Source: a virus
Taxonomy: Duplodnaviria > Caudoviricetes
Virus record (IMG/VR): IMGVR_UViG_3300009671_000010
Location: 47,473 to 111,472 of that record
Reading direction: 5' to 3' (one strand)
DNA: 64,000 bases
Shown piece by piece: positions 1 to 64,000 of the stretch (its first letter is position 1; the number at the start of each line of letters is the position of its first letter). The notes beneath the pieces were generated by a model that did not search any database, had not been told where the DNA came from, and worked only from the letters and a program-made list of their open reading frames with translations. Position numbers and translations under genes: made by a program.

Positions 1-3000
1 AATGATAATTATGCTTATATAGAAGAACTTGCTAAATTTATATGTAGGTTACAGATTGAAAATGATAATATAATTGTAGTTGATTATTATAATGAAGATA
101 ATACTCTTATAACTGATTTAGAAGATATGATAAAATGTTCTTTTATGTTTTCTAAGTATATGGTTATGCTTAATGATGAAACTGGATATTTATCCACTGT
201 AAAAGATAATAGTGTTACTTTGGGTAAAAAAAAGCTTTTAGCTGATCTTAAAAAGAATGGTGTATATAGTATCATTAATGGTTCTTTAAGTAGTGTACTT
301 AATAACTTTTTTTCTAAAAATGATATATTCTATAAAGAATTAAAGACAGTTTTATTTAATGTTGATAAATTACATAAAAAAGAATATCTATTATTTAATA
401 ATTTATTAGCAGACAAAAAAAAAATATTTGAAAGTAATAATGTTAAATTTACCGATGTTTTGTTTGCAGTAATTGGTCCAAATAGATTATTTACTATTTC
501 CAGTATTGTTAATAAAAGTGTTGGTACTGTAAGTAAAAATATATTACATAATCAGTTAAACAAAATCCTTATTAGTACTACAAATAGATTTAAAGGATTA
601 ATTGATTCATATAAAAAAGAAGTAACTATTTCACTTGCACATTCTATTATAAAAGATCCTGCTATGATTAATAACTTAGTTAAGTATAAATTCTTACCAG
701 AATCTGTAAAAAAAACAAATACTTATTCTAACTGTTATCCAGATTTTGATATTCCTAATTTTTCAATAGATAATAAATTTACAGTATTATCACCTGATTT
801 TTATTTATATAAACCTTCCGTATATAGTAAAGATATATATGAATATTTAAATACATCACTCGATACAATTTCAAGAGTAGATAATCTTTCTCAAATGATA
901 AATTTTAGTGACTATGAAAGTTATATTAATAAATATGAAGATATACGCTCTAAGATTGATTTTGATTCTACTAAGTTAGATAAGATTGATAAAATATTAC
1001 AATATAAAACAAATATAACAGATTCACTTGATTATGTTAGAAAACAATATTTTAATTTAATTCTAGAAGATAAGACAGAGATATCTAAAGATGATAGTGA
1101 TAAGATAGTCGCAATTTTGGATACACTTGATAATGATGTAAGATTTAAAAATAATCCTGATCAAGTAGCTGCTATAAAGTCTTATTATGGTATGGTTTTA
1201 AGAATAAGAGGAACATCGCAACATATTAATACTGATGAATTTAAAATTGATATGATAAAAGCCGCAAGAATGGGTCTGATAGTTGAAATACTAGAAATAT
1301 ATGTAGCAATTAATGAATTCTTAGGTGCTATTGTTAAAAACAGATCAGATGATTATATTAATAGTGTTGTTAAAACAGCAGCAACAAATGTTTCATTAAA
1401 ATCAATTTTTGATAAATTTTTTTCAAGTTCAAATAACATTGCTGATACAAATAAAATTCTTGTTACATCCTTAACTGATATTCAATTTAAAGTTAAGAAG
1501 ATATTAGAAAATCCAGAAACCAATGTTTTACCTGATAAAATTAATATTAATTTTCAAAAAGGTTTACCATATAATCCAGATGATAAAAAATATACAGTTC
1601 TTCCAGAATTACAAGTATTAGAAACTAATTTATATAATAAAATAGGTTCATTGATAAGAATGAATTTATTTATTGATGATGTTAAATCTAATGTTGCTAA
1701 GAAAGTTAATGTATCAGATTATGTACCAGAATATGCTGCACTTGATTATTGGAATGTTCAACAAAAAGAATCTAATAAAGAAAGAGTTGATTTACTACAA
1801 CAACTACAGAATGCAACATCACATCATAATAATGGATTTCTTAAAATGTATCCAACCTTTAAAATATATTTTGTTGAAGAAAATAAAGGGCTTACATTTG
1901 AATTTAGTAACTATTTTTCTTACAATGCTGTACAATCTATAGAAATAATTAAACAGAAATCATCTGCAAGTAATACAGCAGTAATAAGACTGAGTAACAT
2001 TGCTGGAAATTTAAGTGATAGATTTAGTTTTATGAGAGAACAAGTTGATACATTTGCTGCAGTAAATCCTAATGTTAATAATATTAAATTTCTCGGTACT
2101 CTTAATATCAAACCAGGTACCCAGATGATAGTTAAACAAGGTTATGCTTCAGATGAAAAAAATCTTAAAACTGTATTTATTGGGAAAATAATTGAAATGA
2201 ATCCTGGTCCTGATATTGAAATTATATGTCAAAGTTATGGTGCACAGTTATCATATGAAATTCCAAGAATGAAATTTAATATGTTTTCCAGAGAAAAAGC
2301 ATATGGTGAGATAGTTAGTGCTATTTTGGATAAAATTCCAGACTTGAATAAAATGGGTAAATTTGATTTATTTAATCAAGGATTACAAACTTTTTCTGGA
2401 ATAAATCTTAGAAATTATAAAAGTAATTTTTATGAAAGATTTATGTTATCGAATTTATTTGGTAAAGTGAGTGCATTGGAATTTGCTAAGGATAATCCAC
2501 GAGATGAGAATATATATCTTCCATATAATTTATTAATCAATTCATTATATCATCCTACATTTGACTGGATAATATATAATCAGTCTATTTGGGAAGCTAT
2601 ACAAGAAATATGTTTATATAATGATAACGCTACCCCAATGGTAAAAATATTTAATGATGATTTTATGAGTAATAAGAATCAGATAAGAGAAACACTGGTA
2701 ATAGGCGATAAATCAGGATATTATAAATATACAGATTCATTTGCATTAAGTTCACTGGATTATAAAAAAATTGATGAAGTGATTAAAGAATCTAGTACCA
2801 TTATAAGTACAATTTTATCTTTTAAAATAGATGCATTCAATAAAGAAGAGACACAAAGACGTGGTTTTTTTATATCAAATACAGGTAATAGATATAAACT
2901 TAATAGTAATCTTATTAATGTGTATTCATTTTTCCAAAATGAATTGAATGTAAAAGTTATGATAAAATATTTAATGAGTAAAATTGAATTTACTACTAAA

Positions 3001-4425
3001 GTTGACATAAGTGATATAATGGAAGTTATTACTGGTTCATCTTCTCTTTTTACCAAAAAAGATTCTAATACAGAATTACTTAGTAGTATTTGTAAGTTTT
3101 ATTCACTCGGACCAATCACTGATGATATCAGAGAATATTATTTTGATTCAGCTAGGGCAAATGATATGAATCGAATTGAATATTTTAATGATATTATAAA
3201 GTATATACAAAAAAGTAATCTTGATTTTAATCTAAATAAAGAAATGTTATATGATGTAAATACTGTATTATCTAATAAGGATGATAACCTAGCTTCTAAC
3301 TTACAGTATAAAAAGATACAACAACATCATCTTATTACTGATACTAGGGATATTATTTCGAATAATATTATCTTAAATTCTTCTTTTGCAAATTCAGTTA
3401 ACTTATATTATTTTGATGAACCAAAATTTCAACATGCTAGTATGGAATTGATAACTGAAAAAGATATTAATAATTTAAAGATTTTTCCTATTAAAGCATT
3501 CGGTGATATACAGGATAGTGGACTTAGACCATTAAATTCTTTTCAAAAAAATATAGATACAAACTGGTTTGATGTAAAAAATAAATCAGATCTTTTCTAT
3601 AATAAATATAAACGTATATATAATAATCATGATGATTTAAAGAAATATTTATCTAAAAATGATACTGATTCTCCATCATGGGATTTTTTCCCATCTTTTG
3701 TAATTACTGCTGTTAATTTATTAAAGCAAGAAGTTTCTAAGATGTATCAAGGAACTATTGATATAATAGGTAATCCAGAGATAGAACCATATGACATAGT
3801 ACATATTTCTGATTATACCAATGATATACATGGAGCTGTAGAAGTTGAAGAAGTAATACATACATTTACTCCAGATAGAGGATTTATCACAACTATTACT
3901 CCTAATTTAATAACATATGATAGAGATCCAATACAATTACAAGATATTGAAGTTATTAATAATGTATTAAATGTTGCTAATGATAGAGCAAGAGCTGAAA
4001 CTTTAATAAGTTTTGGAACAAATATGGTTGGTGCTTCAACAGGATTTTTGCTTAGTGGTATTGGTGGAATTGTAACAAGTACACTTGCTACTGGTAATTT
4101 CTTATATAATGGAATATATAATGTTATTATGAAAAAACAAAAATTTCTATATGATCAAATGGCTCAAATACTTGGACGAGATTGTATTAATTTTACAACA
4201 CTTATATATCATGGACTTCCATATATTACTGGTTTTGATGGAGTTGATTATGAAAATCTAAAAACTATTATTAGGCATAATGTAGCTGGTATTAAAAATC
4301 CAGTAACAAGACTGGCTGCATTTTGGGACCCATATGAAGCTGGTTTAATAAGAGGTGTTGATGATTTTAAAGCTATCAATGCATTAACTCCATCATTTTT
4401 ACGATTTTTACCAAATAGGAAATAA
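1..4425 (+). CDS. Large baseplate hub-like virion protein, 5'-truncated by window edge
   Basis: Frame is open from base 1 (no stop before the ATG at 127). C-terminal YQGTIDIIGNPEIEPYDIVHISD...VEEVIHTF..GFITTI resembles gp27/gpD/VgrG-type hub domains. Lies directly upstream of spike-, gp25- and J-like genes. Confidence 0.6.
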   Translation, partial: NDNYAYIEELAKFICRLQIENDNIIVVDYYNEDNTLITDLEDMIKCSFMFSKYMVMLNDETGYLSTVKDNSVTLGKKKLLADLKKNGVYSIINGSLSSVLNNFFSKNDIFYKELKTVLFNVDKLHKKEYLLFNNLLADKKKIFESNNVKFTDVLFAVIGPNRLFTISSIVNKSVGTVSKNILHNQLNKILISTTNRFKGLIDSYKKEVTISLAHSIIKDPAMINNLVKYKFLPESVKKTNTYSNCYPDFDIPNFSIDNKFTVLSPDFYLYKPSVYSKDIYEYLNTSLDTISRVDNLSQMINFSDYESYINKYEDIRSKIDFDSTKLDKIDKILQYKTNITDSLDYVRKQYFNLILEDKTEISKDDSDKIVAILDTLDNDVRFKNNPDQVAAIKSYYGMVLRIRGTSQHINTDEFKIDMIKAARMGLIVEILEIYVAINEFLGAIVKNRSDDYINSVVKTAATNVSLKSIFDKFFSSSNNIADTNKILVTSLTDIQFKVKKILENPETNVLPDKININFQKGLPYNPDDKKYTVLPELQVLETNLYNKIGSLIRMNLFIDDVKSNVAKKVNVSDYVPEYAALDYWNVQQKESNKERVDLLQQLQNATSHHNNGFLKMYPTFKIYFVEENKGLTFEFSNYFSYNAVQSIEIIKQKSSASNTAVIRLSNIAGNLSDRFSFMREQVDTFAAVNPNVNNIKFLGTLNIKPGTQMIVKQGYASDEKNLKTVFIGKIIEMNPGPDIEIICQSYGAQLSYEIPRMKFNMFSREKAYGEIVSAILDKIPDLNKMGKFDLFNQGLQTFSGINLRNYKSNFYERFMLSNLFGKVSALEFAKDNPRDENIYLPYNLLINSLYHPTFDWIIYNQSIWEAIQEICLYNDNATPMVKIFNDDFMSNKNQIRETLVIGDKSGYYKYTDSFALSSLDYKKIDEVIKESSTIISTILSFKIDAFNKEETQRRGFFISNTGNRYKLNSNLINVYSFFQNELNVKVMIKYLMSKIEFTTKVDISDIMEVITGSSSLFTKKDSNTELLSSICKFYSLGPITDDIREYYFDSARANDMNRIEYFNDIIKYIQKSNLDFNLNKEMLYDVNTVLSNKDDNLASNLQYKKIQQHHLITDTRDIISNNIILNSSFANSVNLYYFDEPKFQHASMELITEKDINNLKIFPIKAFGDIQDSGLRPLNSFQKNIDTNWFDVKNKSDLFYNKYKRIYNNHDDLKKYLSKNDTDSPSWDFFPSFVITAVNLLKQEVSKMYQGTIDIIGNPEIEPYDIVHISDYTNDIHGAVEVEEVIHTFTPDRGFITTITPNLITYDRDPIQLQDIEVINNVLNVANDRARAETLISFGTNMVGASTGFLLSGIGGIVTSTLATGNFLYNGIYNVIMKKQKFLYDQMAQILGRDCINFTTLIYHGLPYITGFDGVDYENLKTIIRHNVAGIKNPVTRLAAFWDPYEAGLIRGVDDFKAINALTPSFLRFLPNRK

Positions 4426-4426
4426 T

Positions 4427-5200
4427 ATGAATAATATGATTTTAGAACAAAATTCACTACAGTTTTATTTAGGAGAATTAGCTGAGACTAATTACTATAA
4501 TGAGCAACAACACTTGGTTAGAGTTAAATTTAAAAATAGCTATTATGATATGCATTTATTTGGGTATACAGTAGAAGTTCCAGATCCTAAGTATCATCTT
4601 GTTATGTTTTTAGCTCCAGAAAGAAGTATTTCTACTTCATCCATAGATGGCGATGCTTTAAATAATCCTCCAGGAATAGTTAATAATAAGGTTGTTGATG
4701 TACAATTTTGTGTTGCTTTTCTGATTAATAGAACACAAAAACTGTCTACCACAAATGCTCAAACTGGTACAGCTAGTTTTGCTATTTCAAATACTAACTT
4801 TTATGATTCTAATAATGTCCGTGTGGCTATTACTGCTCCAACTTCTAATGACTATACTAGGGTTAATGATGATTCTGGAGTAGATTCTAATAGAAATCAA
4901 AGTATAGGATTATTTTTAAATGATGACAGTGTATTAATTAAATCACGAGGTTCATCGATTACACTTGGTGATGATGGTATACATATTGGTGGTAATGTTT
5001 CTTGGGAACAAACTTCACATGGTAAAGGCGTAATGGCTAGGAACCAATTTGCAGAAATAATTCCATCAAGCATTCCTACTGCTATTATATCTACACCCAA
5101 TATACCAAATGTAACTCAATTTCTTATGTTTGCTGAAGCTGGTCAAAGAGTTATGTCTGTAATAAATAAAGCTGGAAAAGTACTGGAGATATTAAAATAA
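4427..5200 (+). CDS. Putative baseplate spike (gpV/gp5-like)
   Basis: Located between hub and gp25-like genes. N-terminal VRVKF OB-like strand and beta-repeat-like LFLNDDSVLIKSRGSSITLGDDGIHIGGNV. Confidence 0.45.
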   Translation: MNNMILEQNSLQFYLGELAETNYYNEQQHLVRVKFKNSYYDMHLFGYTVEVPDPKYHLVMFLAPERSISTSSIDGDALNNPPGIVNNKVVDVQFCVAFLINRTQKLSTTNAQTGTASFAISNTNFYDSNNVRVAITAPTSNDYTRVNDDSGVDSNRNQSIGLFLNDDSVLIKSRGSSITLGDDGIHIGGNVSWEQTSHGKGVMARNQFAEIIPSSIPTAIISTPNIPNVTQFLMFAEAGQRVMSVINKAGKVLEILK

Positions 5201-5709
5201 TGGAACCTTTTAGTGAAATGTTTGATATAACTCTATCGTATGATACGGATATTTTATTTAGTTCTGGAGATTTGGATATTACAAATGGAGTTGATTATAT
5301 TGAACGTGAGATATATAAAATATTAGTTACATTTGTTGGTGAATGGAAATTAAATCCAACAATTGGTTGTGGTTTGAAAGAATTTGTTGGACAAGAAAAT
5401 TCTAGGAATACAGCACAGAAAATTGAAAAAAGAATTCAAGATAGTCTTATATTAACAGTTTATCCAGCACAAGTTAATGTCAGAGTAGTACCAAGTAATT
5501 ATAATACTATTTTTTGTTTTATAGATGTCATTGGACCAAATATAAACATTACCAGTATTCCATTTGAATTTACTTTTACAACTGGTACTATTAAAATACA
5601 TAGAGCAGATAAAAATGTACAAAACATATCTGATACTAATTTGGATATTAATGATATCACAAATATGAGAAAACCTAATAAATATCAAAATAGTTTTAGG
5701 AAAGTTTAG
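5200..5709 (+). CDS. Baseplate wedge protein, gp25/gpW-like
   Basis: GDLDITNG...ILVTFVGEWKLNPTIGCGLKEFVG motif typical of gp25-like proteins; directly upstream of baseplate J. Confidence 0.75.
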   Translation: MEPFSEMFDITLSYDTDILFSSGDLDITNGVDYIEREIYKILVTFVGEWKLNPTIGCGLKEFVGQENSRNTAQKIEKRIQDSLILTVYPAQVNVRVVPSNYNTIFCFIDVIGPNINITSIPFEFTFTTGTIKIHRADKNVQNISDTNLDINDITNMRKPNKYQNSFRKV

Positions 5710-5717
5710 GAGTTAAT

Positions 5718-6974
5718 ATGCCAATCAGTAGAACATATCTGGAAGTATATCGAGATGGTCAACGTAGACTTAGAAATAATACACCAGTAACTAATTTTAA
5801 TCAACAAAGTTTATCAAAAGCATTCTTAGATATCATGTCTGTTGAAGTTGAAAAGATATATAGTGACATAGATTTTATATACAGTTCATTAGATCCAACT
5901 AGAGCATCTGGTTCTGATTTGGATAAACTTGGACTTCTTGTTGGAGTTAAACGTAATGAAGCTACAGTCGCTGTCGATGAGACTGATACAAACTTCTACT
6001 TTTACATAGATCTGAAAGTTGATTGGAATATACAAAAACTAATTTATAGTTTATACTCTGAACAAGAAATAGATCTTCTCGAATCAAATGGTTATGTTGT
6101 TAAAACTAATGGGTATGTCAGTAGACTTATCCTACCTAGAGGAATAGTTATTAGTAATTATGATAATACAATTACATATACGACTATTGATGAGATTACC
6201 TTTGATGCAGATGATACAAGCAAATATGTAGGAATTATAGCAACAGGTACTGGACCCGAGTATAATGTCATTAGTAATATTTTAATTAATCATAATATTT
6301 CTACTATACCAGAATTAATTAAACTTGCATCTATGATTAAATGTACAAATACTTTTCCTATACAAAATGGTTCATATTCTATGACTGATGATGAATATAG
6401 ATATAATATAAGCATAGCAAAATCAGCACTTAATTCTAATGAGCTTTCTATTAGAAAATCAGCATTAGAAATTCCAGGAATTAGAGATATATTATTTGAA
6501 AAAAATAAATTTGGTAATGGTACTATTAATATAATAGTTGATGGTGTATCTCCACTCATTTCAGATGGATTGTTGCTTGCTGTTAAAGAAAATGTACAAA
6601 AAAATATGGCATTCGGTGATGTATTATTTGTTTCATCACCTGAATATATTGGAATAGAATTGAATTTCAATATAGAATTAGAACTCGGTATAACAGATTC
6701 ATTATCAATTAGAAATCAAGCTAGAAATACAGTTATACAATATATTAATAATTTAACTATTGGTGGTGAAATAATTTGGAATCAATTGGTTGCTAATGTA
6801 TTAGAAATTGATGGAATTAAAGATTTTATTCCAGTTTATTTTAAATGTGGAAAATATGATCCTGTTAATAAAATTAATAAAGAACAAATTATACTTCGAT
6901 TTGTTAATCAAACAGCTAAATATAATGAAAAATTTTATTGTGATGCTGGCATGATAACTACCTGCATAGCATAA
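5718..6974 (+). CDS. Baseplate J/gp47-like wedge protein
   Basis: ASGSDLDKLGLLVGVKR, ATGTGPEYN, TDDEYR, IPGI and YINNLTIGGEI motifs; SD AGGAG upstream. Confidence 0.85.
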   Translation: MPISRTYLEVYRDGQRRLRNNTPVTNFNQQSLSKAFLDIMSVEVEKIYSDIDFIYSSLDPTRASGSDLDKLGLLVGVKRNEATVAVDETDTNFYFYIDLKVDWNIQKLIYSLYSEQEIDLLESNGYVVKTNGYVSRLILPRGIVISNYDNTITYTTIDEITFDADDTSKYVGIIATGTGPEYNVISNILINHNISTIPELIKLASMIKCTNTFPIQNGSYSMTDDEYRYNISIAKSALNSNELSIRKSALEIPGIRDILFEKNKFGNGTINIIVDGVSPLISDGLLLAVKENVQKNMAFGDVLFVSSPEYIGIELNFNIELELGITDSLSIRNQARNTVIQYINNLTIGGEIIWNQLVANVLEIDGIKDFIPVYFKCGKYDPVNKINKEQIILRFVNQTAKYNEKFYCDAGMITTCIA

Positions 6975-6983
6975 TGAGGATTA

Positions 6984-9122
6984 ATGAAAACACAACGTGC
7001 AATACAGTCTAAGAATACATCAAGAATATTAAAAGCTGTCTTACCTGAATCCTTCAGAATAGTTAATGATAAATCATCTAATGGATATAAATTTATTAAT
7101 TTATTATATGGAGTAGAAGTTGATGAAGTAAGAGAAAGACTTAAAGATTTATATAATAATACATCACTTGAATTTATGGAGTATGATGATAATATTATAT
7201 ATGAATCATATTTATCTGGTATTCCTCACAGTGGAGTTCTTAATGCAGGTATATCAGGTATTCCAATATATATTGTAGACTATGATGAATTTCATAATGG
7301 AGATCCTACACGACTAAAACATATTGAAAATATTTCTATATCGGGAATCAGTTTTGTTAATGGACTTGAATATTTTAGAGATAATAATAGGTTATCTGGA
7401 TATTATTTAATAAATTCAGATATAGATCAACTATCTGGATATATTGATAATATTTTTCCTAATAATAAAGTAATTCTTACGAGTACTGGTATAATTGCCA
7501 GTGGATTTTATGATGGCATTAAAGACCATAATTTTAATACAAAAGGATATTATGAATTACTAGAACCAATGGATTATAATTCTTTATTATCTAAATATCC
7601 ATTATATAGAAAAATATTAGATGATAATGAAAATGAAGTATTTATAGATCACTATGAGCCTTATTATGGATGGATATATGATCATAATAATAACATAGTG
7701 GCTGATACATCTAGTTATAATGGAGATTATTATTTTGATGAGAATGGTAATAAAATCTATTATAGAACAGCGTATAATAATCCTTATGGTTATAATAATT
7801 ATAGTTCTGTATATATTGATCTAGAATACATTCCTATTTCTGGAACATTACATGTATTTGATGTTGATTTACTTGATGCAGATGGCAATGCAATTGAAAT
7901 ACCAATGTCTGGAATTGATCTATATTATAAAAAATCTGATAATACATTTAATCCAATTTATACTGGGTATGATGAATATGTTCCAGATGATATACAGTTT
8001 GGAAGTATTGCTGGTTTAAAAGCTGATAAAATATCTACAATTACATGGGACTATGTAACAGAAGGTAGTGGAAAAGATGATGTTACATTATCCTGGATTA
8101 ATTCTTCAGGTAATATTACTAATAAAATAAGAATCAATAACCCATCGAGTAGATATATAGTTGAATATAAATATAAAACATATGATAAATCTAGTTATAT
8201 ATCATCATTAAGTACCTCCAAATTTATTAGACTTGATTCATCAAATTCTATTTTTTCTATTAATAATAATGAATATAAAGAAATAGATTTTAAATTTACA
8301 AATGATCCAAATCTTAATGAATCCATTTCTGGATTGTATAGATCTACCATATTGACAATGGATGGGTTTAATGTTAGACCTAATTCAAGAATTAGTAAAA
8401 TTGATTTTAATATTCCTGTTGAAATTAAAACCGATATTCTAACATCATATAATCTTATACAACCAGAGTATTTACATATTGGATATTCTAATGAGTTTAT
8501 TCCGAGTATGTTATCTAAGAGAGAATATTTATATAAGACTTACTTTGATTCTATAATTGATATTAATAATGATACTGAAAATGATTTATATAACAAATAT
8601 ACAATGAAATTTATTTCTGATGATATATCAATAATAAATAGAATTCCTTATAATGGTAGGTTTTGTAAAAATATTCTTAATTTTAATATGAATTCCGAAT
8701 ATAGTATATCTCAATGTGATTTTATTAAAAATAACATATTTTTTAGAATATCTCTTAAGAAAGATTTTATTGAAGATTTTACACTATTAGAAGTATCGGA
8801 TGCTACTAATGATATGTATTTTAAAGTTGATGTATTGAGCAATGGTGATATTAAACTTCATTCAAATATTGAATCTGATATAATGTGTACTAATTATATT
8901 TTTAAAAATGCATTTGTATATAACAAAGATAATGATATCATTATTAGATATAATAATGGATCGTATGATATATATTCTAAAAATCATTTTACATACTTTA
9001 AACAAAATGAATATTATAGTGAGTATGTTACATTATTTACTGTAGATGATAGTTTTGTTAAATTAGCTAAAAATTGTTCACTTGAACTCTTTAATTTTGA
9101 AATTTATTATGAGGATCTGTAA
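6984..9122 (+). CDS. Putative virion/baseplate protein (SG-rich)
   Basis: 712-aa ORF with GAGG SD inside the structural operon. Confidence 0.55.
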   Translation: MKTQRAIQSKNTSRILKAVLPESFRIVNDKSSNGYKFINLLYGVEVDEVRERLKDLYNNTSLEFMEYDDNIIYESYLSGIPHSGVLNAGISGIPIYIVDYDEFHNGDPTRLKHIENISISGISFVNGLEYFRDNNRLSGYYLINSDIDQLSGYIDNIFPNNKVILTSTGIIASGFYDGIKDHNFNTKGYYELLEPMDYNSLLSKYPLYRKILDDNENEVFIDHYEPYYGWIYDHNNNIVADTSSYNGDYYFDENGNKIYYRTAYNNPYGYNNYSSVYIDLEYIPISGTLHVFDVDLLDADGNAIEIPMSGIDLYYKKSDNTFNPIYTGYDEYVPDDIQFGSIAGLKADKISTITWDYVTEGSGKDDVTLSWINSSGNITNKIRINNPSSRYIVEYKYKTYDKSSYISSLSTSKFIRLDSSNSIFSINNNEYKEIDFKFTNDPNLNESISGLYRSTILTMDGFNVRPNSRISKIDFNIPVEIKTDILTSYNLIQPEYLHIGYSNEFIPSMLSKREYLYKTYFDSIIDINNDTENDLYNKYTMKFISDDISIINRIPYNGRFCKNILNFNMNSEYSISQCDFIKNNIFFRISLKKDFIEDFTLLEVSDATNDMYFKVDVLSNGDIKLHSNIESDIMCTNYIFKNAFVYNKDNDIIIRYNNGSYDIYSKNHFTYFKQNEYYSEYVTLFTVDDSFVKLAKNCSLELFNFEIYYEDL

Positions 9123-11149
9123 TGAAAATTATTAAATATGTTGATCCAACTGGATCTGGAGATTATCTTGATCTTATTACTGGTATATCTGGAGTTATAA
9201 ATTTAGCTAATGATGCAAATGAATACTCTGATATATATTTATATGTATCAAGAGGAATATATAGTGGATCATTTAATATTAATATACCTTATTCAGGATC
9301 ACTTAGTATCATTGGTAATGATTCTGTATTTTATCCAACTACAACATGTTATATATACGGCAACTATTCTAATAAAGAAAATTTTATTATTAATGGATTT
9401 AATATATATGGAAAATATAATTCAAATACATGTTTTTCTTTATCTTCTGGATTATATTCTACTATTAATAATGCTAAAGTAGTTCATAATAATTTTATTA
9501 ATAATTCAGGTGTACTAAGTATATATGATTCAAAAATCACAGGTAGTGGTTATGGTGTAATAAGTGATGGGAGTGTATATTTTATTAGGTCTAGTATATC
9601 AAATTATAACATAGGAATTACATCAAATGATATCAGTATATATGATTCATTTATAAGTTATTGTGATTCAGGTGTATTTAATATTGGAAATATAAATATA
9701 TTTAATACTGTTATTAATAAATGTCATACAGGTATATATAATATTGGAACTGTAGAATTACATAATACTACATTATATAATACATATGATATTTATTCTG
9801 TAAGTGGAATTGTAAGTTCAGAATCGTCTATTGCTAATATATTTGGTATATCTAATTCTGGATTTTTTAACAATCATAATTTTTATTCAGGCTATCAAGC
9901 TTCAGTATTTAGTTTTACTGATTCTAATAATATTTCTGAACATACTCCTATATATAATTCAATACAGAATGATGACTACAGACTTGTCTTTAATAGTACT
10001 TCTGGATCTTATCTTGTTAATTTCTCTAATAAAATAGATTCTGATATTAATGTTATAAATGATATTGAAAATATTAAATTAATAGAATACTTTGACACAG
10101 TAAATTATAATATTCCTATAGAGCAGTATTCAAATTTTATATATAAAAATGATAGTACTATGATCTTATCTGATTATGGTAAAGAAATTCAGTTCTCAAA
10201 TTTTATACAAAGTAAAGAAATATTATTAAATACTATCTCTATTTTTAAATTTAGCAATTATAATGTTTATACTGATAGTTCTTTTCCAATAGAATTAGAT
10301 AAAATAGCATATACATGGGATTGGGATTTTAAAAATATAGCAACTTATAAAATAGGTAATGATTATAATTTTATAATTCCTCGATCAATAGTTAATGTAA
10401 AAAATATAATTGATGAAAAAATTCCTAATTATAAAATAAGATATGATCTTTTAAATAAAAATTCATATAATGTATACAATCAAATATTTTATACTGGGAT
10501 TTCGTATGATGATAACCTGTCTACTCTTCAAGATAAAATTATCTGGCTAGTTGATGGTAATAATCAAACATTATTAAAGAAGAATATTTATAATGACGAA
10601 ATATATGATTCATATCCTCTTATGATACCAAGTGGTACATATTATGTTAATCCATCAGGATTAATATATGTTGGTAGAGAAAATGAAAAATATAAATATG
10701 TATATGAAGCTGATCCATCGAAATACATATATACAGATAATTATAATGGTAGATTTCAACTACTTCCTACTAATATAAATAATAATATTGATATTAGAGG
10801 AATTAGAAATTATTATGATAAATTACTTATTACTGGTTCAGAATACTCAATGAATATCAATAATAGACTGATTCCTTCATCTGGTAATTGTGTAGGAAAA
10901 ATGTATATGTTAAATAATAATGATGATTTTTTACATTATATATATGAGCCAAATAATAGTTTTATTTTAGAAAATAATATTCCAACTGATTTAACAGTTG
11001 ATGAATTTAATAATATTGTTATATCAGATTATTATGATTCTAATTTATATAAATATAAATTTCTTTATGATTATGCTGTAATTGAATCTAATTATGATCA
11101 AGATATAAAAGTTCTATTAAGAGAATACTATCCTAATATTGAATTGTAA
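9122..11149 (+). CDS. Virion protein with probable N-terminal right-handed beta-helix
   Basis: N-terminal KYVDPTGSGDY..I..(x)n..IYLYVSRGIY resembles pectin-lyase-fold starts and is followed by Asn/Ser/Gly/Ile beta-repeats. Confidence 0.5.
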   Translation: MKIIKYVDPTGSGDYLDLITGISGVINLANDANEYSDIYLYVSRGIYSGSFNINIPYSGSLSIIGNDSVFYPTTTCYIYGNYSNKENFIINGFNIYGKYNSNTCFSLSSGLYSTINNAKVVHNNFINNSGVLSIYDSKITGSGYGVISDGSVYFIRSSISNYNIGITSNDISIYDSFISYCDSGVFNIGNINIFNTVINKCHTGIYNIGTVELHNTTLYNTYDIYSVSGIVSSESSIANIFGISNSGFFNNHNFYSGYQASVFSFTDSNNISEHTPIYNSIQNDDYRLVFNSTSGSYLVNFSNKIDSDINVINDIENIKLIEYFDTVNYNIPIEQYSNFIYKNDSTMILSDYGKEIQFSNFIQSKEILLNTISIFKFSNYNVYTDSSFPIELDKIAYTWDWDFKNIATYKIGNDYNFIIPRSIVNVKNIIDEKIPNYKIRYDLLNKNSYNVYNQIFYTGISYDDNLSTLQDKIIWLVDGNNQTLLKKNIYNDEIYDSYPLMIPSGTYYVNPSGLIYVGRENEKYKYVYEADPSKYIYTDNYNGRFQLLPTNINNNIDIRGIRNYYDKLLITGSEYSMNINNRLIPSSGNCVGKMYMLNNNDDFLHYIYEPNNSFILENNIPTDLTVDEFNNIVISDYYDSNLYKYKFLYDYAVIESNYDQDIKVLLREYYPNIEL

Positions 11150-11160
11150 ATGGAGGTAAT

Positions 11161-12315
11161 ATGTCGTATCCTGTAGGTAACCCAGTTAGTGGTTTATATA
11201 ATATTTGGAGTGAAGGTGCATTCACTCCTGAACAAGTAGTATCTTTTATTAGAGATAATCAAACGCCAATTAATAAAGCATCATTAATTAATTCAGTTGG
11301 TCACCATGTATCATTGATTGAAAATTTTATTAATACAAGTTATTTAGCCAGAGCTGATTATCCAATTAACAGCGGATGGATTAATAATATATACAATAAT
11401 TTTATACAGACAGACAATATTAATATGTCTGGTTCTATAACAATGAATGTAAAAAATAGTGATCAAGGAATAATTGCTTATTATGATGAAGCAGATAAGT
11501 ATACCTTTACTTCATCTCTTAAACCCAATAGTATTTCACTTACACAAAATCCTTGGAATAATTCAGATTATTGGGGAAAAACTACTATTACTCCTGGCGT
11601 TATTACTGTATGTGGTGCTAATAATTCTGGAATCACTGCATCGGGTTCTGTAATGCATTTTAATAGTGATACATTTGCTACATTAAATTTTAATTCACAT
11701 GCACATGTTATTTCCGATAATAAAATTTTTTCTTATATTGATACAACCTTTAGAGTAAGTTCAGCTGGAATTCATACTGAGGTTAAACCAGATTCGATAA
11801 CATCAACCTCTGCATGTGGATTTTTTATAACAAATACTAATAAAATAAAACTTAAATCGAAATTATTAGATATGTCAGCTGGTACTGTTTTAACTAATTA
11901 TCTTGGCAACTATGATTATCCAATTGTTAACTCATACATGTCCAAAGTTATAATTACTGATTCTCTTCAGATGGGAACTAATCCTAATAGTAAATTTAAA
12001 ATTGGTGTATATAAGAAAAATTTATCTGGTAGTACAACATCACCAATTGTTTTAAGTGGAACTGTTGAAAATAATTATGGAGACTTTGATTCTGTAGTTG
12101 CTACTGCAATCTTTAATAATCAACTTATAACTGCTGGTTTTGAAATTACTGGTGGAGATTTAGATGATTGGACAGTATATCCTTGTACTGGTTATACTAT
12201 ATCCACTGATTCATCAACTGGAGTAGTTAACATATCTGTAACTGGTTCCTTTGCTGGAATGGCTAGTACTACAAACACATATGTATCTATGTTTTTTATA
12301 TATTTTTCAGAATAA
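11161..12315 (+). CDS. Putative short fibre/virion protein
   Basis: GGAGG SD; Ser/Thr/Gly-rich beta-type sequence in the tail region. Confidence 0.5.
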   Translation: MSYPVGNPVSGLYNIWSEGAFTPEQVVSFIRDNQTPINKASLINSVGHHVSLIENFINTSYLARADYPINSGWINNIYNNFIQTDNINMSGSITMNVKNSDQGIIAYYDEADKYTFTSSLKPNSISLTQNPWNNSDYWGKTTITPGVITVCGANNSGITASGSVMHFNSDTFATLNFNSHAHVISDNKIFSYIDTTFRVSSAGIHTEVKPDSITSTSACGFFITNTNKIKLKSKLLDMSAGTVLTNYLGNYDYPIVNSYMSKVIITDSLQMGTNPNSKFKIGVYKKNLSGSTTSPIVLSGTVENNYGDFDSVVATAIFNNQLITAGFEITGGDLDDWTVYPCTGYTISTDSSTGVVNISVTGSFAGMASTTNTYVSMFFIYFSE

Positions 12316-12327
12316 TTAGGAGTATTA

Positions 12328-13734
12328 ATGGCTAAAGTTACCAAGAAACAAGTATGGTCGAATATAGATGCATTCGGTTTATTGAATGGAATATCTGTAT
12401 GGGATGAACAATATAAAAATCTGAAATATGTAAGAAAACCATTTGATACTACTCATGATATCAGAAAAAAGATTTATAATTTACATGATAATAAAGTTGA
12501 TACTACATATCAAGGTATTGTTAATGGACTTTCAATTGAATTTGATTATGAACCATATAATGTATATGATAAACATATTTTTTTACTTTCATACGAACCC
12601 AATGTGTATAACAGTATAAATGAACAGGATGTATTTGTATATTATAAACTACAAAATTCAGATGATTGGAATGAATTAACTCCACAGACTTGGAATGTAT
12701 CAGCTAGTGGTTTTATGGTTTGGCAAAAATCACATTATAATAATTTGTCTACAAAGAATTTTATATATTCTAATATTCTTCAAATTTTTTCTGATTTACC
12801 TGATTTGACTGAAATTAAAGTTAAATATAAAATTTATATTGATACTGAGGATGGAAAAAAACTTGTTGATTTTACAGACGTAAATAGTATAAATGAAGAC
12901 AGACTTACATATAGAAAAAAAACATTTAATAATATTAATGATTCAATACAAGTATATAATTTAACTAATATTCCTAGCGGAATATACAGTCAATATTATA
13001 AAAATGGAATTCCTACTGATTTTACATATAAATTAAAAAATTATATATCATCGAAGTTTAAACATAAATGGGGTGAATTTAATGATTCTTCATGTATATG
13101 GGATATTAATAAATATTATGGAAGTGGTCATTTACCATCATATTATGATGCATATGATCCAATAGATAGTGGTTATTTGGGTGGTATCGAGAGCTCAAGT
13201 ACATGTTTATATCCATATGAAATCATAGAAACAGATAATCAAGTATTTAATCTTAAAATGTATCCTGGTAAATTTTATATAAGTGGTATTCCATTTTATA
13301 TGTTTGAAAATCCACGAGTATCTAATCTTGTATTTTTTAATGGTTCATGTAATATTCCATCTGGTTTATCACGTACTATGCATACAATATTAAGTCCATC
13401 TGATTTCTATAATTCTACTCAGGATGAGTATTTAAATGGTCATGTATATGAAGATTACATATATCCAACTGGAATAAATCAGATTAAAATTAATGATATT
13501 TTAAGGCGTAGACCATATCTTAATAATAATAACTCAGAACTTGATATAAGTTTAGCTAGTGGCGAATATAGTATTGATTTTAGTGCTGGTAAAATTTATG
13601 CATCAGGTATTAATAATGGCGTTTTAATATGGGATAATAGTTTAATAAATAGTGGATTTATAGTTCCATTTAATGTAAATCCAAGTTTATATTCAAATAT
13701 AAACAGTAGTTTTTTTATTTACCTAAATATATAA
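12328..13734 (+). CDS. Putative virion/baseplate protein (SG-rich)
   Basis: 468-aa ORF with AGGAG SD in the structural operon. Confidence 0.55.
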   Translation: MAKVTKKQVWSNIDAFGLLNGISVWDEQYKNLKYVRKPFDTTHDIRKKIYNLHDNKVDTTYQGIVNGLSIEFDYEPYNVYDKHIFLLSYEPNVYNSINEQDVFVYYKLQNSDDWNELTPQTWNVSASGFMVWQKSHYNNLSTKNFIYSNILQIFSDLPDLTEIKVKYKIYIDTEDGKKLVDFTDVNSINEDRLTYRKKTFNNINDSIQVYNLTNIPSGIYSQYYKNGIPTDFTYKLKNYISSKFKHKWGEFNDSSCIWDINKYYGSGHLPSYYDAYDPIDSGYLGGIESSSTCLYPYEIIETDNQVFNLKMYPGKFYISGIPFYMFENPRVSNLVFFNGSCNIPSGLSRTMHTILSPSDFYNSTQDEYLNGHVYEDYIYPTGINQIKINDILRRRPYLNNNNSELDISLASGEYSIDFSAGKIYASGINNGVLIWDNSLINSGFIVPFNVNPSLYSNINSSFFIYLNI

Positions 13735-13747
13735 GATTTGAATACAT

Positions 13748-16700
13748 ATGGATGAAATATATAAATTATATGAAGGTTCTGATGAACAATGTGATATAGT
13801 TCAACACAATCGTGAGTTACTTTGGGTTAAAGATGTTGGAGCAAGTGGTGCATTACGTTATATGGATAATGATGGTGTAGTAACATATATCTATCCATAC
13901 ATTAATGATCTCGATCTAACACATATTTTCGATGGACTAAATACTGGAATTATTACAGAGAGTGGAAATTTATATTACACAGATGAACGTGTTGATTTAA
14001 GAATATCTAATATGATGGGTGTTCCATATGGAATTGTTCCACTTAATGATTCTGGTTTGATTCCATATCAATATATACCACCTATATCTGGAAGTGTCAG
14101 CTTAGTTAACTATTATACAAAGAAAAATTTACAAACTCCTGGTCAATCATATGTTCATTGGGATAATATTATAAATGCTCCTGTAACTGATTTACCATCT
14201 AATGAAGGTGCAGAAGGATATTTATATACTGATATATCTGGAATTCTTTCATGGAAAGATATATCCACATCTGATAATTCAGAACCATATCTTGGGTTAC
14301 CAGCTGTAAGTGGTTATATATTATCTTCATCAAATACTGGAGTTAGATCATGGGTGCCAGCTTATACACATCCTGTATATCAAACTATAAATTTATCATT
14401 ATCTGGTAATATGGTGTTATCTAGCATAGTGGTTGATTCATTAGGACATATAACTACATTATCTGGTAGAACAATTTCATATAATGATATATCAGCACAA
14501 AAACATAATTCTAAACTGGATTCTTTATCTAATCTAAATAGTACTAGTGGTTTTATTTATCAAAATGGAACTAATACATTTACAAAATATCAGTTTGGTG
14601 GAACAGGTACAAGTAATTTTATATCTCGAAGTGATCATACACATACTGGAGATTATGAACCAATCCTAACATCTGGCACTATTGCTCAGTATTTTCGTGG
14701 TGATAAAACATGGCAAACCTTAAATACAAGTAATGTACCCGAGGGTAGTAATTTATATTTTACAAGTTCTAGAGTTATTAGTACTTTAAGTGGTGCTATT
14801 TCTACTGCACTTACATCAAATCTAACATCAAGTAGAGTAATAGTATCCAATAGTTCTGGTAAATTAACAACATCCAGCATTACATCAACACAGTTGTCAT
14901 ATTTATCGGGTGTATTATCTCCAATTCAAGCACAACTTGATTTAAAACAAGATCATTCAAATATTCTCGATGGCATCGTTAACCTGAATACTAGTACTGG
15001 TTTTGTATATAAATCTGATGCTAATTCTTTTATTACTTATAATTTCGGAGGAAATGGTGTATCTAGTGATATAAGCAGAAGCGATCACAATCATAGTGGC
15101 ACGTATGAACCTGTAATAACAGGAACAGCTAACAGAATATTAAAAATACAATCTGATGGAACAGGGGTTACTGAATCAATTATCCGTGATAACGGAACAA
15201 CTGCAACTATTAACGGGGCAATGAGTATTAGTGGTAATATTATCGGTACAGGTAGTGCAAATCTTACAGTAAGCATGAATGCTACAAATAAGCAACTATT
15301 ACTTACAGGTGGAACATCAGCAGTGCAATCAAGTGGAGCAATAATTAAACTATATGGGATAACAGAGTCTACTAACGCAGGCAGATTGTATTTAGGTGCA
15401 GGTACAGGTAAGGAAATAGTTTTAAATGCTGATGCAGTATCGTTGAGTAAATCGTATTTCGGGACAAGACCTGTAAAAGATTATTATGATTTAGCAATAG
15501 GCAATCATACTTTTTGGGATAATAGCAACTATTTAAACATAATTGACAATGCTTATTATGATGGAGGGTGGAAATATCGCACAACACGAGGGGCCGCTCG
15601 TATAGCGATAGGCAGTAACGGCAATATTAATTTAATGGTTGCCTCAGAAGGAACTGCTGATAGTGCTTTAACATGGAAGACTGCTATATACTCTGCCAAT
15701 ACTGGTAATGTTGCAATTGGTCATACTTCCCCTACAGAGAATCTTGACGTATCAGGTAATATAAAATTATCAGGAACATTAAATGTTGGTTCGATTCCAG
15801 CATACAGTTCATCAGCAACAACGTATTTAACAAGTAATTCTGGTATAATAAGCAGTAGAACGGCAGCACAAGTTAGGTCCGATATCGGAGCACAAACAGC
15901 AATTGCAGGAACAGCAAATAGAATATTAAAAGTGCAATCAGATGGAACTGGTGTAACAGAATCGAGTATTAGTGATAATGGAACTATTGTAGATTTCACT
16001 AATACAGGTTCTACTCTATTTAAAAGTTATTTATATATAGGGGGTTTACCTACATCTGTAAACTCGCTTTTTACTGGTAATAATTATGCGTTAATCTATA
16101 GTACTGGTACAAATACAGGTTCTTACCCATTTAATAATTACGGCCATTTGATTATACAGGCACAGTCTACGCAACCACGAAGTATATTATTTGTAGCTGG
16201 TACAACTCCTGAAGTTAAAATGAGGATAAATCCTAATAATGTAGTTGTAAATAATCCGCTTTCAGTCGATGGCAATATAAATGTTGGTGGTTTAACGGCG
16301 TCACGTATTGTTGAAACAGATGCAACAAAAACACTGGTGTCGGTAGCTAAAAACACAGCTTACAATAAAAATTTTGGAACTACGTCAGGTACAGTGTGTC
16401 AAGGAAACGATTCAAGGTTGAGTGATGCAAGAACACCAACATCTCATGCAAGTACTCACTTATCGGGAGGTAGCGATCAGTTGTTTGATCAAAACTTAAA
16501 TACTACAAACGCACCACTATTTACTGGAGGTTCATATAGAACCAATTCAGGTTCCAATCCATTGTATATTACACGAATAGGTACTAATACTGAATCTATG
16601 GCCATGTGGGTTGATGATGTAATCGGGCATGTCTATAGAACAAATGATGAATTTTCGGGAAAGTTTAGAATTACTATAGAAAATACAGATACTGAAGATT

Positions 16701-18565
16701 CAGACGGATCAAGAGCAAATACAGCGTATTGGGATTTTACATCAGATAATACAAGCAGTAATTTAACGCTTACAAGAGGTGCCAATACGTATACGTATTG
16801 GCATAGTGGTAATTTTGATCCATCTACTAAAGCAGATAGTAATCATAATCATGATTCAAGATATGCAAGATTAAACCTTGGTACAGCTACAACTATTGAA
16901 CAAAACAGAGATGTATTAGCTACAGGCATTTATTCGTATATAGTTAAATCAACCACAATTAACAGACCTTCAGGCTTATCTTACGGTTCTTCTATTACTT
17001 GGGGTACTGGTGCAACAGGTAGTGCACAATTATTAATCGGGTGGACTTCATCAGATCAAAATTATATTGCGTTCAGAAGTCTTAGAAATACAACAGATAA
17101 CTGGTGGAACTTCAAAAGAATTTATCATGAAGGATATAAACCATCTCCTGCAGACATTGGGGCAGCAGCATCAACACATTCTCATACATCAACAGAATTA
17201 CCATCCAATGTTGTCTATACAGATACTACTCAAACGATAAGTGGAGCAAAAACATTTTCAAATAATGTAATAGTGGGTTCTACTTCTACTGCGTCAAATA
17301 GAGTTGTAAGGGTTTTAACCAATGATTCATATAATGCAGGGTTTGAAGCTTACGGGTCAAACCAAGGAACAGGTTATCTTTTTGTAGGGCAAGGATCTAC
17401 TTACGGGGGTGGAATATTTTATAATGGAGATGGTAGCCCGTCTTTCGCTTCAGGGGAAATAGCAGACAGAATATGTTTTTATAGGATGAACTCAAGTTCT
17501 AAGAGTGTAGTTTTTTATTATCCACATAATTCAAACGATGTTTACTTTAATGGAAATCTTATTTTAAATAGTGATTCAAATGGGTTTAAATTATCTCAAG
17601 GGCAGTTAATAACAAATGGTGCACATTATAGTTCAGTAAATTTTGCATTTACTGGTAGTACTACAGGCGAAAATATACAATTGCAGACAGATAATGGTTA
17701 TCAAAGAGTGTTAGCAAATGCAGGATTGGGTTACGGTGCATTAGCACTTGGAGTTGGTAATTACGGTAATCAATTAGTAGTATATTCATCCGAAATACAG
17801 TCTAATATTCCTTTAATTGCAAATAGTACTTTTACTTGCTCAGGTTCTGCGGTTTTTAGTTCTAATTTGGCAGTTTCAGGTTCTGCTGTTTTTAGTTCTA
17901 ATGTCACAGTTTATGGTACTCTGGATGTGGAGGACATCTATTGTGTTGGTATACAGACCATGCACACAGTGGGTAATACTAATATCAGGGCAACAGGTGC
18001 AGTAAATTTACAGTGGTACGATACAACAGGGATTGCTAATGCTCGAGTATCCGCACATAGTGGTGGAACTACCCTATATGGTAATACTAAAGTGGATATA
18101 AGTAATTGGAAAGAGTTCAGGATCTCGAATGCATCTACTCAGATGCTGGTAAATGCTGATGGGGCCAACTTCTATAAGAAATGTACTATTGACTCATCTG
18201 ATGCTGAAGTGTTCAAAATTTGCAATGGTGCTAACACTTACCTTTCAGTAACAAGCAGTGCAATAAATGTTGAACACCCTTTAGTTTTTAAAGATGCAGT
18301 AATATCTGGATTTGCCGAAATTGCAGCTTTTACAGGGACTTTTAACAGTGTAAAGTATTATTCTTCTATCCTTATTACAAGTGGTCCGAATGGTGCACAT
18401 ATAACATTACCAACTACTGGAATTTCAGATGGTCAGATAGTTACATTTGCAAGGATTCCCCTGCAGCACACTGAATGGTATGTGAATGGAATAGCTTTAG
18501 TAGTTGGAAAATTATATGTGTTTCAGTTTTGCGCAAACCTAGGACAATGGCTAGTTAATCAGTAA
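13748..18565 (+). CDS. Long tail fibre / receptor-binding protein (mosaic)
   Basis: HxH motifs (SDHTH, SDHNH, NHNHDSRY), GNDSRLSDAR, YWHSGNFDP, IYHEGYKP and QTISGAKTF fibre motifs; internal repeats. Confidence 0.85.
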   Translation: MDEIYKLYEGSDEQCDIVQHNRELLWVKDVGASGALRYMDNDGVVTYIYPYINDLDLTHIFDGLNTGIITESGNLYYTDERVDLRISNMMGVPYGIVPLNDSGLIPYQYIPPISGSVSLVNYYTKKNLQTPGQSYVHWDNIINAPVTDLPSNEGAEGYLYTDISGILSWKDISTSDNSEPYLGLPAVSGYILSSSNTGVRSWVPAYTHPVYQTINLSLSGNMVLSSIVVDSLGHITTLSGRTISYNDISAQKHNSKLDSLSNLNSTSGFIYQNGTNTFTKYQFGGTGTSNFISRSDHTHTGDYEPILTSGTIAQYFRGDKTWQTLNTSNVPEGSNLYFTSSRVISTLSGAISTALTSNLTSSRVIVSNSSGKLTTSSITSTQLSYLSGVLSPIQAQLDLKQDHSNILDGIVNLNTSTGFVYKSDANSFITYNFGGNGVSSDISRSDHNHSGTYEPVITGTANRILKIQSDGTGVTESIIRDNGTTATINGAMSISGNIIGTGSANLTVSMNATNKQLLLTGGTSAVQSSGAIIKLYGITESTNAGRLYLGAGTGKEIVLNADAVSLSKSYFGTRPVKDYYDLAIGNHTFWDNSNYLNIIDNAYYDGGWKYRTTRGAARIAIGSNGNINLMVASEGTADSALTWKTAIYSANTGNVAIGHTSPTENLDVSGNIKLSGTLNVGSIPAYSSSATTYLTSNSGIISSRTAAQVRSDIGAQTAIAGTANRILKVQSDGTGVTESSISDNGTIVDFTNTGSTLFKSYLYIGGLPTSVNSLFTGNNYALIYSTGTNTGSYPFNNYGHLIIQAQSTQPRSILFVAGTTPEVKMRINPNNVVVNNPLSVDGNINVGGLTASRIVETDATKTLVSVAKNTAYNKNFGTTSGTVCQGNDSRLSDARTPTSHASTHLSGGSDQLFDQNLNTTNAPLFTGGSYRTNSGSNPLYITRIGTNTESMAMWVDDVIGHVYRTNDEFSGKFRITIENTDTEDSDGSRANTAYWDFTSDNTSSNLTLTRGANTYTYWHSGNFDPSTKADSNHNHDSRYARLNLGTATTIEQNRDVLATGIYSYIVKSTTINRPSGLSYGSSITWGTGATGSAQLLIGWTSSDQNYIAFRSLRNTTDNWWNFKRIYHEGYKPSPADIGAAASTHSHTSTELPSNVVYTDTTQTISGAKTFSNNVIVGSTSTASNRVVRVLTNDSYNAGFEAYGSNQGTGYLFVGQGSTYGGGIFYNGDGSPSFASGEIADRICFYRMNSSSKSVVFYYPHNSNDVYFNGNLILNSDSNGFKLSQGQLITNGAHYSSVNFAFTGSTTGENIQLQTDNGYQRVLANAGLGYGALALGVGNYGNQLVVYSSEIQSNIPLIANSTFTCSGSAVFSSNLAVSGSAVFSSNVTVYGTLDVEDIYCVGIQTMHTVGNTNIRATGAVNLQWYDTTGIANARVSAHSGGTTLYGNTKVDISNWKEFRISNASTQMLVNADGANFYKKCTIDSSDAEVFKICNGANTYLSVTSSAINVEHPLVFKDAVISGFAEIAAFTGTFNSVKYYSSILITSGPNGAHITLPTTGISDGQIVTFARIPLQHTEWYVNGIALVVGKLYVFQFCANLGQWLVNQ
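14498..15112 (+). repeat. Two 55-aa repeats in the tail fibre (14498-14662 and 14948-15112)
   Basis: QKHNSKLD..GFIY..FGG.G.S..ISRSDHTHTGDYEP versus QDHSNILD..GFVY..FGG.G.S..ISRSDHNHSGTYEP. Confidence 0.85.
15116..15985 (+). repeat. Two 28-aa repeats in the tail fibre (15116-15199 and 15902-15985)
   Basis: ITGTANRILKIQSDGTGVTESIIRDNGT versus IAGTANRILKVQSDGTGVTESSISDNGT. Confidence 0.9.
17840..17902 (+). repeat. 27-nt direct repeat with 36-nt period (SGSAVFSSN x2)
   Basis: tcaggttctgcggtttttagttctaat versus tcaggttctgctgtttttagttctaat, one mismatch. Confidence 0.9.
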
Positions 18566-18627
18566 TATTTACTGTGTAAAATAGAATAATATTTTTTATA
18601 TATACTATCTTTAAAGGAGGGAAATTT

Positions 18628-19005
18628 ATGGAAATTAAAGCATCTAATTTTTTGAATCAAAGATTTATCGATGCATATCGTTCGTTGGCAGAAAAAGACA
18701 ATCTTGGCATATCAACTATGTCGGTAATTAAAGTTATTAAAAAACTTTCAGAAGAACATGAGGTTTTCGAAAAGACAAGGTTAAGTATTTTTAAAAAATA
18801 CGGTACACTTGAAGGTGAACAATATGTGGTCAAAGCATCTAATTTAGATGAAAAACAATTTGAAGATTTTACCAAAGAAATCAATGATTTACATGAATCA
18901 AATATTAATATTCCTATTGATTCAAAAATAAAAATTTCATATAAATGTGGATTAAAACCTGTTGAATTTATTCTATTAGATGAATTTATTGAAGCCAGTG
19001 AATAA
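18628..19005 (+). CDS. Small helical protein following the tail fibre (DUF1617-like; possible fibre chaperone)
   Basis: Strong SD AAAGGAGG; pattern K.IKKL.EE...FEK.R..I.KKYG...F.KEINDL is seen in small phage proteins downstream of fibres. Confidence 0.5.
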   Translation: MEIKASNFLNQRFIDAYRSLAEKDNLGISTMSVIKVIKKLSEEHEVFEKTRLSIFKKYGTLEGEQYVVKASNLDEKQFEDFTKEINDLHESNINIPIDSKIKISYKCGLKPVEFILLDEFIEASE

Positions 19006-20294
19006 TGAAATATTATATACAATATCCAATATCTGTAGATTGTAATTTATCTTGCCCATATTGTTTTTTCACAGAAGAGAAGAACAGGAGTGATTTAAAT
19101 GCTCCTGATTTTTCTGTTCATGAATATAATATTTGGAGAGATACACATCTAAAGGATGCTGATGAAATTTTATTACATTTTCAAGGTGGAGAACCAACTA
19201 CTGATAAAAATATCAGTGATATAGTAGAATTTTTAAGTAATACATCAATTGAGAAAATTGATTTACTTACTAATGGACTAGGTTCAATTGATAGTTATGA
19301 AAAACTCTTACCTTATAGACATAGGTTTCATAGGATAGGATTTACTTTTCATAGAAAAGTTATTGGTCATGATTCCAATTTATGTCAGACATTTCATGAT
19401 AATGTTTTATTAATGAAATCATTAGGATTTCCAGTTTATGTTAAAGAATTACTTTTTTCAGAAGAAACAGATAGAATTATATCTAGTAAGTTATCCTGGG
19501 AAAAATATGATATTCCTTTTAAGATTCAAGATTTTAAAGGATGGGATGCAGGAACTGATTTTACAGAATACATGAATTATACAGATGAAGAACTTGCTTT
19601 AATAGATCAAGAATATCTTAAATCTGGAAATGAATGTTATTGTGTAAAAGGATATAAAAATATAATTATTCGTAGTGGCTGGATGAGTGGTGATATATTA
19701 GCATGTTGGAAAGATCTAACTGTAATTGGTAATATAAAAGATAATACATATAATCCTAATTATAAAATAATGGTGGATACCAGTTATCCAGATGGAATAG
19801 ATGTTATTGTTGATAAGAAATTATATAGAGGTACCTATCCTAGGGATTCACGTAAATTAGAAAAACTTAGATTAGAAGGGTCCTATACTAGTGGAGAGAA
19901 AAGGTGTATGAAACTTAAAAATTTTCTTATATTTGATAGTACTTTTAATGAATCATTTAATAAATTATTATCTATGGAATTTGATTCTGAAATATCAATG
20001 CAACTAGTGAAAACACTTAATGTAATTGAAAAACAGAAAATGGATATTATAACTACACGTGATATTATAATTAAACGTTATGCTGTCTTAAATGATGACG
20101 GTGGTTATAAAATGGAAAATGATAAACTAGTGTTTGTTGATGATTCTAAAAAACAAAAACTTAATGATGAAATAAATTTATTATTAAATGGTGAATTTGA
20201 AATTCCATTAAATAAAAAATTAAGTATAGTAAGTGGTAAAATAACTCCATTGTCTATTAAATCTTTAATTGATGCTGGTATAATATCAATATAA
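19005..20294 (+). CDS. Radical SAM enzyme (twitch-like Cys domain) fused to a C-terminal paralog of the 18628 protein
   Basis: CNLSCPYC (CxxxCxxC), GGEPT, LLTNG, and C..G...I...GDILAC. C-terminal 128 aa start at an in-frame ATG at 19908. Confidence 0.85.
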   Translation: MKYYIQYPISVDCNLSCPYCFFTEEKNRSDLNAPDFSVHEYNIWRDTHLKDADEILLHFQGGEPTTDKNISDIVEFLSNTSIEKIDLLTNGLGSIDSYEKLLPYRHRFHRIGFTFHRKVIGHDSNLCQTFHDNVLLMKSLGFPVYVKELLFSEETDRIISSKLSWEKYDIPFKIQDFKGWDAGTDFTEYMNYTDEELALIDQEYLKSGNECYCVKGYKNIIIRSGWMSGDILACWKDLTVIGNIKDNTYNPNYKIMVDTSYPDGIDVIVDKKLYRGTYPRDSRKLEKLRLEGSYTSGEKRCMKLKNFLIFDSTFNESFNKLLSMEFDSEISMQLVKTLNVIEKQKMDIITTRDIIIKRYAVLNDDGGYKMENDKLVFVDDSKKQKLNDEINLLLNGEFEIPLNKKLSIVSGKITPLSIKSLIDAGIISI

Positions 20295-20323
20295 AAATAT
20301 TATGAGGTACGGTGGATTAATAA

Positions 20324-22027
20324 ATGAGAACAAGTGGTTATTTTCCAAAATTAAATATAGGATCTACATTTTCTGACATAGATTGCCCTATTGCTGCTAT
20401 CGAATTTAAAGATATTGTACCTGATAAAAATATAGATGTTATTAATAGCATTGACAGTATATATGATATTTATAAAAATTATTATATTCCTACTAAACTT
20501 CAAAATATAAGCGGTTTATATACATATCATCCATATTTTATAAATACAAATTCACCTATTATAATTACAGATATGGTTTCCGATAACGGCTTACCTTTAT
20601 TCTATCAGTATGAGTTATTATATAATTGTTATGGAAATATTAATGATGGTAATATCGTTACTATCTATAAAAATAATAATGAACTAGTTGACCCTAGCAC
20701 ATACAAACTACAATTTTCATATGATTTACTTGATTCTAATCTTAGATACAGTAATACTATTTGGGATAAACAAGGAAACACATCAACTTATACACATAGA
20801 ATTAGAATTTTATTTTCTAATACAATTCAATCCAATGATTTTTATGTTATAAAATATAAGAAAATTTATAATAATATAATTAATTATACAGAAGAACTTC
20901 TTTCATATAAGATATTATATTCAGATAGTTATTATACAATTACATCATCTGGTATTCAAACTGGTTCTGATATTAATAATGAATATATATATTATATGTA
21001 TGATCCTAAAAGTCAGATCAATATATCTAGTGTTCAAACATTTTGTTCAGGTAATTTATGGAAATTATGTATAAATAGTGGCATTATATATGATGATAAT
21101 AATTTATATAATATTTCTAATTTATATAATTCAAATTACACGTTATCAGGAATAATTCCTGAATACATATATGGTAATATTATAAAGGTAAATCCTTCAT
21201 ATATTAATATTCCTTCAGGATATATATATCCAAACTATGACTCTAATATTAAAGTTAGAGTTAATAATACAGATATGAATATAAAATCAGTTGATTATAA
21301 TAATGGATATATATATTTAGATAATACATGTAATAATATTGATAATATAACTGTCGACTTTGACATAGATACAAATAAAGTATTAATATTAGATAAAGTT
21401 GAATTAAATCCATATATATCAGGATCTGTATTTAATATAAGTAGTTATAATAATGGAATTGGAATATCAGCTTTAAAAGTTAATTCTAATGAAATATCAA
21501 AATTATTTATATATGATATCGACAGTAATATATCTACCAGAGAGTGTTATGAAATATCACCATCAGGATCATATGAAACACTTTCATGGGATAATATGAT
21601 TACTATTAGTGAGATATATAAAAAAAATATTTCTAAAGATAATATTAATATATATGATGCTAGAAGAATTGGTGGTGGATATAAAGATAATATCATACAT
21701 GATAATTTAAAAAATACTGAAAATAGTATTGAATATAATTGGTACTCTGATATTGGTTTTTATGATGGCGAACCATTTGCTAATAATGGACTTATTATTA
21801 TTAATATTCCTGAATATAAATTAAACAATTTGAAACAAAAATGGATTGATGAATATATTACATATTCTGAAGATCCAATAAAAGCATATAATGACGCAAT
21901 TAGAGAATATAACTATTATCTTGATTTTACAATACGTAAATATATATCTGCAGGCAGCAGTTATGTATTAGTTCCAGTTACGTCATCTGGTACTTTTGGA
22001 GACATAGTTGATTTACAAAATTATTAA
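20324..22027 (+). CDS. Putative virion/baseplate protein
   Basis: C-terminal DARRIGGG...DIGFYDGEP...IRKY motif recalled from large-myovirus structural proteins; SG-rich. Confidence 0.5.
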   Translation: MRTSGYFPKLNIGSTFSDIDCPIAAIEFKDIVPDKNIDVINSIDSIYDIYKNYYIPTKLQNISGLYTYHPYFINTNSPIIITDMVSDNGLPLFYQYELLYNCYGNINDGNIVTIYKNNNELVDPSTYKLQFSYDLLDSNLRYSNTIWDKQGNTSTYTHRIRILFSNTIQSNDFYVIKYKKIYNNIINYTEELLSYKILYSDSYYTITSSGIQTGSDINNEYIYYMYDPKSQINISSVQTFCSGNLWKLCINSGIIYDDNNLYNISNLYNSNYTLSGIIPEYIYGNIIKVNPSYINIPSGYIYPNYDSNIKVRVNNTDMNIKSVDYNNGYIYLDNTCNNIDNITVDFDIDTNKVLILDKVELNPYISGSVFNISSYNNGIGISALKVNSNEISKLFIYDIDSNISTRECYEISPSGSYETLSWDNMITISEIYKKNISKDNINIYDARRIGGGYKDNIIHDNLKNTENSIEYNWYSDIGFYDGEPFANNGLIIINIPEYKLNNLKQKWIDEYITYSEDPIKAYNDAIREYNYYLDFTIRKYISAGSSYVLVPVTSSGTFGDIVDLQNY

Positions 22028-22035
22028 GGAATATA

Positions 22036-24222
22036 ATGAAAGATTTTAATTATAGTAATAATTTAATAGATATACAAAATCAGCTAATTGCTCAGTCAAT
22101 ACGAGATTCATCTAATCTACAATTAGCTAAAACAGAAGAAGCTATTAAATCTGTCATGCAATCATATATAGATAGATTTAATAAAGTTGGAGGAATGCTC
22201 ACTGATATATCTAAATATATTGTACAAAGTAAAACTTTAATTAAAGTAGATACTTTTAATAAGTTATTTGAAAGTATATATATAGATTTTTTATCATTAT
22301 ATAAAAACTTAGAAACAGTGGATAATATACTCAGTTTAAATCTTAATAGAAATAAACTGTTTTATTTTTCAATTAAAAAGAAAATTCGTGATCTATGGAA
22401 TCAACTTGAACTAGTTGAAAACTCAATACTTACTGATACTAATTCTAGTTCTATTATATATGAATCATTTCAAAATGATATTAACATTAGTAAGAGTAAA
22501 GATATATTTATAGATAAAAAAAATGGAATAATACATTTAAATACTGTAAAAAAACAAGTTATAAATAAATCATTTAATATAAAATCAGTAGTCTGTAATA
22601 CATATCCATCTGATAACATAGATGGTGGTGTTTATTATTCATCTAATACATTAAATTCTTTTAATGAAAATTATTCTAGTGGATCGCATGATTTGTTAGA
22701 AAATGGTTTATGGAAAGAAGAAGTTATATGTAATGATATTCCATCATTATTATTAAATATAGGTTCTTCAGTTCAAAAACTATATAAATCATTCGATGGT
22801 ATAGTCTCAGTTATTGATATTGAATTTGCAAGTAATATATCTTTTAATAGATTTGACATAGATGTATTTTGTGATAGTTATCTAAATTTAGATTCTATAT
22901 TATATAAAAGTTATAATGAAGATACATGGAAATATGTTAAATCAAATAATCAATCTGTTTCTATGAAAAATTTTGATATTATTTCTCAAATGAATATAGA
23001 TATATGTACATGTAGATTTTTAAGAATTGTATTAAATCAAAAAAATTATACCATTCTAACACAATTAAGTGAACCTAGTTTAAATATAGATGAACAAGTT
23101 AAAAAAGATTTATCTGAACGAAGATATGAACTTGTTAAATTTGATAAAAATATATATAATTTAGCAGTTCCTAATAATTCAAATAATATTTCATTATATA
23201 ACAAAATTATTAATGTTATTGAAACTACCAGAGATATTAATAAAATTTTGAATAAGATAGAAAAAATACTTATTCCAGATATTAATGTCTTAAAATATGA
23301 TTATCATAATACTTATAAATATGAAATAGGAGCATGGTCTATTGAACCTATTTTAGAAAAATATACATCAAATACTGGTTTTTTTAAATCATCTGATTAT
23401 TTAATAGATAAAGGTACTCCAATATCGATTACTATAGATACAATTCAGAGTACTCCAGATTTAAGTACATGTAATTGGTATATTACTTATAATAATAAAA
23501 ATATTCCAATCTTAGAAAATAAAAATACATTTAGACGAGAAAAAATAAAAAACTTTGATATAAGCAAATATTTAGATTTTTCATTATGGAATGGTACATT
23601 TATGTTACTTGATTTTCCTGTTGACCCCAGTAAATTAAGTTATATATCAATATATGAAAATGGAATAAAAATGTCTATTAATTATACTGATATTATTTTT
23701 CTCAATTCAAAATTAATATATATAGATAGTATTAGTAAATTTTCTAAACTTGATTATGTAATTGAATATTATACCCCTATTAATAGTTGCGTTAATCTAT
23801 GGGCTCTGAGACCTAATGACACTAACATTTCTAATATTAATGATATTCCATTAGGGGTTGTATCATCCAGAAGAGATTTTTTAGAATTATTCATTAATAA
23901 TGCTAAAATAAATATAACTGGAGAAGAAAGTTATCTATCATCTTTTTTTATTATTGAAAATTTTATAGCATTAAAAGATGAAGCTATGATGTGGTTTGGT
24001 TCTACTTTTAATACTTGTTTATTTATTTCATCTGAATTATTAGAAAAAAATATTATATCATTTGATATAAATTCATATATTACTATTTCATCATCTAAGA
24101 TATCTGGAAATATAAATATAGCAAATGACTATTTAAATAGTAATATAATTTCTTCATGTGACTATAGTTTAATAGGTAGCACATGTAATCTAATTTCTTC
24201 TTTTAATAAGGATATGCTATGA
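22036..24222 (+). CDS. Putative virion protein (paralog family A)
   Basis: N-terminal coiled coil FN.LFE.I..D...LY followed by ESF...FID...GII.L, shared with 24917, 30522 and 34145. Confidence 0.55.
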   Translation: MKDFNYSNNLIDIQNQLIAQSIRDSSNLQLAKTEEAIKSVMQSYIDRFNKVGGMLTDISKYIVQSKTLIKVDTFNKLFESIYIDFLSLYKNLETVDNILSLNLNRNKLFYFSIKKKIRDLWNQLELVENSILTDTNSSSIIYESFQNDINISKSKDIFIDKKNGIIHLNTVKKQVINKSFNIKSVVCNTYPSDNIDGGVYYSSNTLNSFNENYSSGSHDLLENGLWKEEVICNDIPSLLLNIGSSVQKLYKSFDGIVSVIDIEFASNISFNRFDIDVFCDSYLNLDSILYKSYNEDTWKYVKSNNQSVSMKNFDIISQMNIDICTCRFLRIVLNQKNYTILTQLSEPSLNIDEQVKKDLSERRYELVKFDKNIYNLAVPNNSNNISLYNKIINVIETTRDINKILNKIEKILIPDINVLKYDYHNTYKYEIGAWSIEPILEKYTSNTGFFKSSDYLIDKGTPISITIDTIQSTPDLSTCNWYITYNNKNIPILENKNTFRREKIKNFDISKYLDFSLWNGTFMLLDFPVDPSKLSYISIYENGIKMSINYTDIIFLNSKLIYIDSISKFSKLDYVIEYYTPINSCVNLWALRPNDTNISNINDIPLGVVSSRRDFLELFINNAKINITGEESYLSSFFIIENFIALKDEAMMWFGSTFNTCLFISSELLEKNIISFDINSYITISSSKISGNINIANDYLNSNIISSCDYSLIGSTCNLISSFNKDML

Positions 24223-24917
24223 TATTTGTGCCAGATTCATATATTCCATCAACAATATATTTACCATTTTATACATCTCCAAGAAAAAACATTATTAAAT
24301 TAAATGATATTTCTCAGGAGATCGATAGTAATGGAATTAAATCAATAATTCATTTCGACAAACATACTCCATATATTGATTTTTCTAAGTTTAATTATGA
24401 AACGAAGAATTGGTATTGGTATGATATTAATAAATTTATGTATAAAATGAATTATAAATACATAGATAATAAAAAGAAATTTGTATTTGTAAATATTATG
24501 AATGATGATTCAATTGTAATGGATAATATAAATTTATTATGGGATGATATAAAGTATGAATCATATATACTTACTGAAAATAAAACCAGGTTAACAAGCT
24601 ATTCACCTATAGTAATATTATATAATAAAATACCTTTGATTGATTTGACAGATTATAATTTTTTTAAATTAAGAAATCCTGAAGTATTTAATAAATCTAA
24701 TAAATATGAATTCTATTATGATTTTTCATCTAGATGCTATACTAATATAGACTTTGATAATATAGATATTAATAATATAGAAATATGTTATTATGATATT
24801 CATAATATTTTTAATGTTAAATGTGACATGGCGGCTAATAATGGAATGAATGGATATATTACTCCATACATTGATAATTATATGATAAAAATACATACAC
24901 AAAATTCGAGAATATAA
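24219..24917 (+). CDS. Hypothetical virion-module protein
   Basis: ATGA overlap with the upstream gene; ends in TPYIDNY.IK. Confidence 0.55.
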   Translation: MIFVPDSYIPSTIYLPFYTSPRKNIIKLNDISQEIDSNGIKSIIHFDKHTPYIDFSKFNYETKNWYWYDINKFMYKMNYKYIDNKKKFVFVNIMNDDSIVMDNINLLWDDIKYESYILTENKTRLTSYSPIVILYNKIPLIDLTDYNFFKLRNPEVFNKSNKYEFYYDFSSRCYTNIDFDNIDINNIEICYYDIHNIFNVKCDMAANNGMNGYITPYIDNYMIKIHTQNSRI

Positions 24918-26263
24918 TGAAAAACTTTTTTAAAATTAATGGAAAATATATCAATATTTTTAGAAGCAATGTATACAGTAGATTCGTTTCTTCTGATAAA
25001 AAAACAGATACTTCATTTTTAAAGTCATTATTTGATGAAATATATTCTTTATTTTTAAAAATAGGTGGAAGAGTATCAAATAAAAATAATATTCAAAAAG
25101 ATGGTGATTACCCTGATTCAAATAAATATAATAGATTAATTACAGATATCAGTATAGATATGGATAAACTATACACCAGTCATAAAATTATAGAAGATGA
25201 TATTAATAATTTAATTAAGTTTAATTCATATCAAAGAGAACAAATAGAGAATAAAATATTAAATATACAACAATCTTTATTTGATTTACAGATTATTAAT
25301 AAGATAAGTTCCTCGTTAAATGAATATACTGATACATTCGAACATGGCAGTCTAATTGGTTCTGATTCTAAAAATGTTTTTGTAGATGAAAGTAGAAAAA
25401 TATTAACTCTTGATAGCTCTACTACTGCAGATCATTCTATTGATATTGATAATGTTGAAATATTTTTTATAGATAAACCTTTAAATAATAATATATATCC
25501 TGATAATATTGCATTATCTGTAGGTTCTTTTTGGAAAAAGGAATCAAATGATCCACATTTTGTTGATAATAGAAATTTAAATGTAATTAAATCATACAAA
25601 TCAATGTTAATCGATGATCCAAATAATTCCAATGGTATTGGTATATGTGAGTTTGAAGCTGTAGATACATATGATTCTACAGGTGGATTTTCGATGTATG
25701 AATCAATTAAAACATATATTCGTAAAAATTATAATAAACCTAAAATATACATTGATATGTTAAATTCACTGCATAGTAAATATATAAGAAAAGTATATGA
25801 TCCCTATTTTGATAATGAACAAAAATTTAAGGTTGTTATTCCTTTTAATTCTCAACTAAAAACTAATGAAGTTGTAATTGAGTTTACAAATACATATGAT
25901 GGCTACGCTCCCCCGATAATTATATGGGATGAATCAAAATTATATTCAGGAAATACATCTCATAATTTAATACCGTGTAAAAGTTCATCAAATGGAAAAT
26001 ATTCATGTATGATTAATACATTTGTTATACCTGATAGATTGGAACTTGTTATTAAGTATAAATCATCTAGTATTATGTGGAATACCTTCGATTATTATAT
26101 GAGTCAATATACATATAAATCATCATATCTATATTCAAGTATTGAATTAAATGGAATTAGACTTATTATAAATGATGAATGTAATATTTTTGTAGATAGC
26201 GAATATGATGAAATAAAAGAAAAAACACGAGCAGTAAATATTTTAAAAGGAATAAGTAGATGA
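24917..26263 (+). CDS. Putative virion protein (paralog family A)
   Basis: SNKYNRLITDISIDMDKLY...DTF...VFVD...ILTL. Confidence 0.55.
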   Translation: MKNFFKINGKYINIFRSNVYSRFVSSDKKTDTSFLKSLFDEIYSLFLKIGGRVSNKNNIQKDGDYPDSNKYNRLITDISIDMDKLYTSHKIIEDDINNLIKFNSYQREQIENKILNIQQSLFDLQIINKISSSLNEYTDTFEHGSLIGSDSKNVFVDESRKILTLDSSTTADHSIDIDNVEIFFIDKPLNNNIYPDNIALSVGSFWKKESNDPHFVDNRNLNVIKSYKSMLIDDPNNSNGIGICEFEAVDTYDSTGGFSMYESIKTYIRKNYNKPKIYIDMLNSLHSKYIRKVYDPYFDNEQKFKVVIPFNSQLKTNEVVIEFTNTYDGYAPPIIIWDESKLYSGNTSHNLIPCKSSSNGKYSCMINTFVIPDRLELVIKYKSSSIMWNTFDYYMSQYTYKSSYLYSSIELNGIRLIINDECNIFVDSEYDEIKEKTRAVNILKGISR

Positions 26264-29169
26264 ATAGTAAGTTATTATTTGGATATAAAACATCTGTTGG
26301 AACATACAGAGATTCTAGGTCTCTAATATATTCATTACGACATGAAACAGACTACAGTGGTACAAAGGTAGTTATAGATGTATATGAAGATAATGGTAGA
26401 ACATTTAATAAAGTAAGTACAATTGAACCAGTTATTCCATATAGAGTTATGTTAGCAGATTATAATTTATTACATAATGATCCAAGTTTTTTGATAAATC
26501 AACCTATTGATTCAAGTAATAATTTAATATTCAATAGTGGATGTGCTGTAGTAGATGGAAAAATATATTCTACAATATGTTCTAGTAATTCACAGCCTTA
26601 CTTTGAATTCAGTTTTACTAGATCTGGACTACAGAACTTATTAAATAAACAAATTATTATTGAAAAAAAATCTAATGGTTCTGAAAATAAAAAACAATTT
26701 ACGTCTATAAAAGCATATGATTTAAATCCAAGGTTAGGTATCAGAAAATCAGATACACTTGATATACTCGTGCTTTCCTGTGTCACAAGAATTAATATAA
26801 GAAATGATAATGGTATAGATTATGATTATTGTATACCAGTATGTCTAGTGTTTAAAATTGATATATCTTCAATTCCTTCAGGTATTCTTAAGCCCAATGT
26901 TTTTTTTCCAGGTGTATCTAATTATAGGCTTATTAATAATAATTCTGGAAACTATTATATTAATTATAATATTATACCTAAATACACTAATGGTTATTGG
27001 TATAGTGTAGATAAGTATAATAGTTGCGATTGTGATATATATGTTGATGAAAATATTGCACTTTTTACTAGTTACTACTTATTTAAATTTACAACAATAA
27101 TGGCAATAGCTACACAAAAAACAAGAAAAATTCAAACTAATTTATTTAATATAAATCTTACATATTCTGATCAATATTCTGTTGGTACAAAAAATGATGT
27201 AATATCTGTATCATATAAAGATGAAAATGATTCATATATACCAACTAAAATTTCTGTTGTAAATTATAATAATATCACGTATTTAGCATCCACTATTTTA
27301 TCAAAGAATAAATATTTATCATATATTTATTCTATTAGCAATAATAATATATCATCAAGTATACAAAATGATACTCTAAACATAGAGCTTAATAGAGTCG
27401 ATAATAATATATATGCATCATATTTTTCACATATTGATGGATTTTATGTTGGAAATTTTGTTGATATAATAGCAAAAAAAAATTACTGTAGATTTTATTT
27501 AAAAGAAGAAACAACTCAATATAAATATAATAATATACAAATAAAAAATGTAGCTATAGATAAATCTAGAATGGATATATCTACTTTAGAAAAATACTTA
27601 TTGCCAGTAATAAATAATGCTATATATGAACAATCTGCTTATATGTATGTAAAAGATTATATGATGTTTCATTCTCAGAATTACGGATATATATCTTCAA
27701 GAAAGTATTTAATAACTGAAAATACATTTCCCATAAAACTTGTTGATCTGCCAGATGACTATGTATGTACTGCAAATATTAGAAATAATCAATTATATTT
27801 TGTATATGATAATATACCGTTATCTATTAACTCAGATATGTCTATTAAATGGTCTTTATCTGGACTATATAACATAGATAATAAAGATATATCATATATA
27901 AATTTTTATATACCTAATAATAGTGGAATATTTAAAGGTGATATTAATAAAGATAAAACAGTTTATTTTGATTATTCTAAAACTAATATTAATTTAACAC
28001 AGTTTATATATGGAGCTAATGATTTATCATATTGGGCAAAATTTAGCAGTCTGCAAAAATCCAATAGACCCACTGCAAGATTTTATCTTACATATAATGA
28101 TGGAATAGAGAGAAGTATATTAGCTAGTGGTATAGAAACAAATGTAATCGCCAGTAATTATGATACTAATGGTATATTTGATTTGGATATATTTACATCT
28201 ATTGATACATCAAATTTATATGATGGTAATGGATACTCTTTTAATGATATTGGCTTCAGTTTAGATAATGTTAATTGGAAATTAGAAATATATGACTGTT
28301 TTGAAAATCTTTTAACATCAAATAGTGGCGTTATATCACTATCTTTACCTACTTTTAGTGGAAGTATATTATCTTCTGTTACTAAAACAGTATCCGATGA
28401 GCTATTATATAATTGGAATAGAACTGAATATGCACAACTGAAAAATGTAATTGTAACAGTAGATGGTGATAATTCAACAAAATTTAGTTTATCACCAATA
28501 TTAAATGTAAATGATGGTTATTCTGGAGTATATAACATTCCCATTATATCTTATAGTAAAGGTTCTACTGTGGAAATATCATCTAATATATATCTACATG
28601 GAACAAATATGTTTTATAAATATATATCTAATAAAGTTACATATTGTAAAAATCATAAGTATATTATTCAATCAGTAAGTATATATAATGATCTTGTCGA
28701 TATAACTAATAAATTGGGATCATATAATAGATTAAAGATTTATAAACCAGGTGAATCCAATACTGCATTAAGTTGTACATTTTCTATAATTCCAGAATCA
28801 TGGTCATCCAACTCATATCCATATATAAAGAATATATTTTTATGTGCAGTTGATTCAGATTCTATAGATTTAAATGATAAGGAAATAATTAATCAATATT
28901 ATGATCCGAATATTTCTTATGTTAACACGACCTATCCTAACTGTAACTCATCATTTGGAAGTTTGATAATAAATAATTCTATTGTTAATACATCTATTGA
29001 TGTTCTTAACCAAAATAAATATGAACTCAATAATCAAACTTTGGAAGTAGAACTTACAGCAAATGGTGAATATACCTTATATTTAATTATACAAGATGAA
29101 TTTGATCAATACTCATCTTACTGTCTTAATAATATTAATGACTATTTTCATATTCCATTTGGTGGTTAA
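26260..29169 (+). CDS. Large putative virion protein
   Basis: 969-aa ORF, ATGA overlap, SG-rich. Confidence 0.5.
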   Translation: MNSKLLFGYKTSVGTYRDSRSLIYSLRHETDYSGTKVVIDVYEDNGRTFNKVSTIEPVIPYRVMLADYNLLHNDPSFLINQPIDSSNNLIFNSGCAVVDGKIYSTICSSNSQPYFEFSFTRSGLQNLLNKQIIIEKKSNGSENKKQFTSIKAYDLNPRLGIRKSDTLDILVLSCVTRINIRNDNGIDYDYCIPVCLVFKIDISSIPSGILKPNVFFPGVSNYRLINNNSGNYYINYNIIPKYTNGYWYSVDKYNSCDCDIYVDENIALFTSYYLFKFTTIMAIATQKTRKIQTNLFNINLTYSDQYSVGTKNDVISVSYKDENDSYIPTKISVVNYNNITYLASTILSKNKYLSYIYSISNNNISSSIQNDTLNIELNRVDNNIYASYFSHIDGFYVGNFVDIIAKKNYCRFYLKEETTQYKYNNIQIKNVAIDKSRMDISTLEKYLLPVINNAIYEQSAYMYVKDYMMFHSQNYGYISSRKYLITENTFPIKLVDLPDDYVCTANIRNNQLYFVYDNIPLSINSDMSIKWSLSGLYNIDNKDISYINFYIPNNSGIFKGDINKDKTVYFDYSKTNINLTQFIYGANDLSYWAKFSSLQKSNRPTARFYLTYNDGIERSILASGIETNVIASNYDTNGIFDLDIFTSIDTSNLYDGNGYSFNDIGFSLDNVNWKLEIYDCFENLLTSNSGVISLSLPTFSGSILSSVTKTVSDELLYNWNRTEYAQLKNVIVTVDGDNSTKFSLSPILNVNDGYSGVYNIPIISYSKGSTVEISSNIYLHGTNMFYKYISNKVTYCKNHKYIIQSVSIYNDLVDITNKLGSYNRLKIYKPGESNTALSCTFSIIPESWSSNSYPYIKNIFLCAVDSDSIDLNDKEIINQYYDPNISYVNTTYPNCNSSFGSLIINNSIVNTSIDVLNQNKYELNNQTLEVELTANGEYTLYLIIQDEFDQYSSYCLNNINDYFHIPFGG

Positions 29170-29171
29170 AA

Positions 29172-30521
29172 TTGAACGACATAATAATATCATTTGATAG
29201 TCCTTCTAATAATAATTTTTCATTACAACCATATAATATTAATGATGATAATATATATTTTAAAATTATTCCAACATCTACTCCAAGTCTACTTGCAGGT
29301 GAGAGACTGAGATTTGCTGCCATACCTAAAGACACAACTTTAACTAGTGGTGATATCTTTTCATATCTTAGTGAATCTAAAATAAATGATATATCCAGTA
29401 GTGGAATATTTATATATGAATATACATCTAATGATACATCTAATTTGTTTCCAGAATGTTTAATTAAAATATATGATAATACTTTTGAAAATACACAGTA
29501 TGATTTATATTGGACCAGTTTATATAATGGTTTAGAATCAACATATATTAATAACAATAGTGTATATTCAAATATCAGAAATATAAGATCAGATGATGTT
29601 ATAATAACTAGTACTATAAATACAGATTATATAGATTATAATATTAAATACAATGAAATTAATAATGATGATTTGGATTACGGAGAATATGGACCTTATG
29701 TATTAAAAGTAACATATCATCCATACAATATAACAAGTCCTAATATAAGTGGTTATCTGGACTCTTCTGAATTTATTTTTGAAAAAATAGAATATTATTA
29801 TGATGATATTGCTACTGTAAGTGGAATAAATATAGCATTGCCATATTATTTTGATGATAGTAATATACCAGCTGTATATAGATTTGAAATGGCATATAGA
29901 AGTTTAAATGGAAATAACTCAAATATAATATCTAGTACTATGGATCATAGAATATATGATTCTATTCCATCTCAACAATTATCTTCTATTAAAAATATAA
30001 ATACTGATTATGTTATAAAAAGTGGAGATATAAAAATACCAAAAGAAGTTAATCCATATAGAAAAAGATTATCTATTGGCATACAGGACATAGCTATTAA
30101 CAAAAACATATATAATAAAACTGGAACTTATATCTCTAAACAAAAAATACTACCATATTATATGTATACATTTTCTCTTGAAGTAAATGAATATATACCA
30201 GATTATAAAGACATTAACAAATATGACACAGTTAAATATTACATCTCATTTAATGATAATAAATGGATTCGTATTTCACCAATTAATAGAGTAAATGAAT
30301 ATGAAAACGAACAGTTAATTCCAAAATTAATAGTATTTGATAAAGAGATAGATAATAATAATAAATCAGTTTTATATATACCAGAATCAATTAATAACTC
30401 ATATATATATAAAGTGGTGTTTGATTTATCATCTATGGATGATATTTTTGTACCACCTGAAATAAGAGAAATTAAGTGTAATGTATCAGATAGAAATATA
30501 ATTTTAAATAGTGGAGTATAA
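29172..30521 (+). CDS. Putative virion protein (C-terminal module shared with family A)
   Basis: TTG start preceded by GGTGG; C-terminal SIGIQDI...GTYISK...YYISF..WIRISP. Confidence 0.5.
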   Translation: MNDIIISFDSPSNNNFSLQPYNINDDNIYFKIIPTSTPSLLAGERLRFAAIPKDTTLTSGDIFSYLSESKINDISSSGIFIYEYTSNDTSNLFPECLIKIYDNTFENTQYDLYWTSLYNGLESTYINNNSVYSNIRNIRSDDVIITSTINTDYIDYNIKYNEINNDDLDYGEYGPYVLKVTYHPYNITSPNISGYLDSSEFIFEKIEYYYDDIATVSGINIALPYYFDDSNIPAVYRFEMAYRSLNGNNSNIISSTMDHRIYDSIPSQQLSSIKNINTDYVIKSGDIKIPKEVNPYRKRLSIGIQDIAINKNIYNKTGTYISKQKILPYYMYTFSLEVNEYIPDYKDINKYDTVKYYISFNDNKWIRISPINRVNEYENEQLIPKLIVFDKEIDNNNKSVLYIPESINNSYIYKVVFDLSSMDDIFVPPEIREIKCNVSDRNIILNSGV

Positions 30522-33500
30522 ATGAATTATAAATTTAATAATATTGTTAAAAAAATATTTGATAATTTCATTCATGGGGAATATGGTAAACCAGTTATTC
30601 CTACCAAAAATGATATAATGAAAAAAATAAAAGAATATACATCTAATGAATATACTCCAATTTTAAACAATAATAAATTAACTGATTTATCATATAAAAA
30701 TATATCAACAAAATTTGAAGATATTATTGATGATATTGATGTTTTATATTCATCAATACAAGATGAATCAAATGATATTTTAGATCAACTTACTAACTCA
30801 TTAAAAGAATATAATGGGGTTAACAGAGAGATCAATAGAATAAAATCAAATATAAATGATATTAATAATAACAACTACAGAAAATCACTCCATAGTATAT
30901 CATTCACTGAATCATTTAATTCATTAGAAAATATAGATACATCAAGAAGTAATATAGTTGATATTAATGCAGGTATATTTACCATTCAATCAAATAAAAA
31001 TAACATTGTACCTTTAAATCATTATATTGGAAAGAGACTTGATTTTAATATATATGATAATTATTCAGAAGTATTATCCAATGGTTTTGTTGGTGATCCA
31101 GATGTATCAAATATATTGGATAATAATGATTCTAATCAAATATTATATAAAATCAAAACTAAACAACCATCTAGTTTAAAAGCAGCTACTACTATACAAC
31201 TACATCCTAATGGTGATATGATTAATATTAATAAAGTGTCTATAGAAACCGATTCTACAGTTGGTAACGGATCAATATGTTTATATTATATGGATAAGTA
31301 TACATGGAAAATTATTCCAAATTTTGCTATCAAAAATATAGATAAAAATGTTATAATCTATAATTTTTCTGAAATATCTTGTACACATATTAAAATAGAA
31401 TTTATTAAATATATTCCTGATAATTCTGAAACTAATGAATATTATATATTATTAAAAAATATATCAATAGGCAAAGTCAATAATGAAAGCAGTGCTGTAG
31501 TTGTATCTAAACCTATAAATATTAATACTACATCTATTGATAATCTTTCATATAATATAGATAGCGATGTACCAAATGGTTGTAACATAAAAGTATACGT
31601 TACTAGTGATATTAAAATTAATGGTTCATTTAGAGATAATCTAGGTTCACTTACAAGTTCTAACTCTAATAACATATCATCATTTGATTTTAATGCACCA
31701 GGATATGTATATCTTAGTGACATAAAAAATGCTGCTCAGTATGTATCTGGTTTATATTCATATATTTCATCTGATTATTTGTGGAAAGAAATAACATCAG
31801 ATAATACATCTAATACTCCTAATAAAATTTATTTTAATAATACCAATAGCAGTGATAAAAATATTAATTCATTACATTGTTTAAAATATGAAACATATTG
31901 GGGTGACAACAGTTTTTCTGGGGTGTACAGTGATTGGATTATAAGTGGATGGTGTAATGAAAGTAATCCATATTGGTATTATTTAGAACCTATGGTTAGT
32001 AGTGGAATATTTATTTATGGTGATACAATTACTCATAATATATCTGGTGAGCTTATTACGTGGATAGAAGATAGTGAAGGTAATATTAATCCAGAAGTAA
32101 CAACACATCCTTCATATTCTGGTCAATGGTTGGGCAATGGCAAAGGATATCCATATAACTATGCAAGTGGTTCATTATTATATGGAACATCAATAACTGG
32201 TGTTTATGGATGGTGGAGACCATATTCTTATGCAGTTACTCCATCTGGAATAGATGAATATCATGATCTTGATAGAGATGGATATCTTGATCAAGGATTT
32301 TGTAATACAATGCCTGATTTTGTTTTTAATAATAATAATTATTATAAAATTTATTGTTTTGGACATGATACATCAATAATTTCATCGAGTGTTAAATTAT
32401 ATAATTATCAATCTATATCAGAAATCAAATCAAAATATGATAATATTAATAATAAATTTGTATGGGAATATAATAATAATTGGACAATTTTAAATAAAAC
32501 AACAACTATTACCTATAGTTCAGATAATACTGTATGGTCGGGATATAAATTTAAATTTAATATTGGAATGAAAGATTGTGAATTTGTTGATGATCCAATA
32601 GTAGAAATAAGAAAATCTGGTACTAATGTTATATTGCAAAAATCAGAATATACTGTTAGTTTTGGAAAAACTGAATTAGAAATTAATTTCTTAAGACTTT
32701 CTAACAGACTGGAAGCAAATACCGCCAGTTTTGATATTACCTATAGATATAAATTATTTAACACATATAGTTCATCATGGACTGGATTCTTAATAGTATC
32801 ACCTAATATTGATAAACCATCTATTACAATTAATAATTTTAAAATTTACAATACTGATATAAATGGTATTGGAAAAATTGAATTAATTAATGTAGACACA
32901 AATGAAAAAATAATATATAATGAACAAAATAAATTTGATATATTACTTCAAAATATATCAAAAAATTCTAATACTCATTTTAAAATTAAAATTTTTTGTG
33001 CATCAAATACAACAACTGGATTTACAGCATTAAAAAATTCATACGAACCATGGATACCAATAGTAGCAAATGATAATATCAGTATTTCAGATGGTATTAA
33101 AATTGTACCTAAACTATCATCAATAGATATAGTTGATTTTGCTACATTACTATATGATACAACAACTGGAGAAAATGCATCTATTGTTACAGAAGAAGAT
33201 GGATATAAATATCTTGTAGTTAAAGAACCTTCTAAAGACTATTTTCCTGGATACTATTATGATAGTGATTTACAAGAATATAAAAGGTATATAGAATATA
33301 ATGTAAATAATGGTCATTTTATTAGAATGGCATATGATTCATCTGGTAACTTACATAGATATACAACAGGATCATCAGGAAATTATGTTTATAACATAGA
33401 TAACACGATAGATAGTAATTGGAATAATGGAAGTATTTTAAAAGGATATGAAAATTCTAATAATGATTTATACTATAGACATCATTCTACTATCGGTTAT

Positions 33501-33902
33501 CCTTTAAATTTAGAAAAAGATAGTATAATACAAATACAGAAAACATTATTTAAAGGTGATATAGATCCATGTCCATCTGGTGAATATTGGGATGCAAAGA
33601 TAGTAGGATCTAGTAGATGGTTAGAATGGACATTACTTGAAAATGAACAAAAGTTAGAACGAAATATGTCATGGCAAAGAACTAACAGTGTTTATATAAA
33701 TGAAGTAGTTCCTAATAGAGGATTTTTGTTTTATAATACAGCAGAAAATCTTCCTTTATATTACAGTATTTCCTATCTAACATCAATTGAAAGTAATGAA
33801 TCTAATAACTCATTTCTTTATAAGATTGAATTAAATGGGAACCCGTCTGATAATAATGTACCTGTTATTAGATCTATTAATTTTATAATAAATGGAGAAT
33901 AA
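30522..33902 (+). CDS. Large putative virion protein (paralog family A)
   Basis: KFEDIIDDIDVLY...ESF...VDINAGIFTI; GGAG SD; ends in PVIRSI. Confidence 0.55.
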   Translation: MNYKFNNIVKKIFDNFIHGEYGKPVIPTKNDIMKKIKEYTSNEYTPILNNNKLTDLSYKNISTKFEDIIDDIDVLYSSIQDESNDILDQLTNSLKEYNGVNREINRIKSNINDINNNNYRKSLHSISFTESFNSLENIDTSRSNIVDINAGIFTIQSNKNNIVPLNHYIGKRLDFNIYDNYSEVLSNGFVGDPDVSNILDNNDSNQILYKIKTKQPSSLKAATTIQLHPNGDMININKVSIETDSTVGNGSICLYYMDKYTWKIIPNFAIKNIDKNVIIYNFSEISCTHIKIEFIKYIPDNSETNEYYILLKNISIGKVNNESSAVVVSKPININTTSIDNLSYNIDSDVPNGCNIKVYVTSDIKINGSFRDNLGSLTSSNSNNISSFDFNAPGYVYLSDIKNAAQYVSGLYSYISSDYLWKEITSDNTSNTPNKIYFNNTNSSDKNINSLHCLKYETYWGDNSFSGVYSDWIISGWCNESNPYWYYLEPMVSSGIFIYGDTITHNISGELITWIEDSEGNINPEVTTHPSYSGQWLGNGKGYPYNYASGSLLYGTSITGVYGWWRPYSYAVTPSGIDEYHDLDRDGYLDQGFCNTMPDFVFNNNNYYKIYCFGHDTSIISSSVKLYNYQSISEIKSKYDNINNKFVWEYNNNWTILNKTTTITYSSDNTVWSGYKFKFNIGMKDCEFVDDPIVEIRKSGTNVILQKSEYTVSFGKTELEINFLRLSNRLEANTASFDITYRYKLFNTYSSSWTGFLIVSPNIDKPSITINNFKIYNTDINGIGKIELINVDTNEKIIYNEQNKFDILLQNISKNSNTHFKIKIFCASNTTTGFTALKNSYEPWIPIVANDNISISDGIKIVPKLSSIDIVDFATLLYDTTTGENASIVTEEDGYKYLVVKEPSKDYFPGYYYDSDLQEYKRYIEYNVNNGHFIRMAYDSSGNLHRYTTGSSGNYVYNIDNTIDSNWNNGSILKGYENSNNDLYYRHHSTIGYPLNLEKDSIIQIQKTLFKGDIDPCPSGEYWDAKIVGSSRWLEWTLLENEQKLERNMSWQRTNSVYINEVVPNRGFLFYNTAENLPLYYSISYLTSIESNESNNSFLYKIELNGNPSDNNVPVIRSINFIINGE

Positions 33903-34130
33903 ATGAGAAGTATATATCCTGTATCATCACAAGAAATAAACGATATATTATTATCACACTACGAGAATTTAATATATATACTTGGGTATAAAAATAATAA
34001 TGTATTATATTCAGGAGTATACACTATATTAGATAATGTTGTTAATAATACTACTATTGAAGATAAACAACAGTTAATTAATATTTTAAAATATGATTAT
34101 ATATATAAAAAGAATAGTAAAAGTATATAG
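33903..34130 (+). CDS. Small hypothetical protein
   Basis: GGAG SD; abuts the upstream gene. Confidence 0.6.
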   Translation: MRSIYPVSSQEINDILLSHYENLIYILGYKNNNVLYSGVYTILDNVVNNTTIEDKQQLINILKYDYIYKKNSKSI

Positions 34131-34144
34131 ATTTGGAGAAAATA

Positions 34145-35278
34145 ATGTCTGATTTAGTTGCATATCCAATAATAGAACAATTAGAATATCGACAAAATAT
34201 TGATTCAAAACAATTGAATAGAATGTTTAAATCATTAGAAGAATCAGTACTACGTTGTATACTAAGAAGTTCTGAGTTAAATGAAAAATTTGACTCATTA
34301 AGCCTTGGGGTAAATTCATCATATCAAGCATTATCACAATATATGGTACAGATGGGTTATAAAAATATTACAGATTTATATGCTACGTCATTTGATAATA
34401 TAAATATTATAAGTGGTATTAATCAGAATAAACTTGCTGGAATAATTACACTTGATTGGGATAAGAATAAAAAATATTCAAAAATTCCAAGATATGATGC
34501 TGATAATGATGGTATAAGTGAAACTGTATCCCCAAATGTAACAATACTAGTTGATGGTGTTGAGAGAGAAAAAGAAGATAGTGTATATAATATATTATCA
34601 AAGAAAAAAAATAGTTTTTGGATTGAACAAATTGCTGATAATCAAACAGATATCACTCATACATTAGAAATACAATTACCGCCATCTATTAATAAAAGTT
34701 TAAATTATATTGAAATAGTACCATTTCCAATATTTGGAATACATATAAATAAAGTAGAATATTTTGATATATATTCACAACTACAGACTATATATGATAG
34801 TACTGCTAAGAACTATAAATTTTATAATAGCAGCGGTCCAATGATATTTCACTTTAGTCCAAAGGATTATAATAATACAATTAAAATAACATATTCAGTA
34901 GATAGTTCTTTAGGTGTAATGGGTTTTTCTAATATTGATATATCGTTAATTGATTATATAGATACACCAAATAAAGTAGATTTAATATATGAAAATATTC
35001 CAGAAGGAACAACCTCATTAAATATATCTACGTTCGATTTAGATATATATGTTGATGATGATAATATTAGCAAGTATGTTACTAGTGTCAGACTGGTTGA
35101 TCTTGATGATAGAGATAGTTCATCTCATTATATATTACTTGATAATAAAACAATATCTCAACAGGTTAATGAAACTATATCGCTAACTAATGGTAGGATG
35201 GGTCTAGAAATTACTTTCCAAGAAAACTTTATGACTACTCCAGTTATAAGAGGATCAAAAATTACATATGGAGCTTAA
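34145..35278 (+). CDS. Putative virion protein (paralog family A)
   Basis: ATG at 34145 preceded by GGAG (the ORF track starts at TTG 34133); SKQLNRMFKSL...TSF...AGIITL; ends in TPVIRG. Confidence 0.55.
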   Translation: MSDLVAYPIIEQLEYRQNIDSKQLNRMFKSLEESVLRCILRSSELNEKFDSLSLGVNSSYQALSQYMVQMGYKNITDLYATSFDNINIISGINQNKLAGIITLDWDKNKKYSKIPRYDADNDGISETVSPNVTILVDGVEREKEDSVYNILSKKKNSFWIEQIADNQTDITHTLEIQLPPSINKSLNYIEIVPFPIFGIHINKVEYFDIYSQLQTIYDSTAKNYKFYNSSGPMIFHFSPKDYNNTIKITYSVDSSLGVMGFSNIDISLIDYIDTPNKVDLIYENIPEGTTSLNISTFDLDIYVDDDNISKYVTSVRLVDLDDRDSSSHYILLDNKTISQQVNETISLTNGRMGLEITFQENFMTTPVIRGSKITYGA

Positions 35279-35621
35279 AATGAGTGCAGTTATATTAAAT
35301 AAAATTAATGTTTTAGAAAAGAATGTATCTGATATAAACGTAGCTATTAATAAAATAATAAGTTTATTAAATAGCTACGTCAAAACATCAGACCTAGTTA
35401 AATCAGAAAATAGTTTACTTGATGATATTAAAGATTTAAAAACATCAATATCAAAATTAGAAAATAAACTATCAATGATTGTGTTACCAAATGATACTAA
35501 ATATTATCTTAAACAAGATGAAATTCAAAATTTTAGAAACACAGTTCAACAGATAACAGCAATGATGACATCGATGGAACAGTTATATACTAATGTGGTA
35601 GCATATACAGCAAGTAAATAA
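35268..35621 (+). CDS. Coiled-coil hypothetical protein
   Basis: Heptad-like pattern; last gene of the + strand operon. Confidence 0.55.
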   Translation: MELKMSAVILNKINVLEKNVSDINVAINKIISLLNSYVKTSDLVKSENSLLDDIKDLKTSISKLENKLSMIVLPNDTKYYLKQDEIQNFRNTVQQITAMMTSMEQLYTNVVAYTASK

Positions 35622-35644
35622 AGGTAGTTACTCTACCTTTATTT
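35616..35644. terminator. Probable bidirectional terminator at the convergent junction
   Basis: Perfect 12-bp inverted repeat AAATAAAGGTAG-ttact-CTACCTTTATTT overlapping both convergent stop codons. Confidence 0.65.
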
Positions 35645-36053
35645 TTATGTTGCTCTTCTTCTCTTCTACTTTTTTCTTGATTGAAACAATTAAAATTCCA
35701 TCTTCCATTTTTGCAGAAGTTTTTGTAAAGTCGAAACGATCTTTATTCAATCTTATACATCTATGAATTTTTCTTTCATATTTGTCTACTCCTTCGATAT
35801 TCAACATATTATCTTCATAGAAAATATTAACATTTTCCTTTTTAACTCCAGGAACTGCAAATTCAAAAATTATCTCTTTTTCATTTGAACTGGTTGCATA
35901 TTTTTCATCATCATTTAATGATGGTTTAATTTTATTGAATGTTTCTTTAACATTAGGTAAATTGTAGAGTTCATTGAAACCTCTTTGTAATGATACAAAG
36001 AAGTCTTCATCAGACAGTGAGTTTAGTAATTGATTAAATAAATTTTTAGACAT
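35628..36053 (-). CDS. hsp20: Small heat-shock protein, Hsp20/alpha-crystallin family
   Basis: FAVPGVKKENVNI...L.IEG...SAKMEDGILIVSI...I.VE; strong SD AAGGAGG. Confidence 0.9.
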   Translation of the reverse strand: MSKNLFNQLLNSLSDEDFFVSLQRGFNELYNLPNVKETFNKIKPSLNDDEKYATSSNEKEIIFEFAVPGVKKENVNIFYEDNMLNIEGVDKYERKIHRCIRLNKDRFDFTKTSAKMEDGILIVSIKKKVEEKKSNIKIKVE

Positions 36054-36080
36054 AAAGTCCTCCTTTTTGTTATGATAGTT

Positions 36081-36102
36081 TAACCTATACCATTATAGGT
36101 TA
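36081..36102 (-). promoter_or_regulatory. Hairpin in the hsp20 5' UTR
   Basis: TAACCTATA-N4-TATAGGTTA, a perfect 9-bp stem. Confidence 0.55.
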
Positions 36103-36114
36103 TATAATGTTATA

Positions 36115-36130
36115 TGCAACTACTATGCCA
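36115..36130 (-). promoter_or_regulatory. sigma54 (RpoN) -24/-12 promoter for hsp20
   Basis: Minus strand TGGCA-tagtag-TTGCA matches TGGCA-N6-TTGCA with exact GG/GC spacing. Confidence 0.75.
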
Positions 36131-36136
36131 ATTTTG

Positions 36137-36149
36137 TAAGTTGTTGATT
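36137..36149 (-). promoter_or_regulatory. IHF-type binding site
   Basis: Minus strand AATCAA-caac-TTA matches WATCAANNNNTTR, immediately upstream of the sigma54 element, with an A-rich tract further upstream. Confidence 0.55.
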
Positions 36150-36168
36150 TTATTGAGTTTAATTTTTA

Positions 36169-36441
36169 TTACTGTATTTTTGTAATATAAATTGTTTTAT
36201 TTTGAAGCATGTTAATAAACACTATGATAAGTTTACCTAATATTTCATCATATTTATCTGGTATTATTAATAGTGTTTTGTCTAAGCGGTCTAATTGCAT
36301 ACCTTTAAGTGCAGAATCTACAATCATTAGATCTATTTTATCTAAATTAAAATTAGAAAGAATACGAAAAACATTATCTGAACTGATAAATATTTGCGCA
36401 ATCTTTCTAATTAATTTTTTTAGTTCATATATATAGATCAT
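36169..36441 (-). CDS. Hypothetical protein
   Basis: ATGA overlap with the upstream gene puts the start at 36441. Confidence 0.55.
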   Translation of the reverse strand: MIYIYELKKLIRKIAQIFISSDNVFRILSNFNLDKIDLMIVDSALKGMQLDRLDKTLLIIPDKYDEILGKLIIVFINMLQNKTIYITKIQ

Positions 36442-36638
36442 TCTTTTTTGTTGAATATACATTGTTTTATATCCACGACAATTCCATATTTTGCAATTGA
36501 AGCAAATGTAAGTAATGGTGAACATATTATTGAATTAATACATTCAGCACATTTAGTTGGAATGAATTCATCAACATATTCAATTTCATCATTTGTTTTT
36601 GTTACAAGGCTATCTAATATACTTTTTTTGGATGTCAT
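36438..36638 (-). CDS. Small Cys-containing hypothetical protein
   Basis: CAEC...C...C; operonic spacing. Confidence 0.55.
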   Translation of the reverse strand: MTSKKSILDSLVTKTNDEIEYVDEFIPTKCAECINSIICSPLLTFASIAKYGIVVDIKQCIFNKKE

Positions 36639-36652
36639 GGTTATATTTTCTA

Positions 36653-37177
36653 TTAATCTTTAATGATCTTCCATTCGATCATTTCATCCCTAGTTAACCA
36701 AGCATTTTTAGCTATAAGTGTTTTAACTTTATTGGGTGATATTTTTAAACGTTTTGACACATAATCAATATATGTAGTATATAAAATAGTATTACTTGCT
36801 TCTTCTTTTTTAAATTCACTATATGTTTGGCCATCAGTAAAAGTAATATGCTCATGTATAAACATTCTTCCATTAGGTAATACAATTCGAGTATCACCTA
36901 ATAAGAATAAAAAGAATCCAGCACTTGAAGCTTCACCAAGTACTACTGTTGTTATTTTAAATTTATAAGTTGCTTTTAATAATTCAATACTATCTATCAT
37001 TGAAAAACAATCACTAAGAAGTCCGCCACAAGTACTAATATATATTACTAGTTCATTGTATTTTTCATCTTTCCAATCTGTATTAAATAGATCTGTTACT
37101 ATTTCTTTATTTATTTCATGATTAATTTCACCAATTATAAATATTTGTTTAATAATAGCTTTCTTATTTGTACTCAT
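36653..37177 (-). CDS. clpP: ClpP-family protease
   Basis: IYISTCGG, GEASSAG (Ser nucleophile), R....RMFIH (His). The expected catalytic Asp position reads Asn (KNAWL). Confidence 0.85.
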   Translation of the reverse strand: MSTNKKAIIKQIFIIGEINHEINKEIVTDLFNTDWKDEKYNELVIYISTCGGLLSDCFSMIDSIELLKATYKFKITTVVLGEASSAGFFLFLLGDTRIVLPNGRMFIHEHITFTDGQTYSEFKKEEASNTILYTTYIDYVSKRLKISPNKVKTLIAKNAWLTRDEMIEWKIIKD

Positions 37178-37452
37178 GATTGTTCCTTTGAATGTTTATT
37201 TTTGAACTTAGCAATGGACATATTAATATAACAATTACATTTAGAACAAATATCTTTGTCTATACCTCTAGGCCAATCAGTTCTATCCATTAAACTTGAA
37301 CATGTTATAGATGATATATTAGAATTTAAAATAGGACATTTAATTTTTCCTTTAAGTTCTAACTTTATCTTTTTATCATCTTTTCTAACGTACCATTCAT
37401 TGTAGTGGATTTCTAGTTTTTTATTATAAATTGAAGCTATGAGTTTATTCAT
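37174..37452 (-). CDS. Cys-rich hypothetical protein
   Basis: CP...C...CSKCNC; ATGA overlap. Confidence 0.55.
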   Translation of the reverse strand: MNKLIASIYNKKLEIHYNEWYVRKDDKKIKLELKGKIKCPILNSNISSITCSSLMDRTDWPRGIDKDICSKCNCYINMSIAKFKNKHSKEQS

Positions 37453-37473
37453 TTTTATATCTTTCGATAAGGT

Positions 37474-38625
37474 TTATTTGTTTTGTTTGTTTATTATATT
37501 TAAATAATCACTGAATGCTTTTTTCCAACTAAAATTAGTGGATATGTATTCACTGATTGATTCATCTCTATTAGTATAAATATCTTTGTTATAAGTATTA
37601 TTTAACATTAACGGTAATTCGTTTATATCAATGTTTTCCCATTCACCCTGATCACCATTAAACCAAATTCCATCATTTGCTATTTCTTTTTCATTAAAAT
37701 CTAATAATAAGTTTTTTTGGATCTCTGGTATATCTTTCAAATACTCTCTATGACCTAAAGTATTAGAAGCTATACATGGTATCCCACAAGATAGTTGTTC
37801 TATTAAAGGCAAGTTCCACGCTTCACCGTGGCTTAATTGAATACCTACATTAGCTGAATGATATAACATTGGCATTTCATTTATCTGTAGGTTAGGTGCT
37901 GTAAAATAAATATCACATTTATCTTTAGTAAACAAGTGTGCTTTTCCAGTATATCCTTTATATTCAAAACCATATTTTATAGGATTGATATCTGTCCAAC
38001 ACATTAGATTGACAAGAGGATTATCTTTAAATTTATTTACAAATGGATTAAAGGTATGTGCTATTAATGCAACGTCTTTATCCATCATTGTTAATATAAA
38101 GTTTGATATAATTTCATTTGTATATTTTCTTTTTTCTTTCTTTCCAACAGTTATATAGGTAAATTTTCCAGTATCAATCCACTTACTAGTCGGAATAGTA
38201 TTATATATCGTATCATCTACTCCTTCATGTAATACTTCAATTGGCTTTGTAATTCCATTATTTATTAATATATTTTTATGATCTTCACTTGTAGTTAAAA
38301 CTATATTAGTAGGTCCATTATTTAACATATTTATAGACATCTGTTTTAATTTATATGTTTCAAATATTGAAAATGTTGTTAATGGATTACCGCAAGCCTG
38401 ATAACTGTGGTTATCATGAAATATATATAATGATGGATTCTTAGCATTAAAATTTATTAAATTATCACTTCCTTTTTTCCAATAAGATTCAAAATATGGA
38501 TCTAATTGTGGTTGAGATATATTAACTATAGATATGTCTTCACCTGCATCAATGGCTGCTTTTACCATATTTAGTGAATGAATTCCATATCCAAGATTAC
38601 TTCCTGTTCCAAATATATTAATCAT
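37474..38625 (-). CDS. Glycosyltransferase, GT-B fold (GT4-like)
   Basis: GYG, HEGVD, VGK.EKRK, and EAWNLPLIE (Ex7E) followed by GIPCIASN. Confidence 0.9.
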   Translation of the reverse strand: MINIFGTGSNLGYGIHSLNMVKAAIDAGEDISIVNISQPQLDPYFESYWKKGSDNLINFNAKNPSLYIFHDNHSYQACGNPLTTFSIFETYKLKQMSINMLNNGPTNIVLTTSEDHKNILINNGITKPIEVLHEGVDDTIYNTIPTSKWIDTGKFTYITVGKKEKRKYTNEIISNFILTMMDKDVALIAHTFNPFVNKFKDNPLVNLMCWTDINPIKYGFEYKGYTGKAHLFTKDKCDIYFTAPNLQINEMPMLYHSANVGIQLSHGEAWNLPLIEQLSCGIPCIASNTLGHREYLKDIPEIQKNLLLDFNEKEIANDGIWFNGDQGEWENIDINELPLMLNNTYNKDIYTNRDESISEYISTNFSWKKAFSDYLNIINKQNK

Positions 38626-38644
38626 TGTGTATCTTTCTATTTAA

Positions 38645-39178
38645 TTATATACAATATGCAATTAGGATATCATTTACAGCATAACCATCTTCATAGCATA
38701 ATTTATAATTAGAATTTATCTGTAGTAGCTTACTGGTAATAGTATTTAGTGTTATGTCTTTTCCCCAATGTTTACCTATTATCCTCATATCATCTATCAT
38801 TATAGTATGATTTTTAATATTACTACTAGCTATTGCATCTAGTTCTTCATATAAAGGACAAGTTTTAATACCACATATACCATCATCTACATGTGCATCA
38901 AGCCAAAATGTAGTCGGTTTATCTAATAAAGGAATTAACTTTTTTAATTCAATTAATGAATCACCTGTAATTAAACATAATTGTTTTGATATAATATATT
39001 TATTATATTTTATTATATTATCTTCTTGTCTTAAAGGATCAATTTCGATACTAAATACTTTCTCAAATCCTTCATCTAGTGCTAAATGTACACAATCTCC
39101 ATTTGCAGTACCAGTTTCTAAAAAATACGGATTTTTATATTTAGATAATACTTTATGTGTTAATGTTGTTTGTATCAT
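38645..39178 (-). CDS. Class I SAM-dependent methyltransferase-like protein
   Basis: FLETGT..G, SIE, GDS, FWLDAH and IMIDD motifs. Confidence 0.7.
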   Translation of the reverse strand: MIQTTLTHKVLSKYKNPYFLETGTANGDCVHLALDEGFEKVFSIEIDPLRQEDNIIKYNKYIISKQLCLITGDSLIELKKLIPLLDKPTTFWLDAHVDDGICGIKTCPLYEELDAIASSNIKNHTIMIDDMRIIGKHWGKDITLNTITSKLLQINSNYKLCYEDGYAVNDILIAYCI

Positions 39179-40001
39179 ATATATCTATGTTTCTATAAAT
39201 AAGTGAAAAATGTAAAAATGAACTATTTGATGTAATTAATGGAGTAGATCTTGATAAAATTAACATATCTATAAATCCTTCAATTATTGATTGTTTAGAT
39301 CTGAAAACATTAAATGGCATACACCTACCTTCATTATCAGTATACATTGAATTCCATGAACCATCTATTGCTTTTTGAACATAAGATGTTTTACTATATA
39401 CATATACATTATTCATTTTATTAAAATAATCTTCTGTTTCTTTATCATCTGAACAAACAAAATATCTTTTATCTGATGATATAAAATTTGATAGTTGATT
39501 ATTTGGTATACCCACATTAGCATCAGTTCTTCGTATATGAATACCAATTGTATCAGAATTTATATTATTATATAAACAAAAATTTTTAACTTCATTAAGA
39601 ATATAGTTATTAATTTTTATTGAATCCAGTACTTTAATTGATTCATATATAGGTATAAATTTTGGAATTGAATTGTTATAATATATAATGTTAGTTTGAG
39701 TATTTTTTAACATTATAATATTTTCTTCAATAATAGGTATCATCTTTAGATCTAAATTAGTTTGATTTTCATGTATTAAAAATATATTATCTTTATTTTT
39801 AAGAAATAAATCATTTATATTATCAGTTATAACATTATATTTTATATTAAATAAATCTTCATAATTACAATTACACCAACTATTACACGGCCAACATATT
39901 ACTGGATTTAAATTTAATTTACTAGCTATTACTAATCCCCCAACAAGTGAACCCAGTCTATTTCCTAAACCACCATCACATAATATAATAATATCAGACA
40001 T
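39153..40001 (-). CDS. Fucosyltransferase-like glycosyltransferase (GT11/GT23/O-FucT-type motifs)
   Basis: GGLGNRL, GIHIRRTD, FVCSDD, DMLILS and SSF motifs. Confidence 0.8.
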   Translation of the reverse strand: MSDIIILCDGGLGNRLGSLVGGLVIASKLNLNPVICWPCNSWCNCNYEDLFNIKYNVITDNINDLFLKNKDNIFLIHENQTNLDLKMIPIIEENIIMLKNTQTNIIYYNNSIPKFIPIYESIKVLDSIKINNYILNEVKNFCLYNNINSDTIGIHIRRTDANVGIPNNQLSNFISSDKRYFVCSDDKETEDYFNKMNNVYVYSKTSYVQKAIDGSWNSMYTDNEGRCMPFNVFRSKQSIIEGFIDMLILSRSTPLITSNSSFLHFSLIYRNIDIYDTNNINT

Positions 40002-40602
40002 TATTTCTCCTAAATACTACATTACCAGCTCCATTATTTTCATCAAATGTATCTACAATAGTAAAATTTTTGGATATCATATATTCATTTAATTCATGTA
40101 AACCTTGATTGCCTTCATATAATTCAACATTAATATATTCTGCAATGACTAGGTCCATGTTATTAATATAATTATCAAATTCTTTAATAACATTAAGATC
40201 ATATCCTTGTGTATCTATTACTAGAACGTTATAGTTCGAATAATTATATTGAGGATTATTTTTCATAAAAGTTGTAAATCTATTAACTGTAACATGTGTT
40301 TTATCATTAAATAAAATATCAGGATAAATATTTATATGTTTTTTGGGCCTCAGTAGTGAAGATGATTCATCCATATTAGATGACTTATATATTTTTTTTA
40401 TTCCGTCTTCATTTCCTAAAGCTATATTAAAAATATCAATATCGTTAAATTTATTTTTAAATAAAAAGCTGGCTGTTAGTGAAGGTTCAAATGCTAATAT
40501 ATTATTTGTATAAGTTTTAAATAATGAAATTTCCTGACCTATATTTGCACCTACTTGAATTATTCCTTTTATATCTATTGTATCTAAGTATTTTTTAAAC
40601 AT
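39994..40602 (-). CDS. FkbM-family methyltransferase
   Basis: VGANIG, AFEP, ALG, SSSLL, IDTQGYDL.V and LYEG motifs. Confidence 0.88.
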   Translation of the reverse strand: MFKKYLDTIDIKGIIQVGANIGQEISLFKTYTNNILAFEPSLTASFLFKNKFNDIDIFNIALGNEDGIKKIYKSSNMDESSSLLRPKKHINIYPDILFNDKTHVTVNRFTTFMKNNPQYNYSNYNVLVIDTQGYDLNVIKEFDNYINNMDLVIAEYINVELYEGNQGLHELNEYMISKNFTIVDTFDENNGAGNVVFRRNNV

Positions 40603-41930
40603 TAAAATCCTCTCTTTATTCCTTTTTCATATGGTATATTAAACTTATTAAAATAATAATCTATTGGAGCTTTATATTCTTTGTTTTTTAATTCTTGTTT
40701 TAACCATAAAAATTCTTGTACAACTTCTCTATCAAGGAATGGATATCTCATTTCTATACCAAAACTTCCACCGACATATTCTTCCTTTGCAATATATGAT
40801 TCCATTGTACTTTCATAAAAACTTGGCCAGGGAAATATAGATTTTAAATCTTCTGGAAAATATCCACCGAAAGTACTGTGATTATATATTTTAACATTAT
40901 TAAATCCATAATCTGAAATAATTTCATCTGCTCCTGTACCAGATAGACATATGACACATTTATCTTGTATAGCCATTTTACAGATAGTAGCAAAATTATT
41001 AGAACCATAATCATTAATAAGCAGAGTGTTAAATTCATTATAATTACTTGAACCAGATCTTATTGTATATAAAAATGGTTCAGTTGTTTTTTTAATCCAA
41101 TTGTGTGAATTAATATATAAATCATCATTTTTTGATTGTATTTTACTTTTTATATTATCTGAATTGGATAAAATTCTTTGATTAATAATATAATCATTTT
41201 CTGAACCAATCAAAGTATATGTAAAACATTTTGTATTTGTTTTTATTAATTCAGAATGTATTAATCCACTATCATACCCACTACTTAAACCAATAAATAT
41301 ATTTTTATTAGTATTTGAAACTCTTTTTATTATTGATTTTCTGAATGAATTAATCCAATCGTCATAATTATCTTTAAATTGTTTTAGATCAAAATCGTAA
41401 ATATTATATGAATTATAAAATCCATTATCTAAATTAAAAACATAATATGTGTTTGGTTTAGCTTTAAATATTTGTTTATAATCTAATAATTGTAGTGGTT
41501 GTTTATATGTTGAACATGATATATTATTGTTATCTATTCCTATAAATAATGGTTTTGTTTTAAATGTATCAGTACTTATTAATACTATTTTTTTTCTATA
41601 ATCTACTAAGCATATGGCAAATTCACCATCTAATTTTTTAATAAAATTTGTACCAAATTCTTTATATAGCGGAATTATACATTCACCGTCTGTATTATAA
41701 TTTCCAAAATCTCTATAGTTATAAATCTCACCATTATATATTAATGCTATGTCATCATCATAAAAAGGTTGTGTTTTAAATTCACCAGTAATCGATAATA
41801 AATTATGTATATATAAATGTTCATTTATTTCAACCATGGATGTATAATCTGGTCCTCTAAACTTTAAGTAATAATTAAGTTCATTATAATTTTTATAATT
41901 ATTTTTTGTTGAAAATAAAATACTACACAT
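40602..41930 (-). CDS. asnB: Asparagine synthetase B-like glutamine amidotransferase
   Basis: Start MCSI (Ntn Cys2; SD AGGAG) at 41930; RGPD, NGEIYN, LDGEFA, LSSGYDS, SGTGADE and RYPFLD motifs. Confidence 0.88.
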   Translation of the reverse strand: MCSILFSTKNNYKNYNELNYYLKFRGPDYTSMVEINEHLYIHNLLSITGEFKTQPFYDDDIALIYNGEIYNYRDFGNYNTDGECIIPLYKEFGTNFIKKLDGEFAICLVDYRKKIVLISTDTFKTKPLFIGIDNNNISCSTYKQPLQLLDYKQIFKAKPNTYYVFNLDNGFYNSYNIYDFDLKQFKDNYDDWINSFRKSIIKRVSNTNKNIFIGLSSGYDSGLIHSELIKTNTKCFTYTLIGSENDYIINQRILSNSDNIKSKIQSKNDDLYINSHNWIKKTTEPFLYTIRSGSSNYNEFNTLLINDYGSNNFATICKMAIQDKCVICLSGTGADEIISDYGFNNVKIYNHSTFGGYFPEDLKSIFPWPSFYESTMESYIAKEEYVGGSFGIEMRYPFLDREVVQEFLWLKQELKNKEYKAPIDYYFNKFNIPYEKGIKRGF

Positions 41931-41938
41931 TATATCTC

Positions 41939-42526
41939 CTAGCTTCCATGTGGTCTCCATCTAAAAATTTCTTCTTTAACTTTTTGTTCCAAAAGAATAA
42001 AATTATTATAATTAGTTTTCCACATAGAATATAATAATGATGGTTGATCACGTTTCATACCTTGTTGATATTCATTATACCAAATATCTTGACAATATTG
42101 AAGATCCAAGTCATGTGTTTTTCTTATTAGAACATTATTTTCCATTAATTGAATTTTATCATCAAATCCTTCTTTTTTCCATTTATCATATCGATTAAGT
42201 ACATCATGTGATAATAATCCTCTCTTAATACATTCTTCTATTTCTTCTTTAGCAGTTGTTCTATCAGGATGTTTAAAAAATATAGCAGATTTATTACTAT
42301 TTGATAACATATTACATAATGATATAAGTTTATCTGGATATAATAATGTCATATTAGCATCACAATATACTGTAATTATAGAATGAAATAGGTATTGTGG
42401 ATTCATTTTATAAAATCTATCTGATTTATTTCCAGTAATTAATATACTGGAAATATCATCATTAAGATTATGATTACTAATTCTTTTTTCATAATTATTA
42501 GTATTTACAGAATATAATAAAATCAT
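41939..42526 (-). CDS. DUF616-like (TOD1/MUCI70) glycosyltransferase
   Basis: RFYKM.P, VYCDAN, FKHPDR and RDQPSL motifs; start likely MILLY at 42526. Confidence 0.75.
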   Translation of the reverse strand: MILLYSVNTNNYEKRISNHNLNDDISSILITGNKSDRFYKMNPQYLFHSIITVYCDANMTLLYPDKLISLCNMLSNSNKSAIFFKHPDRTTAKEEIEECIKRGLLSHDVLNRYDKWKKEGFDDKIQLMENNVLIRKTHDLDLQYCQDIWYNEYQQGMKRDQPSLLYSMWKTNYNNFILLEQKVKEEIFRWRPHGS

Positions 42527-42528
42527 TA

Positions 42529-43203
42529 TTATTTCTTCCAATCCACTAATGGACAGATCCAAGGATCATGACAGTGAGTTGCATATCCAGGTATAGGTAC
42601 TATCAAATCACGAAATTGTAACAATTCCCGCCACATATTGTAATCATCAGGCGTAGTATTTTTTACATAGTTTCTCATTATATTACCTGTATTTTTAATA
42701 TCAGATATACGTGCAGCAAAAGTCATAGTAGTACTGTTGGTTGTTTTCCAATGAGTAGAATTAGTAAGATAAACTTTGGATGTTTCAGCTCCTATACTTC
42801 TTACAATTGGATTAGGACTATCTAAAAGATATTTATCAGGATGATCATATAGTGTAACAAATGTTGCAATTTCTAATCCTTCTAATATAATGTCTTTTGA
42901 TTTCGGTTTATGTAGATAATCATCTTCTACAAAATAAACTATGTCGTCATCTTTATATGAATTTGCAATTTCAAGTGCTTTAATAAAGCTACCTGAATTT
43001 CCAGCATTAGTTTCCACTATAGTAAATTTATTTGACTTAGTAAAATCATTAACTACTACTTTACTTGTATTATCAAATATTATTGTGAATCCTTCCCCAA
43101 ATACATCTATAAAATTATATAGACAATCAAATTTTGTAATATTATCATAGTGCGTTAATATTCTATTATCACAGAATCTGTATATTATTTTGAAATCACT
43201 TAT
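42529..43203 (-). CDS. GT-A-type glycosyltransferase-like protein with a probable non-canonical ATA start
   Basis: YFVEDDYLH, LYDHPDKY, STTMTF and PG.ATH motifs. The frame stays open upstream of the GTG at 43017 (SDFKIIYRFCD...CLYNF...IIFDN) up to and past an ATA at 43203. Confidence 0.7.
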   Translation of the reverse strand: MSDFKIIYRFCDNRILTHYDNITKFDCLYNFIDVFGEGFTIIFDNTSKVVVNDFTKSNKFTIVETNAGNSGSFIKALEIANSYKDDDIVYFVEDDYLHKPKSKDIILEGLEIATFVTLYDHPDKYLLDSPNPIVRSIGAETSKVYLTNSTHWKTTNSTTMTFAARISDIKNTGNIMRNYVKNTTPDDYNMWRELLQFRDLIVPIPGYATHCHDPWICPLVDWKK

Positions 43204-43834
43204 TAAAACTAGTAAATCCTTTCCAATTACTTATATCTGTTTGTTTGAAATCATGAAAACCAAATTGATCCGTCCAGATTCTTCCCTGTTTCATATTACC
43301 TTCTAATGAAAATCTTTTAGCCAAACTCTCTGGTGCATATGTGATTCCTTCTTTTTCCATAAGATTTCTATACGTACGACAAAGAATTAAATCTTCTGGA
43401 TTAAAATTTTTAATTGGTAATCTAGAACTAACATCTAGAAATTTTTTAGATCTAAGGCTAAATCCACCATTACCGACATTCATATTATCATCATACCACC
43501 AAGGTGCTCCGATATAATCATAATTAAGAAATTCATCTGTCCAAGCATCTGGATTTAATATGTATCCATCCCATTGAATACATAATGCAAAATCTGTGTC
43601 AACATAGCTAGTGAGATCTTTAATCATAAATCTACTATAATCTTGGATAGTATTTATATCATATATTTTAACAATCTTATCTCCTGCAAAATCATTTTTA
43701 TTATACAATAAAGATGTAAGCAGTTTTATTTCTTTAAATTTTATTTTGCTTTTACTAATCTTTATGGCATGATTTGCTCTATGTACGTTAACACAATCAA
43801 CACACACTAATGTTACATTATTTAATTCTATCAT
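43196..43834 (-). CDS. DUF5672 glycosyltransferase-like protein
   Basis: IQWDG, YDYIGAPW, VGNGGFSLRS, PED, FS.E and FGFH motifs. Confidence 0.85.
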   Translation of the reverse strand: MIELNNVTLVCVDCVNVHRANHAIKISKSKIKFKEIKLLTSLLYNKNDFAGDKIVKIYDINTIQDYSRFMIKDLTSYVDTDFALCIQWDGYILNPDAWTDEFLNYDYIGAPWWYDDNMNVGNGGFSLRSKKFLDVSSRLPIKNFNPEDLILCRTYRNLMEKEGITYAPESLAKRFSLEGNMKQGRIWTDQFGFHDFKQTDISNWKGFTSFNK

Positions 43835-44091
43835 TTTCTATACCATCCCATTTTGTTCATTTCAATTTCTGGTATTTGTTGCAGTGAAAATCCATCAGGT
43901 AATACAAGAATTGGTCGTTCCATATTTAATTGTTTCAAACCATCGAATAAAGATTTAACTATTTCTTCCATCTCTGAAACTTTGATATTTTTTGTATCAA
44001 CTGTACAAACTAATATACTTGAATCATTTAGATTTAATGAATTTAATTTATCCATTAATAAATCACTATACACTATTTTTCTTAGATTCAT
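43831..44091 (-). CDS. Hypothetical protein
   Basis: Overlapping operonic ORF. Confidence 0.6.
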   Translation of the reverse strand: MNLRKIVYSDLLMDKLNSLNLNDSSILVCTVDTKNIKVSEMEEIVKSLFDGLKQLNMERPILVLPDGFSLQQIPEIEMNKMGWYRK

Positions 44092-44599
44092 AATCTATCC
44101 ATACTGTATTGTGTATATCTTCTAGATCTGTTTTTTTAAAATAAATAAATTTATCTTTTCTTCCAAATCTTCTATATAATGTATAAAGTTTCTTATTTTC
44201 ACGAGGAGATAATAATGGCTCCGATAAAATATCTACGGTGTTTTCAACGTAATCAACTAGTTTTACTCTGTTGATTAACATAAATCCGTTTTCTGTTTCA
44301 AACGCAATATAATCAGCTTTACCATAAATCCATCCAGGATATCCAGTAATTCCTTTAATTTCAATACATATCCATTCAGATTGTTGATTATTATCATTTC
44401 TGTTAACTCTTTTCAATCCTTTTACTTCTATTTTATAAGAATTTCCATTAGGATATGTTATTAGCACATCCCAATGTTCAATTCTATCTTGTTTACTTGA
44501 TGCAAAGGAATAATTAATATCTCTATCTTTACACATTCTAGTAAATTTTTCAATGCCTTTTATTCCTATTTGTTCTGAATTATTTGTTTTGAAGTTCAT
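44066..44599 (-). CDS. PD-(D/E)xK-family endonuclease
   Basis: QD..EHWD...IEVKG...WIC.E...GWIYGKADYIAF. Confidence 0.7.
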   Translation of the reverse strand: MNFKTNNSEQIGIKGIEKFTRMCKDRDINYSFASSKQDRIEHWDVLITYPNGNSYKIEVKGLKRVNRNDNNQQSEWICIEIKGITGYPGWIYGKADYIAFETENGFMLINRVKLVDYVENTVDILSEPLLSPRENKKLYTLYRRFGRKDKFIYFKKTDLEDIHNTVWIDYESKKNSV

Positions 44600-47500
44600 G
44601 GTAAATATTTTAAATTCATATGTTTATTATTTAAATCTCTTAAGTCTCTTTTAACTAGTTCTGGATCTAAATTTTTAAATCTATCCTGTTCAAAGTTTAA
44701 TGGAATTGAATCAAGTAAATCTACCCAATCTTCTGTAACAGTATCCCATTGTAATTTCTTTCCAAGATCTATTCCTTTTCTACTATATTCTCTACACATT
44801 TTTTCACTATTATAAAGAAGCTCTAACTGTTTAGCTGTATGATTTACATCAACTAGGGCCTTTATAAAGCCAGTTCGTGTTTCATGTTCGTATGCTGATA
44901 CTTTACTTAATAAAAAAGTATCTTTTCCCCAATCAGCCGCAGCGGAATAGTTAGTAGTTATATTTGGAATACCTGCGGCAGCAGTTTCTAACAAAGGAAG
45001 ACAGTTATGTACAGCAAAACCATCTGTTAAATATGATTCGTCATTTTCTACAGATATATTGTACACTTTTCCAGAATATTCTTTTTTGAATATTTTCTTA
45101 ATTGGTATATAAAAATAATCATTATCTTCTAACACATAATCTATTTTTTTTCTTTTTATTGAAAAATCTATATTATTACATTTATTTATAAATTCTTTAC
45201 ACTTTTTTAAATCTTTAAATAATTGTATTTGTACTACAATAGAATTTCTATTTATTTTTCTTTTTGTAATATATATTTTACTATATATTCCTAAAGTTAG
45301 AAATAAATATTTAATTTGATAAGATAATACTTCACTTGTAGTAGTGTAAACAATACCATTTTTGTTACTTACATGTCCGTCTCCTTCTATTACACCATTT
45401 AAGAATTTTTTACATAAAACCTCATTAGTTTTAAGTATATCATAAATTTCAGTTGGTATTTTTTTATTGTATGCTTTAGATCCAAATGATTTAAATAAAT
45501 TTGATAAGGTTCTAGAAGTGATACATATATTTTCTCTATTTCTTTTCATTATATAGCTCTTATAGTTTAATTTTAATTTATTTGCTAATTCTATTGTATT
45601 ATTTCTAATAATATCATCTGAAGAAGCATTTATTGATATTTTTATATCATCGTGACCGCACGAACCTTCTGCTATATAATTTCCTATAAATTCAGCAGTA
45701 TTCTCATCTATTGTTAGTTTTAAACTTACAGGTTTTGATTTTAAATTAGGTTTATTATTTTTTAATCCATAAATAAAATTATTTTTTTCTACTACTTTAT
45801 ACTCTGTATATTTTTCAATCATGTATTTTGTATCAATTACATTTTCTATACTATCTAACTTTTTGTATTTTGGTAAACATAAATAATGACCTTTATTTAC
45901 AAATCCAGCTGGTACCCATTCTTTTAACAATTCTTTGTTTGCTACAAATAATCTATGATTAGGAGTAAACCATACAGTTAAACTTGAGCCAAGATATTTA
46001 AATCCATACATAGTTCCTGTATAATTTCTAGATAATGGTTCTATTACTTTATTAATATTACCATTATGTGTTATTACTAAATCATCTTTGTTAAAATCTT
46101 GTAATTGTTTAATGCCATCAGGTGTAATTATACGGGTATCACCAAAACTACACCAACCCTCACTATTTGATAATAAAATATGTGCATCAAAACAATTAGC
46201 TATCTCATTTAATTGTGTAGTAGTTGGTCCTTTACCAGGTACTAAATCTTTATTAAAAATACAATATTCATCTACTCCGTAATATTTAGCTAGCCATGGT
46301 AAGTTCCATCCTAATTCATCATTTGGTGAACAATGAAAGTATACTCTCAAGTCTCTATTTGGTTTTTGATACTTCTCTTTGAATATTTTAACAACTTGTA
46401 AAACTGCATCAAATCGCTTGCGCGGTTGGTTACGTGAGATACTATTATGTACACCAACATTTCCTATAACATAACTATTTTTATTTTTAACTTCAAAATT
46501 ATAAACTGTACCATTGAAGTATTTTTTATTAATAGAATTAATCCTTCTATATATAAAATTATTATGTATTTTAATGTGTAATTCTTTTAAATTAGTAGTT
46601 ACTCTATATTTAATTGAATGTTTGGAATTAAGTCTATTGCAATAATTATCAACTGTTATTGAACAAGCTATTTTATTTCTCGCATACAAGATCTCTGCTT
46701 GCCTAGCCATTTCTTTACAGGTTGTTATTACAATTTGTCTACCATCACGAGTATTACAACCATTTCCTTCTTCCCATCCTTTTAAAAATGCAAGTTGTTT
46801 ATAAGGGGGTAATAATAAAAATTCTTTCGAAAGTGACTTAGTTTGGCATTTATCTCCATTCAAAAGTTTTTTAAATAATCTAAACAGTTGTACTGAATTA
46901 ACTTCAATAGTTACATGACCAATATCCATAGAATTTCTATATGATACTCTAGTATTCGTATTTACATTTAGTTTTCTAGAATAATCTTCTACAAATTTAA
47001 TTAACTCTGGTTCTTTTGAATTAAAATTAAAATACAAGCTCGCTTCATATTTTTTTCCTCTTGCCCATGAATATTGAAAGCTTCCTTCAGCAACAAATAA
47101 ACCAAGATATCTCATAAAATCCTCATCCAGTTTTATTTTGTTTGGTAATTTTTTTGCATTTTTCATTTTAACTTCAATTTCATCTGTCGATATTTCATCA
47201 ATATCTATTATATCTGTAATAATTGGTTCTACGAGCCATGATCCTTCTTTTAAATTTTTTATTTCTATCCATTCTGGATCTTGCCTATTAAAACATGTAT
47301 TAATAGATGGATAACCATGTTTTTGATTAGGATGTATAGCATAAAATGGATGTTCTTGTGTTGCTGTGATTGGATCCAATATACCAGCTATGTTGAGTGT
47401 ATATATATCACCATTATATTCTTTTGGATCTGGTGATATGACATAATCTTTTTCACCAAGGTGATTTATTATTTCATCACCTGATTTTATATCCTGAATG

Positions 47501-48294
47501 GGTTTGGTAGTTAGATCAGACATTAAAACAGGAGTATCTTTTAAAAAACATCCCACTAGGAAGGTATTATCATTAATATTAAAATATTTTCTTCTTAATT
47601 CTTTTTTATTATCTAAAGGTTTCCATATACTAGTATCTACTCCATGAGGAATTACATTAATCTTTGCAACTTCTTTATTAATTACTATCCTACATGTTTT
47701 ATTTATTTCATTTTTTGCCCATTCAGTAAATACAACTATTCTATCAGATAATCCAAGTGTATTGATAAGGTTTATCTTTGGAAGATATGGATTAATTGGA
47801 TTGATTTCTGGAAATATACATTCACTGTCTATAGCTAAATATGGTACAAGTTTAAAACTATTTCTATTTCTTACCAGACCTAGATTATATAAACCCCAAA
47901 TATCATTAATAGGAACAACTATGTCTGGTTTAAAATGGTTAATTACATAATAAACAGAATCATATCCATAACTCTCATTTCTACTTGGTATTCCACTAAC
48001 ACATACTTTTTGATCTTGATTATATGAAACTAGGGGATGAACATTAATATATGAAATCTTCTTTTCTAAATTACAATATTCAATTACGTTACCTTTAGAA
48101 CAACAGTTTTTATGTTCTTTTATAACAGTATAATTATGTATTGGTAGATCAACTATGGGTACGCTATTGTTTAAACCAAGTTGAGCTATTTCGAATTTAT
48201 TACTTTTAAGAAGTTTTGTTATTATATTTCTACTAACTACTCCATACCCAGTATTTTTCATTACAGAATCACTTACAAATAAAACTTTTTTCAT
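44596..48294 (-). CDS. GT4-like glycosyltransferase with two inteins (about 480 aa after splicing)
   Basis: TGYG, IPHGVD, VG|SISRNQPRK and EGW|CLPLLE..A.GIP extein motifs. Confidence 0.9.
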   Translation of the reverse strand: MKKVLFVSDSVMKNTGYGVVSRNIITKLLKSNKFEIAQLGLNNSVPIVDLPIHNYTVIKEHKNCCSKGNVIEYCNLEKKISYINVHPLVSYNQDQKVCVSGIPSRNESYGYDSVYYVINHFKPDIVVPINDIWGLYNLGLVRNRNSFKLVPYLAIDSECIFPEINPINPYLPKINLINTLGLSDRIVVFTEWAKNEINKTCRIVINKEVAKINVIPHGVDTSIWKPLDNKKELRRKYFNINDNTFLVGCFLKDTPVLMSDLTTKPIQDIKSGDEIINHLGEKDYVISPDPKEYNGDIYTLNIAGILDPITATQEHPFYAIHPNQKHGYPSINTCFNRQDPEWIEIKNLKEGSWLVEPIITDIIDIDEISTDEIEVKMKNAKKLPNKIKLDEDFMRYLGLFVAEGSFQYSWARGKKYEASLYFNFNSKEPELIKFVEDYSRKLNVNTNTRVSYRNSMDIGHVTIEVNSVQLFRLFKKLLNGDKCQTKSLSKEFLLLPPYKQLAFLKGWEEGNGCNTRDGRQIVITTCKEMARQAEILYARNKIACSITVDNYCNRLNSKHSIKYRVTTNLKELHIKIHNNFIYRRINSINKKYFNGTVYNFEVKNKNSYVIGNVGVHNSISRNQPRKRFDAVLQVVKIFKEKYQKPNRDLRVYFHCSPNDELGWNLPWLAKYYGVDEYCIFNKDLVPGKGPTTTQLNEIANCFDAHILLSNSEGWCSFGDTRIITPDGIKQLQDFNKDDLVITHNGNINKVIEPLSRNYTGTMYGFKYLGSSLTVWFTPNHRLFVANKELLKEWVPAGFVNKGHYLCLPKYKKLDSIENVIDTKYMIEKYTEYKVVEKNNFIYGLKNNKPNLKSKPVSLKLTIDENTAEFIGNYIAEGSCGHDDIKISINASSDDIIRNNTIELANKLKLNYKSYIMKRNRENICITSRTLSNLFKSFGSKAYNKKIPTEIYDILKTNEVLCKKFLNGVIEGDGHVSNKNGIVYTTTSEVLSYQIKYLFLTLGIYSKIYITKRKINRNSIVVQIQLFKDLKKCKEFINKCNNIDFSIKRKKIDYVLEDNDYFYIPIKKIFKKEYSGKVYNISVENDESYLTDGFAVHNCLPLLETAAAGIPNITTNYSAAADWGKDTFLLSKVSAYEHETRTGFIKALVDVNHTAKQLELLYNSEKMCREYSRKGIDLGKKLQWDTVTEDWVDLLDSIPLNFEQDRFKNLDPELVKRDLRDLNNKHMNLKYLP
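45004..46152 (-). mobile_element. Intein 2 in GT4 (383 aa, LAGLIDADG endonuclease)
   Basis: Starts CSFGDTRIIT and ends SYLTDGFAVHN|C; FIGNYIAEG and FLNGVIEGDG motifs. Confidence 0.92.
46444..47550 (-). mobile_element. Intein 1 in GT4 (369 aa, LAGLIDADG endonuclease)
   Basis: Starts CFLKDTPVLM, has block B TQEHPF, ends SYVIGNVGVHN|S; YLGLFVAEG and FLKGWEEGNG motifs. Confidence 0.92.
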
Positions 48295-48440
48295 TCTTGT
48301 TCCTGTATTGTTTCCTTTTTAGATTTTCTCTTTTTGTTTTTTATTGGTTGTTTTTCTTCGACTACGGTATCAACTTTTTCATTATCTACTGTAGTTATCA
48401 TGTTATTGATTGGTGGCATTTTTACTTTTCTTAGTAACAT
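48291..48440 (-). CDS. Small Lys/Glu-rich hypothetical protein (49 aa, not in the ORF track)
   Basis: MLLRKVKMPPINNMITTVDNEKVDTVVEEKQPIKNKKRKSKKETIQEQE; fills the gap and has an ATGA overlap with the GT4 gene. Confidence 0.5.
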   Translation of the reverse strand: MLLRKVKMPPINNMITTVDNEKVDTVVEEKQPIKNKKRKSKKETIQEQE

Positions 48441-48654
48441 TTAATTCATCCCTTAATGATGCTATGAAAGTACTATATATTTTACTAATCTGTTTTCTAT
48501 TAAGATTAAATAAATCATTTGATTGTACTTTAAATGAACTACCATGTACTAGTTTAACGTACACAACAAGTTTACTTTCCAGTGGTAGTTCTAAAAATTT
48601 TTGATATACTACTTCTTCAACTTCTTCAGAAATATTAATCTTTTCGTGTGTCAT
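48403..48654 (-). CDS. Stand-alone sigma70 region 4-like HTH protein
   Basis: FLELPLESKLVVYVKLVHGSSF...LFNLNRKQISKIYSTFIASLRDEL follows the LP....V......G.S...(HTH)...LR pattern. Confidence 0.45.
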   Translation of the reverse strand: MTHEKINISEEVEEVVYQKFLELPLESKLVVYVKLVHGSSFKVQSNDLFNLNRKQISKIYSTFIASLRDELNVTKKSKNATNQ

Positions 48655-48823
48655 TGCGGAATTCTTTCAGTTTATCATTGAAAGATTTCCGTGTGTCATC
48701 AGAGGTATAAGCTTGTTCGAGAGGTAATTCTTTATCATCTAAAAGAATCGTATCTATACCACCAGCGTCATCAGAAATTCTTCCAATCTTTTTTCCACTG
48801 GTAGTTACAATTTCTATACTCAT
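48635..48823 (-). CDS. Hypothetical protein
   Basis: GGAG SD; operonic overlap. Confidence 0.55.
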   Translation of the reverse strand: MSIEIVTTSGKKIGRISDDAGGIDTILLDDKELPLEQAYTSDDTRKSFNDKLKEFRNDTRKD

Positions 48824-49491
48824 ATTACTAACTCCATTCTTTTTATTCCATTAGTTATAGTTGGTTTACAACTATTTAAACAGTTCAAACAATATTCTCC
48901 GCACTTTTTTATTCTGCTGCTTTGAATTATTGATATGAATCCCCGAGGAATAGTATAGTTACTGGAATTGTAATCAATGGAAAAAAACATATTTGTAGGT
49001 ATACTTACAACTATCATGTTGTTAGTAGTACCTTTGCTTTCATTATAAAAATAATTATTTAATTCATAAAAATCAAGTAGTTTTTGTGTATCAATTGCAT
49101 TTTTATAACAAAAGTATAAATTAGTTTTCTTTCCATGATTATCAATAATAGCTGAAACTTTTCCTTTTAACTTGTATTTATAAACATATTTTTCATTGTA
49201 TTCTACTATGTTGAATTTTTTTATAATACTATTTAAATTTGTAGCACATTTTATATAAAAGTTTTTTATATACTGAACATCATCAACTGGTATAAATCTA
49301 CTTCCAGTAAATGCTTTTCTATTAATTTCATCAGAAAATATTTTTAAAAAGTTTGTCTTATCAATTTTCTTTGTGATTAATTTTTCAAAGAATAGAGATA
49401 TTTGCTTTAAATAAAGATCTTTTTCTTTATAAAAAGCACATCTACACATTCTATTATAAAAAGTTTCACATGCTATTCCTGTACTTAACAT
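48820..49491 (-). CDS. Degenerate PD-(D/E)xK/Cas4-like protein
   Basis: LKGKVSAII followed by a C-terminal CGEYCLNC...C cluster; catalytic acidic residues not evident. Confidence 0.4.
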   Translation of the reverse strand: MLSTGIACETFYNRMCRCAFYKEKDLYLKQISLFFEKLITKKIDKTNFLKIFSDEINRKAFTGSRFIPVDDVQYIKNFYIKCATNLNSIIKKFNIVEYNEKYVYKYKLKGKVSAIIDNHGKKTNLYFCYKNAIDTQKLLDFYELNNYFYNESKGTTNNMIVVSIPTNMFFSIDYNSSNYTIPRGFISIIQSSRIKKCGEYCLNCLNSCKPTITNGIKRMELVI

Positions 49492-49499
49492 ATTTCCTA

Positions 49500-52400
49500 T
49501 TAAAACATACGATCATTATCGACTCGTATAACTTTCTTTTTCTTATCAATTAACTTAGCAATAGTAGACCATTGATCTTCTGTTACTTGTAAGTTCAATG
49601 AATTTAATTTATATGCAAGTTTATCACATTGTCCAGTTAATTTGTTTTTTTCAATAGCTACTTCTATAAACGGATTTACAGTTCCACTATCTTTATCTAA
49701 CCATACAATATTACTTTCTTGTTTTTTAGCTTGATGATCATTATGTACTAAAAATATTACATCAGCATCATATTCTAATTGTACAGAATCTTTAAGATCT
49801 GATAAAGTTGGTCTAGCATCAGTTCCATCTAATTTTCTTAATTCCACTGTGGCAATAATATGTAAATCATTGAGCTGTGTAATCTCTTTTACTTTTTCTG
49901 ATGTATCAGATACAGCTTCTGTCTTCTTACCATTAGCCCCATGAGCAACACCAGATCTTAATTTATGAAAATTGTCTAAAAGAAATACTTTCTTTTTAAA
50001 TTTACAGTTTCGTGTAAACCAATCAACATGTGATTCTAATGCATCAATTGAGTTACCTTTGTTAGCATCAACTATAATAAATCTATTAGAAACAGAGTTT
50101 AACCAATTCCATGCTTCATCTACTTTTTTACGTTCATCTTCAGATAAACTGCTATATTTTTTAATCTTAGTTGATGATAAACCAGATTTCATTGCTAATA
50201 TTTTTAATGTCATTAATTCAGTTGTATCATCGATAGACATGTAACATATGCTGGCTTCTTCATCTGAATCAATCATATCAATTGCTAGTGCTGTTAACCA
50301 ACTTGTATTATGTGTCACTGTTCCATCAGATAATAAAAATAAATGATCACCATCTAATACAACTCCATAGTATTTACCTTTTCCTACTGGTTTAATATCA
50401 AAACCAGTATTAAGATGATTATTTCTATGACTGATAATCTTGCATTTTTTTCTTTCAATTTTTACTGGAATACAGTCTATGTTACCACCTATCAAAATTC
50501 TATGATAGTCTCTAATATCTCCTTCTTTTATCTTTACTTTTTTAATAGTGTATGTAACTGAAAATCCCAGTGAATTTCCTAAGTAAATAATATCTTCACA
50601 TAATCCTTTATACTTAGTAGTAATCTCATAGTAATATTTATTTAAATGCCCATCAGTATCAATCAATCCAGCTAAAAGCTCAAGTCTTTTTTCTCGTGAA
50701 TTATACAGGTATTCTTTTGGAATACGTTTTTCATTATTCAATTTTACATTATTATTAATATATTGCCGTAATGGATTTCTATGATTCAATTTGTTTTTAA
50801 ATAAATATCTATAAGTATTATTTTCTTGATGTGTTTTGGATATTTCTAAATTATTTTTATTTGCAAAATTATGAAAATACTCTTCTACATATTTGCCATC
50901 AGCAGATGTAATTATTATAGTACCATAGTCTCCATCACCTAACCACATGCCTATAAAATATGGATCATATGGAACTTCTTTATTTGGTAGTTCCCATCCA
51001 GTTCTCCATTGTTTTGCGTGGTGTTTAAATTTATTATTTTTTCCAAGATATTCCTTGATAGATAGATTTATTATCTGATCTTTTTTATATACTTTTCCAT
51101 TTGTAGAACTCATTCTTAACGATAGGATGTGTGGTTCATTGCAACCCCATTTCATTCCTGTTTTAGGAATAATTTCATACATTTCTTCTTCTCCAGATCC
51201 AAGTGCAAGCACTTTTCTTGGTTTGGAATCTGGTCCCATTAAAAGATCTCCTACTACTACGTCTTCTATTTTTTTGATATATCCATTATACATAAGTACT
51301 GGCGTTCCAGGCATAAGTGATTTTCCTGATTGTGGACGACCTCCAACTAATGTTAAATTAGTCCAATACGGAATACCATCAAGTCTATCACATAGTTTTC
51401 TAAACTTAACAGGCATAATTCCTTGTACGTAATTACCTTCTTCGATTCTCTGTCTTATTTCTCCAATTTTTTCAACAAAGTCAGTTTGATTATCAATCTT
51501 TTTATTATGAATTTGTTCAACTCTTTTAATCCTAAGCAGAGCATCTTCAAGTATAGACTTAGTGTCACCAATTTTTCTTCTTGTTAATTGAATCTGAAGC
51601 ATTTTATTAATATCTTTTATTTCTTCTAAATATGCTCCAATACTTATATCGAGTTTAAGCTCTACTTCTTTTTTAATATCTTCTTCTGATACGCTAGTAA
51701 TAGATGAAAGATCTTTAATCATCCTAGTTCTAACTATAGGGCTCTCTTCTGCTGCAATGATAGGAATAGCTTTCTGAGCTATAGTTAGTTGATCATCCTG
51801 AAATGTAGCTTTCTTTAATGTCCATGCAAATGGTGTAATAGATTCATTTCTACATTTTTTAATAAATTCATCTGCTCCAATTTCTTTTACTATGTCATCT
51901 GGATCTTTGCCAGATTCCAGTTCAAATATCATTGTACGCATACGACCTTTATTATTACTACAATAAGGAGCTAAACGTTCTATTGCAAGTTCAGTACCTT
52001 TTTTACCACCATCGTCACCATCAAATATAAGATAAATTGTTCTAACATTTGTTCTTAATAATAAGTTAATATGTTCCTCAGTAAGAGTGGTTGATCCTAA
52101 TGCTACTACGTTTGGAACTCCCATTTGAGTTAAATAAATAGCATCTAAATATCCTTCGACAATATATAATGGTCCTTTATCAATCTCGAAATTATTAAAA
52201 TTAAATAATATTTCTGACTTATGATATATATCTGAGTTGACAGAGTTAACAAATTTAGGCTGATGTTCTTTAACTTCTTTTGTTGTTCTTGTTACAAAAC
52301 CTACTGGACGATTTCTATCATCATAGATAGGAATTATAATTCCATCTTTAGTAAATATTTGTTTATTTGCTAAGTCACTACTATATAACCATTCTTTATT

Positions 52401-52961
52401 GTCCCATCCTAATGTTTCCATTTCTTTCATATAAGATGAGTGGCTATCTATACAACCTATCTTAAACTTTCTTATTGCTTCAAGTGAAATACCCCGTTTA
52501 GATAGATTTTCAATTGCAGGATGATCGGTACGAAGTTCGCCTTTTCTGAATATATTAGAATGGCAGATATCGACAGCATCCTGATAAGCTCTTCTACGTT
52601 CATATTCTCTCTTCTGATCCTCGCTAATTTCTATTGGTTCGAATGGAATATCATATAATTTGCATAAATATGGTAATGTATCCTGGAAAAATCCAATACC
52701 TGACAATGGTTTTTTTTCGAATATATTTGCGGCATGTAGTATCCCGAAGCTGCGCTGGCAACTGAAACAATGTGTAACTTTACCAGCATACTCAGAATTA
52801 CCACCTAGTGAACTTGAAGGCGTATGGTCAGGATGACTTGGAGATATACAACTATGAAATCCATCATCTCGTATAACTACACCCTGTTTTCTTAAGTAAT
52901 CTTCCAAATGTATTGATAATTTATCAAATAAATCACCAAGATTATTTTCATTTATTGACAT
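49500..52961 (-). CDS. Fused DnaG-like primase / DnaB-like helicase with intein
   Basis: CHC2 Zn domain (C...H.D..PS...CFSC); TOPRIM IVEGYLD, FDGD and KDPD; Walker A GGRPQSGK|T; LKDSVQLEYDAD. Confidence 0.93.
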   Translation of the reverse strand: MSINENNLGDLFDKLSIHLEDYLRKQGVVIRDDGFHSCISPSHPDHTPSSSLGGNSEYAGKVTHCFSCQRSFGILHAANIFEKKPLSGIGFFQDTLPYLCKLYDIPFEPIEISEDQKREYERRRAYQDAVDICHSNIFRKGELRTDHPAIENLSKRGISLEAIRKFKIGCIDSHSSYMKEMETLGWDNKEWLYSSDLANKQIFTKDGIIIPIYDDRNRPVGFVTRTTKEVKEHQPKFVNSVNSDIYHKSEILFNFNNFEIDKGPLYIVEGYLDAIYLTQMGVPNVVALGSTTLTEEHINLLLRTNVRTIYLIFDGDDGGKKGTELAIERLAPYCSNNKGRMRTMIFELESGKDPDDIVKEIGADEFIKKCRNESITPFAWTLKKATFQDDQLTIAQKAIPIIAAEESPIVRTRMIKDLSSITSVSEEDIKKEVELKLDISIGAYLEEIKDINKMLQIQLTRRKIGDTKSILEDALLRIKRVEQIHNKKIDNQTDFVEKIGEIRQRIEEGNYVQGIMPVKFRKLCDRLDGIPYWTNLTLVGGRPQSGKSLMPGTPVLMYNGYIKKIEDVVVGDLLMGPDSKPRKVLALGSGEEEMYEIIPKTGMKWGCNEPHILSLRMSSTNGKVYKKDQIINLSIKEYLGKNNKFKHHAKQWRTGWELPNKEVPYDPYFIGMWLGDGDYGTIIITSADGKYVEEYFHNFANKNNLEISKTHQENNTYRYLFKNKLNHRNPLRQYINNNVKLNNEKRIPKEYLYNSREKRLELLAGLIDTDGHLNKYYYEITTKYKGLCEDIIYLGNSLGFSVTYTIKKVKIKEGDIRDYHRILIGGNIDCIPVKIERKKCKIISHRNNHLNTGFDIKPVGKGKYYGVVLDGDHLFLLSDGTVTHNTSWLTALAIDMIDSDEEASICYMSIDDTTELMTLKILAMKSGLSSTKIKKYSSLSEDERKKVDEAWNWLNSVSNRFIIVDANKGNSIDALESHVDWFTRNCKFKKKVFLLDNFHKLRSGVAHGANGKKTEAVSDTSEKVKEITQLNDLHIIATVELRKLDGTDARPTLSDLKDSVQLEYDADVIFLVHNDHQAKKQESNIVWLDKDSGTVNPFIEVAIEKNKLTGQCDKLAYKLNSLNLQVTEDQWSTIAKLIDKKKKVIRVDNDRMF
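50307..51320 (-). mobile_element. Intein in the helicase P-loop (338 aa, LAGLIDADG)
   Basis: Starts SLMPGTPVLM and ends FLLSDGTVTHN|T; FIGMWLGDG and LLAGLIDTDG motifs intact. Confidence 0.93.
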
Positions 52962-53149
52962 ATATTTCTTTCTTTATAAGTTACTCTTGTATATGCAAGA
53001 GGAATAACTGTAAGATTTATTCTAATGTATGGAAATGTCATTAAGTTACAACCATAATAATTATATCTATATAAATTATATTTGGATCTATATATTGTTT
53101 TTGATGTTATTAAATCTATGTAATTATAATTAATTTTAGTACATTTCAT
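52952..53149 (-). CDS. Basic Tyr-rich micropeptide
   Basis: 65 aa; overlaps both neighbours; IYRSK motif. Confidence 0.45.
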   Translation of the reverse strand: MKCTKINYNYIDLITSKTIYRSKYNLYRYNYYGCNLMTFPYIRINLTVIPLAYTRVTYKERNICQ

Positions 53150-53484
53150 CTTAAATATACTCCAGATACTGTTAAAGGTGGACTTATATGTAACTCATAA
53201 CTTGTTGGTATTTGAGATATATAACTTCCTGAGACACTAATTGAGTCTGTAGTATATCCCATTGAATATGTATTATTAGTTGTTATTATAGACCAGGGTA
53301 TTGTTAATTCTTCATATAAACTTGATCTATTCCAAAGATTATAACCACTTAGATAAATTAAGTTATATTTATATATTTCATTTATATTTATTTTTGTATA
53401 TACATTTAATAATGATTGATATTTGGTAGTTTTTAAGTGTATAGTGTTAACTATTTTATTATTATATTTGCTTATATATAACAT
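53146..53484 (-). CDS. Basic Tyr-rich small protein with SG-containing C-terminus
   Basis: 112 aa; MLYISKYN start; ATGA overlap downstream. Confidence 0.45.
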   Translation of the reverse strand: MLYISKYNNKIVNTIHLKTTKYQSLLNVYTKININEIYKYNLIYLSGYNLWNRSSLYEELTIPWSIITTNNTYSMGYTTDSISVSGSYISQIPTSYELHISPPLTVSGVYLR

Positions 53485-53499
53485 TTACATATCCATTAA

Positions 53500-53515
53500 G
53501 GGGAGTTTCCTCCCC
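53500..53515 (-). terminator. GC-rich hairpin downstream of erf
   Basis: Minus strand GGGGAG-GAAA-CTCCCC followed by TTAAT (weak U tract). Confidence 0.55.
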
Positions 53516-53522
53516 ATACTAA

Positions 53523-54188
53523 TTAAAGTCCTTTTGGAACTTTATTTTCAATAAAGGTAATCAATTCAAGTAAAAGGGTTTCACTTAATTCTGATATAGC
53601 TTTATATGAAGTTTGTTTGTCTGTATTAAATTCAGGTAAGAAAGCTTTTAAACATTCTTTACCTTTCATGCCATCCTTTTCAAGCTTTTCAACTTTTTTA
53701 ATAGTTGCTTCGCTATAAGTTGTTTTTGTATAGGTTGGTTCATTTTTCTTAACAGTAGGAGCAATTGATATTGTAGGTGCTTTTTTAGTTTGTGGTTTTC
53801 GATCCATGGATTCTTCCGCATCAGAATCTTCTGCTGCTATATTTAAAATAGCACATAATGAATATCGTCGTGCATAACTAATAGTGGCTCCGACCGATTG
53901 AGGATCATTTTTCATAGGATTAATGATGTATTCACCACCTACAAATTGACCAGACTCATGCATTAATAAAGTTTCTAAAATCATCTCATTATTAACCACT
54001 TTAGTAGTTTGAATTACTGATAACTTATTATCAGCAAGCGGTTGTCTTACAGCATCTATACATGCTGCTAAATCACTATACTTGCTTTTAAAAAATGGAT
54101 TTTCTGAATCCTTTATAAGTTTATTATAACTAGCTTGAGCTACAGATAGTGCTTTTGCTAGTTCATTAATATTATCTGATTTAATCAT
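53523..54188 (-). CDS. erf: ERF-family single-strand annealing protein
   Basis: NPFFKSKYSDL, LMHESGQ, PQSVGATISYARRYSL and ED.D motifs. Confidence 0.92.
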   Translation of the reverse strand: MIKSDNINELAKALSVAQASYNKLIKDSENPFFKSKYSDLAACIDAVRQPLADNKLSVIQTTKVVNNEMILETLLMHESGQFVGGEYIINPMKNDPQSVGATISYARRYSLCAILNIAAEDSDAEESMDRKPQTKKAPTISIAPTVKKNEPTYTKTTYSEATIKKVEKLEKDGMKGKECLKAFLPEFNTDKQTSYKAISELSETLLLELITFIENKVPKGL

Positions 54189-54820
54189 AATCTATTTCCT
54201 TTCTTTATATTTTCTATACTTGTTAGAATTTGTAAATTAGAGTAATGAAAACATAATTTTTGATGATAAGAACATGGTAAATTAAAAGAATCACATGGTA
54301 CTATATGATCTATATGGTATTCTTTAGTAGAATAACTATTGATATCAAAATCTAAATATCCATTATTAATAGCTGTTTGTTGAAGGTGTTGTTTAAGTTG
54401 TTCAATAGAACATCCTAACAAATTTAAAGTACTATTACTTTTTGTACTAGTTTTTAATGCAACTAATATTCTGCTTCTTAACAATCTTGTTAATTTATAA
54501 TTAATATTTGTTTTAGTTTTATTCTTTTCATATAATAATTTTTTTGATTTATTTTTCTGATAATATAATTTATGCTTTTCATGTATTTTAAATTTATTTT
54601 CATTAAAATATTTTCTATGTTTTTCATTAATTATACTTTTATTTTCTAAATAATATATTTTTCTTCTTTGTGAGCGTTTATCTTTATATTTAGAATAACT
54701 TTCTCTTGCCTTTTTATTAGTGCAAGAACGACATGTTGATATTAAACCATCCTTGTGTCTTTTATCAATTCCAAATTCTGATTCTATTTTTAATTCATTG
54801 CAAATACAACATTTTTTCAT
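54185..54820 (-). CDS. HNH-type (homing) endonuclease with N-terminal Zn finger
   Basis: KKC..C...EF...DGL...C..C; LLGCS; YHIDHIVP...FHYSNLQ.L...EN..K. Confidence 0.85.
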   Translation of the reverse strand: MKKCCICNELKIESEFGIDKRHKDGLISTCRSCTNKKARESYSKYKDKRSQRRKIYYLENKSIINEKHRKYFNENKFKIHEKHKLYYQKNKSKKLLYEKNKTKTNINYKLTRLLRSRILVALKTSTKSNSTLNLLGCSIEQLKQHLQQTAINNGYLDFDINSYSTKEYHIDHIVPCDSFNLPCSYHQKLCFHYSNLQILTSIENIKKGNRL

Positions 54821-54827
54821 ATCTTAT

Positions 54828-54855
54828 AATATAATAAATTAAAAATAAATGTCAA
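54828..54855 (-). promoter_or_regulatory. sigma70-type promoter for the HNH gene
   Basis: TTGACA-N16-TATATT, 7 nt before the ATG at 54820; the -35 overlaps the RNA ligase TGA stop. Confidence 0.6.
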
Positions 54856-56111
54856 TTGATATCCTCTATATCTATTTCACCCTGATCAGCGAGCTTACTT
54901 TGGTTTGCGCAGAAAGCATCACTCTTTAATTTAAATGATTTAATTTCTTTTGATTCAATTCTAATAACTATTCCTTCATTTGGAACTTTATTTTTACAGA
55001 TATCACATTCTTTATTAAGATATGTAACTTTCAATCTTTCAATAAAGTTTTTAGTCCAATTTTCATCTACTGGAATATCAGGAAATAGATCTTTAGCTTT
55101 ACCAAAATAAAACTCTCTAACTGGTTCGATACCAATTTCAGCACATCGTTCTTTCATAGCTGCCCATGAATACTCAAATACTTTTCCTTCAGTTGAAGTA
55201 TGTGTTATTCTATATATAACTATTTTATGTTTGTTTGGTTCACACCCATAATCATAGTTTTTCTGTATACATTTGTTATTATCAGTATATCCAACTATTT
55301 CGAAGTATGCTGTTTCACCCTGATTTAACTTACCACGTAATTCATCACATGCTTGTTTATATATGCTTGCATCAATCTGATACTTAGTAAACTTACCATT
55401 TCTTACAACCTCACGAGACGAATATATATAATCATATTCTGTTTCAATTATTGGTATTTTAAAATATTTTGCTATTTTATCTTTCCAGTTTAATTTTCTT
55501 TTAACTAAGCAATTTGATACGATCCCACTTGTACCATGCCATTTATCAGATATTGATATAACTGAATTTGGATCAAGTACATGAACATTTCTAAGCAACT
55601 GATTAGTTTTAATATGAAGATTAAACTGACCAGGAATCATTCTTGAAACTGATTTTTCTTTTGGTTTATTTTTATTTTGATTGCTAGAATTATCGGCTAA
55701 TTTAATTACAGGTATATACTTTTTGCATATTTCTATATCATTTATTTTTGTAAATGAATATCCATGTACTAATACTTTCTTTGCTTCTTCTTCGCTATCA
55801 AAATATTTATATAGCTTTTCAAGTTCAATACATAATCCATTTGAATATGTATCTTTAAATTTAATAGCTTTTACACGGTTACCCTTACCAAGATACTTAC
55901 CTAATTCAGGATAATCAGTAACTAGTTTATCAGATAGAGCTAAATTAGAATCACAATATCCAATGAGTGTATCTTCTTTTGTATCTATACTTACTATTAC
56001 TTGAGTTAATACTATTCCGTTAAGATAGACATTTGCTGTTACTATCTTATCTTTTTCTGGTATAGGTTTTATGTCTTTTAGTGACACTACTATCATTTCA
56101 TTATTTTCCAT
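54852..56111 (-). CDS. ATP-dependent RNA ligase (Rnl2/DRB0094-like)
   Basis: Motif I SDKWHGTS, YFEIVG, EGIVIR, FKLKS; N-terminal OB-like extension. Confidence 0.85.
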   Translation of the reverse strand: MENNEMIVVSLKDIKPIPEKDKIVTANVYLNGIVLTQVIVSIDTKEDTLIGYCDSNLALSDKLVTDYPELGKYLGKGNRVKAIKFKDTYSNGLCIELEKLYKYFDSEEEAKKVLVHGYSFTKINDIEICKKYIPVIKLADNSSNQNKNKPKEKSVSRMIPGQFNLHIKTNQLLRNVHVLDPNSVISISDKWHGTSGIVSNCLVKRKLNWKDKIAKYFKIPIIETEYDYIYSSREVVRNGKFTKYQIDASIYKQACDELRGKLNQGETAYFEIVGYTDNNKCIQKNYDYGCEPNKHKIVIYRITHTSTEGKVFEYSWAAMKERCAEIGIEPVREFYFGKAKDLFPDIPVDENWTKNFIERLKVTYLNKECDICKNKVPNEGIVIRIESKEIKSFKLKSDAFCANQSKLADQGEIDIEDIN

Positions 56112-56283
56112 TTATTGTCTCCGTAAGTTTGCTTTTTGTTTCGTAAAACAGTCTTTTCCATCCATCGGATACATCTTTTAAGCTTTGAATATAACTTTTT
56201 AAATATGGATCTGCCTGTTCTATTAATTCTTCTATTCTTTTTTCATCATAAGTTGATACATTTATATTTTGTGCTTTATTCAT
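56101..56283 (-). CDS. Hypothetical protein
   Basis: GGAG SD; operonic overlap. Confidence 0.55.
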   Translation of the reverse strand: MNKAQNINVSTYDEKRIEELIEQADPYLKSYIQSLKDVSDGWKRLFYETKSKLTETINGK

Positions 56284-56518
56284 TTATAGACTCCAAAATT
56301 TTATAATATATTGGTTTCTTTTGTTTTATATTACATTGTTTTCTAATTTTATATCCAACAAGGAAAGCATTTCTACATGAGTTTATTTTTTCAATAAAAT
56401 TTAATCGTATATAAAATTCATTAGAAAACATTTTATGTATTTCTTTATCTGATAATCCTAAAGCTTTTTTCAATTGTATAACTGTCTTCTCTATTTCTCT
56501 TAGTTGATATATTTTCAT
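56276..56518 (-). CDS. Hypothetical protein
   Basis: First gene of the leftward unit at the divergent intergenic region. Confidence 0.5.
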   Translation of the reverse strand: MKIYQLREIEKTVIQLKKALGLSDKEIHKMFSNEFYIRLNFIEKINSCRNAFLVGYKIRKQCNIKQKKPIYYKILESINE

Positions 56519-56541
56519 AGTAACTTTCTATACTATTTATA

Positions 56542-56570
56542 TTGACATATTAATTTTCTTTTATTATATT
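56542..56570 (+). promoter_or_regulatory. sigma70-type promoter for the Cas4-like gene
   Basis: TTGACA-N17-TATATT, then SD AAAGGA and ATG at 56597. Confidence 0.75.
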
Positions 56571-56596
56571 TAATTATTAACTCGAAAGGACCTATT

Positions 56597-57610
56597 ATGG
56601 TAAAGAAAAATTTTATTGAACGTATTTGGAAAACTGACTTAGCTAAATTAAATGACGAAGCATCTGAAAAGACTGGTAAAACAAGAACTGAAAAAACTAT
56701 ATGGCCAAGTGAGGCTATGGTTGATGTTGGTCCATTTTCAGTTGGCGAATGTAAAAGAGCCTTGTTTTATAAACTTATTGGTTCTACCCCAAGTGATCCT
56801 CAAACAATAAGAAGTAAACATATATGTGATGCTGGCTTAATGTATGAAAAGTATTATATTGATAAATATAAAAATCTTGGAATGTTTGTAGATGAGCAAA
56901 TTAAAATAGTATTTTCACCAAATACTCCAAATGGTATTATATTTTCTGGTAAACTTGATCTGATAATTAATGATGAAAATATAAATAAAGGTATTGAAAT
57001 TAAAACTGTAAGTAGCTATAAAGCTGATGAAATATTCGGTAATGATAAAAAACCTTTACCAGCACCAGCTAATTTAATTCAGGCTATGTTATATAAATAT
57101 TATTTTACTCATACCGAAGAAGGTAAAAAGAGTAATGTACAAACAGTATATCTTCAATACATAAATCGTAGTGATAACTCAACTTGCTATTATAAAGTAG
57201 ATTTAGATAATGAAGGTTACGCAGTTATTACTTTTATTGATCAATCTGGTAATGAAACTGAAACTATTAAGTTACAAGATATGCCTTCATATGATGATTT
57301 TATAACTGGAACTGCTATAGCTAAAACAAGTGAAGATTCAAGATTAGCAGATATTAGATTTTCAATACATGATGTATTTAAGAAATGCGACAGTATTTAT
57401 ACATATGTTAATAACAAAATGTTACCTGCACCTGATTATAAAATTGTATATGATCTTAACGATATTGAACTAGAATATAGATGTGCTAGAATATCAAAAA
57501 TTAAATATAATAAAGCTACAAAACAAGGTGAGATGGGTGGATCATCAAGATGTTCATTTTGTTCATATAAAAGAAAATGTTTATCAGATTCTCATTGTGA
57601 ATTAAAATGA
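56597..57610 (+). CDS. Cas4/RecB-like PD-(D/E)xK exonuclease with Fe-S cysteines
   Basis: WPSE...EC.R..FY, GKLDLII, IEIKT, QAMLY and CSFCSYKRKC motifs. Confidence 0.85.
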   Translation: MVKKNFIERIWKTDLAKLNDEASEKTGKTRTEKTIWPSEAMVDVGPFSVGECKRALFYKLIGSTPSDPQTIRSKHICDAGLMYEKYYIDKYKNLGMFVDEQIKIVFSPNTPNGIIFSGKLDLIINDENINKGIEIKTVSSYKADEIFGNDKKPLPAPANLIQAMLYKYYFTHTEEGKKSNVQTVYLQYINRSDNSTCYYKVDLDNEGYAVITFIDQSGNETETIKLQDMPSYDDFITGTAIAKTSEDSRLADIRFSIHDVFKKCDSIYTYVNNKMLPAPDYKIVYDLNDIELEYRCARISKIKYNKATKQGEMGGSSRCSFCSYKRKCLSDSHCELK

Positions 57611-57790
57611 TTTTTTATATTTAGAGCATCGTTTATTTGTATAAGATAATACAAGTCTTGATCTACATATAGATCCATTAACTGTATTATTTAATACTTT
57701 TAATGATGTTCTATATATGCTTGTTATATTTCTTAATTTCCTAGGAACGAGTTTAGTTCTATAAACATAAAAAGATCTATGTATTACCAT
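57602..57790 (-). CDS. Basic micropeptide
   Basis: 62 aa, no Asp or Glu; YRTK, YRTS and CRSR. Confidence 0.45.
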   Translation of the reverse strand: MVIHRSFYVYRTKLVPRKLRNITSIYRTSLKVLNNTVNGSICRSRLVLSYTNKRCSKYKKSF

Positions 57791-57960
57791 GTTGAATCCC
57801 TATAACTGGTAAATGATGTAAAATTGTATTTAGAAAATACTATACTTCTTATGTCATCAGTTGAATAACTGGTTACTATTTTATATTGATACTTAGAAAT
57901 AGTAACTATTGGCTTAGATCTATATATACTTTTTCTAACATTATATATTCTTGTAATCAT
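57784..57960 (-). CDS. Basic micropeptide
   Basis: 58 aa from ATG 57960 (MITRIY); IYRSK. Confidence 0.45.
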   Translation of the reverse strand: MITRIYNVRKSIYRSKPIVTISKYQYKIVTSYSTDDIRSIVFSKYNFTSFTSYRDSTW

Positions 57961-58123
57961 ATATACTACACCTATAATGTCTATATGTTGAAACACATTT
58001 TCCTTTAGTCCTACTAAGAGAAGCAAACCTTATTAATGAATGTTTTTTACTATGATATGTTTGATTCAAAACTCTATATTTAATATATAATGTTTTATAA
58101 ATTGTAAATAACCTAGTTAGCAT
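57941..58123 (-). CDS. Basic micropeptide
   Basis: 60 aa (MLTRLF); SRTK. Confidence 0.45.
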   Translation of the reverse strand: MLTRLFTIYKTLYIKYRVLNQTYHSKKHSLIRFASLSRTKGKCVSTYRHYRCSIYDYKNI

Positions 58124-58280
58124 ATTTTGATACCCTTTTACTGTTGTATACAGACATACATCACAACATATTATTTTTAAAGCGGTAAAATGTATACAAT
58201 CATTTTATTGGAAGTTCAATAGTTACATAAAAAGTACTTTTAAATGGATGATGTGTATTATATTTTACAATGTATAATAT
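58113..58280 (-). pseudogene. Decayed (or recoded) member of the basic micropeptide array
   Basis: ATA-LYIVKYN...IELPIK[TGA]LYTFYRFKNNML[TGA]CMSVYNSKRVSKYAN-TAG; 55 codons, exactly filling the gap between two array members. Confidence 0.4.
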
Positions 58281-58458
58281 AATTTGTTCTTGATTTTAAA
58301 TTATAAGCTGTTCTAAAAAATGTTTTTGTTGGAATAATTTGCCCAGTATATCTACTAAAGTAGCTACTACTTTGAAAAATATATCTTGTTCTATAAAATC
58401 TTTTATATCTTGACATCTTAGTATAAATTCTCGATTTATTATACATCATTAATTTCAT
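58258..58458 (-). CDS. Basic micropeptide
   Basis: 66 aa, no Asp or Glu; FYRTR, FRTA and SRTN. Confidence 0.45.
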   Translation of the reverse strand: MKLMMYNKSRIYTKMSRYKRFYRTRYIFQSSSYFSRYTGQIIPTKTFFRTAYNLKSRTNYIIHCKI

Positions 58459-59242
58459 TTTTTATACCCAACATATAATCTATTTCTTCTAAACAATGTG
58501 GTTGGTCTTTATCTATTCCAAATCTAAGTATTATCTTTTTCTGTTCTTCTTCAGAAAGATGCTTTATGCTATTTATAATATTATTAGCCATTTTTGAAAA
58601 AAGTTTATTATTATCTTCTACGATCATTTGGTCATTATATTCGACTATAAACGATTCTTCGTTCTCTGCCGAATTTAAACTAAGTAGATTTTTAATATCA
58701 TCTACAATTGTTAATGTAACATCTATGTTTTTATTTAATTTAAGCCATTCTAATATCTCTAATGAACTCGGTTCTTTTTCGTTCCTGGTAAATAAATCAT
58801 TCATTGCTTCGCTTATATTTTTTATATTTCTAGCAATTTCTCGTGGAGCTTTTATTAGTTTATGATTCTTTATAAAATCAATAAGTCTTTTTTTTACATG
58901 AAAATAAGCATATGTAGTAAATGAGATATTCTTACTTACATCAAATGCATCTATAGATTCTGTAATACCAATCATAGCTTCTTGAAATAGATCTGCTATG
59001 ACCGAATCATCCCGTAATGTTGCATAGTATATCTTAACATATTTCATTGCAAAACCACCATTAGATAATACAATTTTATCTCTTATTCTTTTTGCTTCTA
59101 ATTCTTTACATGGATCATTTTTAATATCATTTAATTTTTTTAATAATATATCATTATCATGTTTATTAGGTGTAGATATTTTATTTATATACCATCCTAT
59201 TGCTTTTTTGAGTCCTGTAAATTCCTGTATATTTCTACTCAT
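58439..59242 (-). CDS. Phage sigma70-family RNA polymerase sigma factor, truncated in region 4.2
   Basis: RDKIVLSN, DLFQEAMIGI..SIDAFD....SFTTYAYFHV, EPSSLEI and LSEEEQKKIILRFG...LEEI..MLGI, then stop. Confidence 0.88.
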   Translation of the reverse strand: MSRNIQEFTGLKKAIGWYINKISTPNKHDNDILLKKLNDIKNDPCKELEAKRIRDKIVLSNGGFAMKYVKIYYATLRDDSVIADLFQEAMIGITESIDAFDVSKNISFTTYAYFHVKKRLIDFIKNHKLIKAPREIARNIKNISEAMNDLFTRNEKEPSSLEILEWLKLNKNIDVTLTIVDDIKNLLSLNSAENEESFIVEYNDQMIVEDNNKLFSKMANNIINSIKHLSEEEQKKIILRFGIDKDQPHCLEEIDYMLGIKNEINDV

Positions 59243-59712
59243 ATTATTTTTTCTATGTAAATGGCATTTCTACCACCTGTCGTAAATCTTCTTACTCTAT
59301 TGCTGTCTGGATCTAATATTATATCCGCTTTATCATAAAAGCATGGATCTTTTTCATAATAATCGATTATCCACTCATCTAATGAATTAGATTCTACTAC
59401 TGGTGTATTAACATAATAACCAATTATACTTGGTTCTATATTTAATTCTTTTGCTATTGTTTCATATGTTTTCTTTTTAGATCTTAATTCTTTAACTTTT
59501 TTATGCACTTCTATCTCTTCTTTTTTAACTGGAATTTTGATAGAAGTACAATATTTTCTCATTTCTAGAGGGGTTTTTTCTTTACTCCACACAAATATTT
59601 TTTTGTTTGCTCGGAGTAATACATCTAATTCTCCCGCTAGTTTGAGTTTGTCGCTCTGTTCTATAATCTTGAAATCTATGAAAACATTTTGACCTGTTTT
59701 TATATCTTGCAT
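59239..59712 (-). CDS. Hypothetical protein: degenerate HAD-like scaffold with inserted HTH
   Basis: NVFIDF...IFVWS...DIILD frame enclosing ELRSKKKTYETIAKELNIEPSIIGYY. Confidence 0.45.
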   Translation of the reverse strand: MQDIKTGQNVFIDFKIIEQSDKLKLAGELDVLLRANKKIFVWSKEKTPLEMRKYCTSIKIPVKKEEIEVHKKVKELRSKKKTYETIAKELNIEPSIIGYYVNTPVVESNSLDEWIIDYYEKDPCFYDKADIILDPDSNRVRRFTTGGRNAIYIEKII

Positions 59713-59773
59713 ATTTACCTGCCCTATATCCTTTTATTAAACCAGAAATAATTATATTCAATATATTATTCAT
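59582..59773 (-). CDS. Basic leader ORF overlapping the 59712 gene
   Basis: Strong SD AAAGGAG directly downstream of a consensus promoter. Confidence 0.4.
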   Translation of the reverse strand: MNNILNIIISGLIKGYRAGKYARYKNRSKCFHRFQDYRTERQTQTSGRIRCITPSKQKNICVE

Positions 59774-59791
59774 AACATCTCCTTTATTAAT

Positions 59792-59820
59792 AATATAATA
59801 AAGAATAAATGCTATGTCAA
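59792..59820 (-). promoter_or_regulatory. sigma70-type promoter upstream of the sigma-factor operon
   Basis: TTGACA-N17-TATATT; the -35 overlaps the TGA stop of the 59817-59960 ORF. Confidence 0.75.
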
Positions 59821-59960
59821 TGTCTATGTATTGTTACATATGAATAGTTATACCATGAAAAACTATTATAGCTATGTGTAATAAAACAGCTATGAATATA
59901 TTTTGAATTTTTTGTTCTATATAGAGTTTTACTATGTCTAATACTAACTAAATTATACAT
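59817..59960 (-). CDS. Basic micropeptide (47 aa, not in the ORF track)
   Basis: MYNLVSIRHSKTLYRTKNSKYIHSCFITHSYNSFSWYNYSYVTIHRH; no acidic residues. Confidence 0.45.
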   Translation of the reverse strand: MYNLVSIRHSKTLYRTKNSKYIHSCFITHSYNSFSWYNYSYVTIHRH

Positions 59961-60136
59961 TTCTTTTTATATATTGAAAAACATTGATTTTGATACCATG
60001 AATTACTACATACTAATCCTGCTCTATAATATGTTAGTACTCTTGGAGTTCTATGTGTTGTTATAAATTTGGATCTTTTTGGTGTTAATAAACTTATATT
60101 TTTATTATTAATATTTATTAAAAAATAATATAACAT
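59948..60136 (-). CDS. Basic micropeptide
   Basis: 62 aa, no Asp or Glu; MLYYF start; KRSK and HRTP. Confidence 0.45.
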   Translation of the reverse strand: MLYYFLININNKNISLLTPKRSKFITTHRTPRVLTYYRAGLVCSNSWYQNQCFSIYKKKCII

Positions 60137-60150
60137 ATTAATCTACATTT

Positions 60151-60759
60151 CTAATGTTTAATAAATGCAATATTAGTCTTGGTTTCTGTTTTACACAAAT
60201 CACATGATGCACATGAATTCTTTTCACCTGGACATAATATATAATTCTCAGGTAATTCTGATTTATTATTTATTACTACTGTTGATCCAGTCAATCCAGG
60301 ACCATACCATCCAGAACCTTTAACTAAAAACTTACAATCTTTAAAATTTAAATCTGATCGAGCTGTATATCCATATGTGGTTATATTAAATTCATGTTTA
60401 ATGGATTCAGATATAGTTGATAATTTTGATATATCTTTCTGCTCTTCAAAATCACCTGATTCATTAAATCTAAAATATTTAACTGGTGATTTCTTTTTGC
60501 TTATTATATTTTTAATATCAGCTATTATTTCTTCAGCAGTTTTTTCTTTCCAGTATTTACTTTGATTTTCTCTATAATTTAATACATTATCTTTATATTG
60601 TTGTTCAGCTTTAAATGCATAGCACCTAGTTTTATTATTAACTACTTTACATAGACCTAATCTTTTTGAAGGACAGGCAGTAGCGGTACTCATATTGAAA
60701 ATCATAGTATCTTTTCCAATCTTATGATTTCCAAATTTAATAAGGTAATTTAGTTTCAT
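60151..60759 (-). CDS. Phage Gp88-like protein (radical-SAM-like Fe-S protein)
   Basis: GNHK, CP...C...CYA, FRFNESGDF, YGYT, and CPG...CASCDLC...F..H. Confidence 0.75.
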   Translation of the reverse strand: MKLNYLIKFGNHKIGKDTMIFNMSTATACPSKRLGLCKVVNNKTRCYAFKAEQQYKDNVLNYRENQSKYWKEKTAEEIIADIKNIISKKKSPVKYFRFNESGDFEEQKDISKLSTISESIKHEFNITTYGYTARSDLNFKDCKFLVKGSGWYGPGLTGSTVVINNKSELPENYILCPGEKNSCASCDLCKTETKTNIAFIKH

Positions 60760-61319
60760 ATATTAATTACTTCTGTATAACTATTATCAGAATGTATAAC
60801 TTCTGATTGTATATGTGACATTTTTTCTTTACACATATTAATAATATTACTTAATGTATGATTATTATATCTTACTATCCACTTATGACCATAACTATAT
60901 TCGATTGATAAATCTTGATTAATCTCACCATCTAAATCAGTTCTTAATCTTAACATTTCACTATTATTCATGTATGCTTTACACTTAGAATTATCTTTTA
61001 AAGTTAATTCTGCTATACCATATGATGCAGCTAAACTATTATGAATAATTATCTTTTCTGAATTTGTACATTCTTTAAATACTTGAATGAATTTTTTAAT
61101 ATCCTTATCTTCAACTATTAAACATCTATTAAATGAATAAATTTCAAGTGATTTTACATATATAGTTTTTTTACTTTGTGATTTAATATCTTTAGTACTT
61201 ACTCCACAAAATACACATATATGATCTTTATATTCATATTCTCTTTTAGCAGAATTCCAATAATGCTCATATGATGGTTTGGAAGGAAGTATTCCTTTAC
61301 AATTTTGACATTGATACAT
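60756..61319 (-). CDS. Zn-ribbon hypothetical protein
   Basis: CQNC...CVFC. Confidence 0.55.
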   Translation of the reverse strand: MYQCQNCKGILPSKPSYEHYWNSAKREYEYKDHICVFCGVSTKDIKSQSKKTIYVKSLEIYSFNRCLIVEDKDIKKFIQVFKECTNSEKIIIHNSLAASYGIAELTLKDNSKCKAYMNNSEMLRLRTDLDGEINQDLSIEYSYGHKWIVRYNNHTLSNIINMCKEKMSHIQSEVIHSDNSYTEVINI

Positions 61320-61320
61320 T

Positions 61321-64000
61321 TTATATTTTCTCCATTGGTACTTTATCTAGTTCTTTTTTTGATTTTTTTGGTATATTTAATTCTGAAAACATATCAGTTT
61401 GTTCTACTCTATGAATGTCAAATCTATCAAATACCTTATCTATCATTTTTTCATAATATGTAAGATTGAGTTCTTTTATAGAATTAACATACTTAGAAAA
61501 AGTATAGTTCCAATTTGATGTTTTCTTATAATAATCTCTAAGTTCTACAAATGGTAACTGTTCTTTTGTAACAAAATAATTAATTTGAGTGTCTTTCTCA
61601 CATATTTGACCAGTTTTCATTTCCATTTGTTTAGCCAATAATAACTTCATATCAGTTTGATCATCATAATCAATTTGTTCTTTAGAAAGTTTTACTCTTT
61701 CTTCAAACCAACTAAGATCTAGATTATTAAAGTTATATGCTTCTCTTATGACTTCTTCTATAGGTTTATTATTAAACCAATGTGCAATAGCAAGATCGAT
61801 TGATCTATCAACTACTTTAGCAACTTTGGATGATTTCATTGAAACACCATGTTTAATAAATTTACCTTTATCTTCAACAACATAGTTTTTCATTGCATAA
61901 AAATATGCTCGTCCAAAATGTTCTAATTCCATTTGCATGAAATTTTCATTTATACCAAATCTTGTTTTTATTAAATCTGTTAATTTTTTATTAATATCTA
62001 TGTCATTTACAGTCTTATCTAGTATTAATCCATCTGTATTATGAAGTACAATATTTCCTAATGCAGTTACAAAAGTTCCATCATCAGTTGAAACATCATA
62101 TACTGTTTCGGATTTTGATATAATATTATTTTGTAGAACTATGTTGGTATTTATATTTCTTAATTTACCTGATTTATATTCTACTCTTTTTCTATAAGTA
62201 GTTATGTTTAATTTATCTGATCTTACTACACAAATTGTTTTATGTCCTAATGAATTCCAAAGATACCTTATTCCAGCACTTAAACTTTTAAATTTAGAAT
62301 CAAGCGACTCTATTTTTCTATTATCCTTAGTTATTACATTATATCCATCACCAATCATTATTCCATCTAGAAAAGAAGATTTCATATTATTTGTACCATT
62401 AAGTATAAATATTGGTATTTTCTTATCTTTTCTATTTAATGTATAACAATTTTCTTTTAGCCAGTCACATATAATTTTATTATAACCACCTTGTACTTTA
62501 TAAACAGCTGAACTAGACATGGTATTGTGTAGTCTGAATTTAGAATTTCCAAATTCTGGCTTATTAAAATATTTATTTGATAAGTATTCAACTCTTCGCA
62601 TGAGTTCTATGTTATTGCCATTAAAACTAACTTGTCTTTTTTCTTTTCCAGTTTTTGTGTATCCTTCATATACAGAACCTTTAGCTATTAAAAATCCAAG
62701 TAACCAACAGAATTCATTATCAAACTTAGGTAGAATACTACTTGTAATTGGATTATATATCGTTTCGATGTTAGTTGTATTTACAATTATATTTTTTGGA
62801 GCTACCTCTTTCTTATTAGTTGTAAATAAAGAATGGTCGGATGTAACATCTACATATCCATCAGATATTTTTACTCGGTGTATATCTTTTTTAACACTAT
62901 GTTTTTTAGTGTATTTTATATTTTTCCAACCATTTCTGGTTAAAATCTCATAATTTCCTGAGTATTTTTTTCTTTTTAAATTTGACCTATGTAGATCTTC
63001 AATCGGAATGATATTAATATCTCCACTATGTTTATCTCTTACATATATAGGTGTATCTCCTACTACGCTGTCAGTTTCAACTAAGTCATCAGCTAGCCAT
63101 TGCATTACATTTGTAGTGGTCCATCTACATAAACCAGTAACTAATAGTCCGCATATTGTATCTCCATAAGATGTGGTTTTTAATCCAAAAAAACCATATA
63201 TAGAATTAAGAATAACTTTAATAGCATTCTGCTGAGAATTTAGTATTTCCCATTCCTCAGGTGGACATGTTTTTTGTTCTTTCTTAATCTTTTTTCTTTC
63301 AGCTTTTAATATACCAATTTTAGTTTTTAAAAAGCTGTTAAAATTGTTTTTAACTTTAATTACGATATCACAATTAAAATTAGCATCTGGTATAACATAC
63401 CAATTATATGAACTATCTTGTGTAAAACTATATTTACCTGTATATGGTCTTACTTCAACTAGCGATACTGTATCGGGTCCAATATTCCATGTCTGAATTG
63501 CTGATGGATATTGACTTGAGAAGTCCAGTTTATTTACATTGTCAAAGAAACCAGCTTTATATAAACCTACAATAGCACCTTGATATTTTAATTCTTTACC
63601 CTCAAATTTTCTAAACTTAGCTAGTGATCCATTAACACTATTATATTTTTGAAAGTTTGTTTCAGTGCTAATAAGTCTAAGTTTTTCCATTTCTCTAGCA
63701 ATTATAATTTTAGGAATAAAACTAGAAAACATATTTATAATACTACTTAATGGGCAACCTACCATTTCAGCTAGAGTAATACAGTTACGAAGATATACAT
63801 TTCCAACATGCTCAGTTCTTATAACATCATCATATTGATATGCATATAGTCTATCTGGATTTTCATTAAATAACTTTAATAAATTTGCTATTTCATCTGG
63901 TAATTCTACGTCATCTATGGGTGCTTTATAAAATCTTGCTAAATCTTTTAATGACTTAGACTTAATACCACTATTTCCACACCATAATGAATAACCATTC
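61321..64000 (-). CDS. polB: Family B DNA polymerase (5' part outside window) with intein(s)
   Basis: DFSSQYPS, KVILNSIYG, ETD|TDG and KNY motifs. The frame is open to the window edge and includes ExoIII-like YQYDDV. Confidence 0.93.
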   Translation of the reverse strand, partial: NGYSLWCGNSGIKSKSLKDLARFYKAPIDDVELPDEIANLLKLFNENPDRLYAYQYDDVIRTEHVGNVYLRNCITLAEMVGCPLSSIINMFSSFIPKIIIAREMEKLRLISTETNFQKYNSVNGSLAKFRKFEGKELKYQGAIVGLYKAGFFDNVNKLDFSSQYPSAIQTWNIGPDTVSLVEVRPYTGKYSFTQDSSYNWYVIPDANFNCDIVIKVKNNFNSFLKTKIGILKAERKKIKKEQKTCPPEEWEILNSQQNAIKVILNSIYGFFGLKTTSYGDTICGLLVTGLCRWTTTNVMQWLADDLVETDSVVGDTPIYVRDKHSGDINIIPIEDLHRSNLKRKKYSGNYEILTRNGWKNIKYTKKHSVKKDIHRVKISDGYVDVTSDHSLFTTNKKEVAPKNIIVNTTNIETIYNPITSSILPKFDNEFCWLLGFLIAKGSVYEGYTKTGKEKRQVSFNGNNIELMRRVEYLSNKYFNKPEFGNSKFRLHNTMSSSAVYKVQGGYNKIICDWLKENCYTLNRKDKKIPIFILNGTNNMKSSFLDGIMIGDGYNVITKDNRKIESLDSKFKSLSAGIRYLWNSLGHKTICVVRSDKLNITTYRKRVEYKSGKLRNINTNIVLQNNIISKSETVYDVSTDDGTFVTALGNIVLHNTDGLILDKTVNDIDINKKLTDLIKTRFGINENFMQMELEHFGRAYFYAMKNYVVEDKGKFIKHGVSMKSSKVAKVVDRSIDLAIAHWFNNKPIEEVIREAYNFNNLDLSWFEERVKLSKEQIDYDDQTDMKLLLAKQMEMKTGQICEKDTQINYFVTKEQLPFVELRDYYKKTSNWNYTFSKYVNSIKELNLTYYEKMIDKVFDRFDIHRVEQTDMFSELNIPKKSKKELDKVPMEKI
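62038..63069 (-). mobile_element. Intein in PolB motif C (344 aa)
   Basis: Starts SVVGDTPIYVR, has block B VTSDHSL, ends FVTALGNIVLHN|T; LAGLIDADG motifs LLGFLIAKG and FLDGIMIGDG. Confidence 0.93.
63973..64000 (-). mobile_element. Probable C-terminal end of a second PolB intein
   Basis: Edge translation NGYSLWCGN|SGIKSKSLKDLARFY resembles NG...WxGN intein termini with a +1 Ser. Confidence 0.45.

What the first reader, a model, noticed from the sequence alone, without database searches (positions are those of the whole stretch)
6984..48294. Candidate phage-encoded virion glycosylation system: Ser-Gly motif-rich structural proteins plus a 9-gene glycan cluster
Seen in sequence: virion-module proteins repeatedly carry x-S-G-hydrophobic motifs (ISGI, ISGL, NIPSGI, NIPSGL, NIPSGY, ASGF, VSGI, NSGF). 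Manual SG counts are about 12/712 aa (6984; only about 3 GS), 15/675 (9122), 7/384 (11161), 9/468 (12328) and 10/567 (20324). By comparison, the hub protein has about 4/1432 and the primase-helicase about 7/1153. The same genome has an operon (37474-48294) with two GT4s, a fucosyltransferase-like enzyme, DUF616, DUF5672 and GT-A-like enzymes, two methyltransferases and an AsnB-like amidotransferase. Established: Ser-Gly is the acceptor sequon in proteoglycan O-glycosylation, and glycosylated virions are known in some mycobacteriophages. Inference: the SG motifs are a dispersed O-glycosylation code that coats the baseplate and fibres with a methylated, amidated glycan.
Basis: partly seen in the sequence, partly recalled or inferred. 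Interest (0 to 1): 0.85.

Follow-up and report, generated by a model that had tools for sequence, protein, structure and literature searches.

The report
Ser-Gly tag tracking phage sugar-transferase island
The outer tail, baseplate and sheath proteins of this uncultured large phage carry about three times too many Ser-Gly pairs; close relatives that lack the phage's sugar-transferase gene island lack the excess, so Ser-Gly is probably (not yet chemically shown) the attachment signal for a virus-made sugar coat.

Summary
All seven Ser-Gly (SG) counts are exact. In eight distal-tail proteins SG is 83 observed against 28.9 expected (z about 10), the top dipeptide of 400. GS, NG, DG and TG are not enriched. 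The signal is in frame and uses both serine codon boxes.

The excess recurs in orthologues of at least five related phages at 25-50% identity, although most sites move. It is absent from two unrelated control phages. Two syntenic relatives have no excess (O/E 1.0-1.3) and carry DG, NG and AG at the same turns. In both, the genes that flank the island lie next to each other, so the glycan island is missing there.

Only two GT4-type transferases are conserved across island-bearing relatives. One of them carries two inteins here. The genes between them differ in every phage. No hydroxymethyl-pyrimidine synthase was found, which weakens DNA glycosylation as a rival.

Best reading (about 0.5): SG at exposed beta-turns is a serine-specific O-glycosylation sequon. 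No chemistry supports this yet, and one relative with the transferases shows only a weak excess.

This scan has noted SG excesses next to glycosyltransferase sets in other uncultured phages. The island-less controls are what this case adds.

The parts
6984..9122 (+). Distal baseplate protein, 712 aa, immediately after the gp6/J-like wedge. SG-enriched: 12 against 3.3 expected, GS 3.
   Evidence: Orthologues are SG-rich in G001-G004, L018 and L029 and not in L024.
9122..11149 (+). Distal baseplate or fibre protein, 675 aa. SG-enriched: 15 against 4.3 expected. The N-terminal half looks beta-helix-like by eye.
   Evidence: Orthologue O/E is 2.6-4.0 in G001-G003 and L018, 1.2 in L024 and 1.25 in G004.
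11161..12315 (+). Distal baseplate protein, 384 aa. Moderate SG excess: 7 against 3.5 expected.
12328..13734 (+). Distal baseplate protein, 468 aa. SG-enriched: 9 against 2.5 expected. This family was used for the 47-homologue survey and the AlphaFold model.
13748..18565 (+). Long tail fibre, 1605 aa, with no full-length orthologue in the relatives. Only a mild SG excess: 32 against 19.2 expected, GS 21.
20324..22027 (+). Tail or fibre-module protein, 567 aa. SG-enriched: 10 against 2.8 expected.
26260..29169 (+). Structural protein, 969 aa. SG 11 against 4.7 expected.
29172..30521 (+). Structural protein, 449 aa. SG 6 against 1.4 expected, GS 0.
30522..33902 (+). Structural protein, 1126 aa. 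SG 13 against 6.5 expected.
127..6974 (+). Virion proteins without SG excess, which serve as internal controls: the C-terminal part of the 2270-aa hub or giant protein, a 257-aa protein, the gp25-like protein and the gp6/J-like baseplate wedge.
37474..38625 (-). Conserved GT4 glycosyltransferase, 383 aa, at one edge of the island. Orthologues at 37-74% identity occur in about 95 metagenomic clusters and in G001-G004.
38645..44599 (-). Variable middle of the island: two unassigned ORFs (38645, 39153), FkbM methyltransferase (39994-40602), AsnB-like amidotransferase (40602-41960), DUF616/TOD1-like (41939-42562), an unassigned ORF (42529-43017), DUF5672 (43196-43834) and small ORFs. BLASTP found no orthologue in any of the four whole relatives, except a 29%-identity match of 44066 in G002.
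44596..48294 (-). Conserved large GT4-like GT-B enzyme (extein about 480 aa) interrupted by two inteins, at residues 249-617 and 715-1097. The second lies inside the E-x7-E motif (SNSEGW | intein | CLPLLE).
36653..37452 (-). Flank of the island: ClpP-like protease (36653-37177) and a 92-aa ORF. In the SG-poor relative these lie right beside the other flank.
48403..52961 (-). Other flank of the island: an 83-aa ORF, a 223-aa ORF and the primase-helicase. The primase-helicase is 1153 aa and probably contains an intein.

Best explanation
Ser-Gly at exposed beta-turns of outward-facing virion proteins is proposed to be the acceptor motif for serine-specific O-glycosylation. The proteins concerned are the distal baseplate and fibre proteins, the outer insertion of the tail sheath and an Ig-like head-module protein. 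The extended form of the motif is roughly [I/V/P]-[T/V]-[P/A]-S-G-V-[Y/L/I].

The proposed enzymes are the two GT4-type (GT-B) glycosyltransferases conserved at the edges of a phage glycan island. They would act in the infected cell's cytoplasm on folded or assembling proteins. The variable genes between them would build or tailor a phage-specific glycan; in this phage these are the FkbM methyltransferase, the AsnB-like amidotransferase, DUF616 and DUF5672.

Shown here: the SG excess, its specificity, its persistence through site turnover, its location in turns and in the sheath insertion, its absence from orthologues of two island-less relatives, and the conservation of the two GTs.

Inferred: that serine is glycosylated, which GT primes, and what the glycan is.
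For: 1. Size and specificity. SG is 83 against 28.9 expected in this window and 271 against 87 (z 19.7) in orthologues of G001-G003. GS, TG, NG and DG are at expectation. The signal is in frame and uses both serine codon boxes.

2. Not generic. Two unrelated myophage structural modules show O/E 0.99 and 1.54 with no SG:GS asymmetry.

3. Maintained by turnover. Only about 35-45% of sites are positionally conserved between orthologues at 34-42% identity. In 18 family members SG occupies 73 different columns, and 15 of 18 keep O/E 3.2-5.8.

4. Not needed by the fold. Syntenic orthologues in two phages (contigs behind L024/26/28 and L022/27/66) have O/E 1.29 and 1.04. They carry ND, DN, DG, NG or KG at the recurrent SG columns, and DG, AG and NG are their top X-G pairs.

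5. Co-variation with the island. In one SG-poor phage (L028) tblastn places the orthologues of both flanks (w48403; w37174 and the ClpP-like gene) about 670 bp apart. In the other (L066) the same gene order, from called genes and Pfam, shows no glycan genes. The island is therefore missing from the slot. G000-G003, L018 and L076 carry one or both GTs. SG-poor L024 groups with SG-rich G003 in the baseplate-J tree (98/99), so the contrast is not just one deep split.

6. Surface location. The sheath excess is confined to the middle insertion in all five genomes (11 against 4.9, 13 against 3.4, 11 against 4.8, 8 against 2.7, 6 against 2.5), while the core ends are near 1. The protein with the highest pooled O/E (28 against 6.6) looks Ig-like, Big_5 (Atlas lead). 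SG sits at hairpin turns or loop-to-strand junctions in the AF2 model.

7. Enzymes. The large GT has a confident GT-B model (pLDDT 89). Its best match is chlorovirus B736L (E 7e-19) and its E-x7-E motif is nearly invariant. No ThyA/dCMP-hydroxymethylase homologue is present in any of the five genomes, including the complete G002.

8. Precedents for serine-only, multi-site cytoplasmic O-glycosylation of surface proteins by GT-B enzymes: TibC/AAH modify Ser but not Thr, with one mapped site in QNSGG (PMC4358343); SdgA/SdgB modify Ser-Asp repeats (PMC3794999, PMC8561734).
Against: - No glycan or mass shift has been measured, and all of these phages are uncultured.
- G004 has both GTs (37% and 42% identity) yet four of its seven orthologues are near expectation; pooled O/E is 1.68.
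- The island-less evidence comes from two incomplete contigs (64.5 and 51.8 kb). They may be sister lineages, and the GTs could sit elsewhere in those genomes.
- The island lies on the strand of the replication genes, not the structural operon.
- The residues after SG are hydrophobic (V, then Y/L/I). Part of the flank preference (T at -2, Y two residues after the Gly) is also seen around SG in non-enriched proteins, so some of the motif is ordinary strand-start structure.
- Solvent exposure could not be computed, and the 12328 model is only moderate (pLDDT 70).
- The nearest solved GT4 relatives mostly act on small molecules or lipids, and no acceptor-protein-binding domain was recognised.
Confidence: 0.5

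Rival explanations
1. SG is a lineage-specific structural or assembly preference. It might be a favoured turn type for folding, for chaperone-assisted assembly or for stability in the habitat. It would have nothing to do with the glycan island. The island would serve another target, and its loss in the SG-poor phages would be coincidental or linked to a host switch.
For: SG sits at turns and strand starts. Part of the flank pattern is shared with SG in ordinary proteins. The co-variation rests on few, related genomes. G004 keeps the GTs with only a weak excess.
Against: The same folds work with DG, NG or AG in SG-poor orthologues. Classic turn pairs NG and DG are not enriched in the SG-rich phages. 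The excess spans unrelated folds: the sheath insertion, an Ig-like protein and the baseplate proteins. No structural rule known to me favours Ser over Thr, Asn or Asp before Gly by threefold in one lineage only.
Confidence: 0.2
2. The SG serine is functionally selected but not as a target of the phage GTs. It could be the site of another modification by a host or phage enzyme, or a motif for adhesion or protease resistance. The island would glycosylate DNA or remodel the host envelope.
For: The island is co-oriented with the replication genes. Phage GT clusters are known to hypermodify DNA or to alter host serotypes (discussed in PMC12619734). A radical SAM gene lies inside the fibre module of this phage.
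Against: No ThyA/dCMP-hydroxymethylase homologue is present in any of the five genomes, with a positive control in 10 of 14 reference genomes. The Tet/JBP search was uninformative. The radical SAM gene has no counterpart in relatives apart from one weak G002 match. No kinase or other modifying enzyme was seen to co-vary with the SG excess. The GT pair is the only conserved gene set found missing from the SG-poor slot.
Confidence: 0.2
3. The excess is a compositional, mutational or DNA-motif artefact of a very AT-rich genome.
For: GC is only 22-33% across the window, and Gly is scarce in these proteins.
Against: O/E is normalised per protein. GS is not enriched. SG hexamers are 83 in frame against 5 out of frame and use both serine codon boxes. 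The excess is present in relatives at 31-35% GC and absent in relatives at 27% and 34% GC.
Confidence: 0.03

Closest known systems
Mycobacteriophage virion glycosylation (Che8, Corndog and others; Freeman et al. 2023, Cell Host Microbe; known to me only through citations, for example in PMC12619734, as the paper is not held)
   Same: Phage-encoded glycosyltransferases are proposed to decorate the phage's own virion proteins in the cytoplasm.
   Different: In those phages the glycans are reported at the C-termini of the capsid and tail-tube subunits. Here the candidate sites are a dispersed dipeptide at internal turns of baseplate, fibre, sheath-insertion and decoration proteins, and the major capsid and tube proteins are not consistently enriched. 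This lineage is an AT-rich contractile-tailed jumbo phage. No chemistry has been done here.
Bacterial autotransporter heptosyltransferases TibC/AAH acting on TibA/AIDA-I (PMC4358343)
   Same: Cytoplasmic, serine-specific (not threonine), multi-site O-glycosylation of a beta-rich surface adhesin by a GT-B-type enzyme. One mapped site is the Ser of QNSGG.
   Different: BAHTs are GT9-like dodecamers with an iron finger, and they use ADP-heptose. The conserved enzymes here are GT4-like. A GT9-family hit occurs only in the variable cassette of G002.
GT4 protein-serine O-GlcNAc transferases SdgA/SdgB (Ser-Asp repeats) and GtfA (serine-rich repeat adhesins) (PMC3794999, PMC8561734)
   Same: They belong to the GT4 family and read a serine in a short dipeptide context on surface proteins. 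SdgB appears among the fold matches of the large GT (rank 20, TM 0.53).
   Different: Their substrates are long low-complexity repeats, not isolated turns in folded domains. Neither a DUF1975-type insertion nor a GtfB-like partner appeared in the Pfam hits of the large GT or its neighbours. Sequence similarity to GtfA is marginal (E about 1e-3).
Virus-encoded glycosylation machinery of chloroviruses and Megavirinae (PDB 3OY2, chlorovirus NY-2A B736L; Notaro et al. 2022, PMC10117803)
   Same: The best sequence and fold match of the conserved large GT is a chlorovirus GT. As in Megavirinae, glycan gene clusters are clade- or strain-specific cassettes of rare-sugar pathways.
   Different: Those are eukaryotic giant viruses. 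No sequon of this kind has been described for them to my knowledge. B736L's acceptor is not known to me.
Eukaryotic proteoglycan xylosyltransferase Ser-Gly sequon
   Same: The Ser-Gly core and serine specificity.
   Different: That sequon is flanked by acidic residues and is read by a GT14 enzyme in the secretory pathway. Here D, E and K are depleted around SG and the flanks are hydrophobic, with P/A at -1. Both conserved GTs hit only GT4/GT-B families; GT14 was not searched for directly.

Membership tests
CAZy GT4-type retaining GT-B glycosyltransferase (both conserved island enzymes) | Match to Glycos_transf_1 (PF00534) or related GT4 models above the curated cut-off | tested here: met
   Gene 37474 scores 33.5 bits on PF00534 against a cut-off of 26.4. 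The large GT is sub-threshold on its own (16 bits), but its orthologues carry precomputed PF00534 and PF13692, and the G004 orthologue scores 35 bits.
CAZy GT4-type retaining GT-B glycosyltransferase (both conserved island enzymes) | Two-Rossmann-lobe GT-B fold | tested here: met
   Shown for the large GT only. The AF2 model has pLDDT 88.9 and pTM 0.90. Foldseek top hits are 3OY2 (E 7e-19, TMt 0.80), MshA, BshA and PimB'. The small GT4 was not modelled.
CAZy GT4-type retaining GT-B glycosyltransferase (both conserved island enzymes) | E-x7-E motif in the C-terminal lobe | tested here: met
   In the 33-sequence alignment E356 is nearly invariant and E364 invariant, within NSEGWxLPxLE. In the window's gene the motif is split by intein 2 and is restored only after splicing.
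Mycobacteriophage-type virion glycosylation | Phage-encoded glycosyltransferases present in the phage genome | tested here: met
Mycobacteriophage-type virion glycosylation | Acceptor sites in C-terminal extensions of the major capsid and tail-tube subunits | tested here: not met
   The SG excess lies in internal turns of baseplate, fibre and sheath-insertion proteins. The major capsid protein is 5/2.3, 2/2.0, 4/2.2, 3/2.5 and 2/2.0, and the tube-like proteins are about 1.
Mycobacteriophage-type virion glycosylation | Glycans detected on virion proteins | not testable with these tools
   These are uncultured metagenomic phages; mass spectrometry is needed.
GtfA/SdgB-type GT4 protein-serine O-GlcNAc transferases | DUF1975-like acceptor-binding insertion and Ser-rich or Ser-Asp repeat substrates | tested here: not met
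   No DUF1975 hit in Pfam. The candidate substrates are folded domains with isolated SG turns. SdgB and GtfA appear only as distant GT4 matches. A different Cys/His-bearing insertion (residues about 45-118) is present.
BAHT heptosyltransferases (TibC/AAH) | GT9-like catalytic domain with iron finger and beta-hairpin thumb | tested here: not met
   Both conserved GTs hit GT4 models, not GT9. A PF01075 hit occurs only in a non-conserved G002 cassette gene.
Proteoglycan-type xylosyltransferase sequon | Acidic residues flanking Ser-Gly | tested here: not met
   D, E, K and R are depleted at -3 and -1 and at the first and second residues after the Gly. P/A is enriched at -1, V directly after the Gly, and Y/L/I at the next position.
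Phage DNA glycosylation (T4-like glucosyl-hmC and related) | A hydroxymethyl-pyrimidine-forming ThyA-family enzyme in the genome | tested here: not met
   PF00303 is absent from G000-G004, including complete G002 and 95%-complete G001, while 10 of 14 control genomes hit. The Tet/JBP search was uninformative.

The most novel reading that the evidence does not exclude
A lineage of uncultured contractile-tailed jumbo phages uses a genuine, previously undescribed viral O-glycosylation sequon: Ser-Gly at exposed turns. It is read by a conserved pair of GT4 enzymes. A hypervariable cassette between those two genes sets a strain-specific glycan. The outer surface of tail, baseplate, fibres and head decoration would thus be coated with a swappable sugar layer, and the sequon decays to ordinary Asp/Asn-Gly turns once the enzymes are lost.
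Probability: 0.45. Interest if true: 0.85.

Novelty: new variant of a known kind. Interest (0 to 1): 0.7.

Why it matters
Virion glycosylation by phage-encoded enzymes has been shown chemically only in a few mycobacteriophages, and no acceptor rule is known there.

A short sequon that can be read from sequence would have three uses. Glycosylated virion surfaces could be predicted from metagenomes. It would explain why many large aquatic phages carry big, fast-changing glycan gene islands. It would also give a simple recombinant test: two GTs plus one small SG-rich substrate.

The island-less relatives whose SG sites have reverted to DG/NG act as a natural knockout, which is rare support for a purely computational claim. 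A strain-specific sugar coat on tails and fibres would bear on host recognition, protease and defence evasion, and phage-phage competition.

Tried and rejected
- Megablast of 25 kb against GenBank phages found no match. tblastn with the baseplate protein found only remote hits.
- Pfam and PHROGs gave nothing for any SG-rich protein.
- A homologue search with 9122 found only one relative.
- Alignment A1 was too divergent to seed a viral-contig scan.
- The single metagenome scan returned seven loci. None reached the island slot, and one had to be extended by a look-up.
- The genome search could not open the metagenome contigs, so absence of the GTs outside the fetched parts of the SG-poor contigs is untested.
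- The Tet/JBP family search had no positive control and shows nothing.
- The idea that the radical SAM gene in the fibre module (19005) is the SG-modifying enzyme was dropped. It has no orthologue in G001, G003 or G004 and only a weak 30% match in G002.
- The apparent SG depletion in the three internal giant proteins (121 against 179 expected) is not specific, because NG and DG are also low there.
- The AlphaFold model of 12328 is only moderate (pLDDT 70) and gives no coordinates, so surface exposure could not be measured.
- The Freeman 2023 paper is not held.

Full report
**Setting**

The window is the last 64 kb of a 111,472-bp viral contig (G000). CheckV rates it about 48% complete, and GC is 27.7%. 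It belongs to an uncultured contractile-tailed phage.
- PHROGs identifies the portal, major capsid, sheath and tube upstream of the window, and gp25-like and gp6/J-like baseplate wedge proteins at 5200-6974.
None has a Pfam or PHROG match.

Yes.
- Against each protein's own Ser and Gly content, SG is 3.5-4.3-fold enriched in 6984, 9122, 12328, 20324 and 29172 (shuffle p <= 0.001). It is 2.0-2.4-fold enriched in 11161, 26260 and 30522.
- Pooled, SG is 83 observed against 28.9 expected (z about 10), the most deviant of all 400 dipeptides.
- The reverse pair GS is 33 against 28.9, NG is 1.27 and DG 0.9. The rest of the genome has SG at 1.18.
- Because GS is flat, local Ser/Gly-rich composition cannot explain the excess.
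- SG-coding hexamers occur 83 times in frame and 5 times out of frame. They use both unrelated serine codon boxes (TCN 48, AGY 35). The signal is therefore on the protein, not the DNA.

**Extended motif**

Over 492 SG sites in the enriched proteins of four genomes, the flanks are as follows.
- Enriched residues:

| Position | Enriched residues | z |
|---|---|---|
| -3 | I, V, P | about 5 |
| -2 | T, V | 5.7 (T), 3.4 (V) |
| -1 | P, A | about 8 |
| Directly after Gly | V | 6.9 |
| Second after Gly | Y, L, I | Y 9.7 |

- Depleted residues: D, E, K and R at -3 and -1 and at the first and second residues after the Gly.
- TG is at expectation (1.16), so the preference is for serine specifically.
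- Part of this pattern (T at -2, Y at the second position after Gly) is also seen more weakly around SG in non-enriched proteins. Some of it is therefore ordinary strand-start structure.

**Is it generic to tail proteins?**

No. The structural modules of two unrelated large myophages show pooled O/E of 0.99 (Bacillus phage 0305phi8-36) and 1.54 (Moorella phage MTATph1). Neither has an SG:GS asymmetry.

**Relatives**

I recovered four whole or large related genomes from IMG/VR and several metagenome contigs.
- IMG/VR genomes: G001 (219 kb), G002 (230 kb, complete with terminal repeats), G003 (140 kb) and G004 (147 kb).
- Gene order is syntenic.
- The same orthogroups are SG-rich in G001-G003 and L018. 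Pooled over seven orthogroups:

| Genome | SG observed | SG expected | O/E | GS observed |
|---|---|---|---|---|
| G000 | 72 | 24.3 | 3.0 | 28 |
| G001 | 103 | 29.7 | 3.5 | 38 |
| G002 | 97 | 29.5 | 3.3 | 32 |
| G003 | 71 | 28.0 | 2.5 | 26 |

(Counts.) The four baseplate orthologues available for L018 have O/E 2.4-3.9.
- In G001-G003 together SG is 271 against 87.1 (z 19.7), while NG and DG sit at expectation.

**Turnover**

Only 3-5 of 7-15 SG sites per protein are positionally shared between orthologues at 34-42% identity.
- A full HMMER search of 1.84 billion representatives found 47 homologues of the 12328 protein.
- Among 18 near-full-length members, 15 keep SG O/E 3.2-5.8 with low GS. 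Yet SG occupies 73 different alignment columns, most in only one or a few sequences.
- The excess is therefore maintained while sites come and go. That points to selection for the motif itself rather than inheritance of a few structural positions.

**Natural controls**

Three family members lack the excess. Two of them sit on syntenic contigs:
- logan SRR24319152_34102, 64.5 kb, GC 27% (L024, L026, L028);
- JGI Ga0502773_0000373, 51.8 kb, GC 34% (L022, L027, L066).

All their orthologues of the SG-rich set are near expectation, pooled 30/23.2 with GS 34 and 19/18.3 with GS 24.

At the 16 columns where four or more SG-rich members have SG, the SG-poor orthologues carry ND, DN, DG, NG, KG, PD and similar pairs. 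So do those SG-rich members that lack SG at the site. These are generic turn residues. In the SG-poor phages the most over-represented X-G pairs are DG (50 against 32), AG and NG. The folds therefore do not need SG.

**The island and its co-variation with the excess**

- In G000 the minus-strand block 37474-48294 is bounded by a GT4 (37474-38625) and a 1232-aa gene.
- The extein of the 1232-aa gene is a second GT4-like enzyme.
- Both have orthologues in G001-G004 (54/54/47/37% and 49/48/45/42% identity) and in about 90-95 metagenomic clusters each, on contigs up to 230 kb.
- One large-GT cluster sits on the 130,761-bp contig of SG-rich L018. L076 also has the pair.
- BLASTP found no orthologue in any relative for the genes between the two GTs, apart from one 29%-identity match of 44066 in G002. 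Each phage has its own cassette:

| Genome | Cassette between the two conserved GTs |
|---|---|
| G000 | FkbM methyltransferase, AsnB-like amidotransferase, DUF616-like, DUF5672 |
| G001 | About 27 kb: TPP enzyme, aldolase, DegT aminotransferase, 4,6-dehydratase, C-methyltransferases, two radical SAM enzymes, epimerases, UDP-GlcNAc 2-epimerase |
| G002 | GT9-like, DegT, B12 and SPASM radical SAM enzymes, HAD |
| G003 | GT4, FnlA/CapD-like dehydratase, 2-epimerase, RmlD-like, two further GTs |
| G004 | Only a third GT4 |

- In SG-poor L028, tblastn places the orthologues of both flanks next to each other. The order is primase-helicase, w48820, w48403, two small ORFs, w37174, ClpP-like w36653, with about 670 bp between the flanks and no glycan gene.
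- L066 shows the same order by its called genes and Pfam labels.
- No GT family appears in the roughly 41 kb and 34 kb of those contigs that I could read.

**Phylogeny**

Trees of two conserved proteins give a firm clade that joins G000, G001 and G002 (100/100). L018 belongs with these three. SG-rich G003, weak G004 and SG-poor L024 group together (98/99). The contrast is therefore not simply one deep split. Whether the two SG-poor phages represent one loss or two is unresolved.

**Where the sites lie**

- In the 913-aa sheath, the excess is confined to the middle insertion (residues about 200-715) in all five genomes. The conserved N- and C-terminal core segments are at expectation.
- In contractile sheaths the inserted domains are the outward-facing ones; this is established knowledge and was not tested here.
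- The small protein downstream of the capsid gene with the highest pooled O/E (28 against 6.6) resembles bacterial Ig-like Big_5 domains (Atlas score 0.94, a lead only). That would fit a head decoration protein.
- In an AlphaFold model of the 12328 protein (18-sequence alignment, pLDDT 70), the SG sites in confidently modelled regions lie in two-residue hairpin turns or just before a strand.

**The enzymes**

- The large GT models confidently as a GT-B fold (pLDDT 88.9, pTM 0.90).
- Its best sequence and fold match is the chlorovirus NY-2A glycosyltransferase B736L (profile E 8e-17; Foldseek E 7e-19, TMt 0.80).
- Generic retaining GT4 enzymes follow. The protein-serine transferase SdgB appears further down the list.
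- The E-x7-E motif is essentially invariant.
- In this phage the gene carries two canonical inteins (Cys1...His-Asn, then Ser or Cys at +1). The second is inserted inside the E-x7-E motif. Inteins tend to sit in the most constrained sites of important genes, which fits a gene under strong selection.

**Rival targets for the island**

- DNA glycosylation needs a hydroxylated base. No ThyA or dCMP-hydroxymethylase family member is present in any of the five genomes, including the complete one, although the control genomes hit.
- The Tet/JBP search had no positive control.
- Host-envelope modification cannot be excluded.
- The island is co-oriented with the replication genes, which fits early or middle expression. 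That orientation is neutral to mildly unfavourable for a role in virion modification.

**Weak points**

- No chemistry exists.
- G004 carries both GTs but only three of seven orthogroups are clearly SG-rich (pooled O/E 1.68).
- The island-less contigs are incomplete.
- The number of independent evolutionary events is small.

**Verdict**

A serine-specific SG acceptor code read by the two conserved GT4 enzymes is the best explanation (about 0.5).
- The particular glycan chemistry is phage-specific and unproven.
- The proteoglycan analogy does not hold at the level of flanking residues or enzyme family.
- Earlier notes of this scan report SG excesses beside GT clusters in several other uncultured phages, and a variable glycan island in what appears to be G001. 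I did not test those. What this case adds is the island-less relatives with reverted turns.

Noticed in passing
window 44596-48294 (-): The conserved large glycosyltransferase carries two canonical inteins, at residues 249-617 and 715-1097. Intein 1 has a Hom_end Hint match at its start; intein 2 has a LAGLIDADG domain. Intein 2 is inserted inside the catalytic E-x7-E motif (SNSEGW|C...HN|CLPLLE), so the enzyme can be active only after splicing. The orthologues in G001, G002 and G004 have no intein.
   Followed up: yes
window 49500-52961 (-); genome 9647-12646 and 4817-7114; G003 128737-131097; G001 95842-97899 and 102526-104697: The lineage is unusually rich in inteins. The primase-helicase is 1153 aa here against 790-819 aa in the relatives L028, G001 and L066. 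The portal is 999 aa against 714, and the 765-aa protein at genome 4817-7114 (function not assigned here) matches a 612-aa orthologue. The G003 GT4 and several sugar-pathway enzymes of relatives (4,6-dehydratase, B12 radical SAM, FnlA-like) show intein-sized insertions or Pfam intein hits.
   Followed up: partly
window 19005-20294 (+): A 429-aa radical SAM protein (PF04055, Fer4_12) is embedded in the tail-fibre module, between the 1605-aa fibre and the next SG-rich protein. Relatives have no counterpart apart from a weak 30% match in G002. Function unknown.
   Followed up: partly
window 41939-43017 (-): The DUF616/TOD1-like match covers only the C-terminal half of the profile, in ORF 41939-42562. 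The overlapping upstream ORF 42529-43017 has no hit. The two may be one gene split by a frameshift, or two genes.
   Followed up: no
Large GT family (alignment A4; residues about 45-118 of the G001 orthologue, L010 8572-10053): The N-terminal lobe carries a beta-rich insertion with an invariant His63 and nearly invariant Cys66, Cys67 and Cys105. It could be a metal site or an acceptor-binding module. I did not compare it with GT4 structures.
   Followed up: no
L026 19347-20264; L027 19077-19979; L076 2513-3313: Relatives of the G003/L024 group carry a patatin or Lipase_3 family gene at the end of the structural module. It is absent at that position in the window's phage.
   Followed up: no
P0156 (large GT orthologue): One orthologue lies on a 229-kb contig that NCBI labels as a Candidatus Omnitrophica MAG. 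This is probably a phage genome binned with a MAG. It is a possible, untested hint about the host or habitat.
   Followed up: no
window 13748-18565 (+): The 1605-aa fibre has no full-length orthologue in any relative and shows only a mild SG excess (O/E 1.67, GS 21). This would fit a recently acquired fibre that has not yet adapted to the SG bias.
   Followed up: partly
G001 147812-154861; genome 29286-51897 and orthologues: The three giant internal or tape-measure-slot proteins have fewer SG than expected (121 against 179 over five genomes; 0 against 7.7 in the G001 hub). NG and DG are also low there, so the depletion is not SG-specific.
   Followed up: yes

Follow-up and report, generated by a model that had tools for sequence, protein, structure and literature searches.

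The window analysed here, a 64,000-nucleotide stretch of DNA, comes from an uncultured, AT-rich phage with a 111-kb genome, and the ORFs described below lie in a 25% GC context. Eight small ORFs of 47–112 aa occupy three slots (regions A, B and C) of the replication module. All eight had been named in the initial annotation, and the ORF listing recovered each of them at the positions given here, on the minus strand throughout. Region A forms the 3' end of its operon and faces a convergent gene; its ORFs alternate between two frames and comprise m66 (58258..58458; 66 aa, pI 10.6, no Asp or Glu), m60 (57941..58123; 60 aa, pI 10.2), m58 (57784..57960; 58 aa from the ATG at 57960, or 80 aa when the ORF is extended to 58026 with a TTG start) and m62a (57602..57790; 62 aa, pI 11.1, net charge about +15, no Asp or Glu), which at its 3' end shares 9 nt with the convergent Cas4-like gene. 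An internal direct repeat of m58, D6 (57802-57836 and 57865-57899), has a spacing of 63 nt and is in frame. Region B directly follows the GP88-like gene, which neither region A nor region C adjoins, and consists of m62b (59948..60136; 62 aa, no Asp or Glu), starting 14 nt past the GP88-like stop, and m47 (59817..59960; 47 aa, no Asp or Glu). Region C holds m65 (52952..53149; 65 aa) and an atypical member, m112 (53146..53484; 112 aa), which is rich in Tyr, Ser, Thr, Asn and Ile, acid-poor (4%) and has a pI of 9.0.

The overlapping starts and stops reported for these ORFs are indeed present, at sigma/m66 (20 nt), m60/m58 (20 nt), m58/m62a (7 nt) and m62b/m47 (13 nt), and in region C as an ATGA common to m112 and m65 and a 10-nt overlap of m65 with the primase gene. 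The interval described earlier as a decayed slot (58124-58257) contains no ORF and no significant RNA fold. Upstream of m112, between it and the ERF gene, the sequence reads as a GC-rich hairpin with a 6-bp stem and a GAAA loop (53500..53515, minus strand); it has no T-run and was not called by the terminator scan. A sigma70-type promoter, TTGACA-17-TATATT (59792..59820, minus strand), serves the o63/p157/sigma/region-A transcription unit, has the stop codon of m47 in its -35 box and has near-identical copies at 56542-56570 (plus strand) and 54828-54855 (minus strand), an arrangement that places the ORFs in early operons under three near-identical promoters of this type.

The coding character of these ORFs is apparent first in how densely they fill their slots. 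With a minimum length of 45 codons, ORFs fill 93% of region A and 93% of region C, in each case matched by 0 of 2000 dinucleotide shuffles, and 74% of region B (P=0.0065 against dinucleotide shuffles), while the plus strand of the same regions has ordinary ORF coverage and shuffled DNA reaches 10–13%. Across all eight ORFs GC2 is 0.37 and GC3 0.11, compared with 0.23 and 0.22 in simulated open frames (P<5e-5). Similar tiling and composition in shuffled DNA, which the initial annotation had named as an outcome that would refute it, was not obtained with shuffles or simulated open frames. A codon-usage likelihood favored the frame-0 codon model for 8 of 8 ORFs, marginally for m66, m47 and m60. 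An SD-like GG lies 6–14 nt 5' of the ATG in six of the eight, against a background of 11% (binomial P=5e-5) and 6 of 31 other ATGs in regions A–C, and SD usage is the norm for the ordinary genes of this phage. The individual signals include GG 10–11 nt upstream of m66, AAGGG 11–12 nt upstream of m60, AGGTG 12 nt upstream of m58, AGGG 9–10 nt upstream of m62a and GGAG 14 nt upstream of m65; m62b and m47 have no SD, and both directly abut or overlap the preceding ORF. The m58 internal repeat and a 30-bp indel in the retained m66 of a close strain are both in frame. Stops in the +1 frame number 51, compared with 55.6 in codon shuffles, and no other frame therefore appears to be under selection. 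Taken together, these signals indicate that the eight ORFs are most likely real, translated, lineage-specific genes for mostly polycationic microproteins. Several other ways of reading the DNA were considered and rejected: an alternative code or stop-codon recoding (TAA and other stops are frequent in each of the remaining frames), a hidden +1 frame in m66 (its protein-like look follows from AGA, ACA and TAT codons, with a stop count equal to that of codon shuffles), and a normal gene read off-frame or antisense, which does not match the position-specific base composition.

The amino-acid composition encoded by these ORFs is extreme and specific. Asp and Glu together make up 1.4% of the seven short ORFs and on average 1.8% of all eight; open frames simulated with the same Markov composition have 4.4% (P=0.001) and the genes of this phage 12%, which bears out the near-absence of acidic residues claimed earlier. 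The label "acid-free" captures part of the bias, as Gly and Ala are depleted too (2.2% together) and m112 is only mildly basic; the 47–66-aa polycations have pI values of 9.6–11.1. Tyr accounts for 12.6% of residues and Arg plus Lys for 19% (Arg 9.3%, Lys 9.5%). At the codon level, Asp, Glu, Gly and Ala codons are depleted 3–24-fold, Val codons are unchanged, and Arg, Thr, Tyr and Ser codons (AGA, ACA, TAT, AGT) are enriched 2–3-fold. The sparing of Val together with this enrichment argues against simple G-to-A mutational drift, and G-to-A hypermutation of normal genes was likewise rejected, with G enriched at codon position 2. The compositional bias acts at the amino-acid level. When the 111-kb genome was scanned in six frames with a classifier built on composition, six of these ORFs and nothing else were selected; the classifier picks one ORF in a relative (L002) and none in nine more distant relatives, one of which has 23% GC.

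Superimposed on this composition is a short motif that had been noted at the outset and is well above expectation: [YFH]R[ST] is present 9 times where residue shuffles predict 1.6, and [YFHS]R[ST][KR] 6 times where they predict 0.5. The density of Tyr/Phe/His-Arg-Ser/Thr is 21 per 1000 aa compared with 0.57 per 1000 in the normal proteome, a difference of about 40-fold. That the ORFs form one family is supported in so far as they share composition and the short motif; common descent is only weakly indicated by pairwise similarity (45 pairs; best z 4.7 and 4.2, mean 0.37).

The motif has an image in the DNA, and the earlier statement that no DNA-level repeats are obvious needs correction on this point: of the 21 minus-strand copies of the word YATAGAWC, which mirrors Tyr/His-Arg-Ser/Thr at the codon level, 8 fall in these 1.8 kb (1.6% of the genome), 4 of them within 210 bp of region A. 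Such concentration, in regions that lie among replication genes, is what would be seen if the slots were non-coding DNA or RNA elements, such as YATAGAWC protein-binding arrays, origin-like iterons or processing sites, with the ORFs incidental. We regard this as improbable. Conservation ends at the 8-mer, which recurs in fixed codon phase and is accompanied by no long repeats in the regions, and 14 of 15 ATAGA words share one codon phase. A word array leaves ORF length, periodicity and SD placement unexplained. A tRNA or ncRNA cluster was excluded, as searches of the regions with ARAGORN and against Rfam returned no tRNA and no family, and RNA folding was no better than in shuffles (z = -0.5 and +0.8). 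In L002 the motif is also enriched independently in the slot ORFs (4 against 0.68 expected, P=0.002), its copies varying in DNA and not in peptide; one copy is encoded TAT CGC ACT rather than TAT AGA ACN, and because a different Arg codon is used the motif belongs to the peptide and not to the DNA.

Comparison with relatives provides a view of how the slots change over short and longer distances. A strain that is 98% identical (L001) lacks a 298-bp cassette (57870..58167, minus strand) comprising m60, the leader upstream of it and the 5' portion of m58, leaving m60 missing entirely and m58 truncated. Single ORFs are thus dispensable, because these two are lost in so close a strain. In the same strain m62a is retained, m62b is identical and m66 encodes 56 aa through the in-frame 30-bp deletion (58357-58386) and 3 substitutions, all nonsynonymous; wherever ORFs are retained the frame is kept, which agrees with the coding interpretation put forward in the initial annotation. 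Strain variation is sparse, with only 6 substitutions for a selection test, and m112 is identical in four other samples, in which region C is invariant. In L002, whose sigma factor is 66% identical, the homologous slot is unalignable though its flanks are 72–76% identical in DNA, and ORF tiling in that slot is 98% against 20% in shuffles (P=0.001). The rapid diversification suggested earlier is supported by this loss of alignment and by the in-frame and cassette indels of L001.

More distant relatives keep synteny and fill each slot with different, ordinary genes. Their sigma-flanking slots hold genes of 92–201 aa, and in the neighbouring interval from the Cas4-like gene to the primase they carry GIY-YIG or Endo VII genes; sigma and Cas4-like queries against viral, metagenome and genome contigs returned distant loci only as further relatives. 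A Cas4-like gene of 71% identity (P0065) is carried by a 37-kb contig. This setting lends some plausibility to the micro-ORFs being remnants, broken up by frameshifts, of ordinary accessory genes or free-standing homing endonuclease genes formerly present in the slots, as do the intein-rich genome with its HNH/Endo VII gene of similar basic composition and the switching of region A ORFs between two frames. We nevertheless consider this origin highly improbable: neither the slot proteins nor the endonucleases of relatives gave a tblastn signal in regions A, B or C, and the gene that relatives carry in slot A is intact elsewhere in this genome (44066-44599). In pseudogenes Asp, Glu, Gly and Ala would persist and stops would build up, and here every fragment starts with an ATG of its own, in most cases with an SD.

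Searches for homologues place the ORFs outside known families. For m62a there was no homologue among 5.8 billion proteins, the sole match to m66 among 1.84 billion representatives was its L001 variant, none of the eight ORFs matched a Pfam or PHROG family, and INPHARED phages and the ESM Atlas contained only the ORFs themselves and one strain variant. Structure prediction was uninformative for m62a (AF2 pLDDT 52, ESM pLDDT 0.46) and of low confidence for m112 (AF2 pLDDT 28).

Our preferred interpretation, to which we assign a probability of about 50%, is that these are genuine translated accessory genes in which composition and a short motif are selected and a fold is not, with probable nucleic-acid-binding products. 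Accessory genes specific to this phage lineage would occupy three variable slots of the early/replication module, with selection acting on composition and on the Tyr/Phe/His-Arg-Ser/Thr motif, so that sequences may diverge past alignment and copies be gained and lost from strain to strain. The products are probably disordered and may bind a polyanion during host takeover, with host or phage nucleic acid as the likeliest target, through the charge of Arg and Lys and the stacking of Tyr; nucleic-acid binding is suggested here by composition alone. The role of anti-defence decoys that was also suggested earlier is likewise conjectural.

In region C translation itself may have a further role. The ATG of the primase-helicase gene lies within the last codons of m65 and has no SD, and m65 translation probably brings ribosomes to this start, making translational coupling of the two likely. 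The same m112-m65-primase chain, with its ATGA overlap, could also mean that the ORFs are translated yet neutral, as young proto-genes or "spacer" ORFs that cover the transcript (coupling, anti-polarity) and whose peptides are functionless. Orphan status, the loss of single ORFs between strains and the lack of a predicted fold would all be expected of such peptides, and we view a neutral origin as unlikely while giving it serious weight. Region A is difficult to accommodate, because the operon ends there facing a convergent gene and nothing downstream needs coupling. Drift under AT pressure, moreover, would neither maintain a GC2 of 37% nor raise Arg, Thr and Ser and leave Val untouched, and a second phage has the same peptide motif, in one copy written with another Arg codon.

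A more specific version of selected composition is that these acid-free microproteins combine Tyr/Arg "stickers" with Ser/Thr/Lys "spacers" around a Tyr-Arg-Ser/Thr unit and work by composition and not by a fold, for example in condensing or coacervating the nucleic acid of host or phage during takeover. We advance it tentatively. On such a model composition and motif would persist while the sequence, number and presence of copies vary between close strains, and the ORFs possibly originated in AT-rich DNA that was not genic, or through short motifs duplicating locally. Protamine-like viral DNA-condensing proteins, such as baculovirus P6.9 and the adenovirus core peptides, offer a partial parallel, being about 50–60 aa, acid-free and rich in Arg, Ser, Thr and Tyr. 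P6.9-type proteins are, however, far richer in Arg, late, structural and conserved, whereas the micro-ORFs have 9.3% Arg, lie in an early/replication module with sigma70-type promoters, are absent from relatives and are dispensable between strains; neither very high Arg, late or structural expression nor group-wide conservation was found.

Enzyme substrates constitute another class of short, variable peptides. That m62b and m47 stand directly after the GP88-like gene, that in one relative the place of GP88 is taken by a SPASM-domain protein, and that repeated short motifs in hypervariable sequence are typical of precursor peptides could all be read as signs of RiPP-style precursors, or of substrates for Tyr/Arg/Ser/Thr modification by a phage enzyme such as the GP88-like protein. 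This is the least probable of the explanations considered. No maturase domain is recognised in the GP88-like protein, which is the only candidate enzyme among the neighbours and has no relative of solved structure. In related phages GP88 is retained where such ORFs are missing, regions A and C lie away from the gene, and the micro-ORFs show neither an adjacent maturase nor a conserved leader with a variable core.

The accessory-gene interpretation finds closer parallels among phage small genes. In T4-type phages, hyperplastic regions hold small ORFan genes in a plastic periphery between core genes. Like these and other phage small proteins (reviewed in PMC11323111), the micro-ORFs are short, packed and co-directional between conserved replication and transcription genes. 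The content of their slots likewise varies among relatives and they have no homologues; unlike hyperplastic-region ORFans, they combine an extreme, specific composition with a recurring Tyr-Arg-Ser/Thr motif. To our knowledge such a composition and motif is not a described property of hyperplastic-region ORFans. T4 MotB is a larger, folded protein, and Pfam and PHROG scans revealed no sequence relation between it and the micro-ORFs. It is reported to be an early phage nucleoid-associated basic protein (Son et al. 2021, PMC8450097, as cited in PMC11323111). The likeness lies in a basic protein, expressed early from a variable region, that acts by binding DNA non-specifically, which is the working model we propose for the micro-ORF products.

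Phage genomes contain millions of unexplained small genes, and here statistical coding evidence comes from DNA of 25% GC, in which few frames stay open, and a compositional signature and short motif outlast the sequence itself. If the peptides are made, they would offer a tractable case, in a virus, of composition under selection or of a gene being born, and natural Tyr/Arg-rich polycations for testing nucleic-acid binding, host shut-off and toxicity. If they are not made, strong ORF-like statistics can occur without function, which matters for small-gene prediction.

The micro-ORFs lie in a minus-strand replication and transcription module on a single contig of 111,472 bp (27.7% GC), of which the window forms the last 64 kb. 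Family searches named the neighbouring genes as an intein-bearing PolB, a GP88-like protein (60151-60759), a 157-aa putative regulator (p157; 59239-59712), a sigma-70-like factor (58439-59242), an RNA ligase, an HNH/Endo VII protein, an ERF recombinase (53523-54188) and an intein-bearing primase-helicase (49500-52961), with a convergent Cas4/RecE-like nuclease on the plus strand (56597-57610). Three gaps are filled by eight micro-ORFs named by length in amino acids: region A between the sigma and Cas4-like genes (57611-58438; m66, m60, m58, m62a), region B between GP88 and p157 (59713-60150; m62b, m47) and region C between ERF and primase (52962-53522; m112, m65). All micro-ORFs named in the initial annotation are present as described, and the three regions adjoin the sigma, Cas4-like, GP88-like and primase genes beside which it had placed them. 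Three short ORFs (62, 83 and 49 aa), each in its own frame, occupy another gap in the module (48295-48819, minus strand); their composition is normal, and they are either distinct small genes or pieces of a single frameshifted gene.

Open frames of micro-ORF length are rare in DNA of 20-23% GC. ORFs of 45 or more codons occupy 93%, 74% and 93% of the minus strand of regions A, B and C, whereas dinucleotide shuffles average 10-13% and reached the observed value in 0 of 2000 cases for A, with P=0.0065 for B and in 0 of 2000 for C; plus-strand coverage is ordinary by the same comparison. First-order Markov simulation of 3 Mb yielded 2353 open frames with a length of 47 codons or more, their GC being 0.245/0.234/0.221 at codon positions 1/2/3 and 4.4% Asp+Glu, against 0.17/0.37/0.11 and 1.8% in the eight real ORFs (P<5e-5 for the GC2-GC3 gap, P<5e-5 for Tyr+Arg, P=0.001 for Asp+Glu). 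Tiling, periodicity and acid scarcity are thus all above chance, with the tiling not reproduced by shuffled AT-rich DNA and the acid scarcity not reproduced by the Markov frames.

Over the seven short ORFs other than the atypical, mildly basic m112 (420 aa in total), Tyr (12.6%), Ser (11.0%), Ile (10.2%), Thr (9.8%), Lys (9.5%) and Arg (9.3%) contrast with Asp (1.2%), Gly (1.2%), Ala (1.0%) and Glu (0.2%), bearing out the near absence of acidic residues first noticed; their pI values span 9.6-11.1 and their net charges +6 to +15. Codon counts set against the phage's normal genes place this bias at the amino-acid level: per 1000 codons, GAA (2.4 vs 57), GAT (9.5 vs 55), Gly GGA+GGT (10 vs 47) and Ala GCA+GCT (10 vs 31) are depleted, while AGA (76 vs 25), ACA (67 vs 26), TAT (114 vs 46) and AGT (36 vs 18) are enriched. 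Val codons (GTA+GTT, 43 vs 46) keep their frequency, evidence against simple G-to-A decay. A composition classifier run over six frames of the 111-kb genome returned exactly six micro-ORFs and nothing else. The motif [YFH]R[ST] occurs nine times in the window ORFs against 1.6 expected, a post hoc statistic; per 1000 aa it is found 21 times in micro-ORFs and 0.57 times in the normal proteome. Structure prediction was of low confidence (pLDDT 52 and 28, ESM 0.46).

Most ordinary genes of the phage have a Shine-Dalgarno sequence (SD), and GG dinucleotides are scarce in the micro-ORF regions. A GG nevertheless lies 6-14 nt upstream of the start in 6 of 8 micro-ORFs, against a background of 11% of positions (binomial P=5e-5) and 6 of 31 other ATGs (Fisher P=0.006). 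The m62b start falls 14 nt past the GP88 stop, and the overlapping starts and stops described initially are seen where m47 overlaps m62b, where m112 and m65 have an ATGA in common, and where the primase ATG, which lacks an SD, sits within the last codons of m65. Three near-identical sigma70-type promoters (ATTGACAT, -35 TTGACA; 16-17 nt spacer; TATATT), likely host-RNAP early promoters, head the p157/sigma unit (59792-59820, minus), the Cas4-like gene (56542-56570, plus) and the HNH/ERF/primase unit (54828-54855, minus). Their positions put region A at the 3' end of the unit comprising o63 (the 63-aa ORF preceding p157), p157 and sigma, and region C inside the HNH-ERF-primase unit. Reading the micro-ORFs as product-neutral spacer ORFs is plausible in region C; in region A, at the end of an operon, it is not. 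A GC-rich hairpin with a GAAA loop (53500-53515, minus) lies just past the ERF stop, 15 nt before m112; it lacks a T-run and so may serve for processing or stabilisation instead of termination.

No tRNAs were found and no Rfam families matched in the micro-ORF regions, and RNA folding of region A and the ORF-free gap was no better than shuffles. The initial statement that DNA-level repeats are not obvious stands for long direct or inverted repeats, none of which were found there, but not for the 8-mer YATAGAWC, 8 of whose 21 minus-strand genome copies fall within these 1.8 kb. No conservation was found around its copies, and 14 of 15 ATAGA words, read against the ORF frames, are in phase xAT-AGA: the 8-mer is a codon image of Tyr/His-Arg. 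A DNA element failed at least one direct test, as did pseudogene remains and RiPP substrates as accounts of the micro-ORFs. Remnants of relatives' decayed slot genes or of homing endonucleases were undetectable in A, B and C. Base composition by codon position does not fit normal genes of the phage read off-frame or in antisense, and stop-codon reassignment opens no frame. The +1 frame, protein-like in places because AGA, ACA and TAT read GAN, CAN and ATN one base on, has 51 stops against 55.6 predicted by codon shuffling (P=0.18); in the same comparison the +2 frame has stops in excess.

Relatives' contigs were reached through sigma homologues; a Cas4-like protein of 71% identity (P0065) is encoded on a 37-kb Logan contig. 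In L001 (98% DNA identity) region B is identical, m62a is retained and m66 has lost 30 bp in frame and differs by three nonsynonymous substitutions, while 57870-58167 (298 bp), with m60 and the 5' portion of m58, is missing from this single short assembled contig. Across window positions 57700-60380, 10 of 15 substitutions are G in the window (minus strand) and A (7) or T (3) in L001, which suggests a strand-biased mutation or damage spectrum between the strains. In L002 (66% sigma identity) the flanking DNA is 72-76% identical and the slot unalignable. Two sense ORFs (64 and 68 aa) nevertheless fill 98% of this slot (P=0.001), with periodicity and composition as in the window micro-ORFs. Since the motif was defined on window ORFs, L002 tests it independently, and it is enriched there as well (4 vs 0.68, P=0.002); its differing codons (TAC AGA TCT, TAT AGA AGT, TAT CGC ACT) indicate conservation as peptide, not DNA. 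The L003 slot (67%) holds an ordinary 113-aa membrane-type protein. Relatives at 36-51% keep the gene order with ordinary genes in the slots (Asp+Glu 13-23%), and none of them, including a 23% GC phage, has ORFs of the micro-ORF class. Searches found no homologues of m62a in 5.8 billion proteins or cultured phages, and none of m66 beyond the L001 variant in 1.84 billion proteins or cultured phages; all clusters checked are singletons. Four other samples show no variation in region C, and samples containing this phage include JGI 3300019224 and 3300019237 and ENA ERZ795066.

On this sequence evidence, the micro-ORFs are best interpreted as real accessory genes that are translated and confined to this lineage; composition and a three-residue motif would persist in them as the sequence and the number of copies change. 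Their charge, Tyr content and genomic setting suggest that the products may bind nucleic acid or another polyanion. Paralogy is only hinted at by pairwise similarity (z = 4.7 for m47/m65, 4.2 for m62a/m60, mean 0.37), so that "family" denotes a compositional class, not proven common descent; of the rapidly diversifying family first proposed, the turnover is seen in L001 and L002.

A 177-aa gene at 44066-44599 (minus) is homologous to the sigma/Cas4-like-interval gene of L004 and L005 (37% identity, E=1e-19), so in this phage the slot-A occupant has relocated or been replaced. A strong AAGGAG SD precedes o63 (59582-59773, minus), whose start is 61 nt upstream of p157 and which runs in a different frame through the first ~43 codons of that gene. 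The exact o63 sequence was absent from the protein collection searched; equivalents of 54-70 aa precede the p157 homologue in L003, L004, L005/6, L008, L015 and L016 (GC 26-43%) and have in common a Gly-spaced pattern at the N-terminus, together with a basic segment containing Tyr/His-Arg, and o63 is probably a conserved overlapping small gene. In L008 (sigma 50%), a SPASM iron-sulfur domain protein (L008:1-813) occupies the GP88-like gene position, a hint of possible kinship between GP88-like proteins and radical-SAM-type enzymes.
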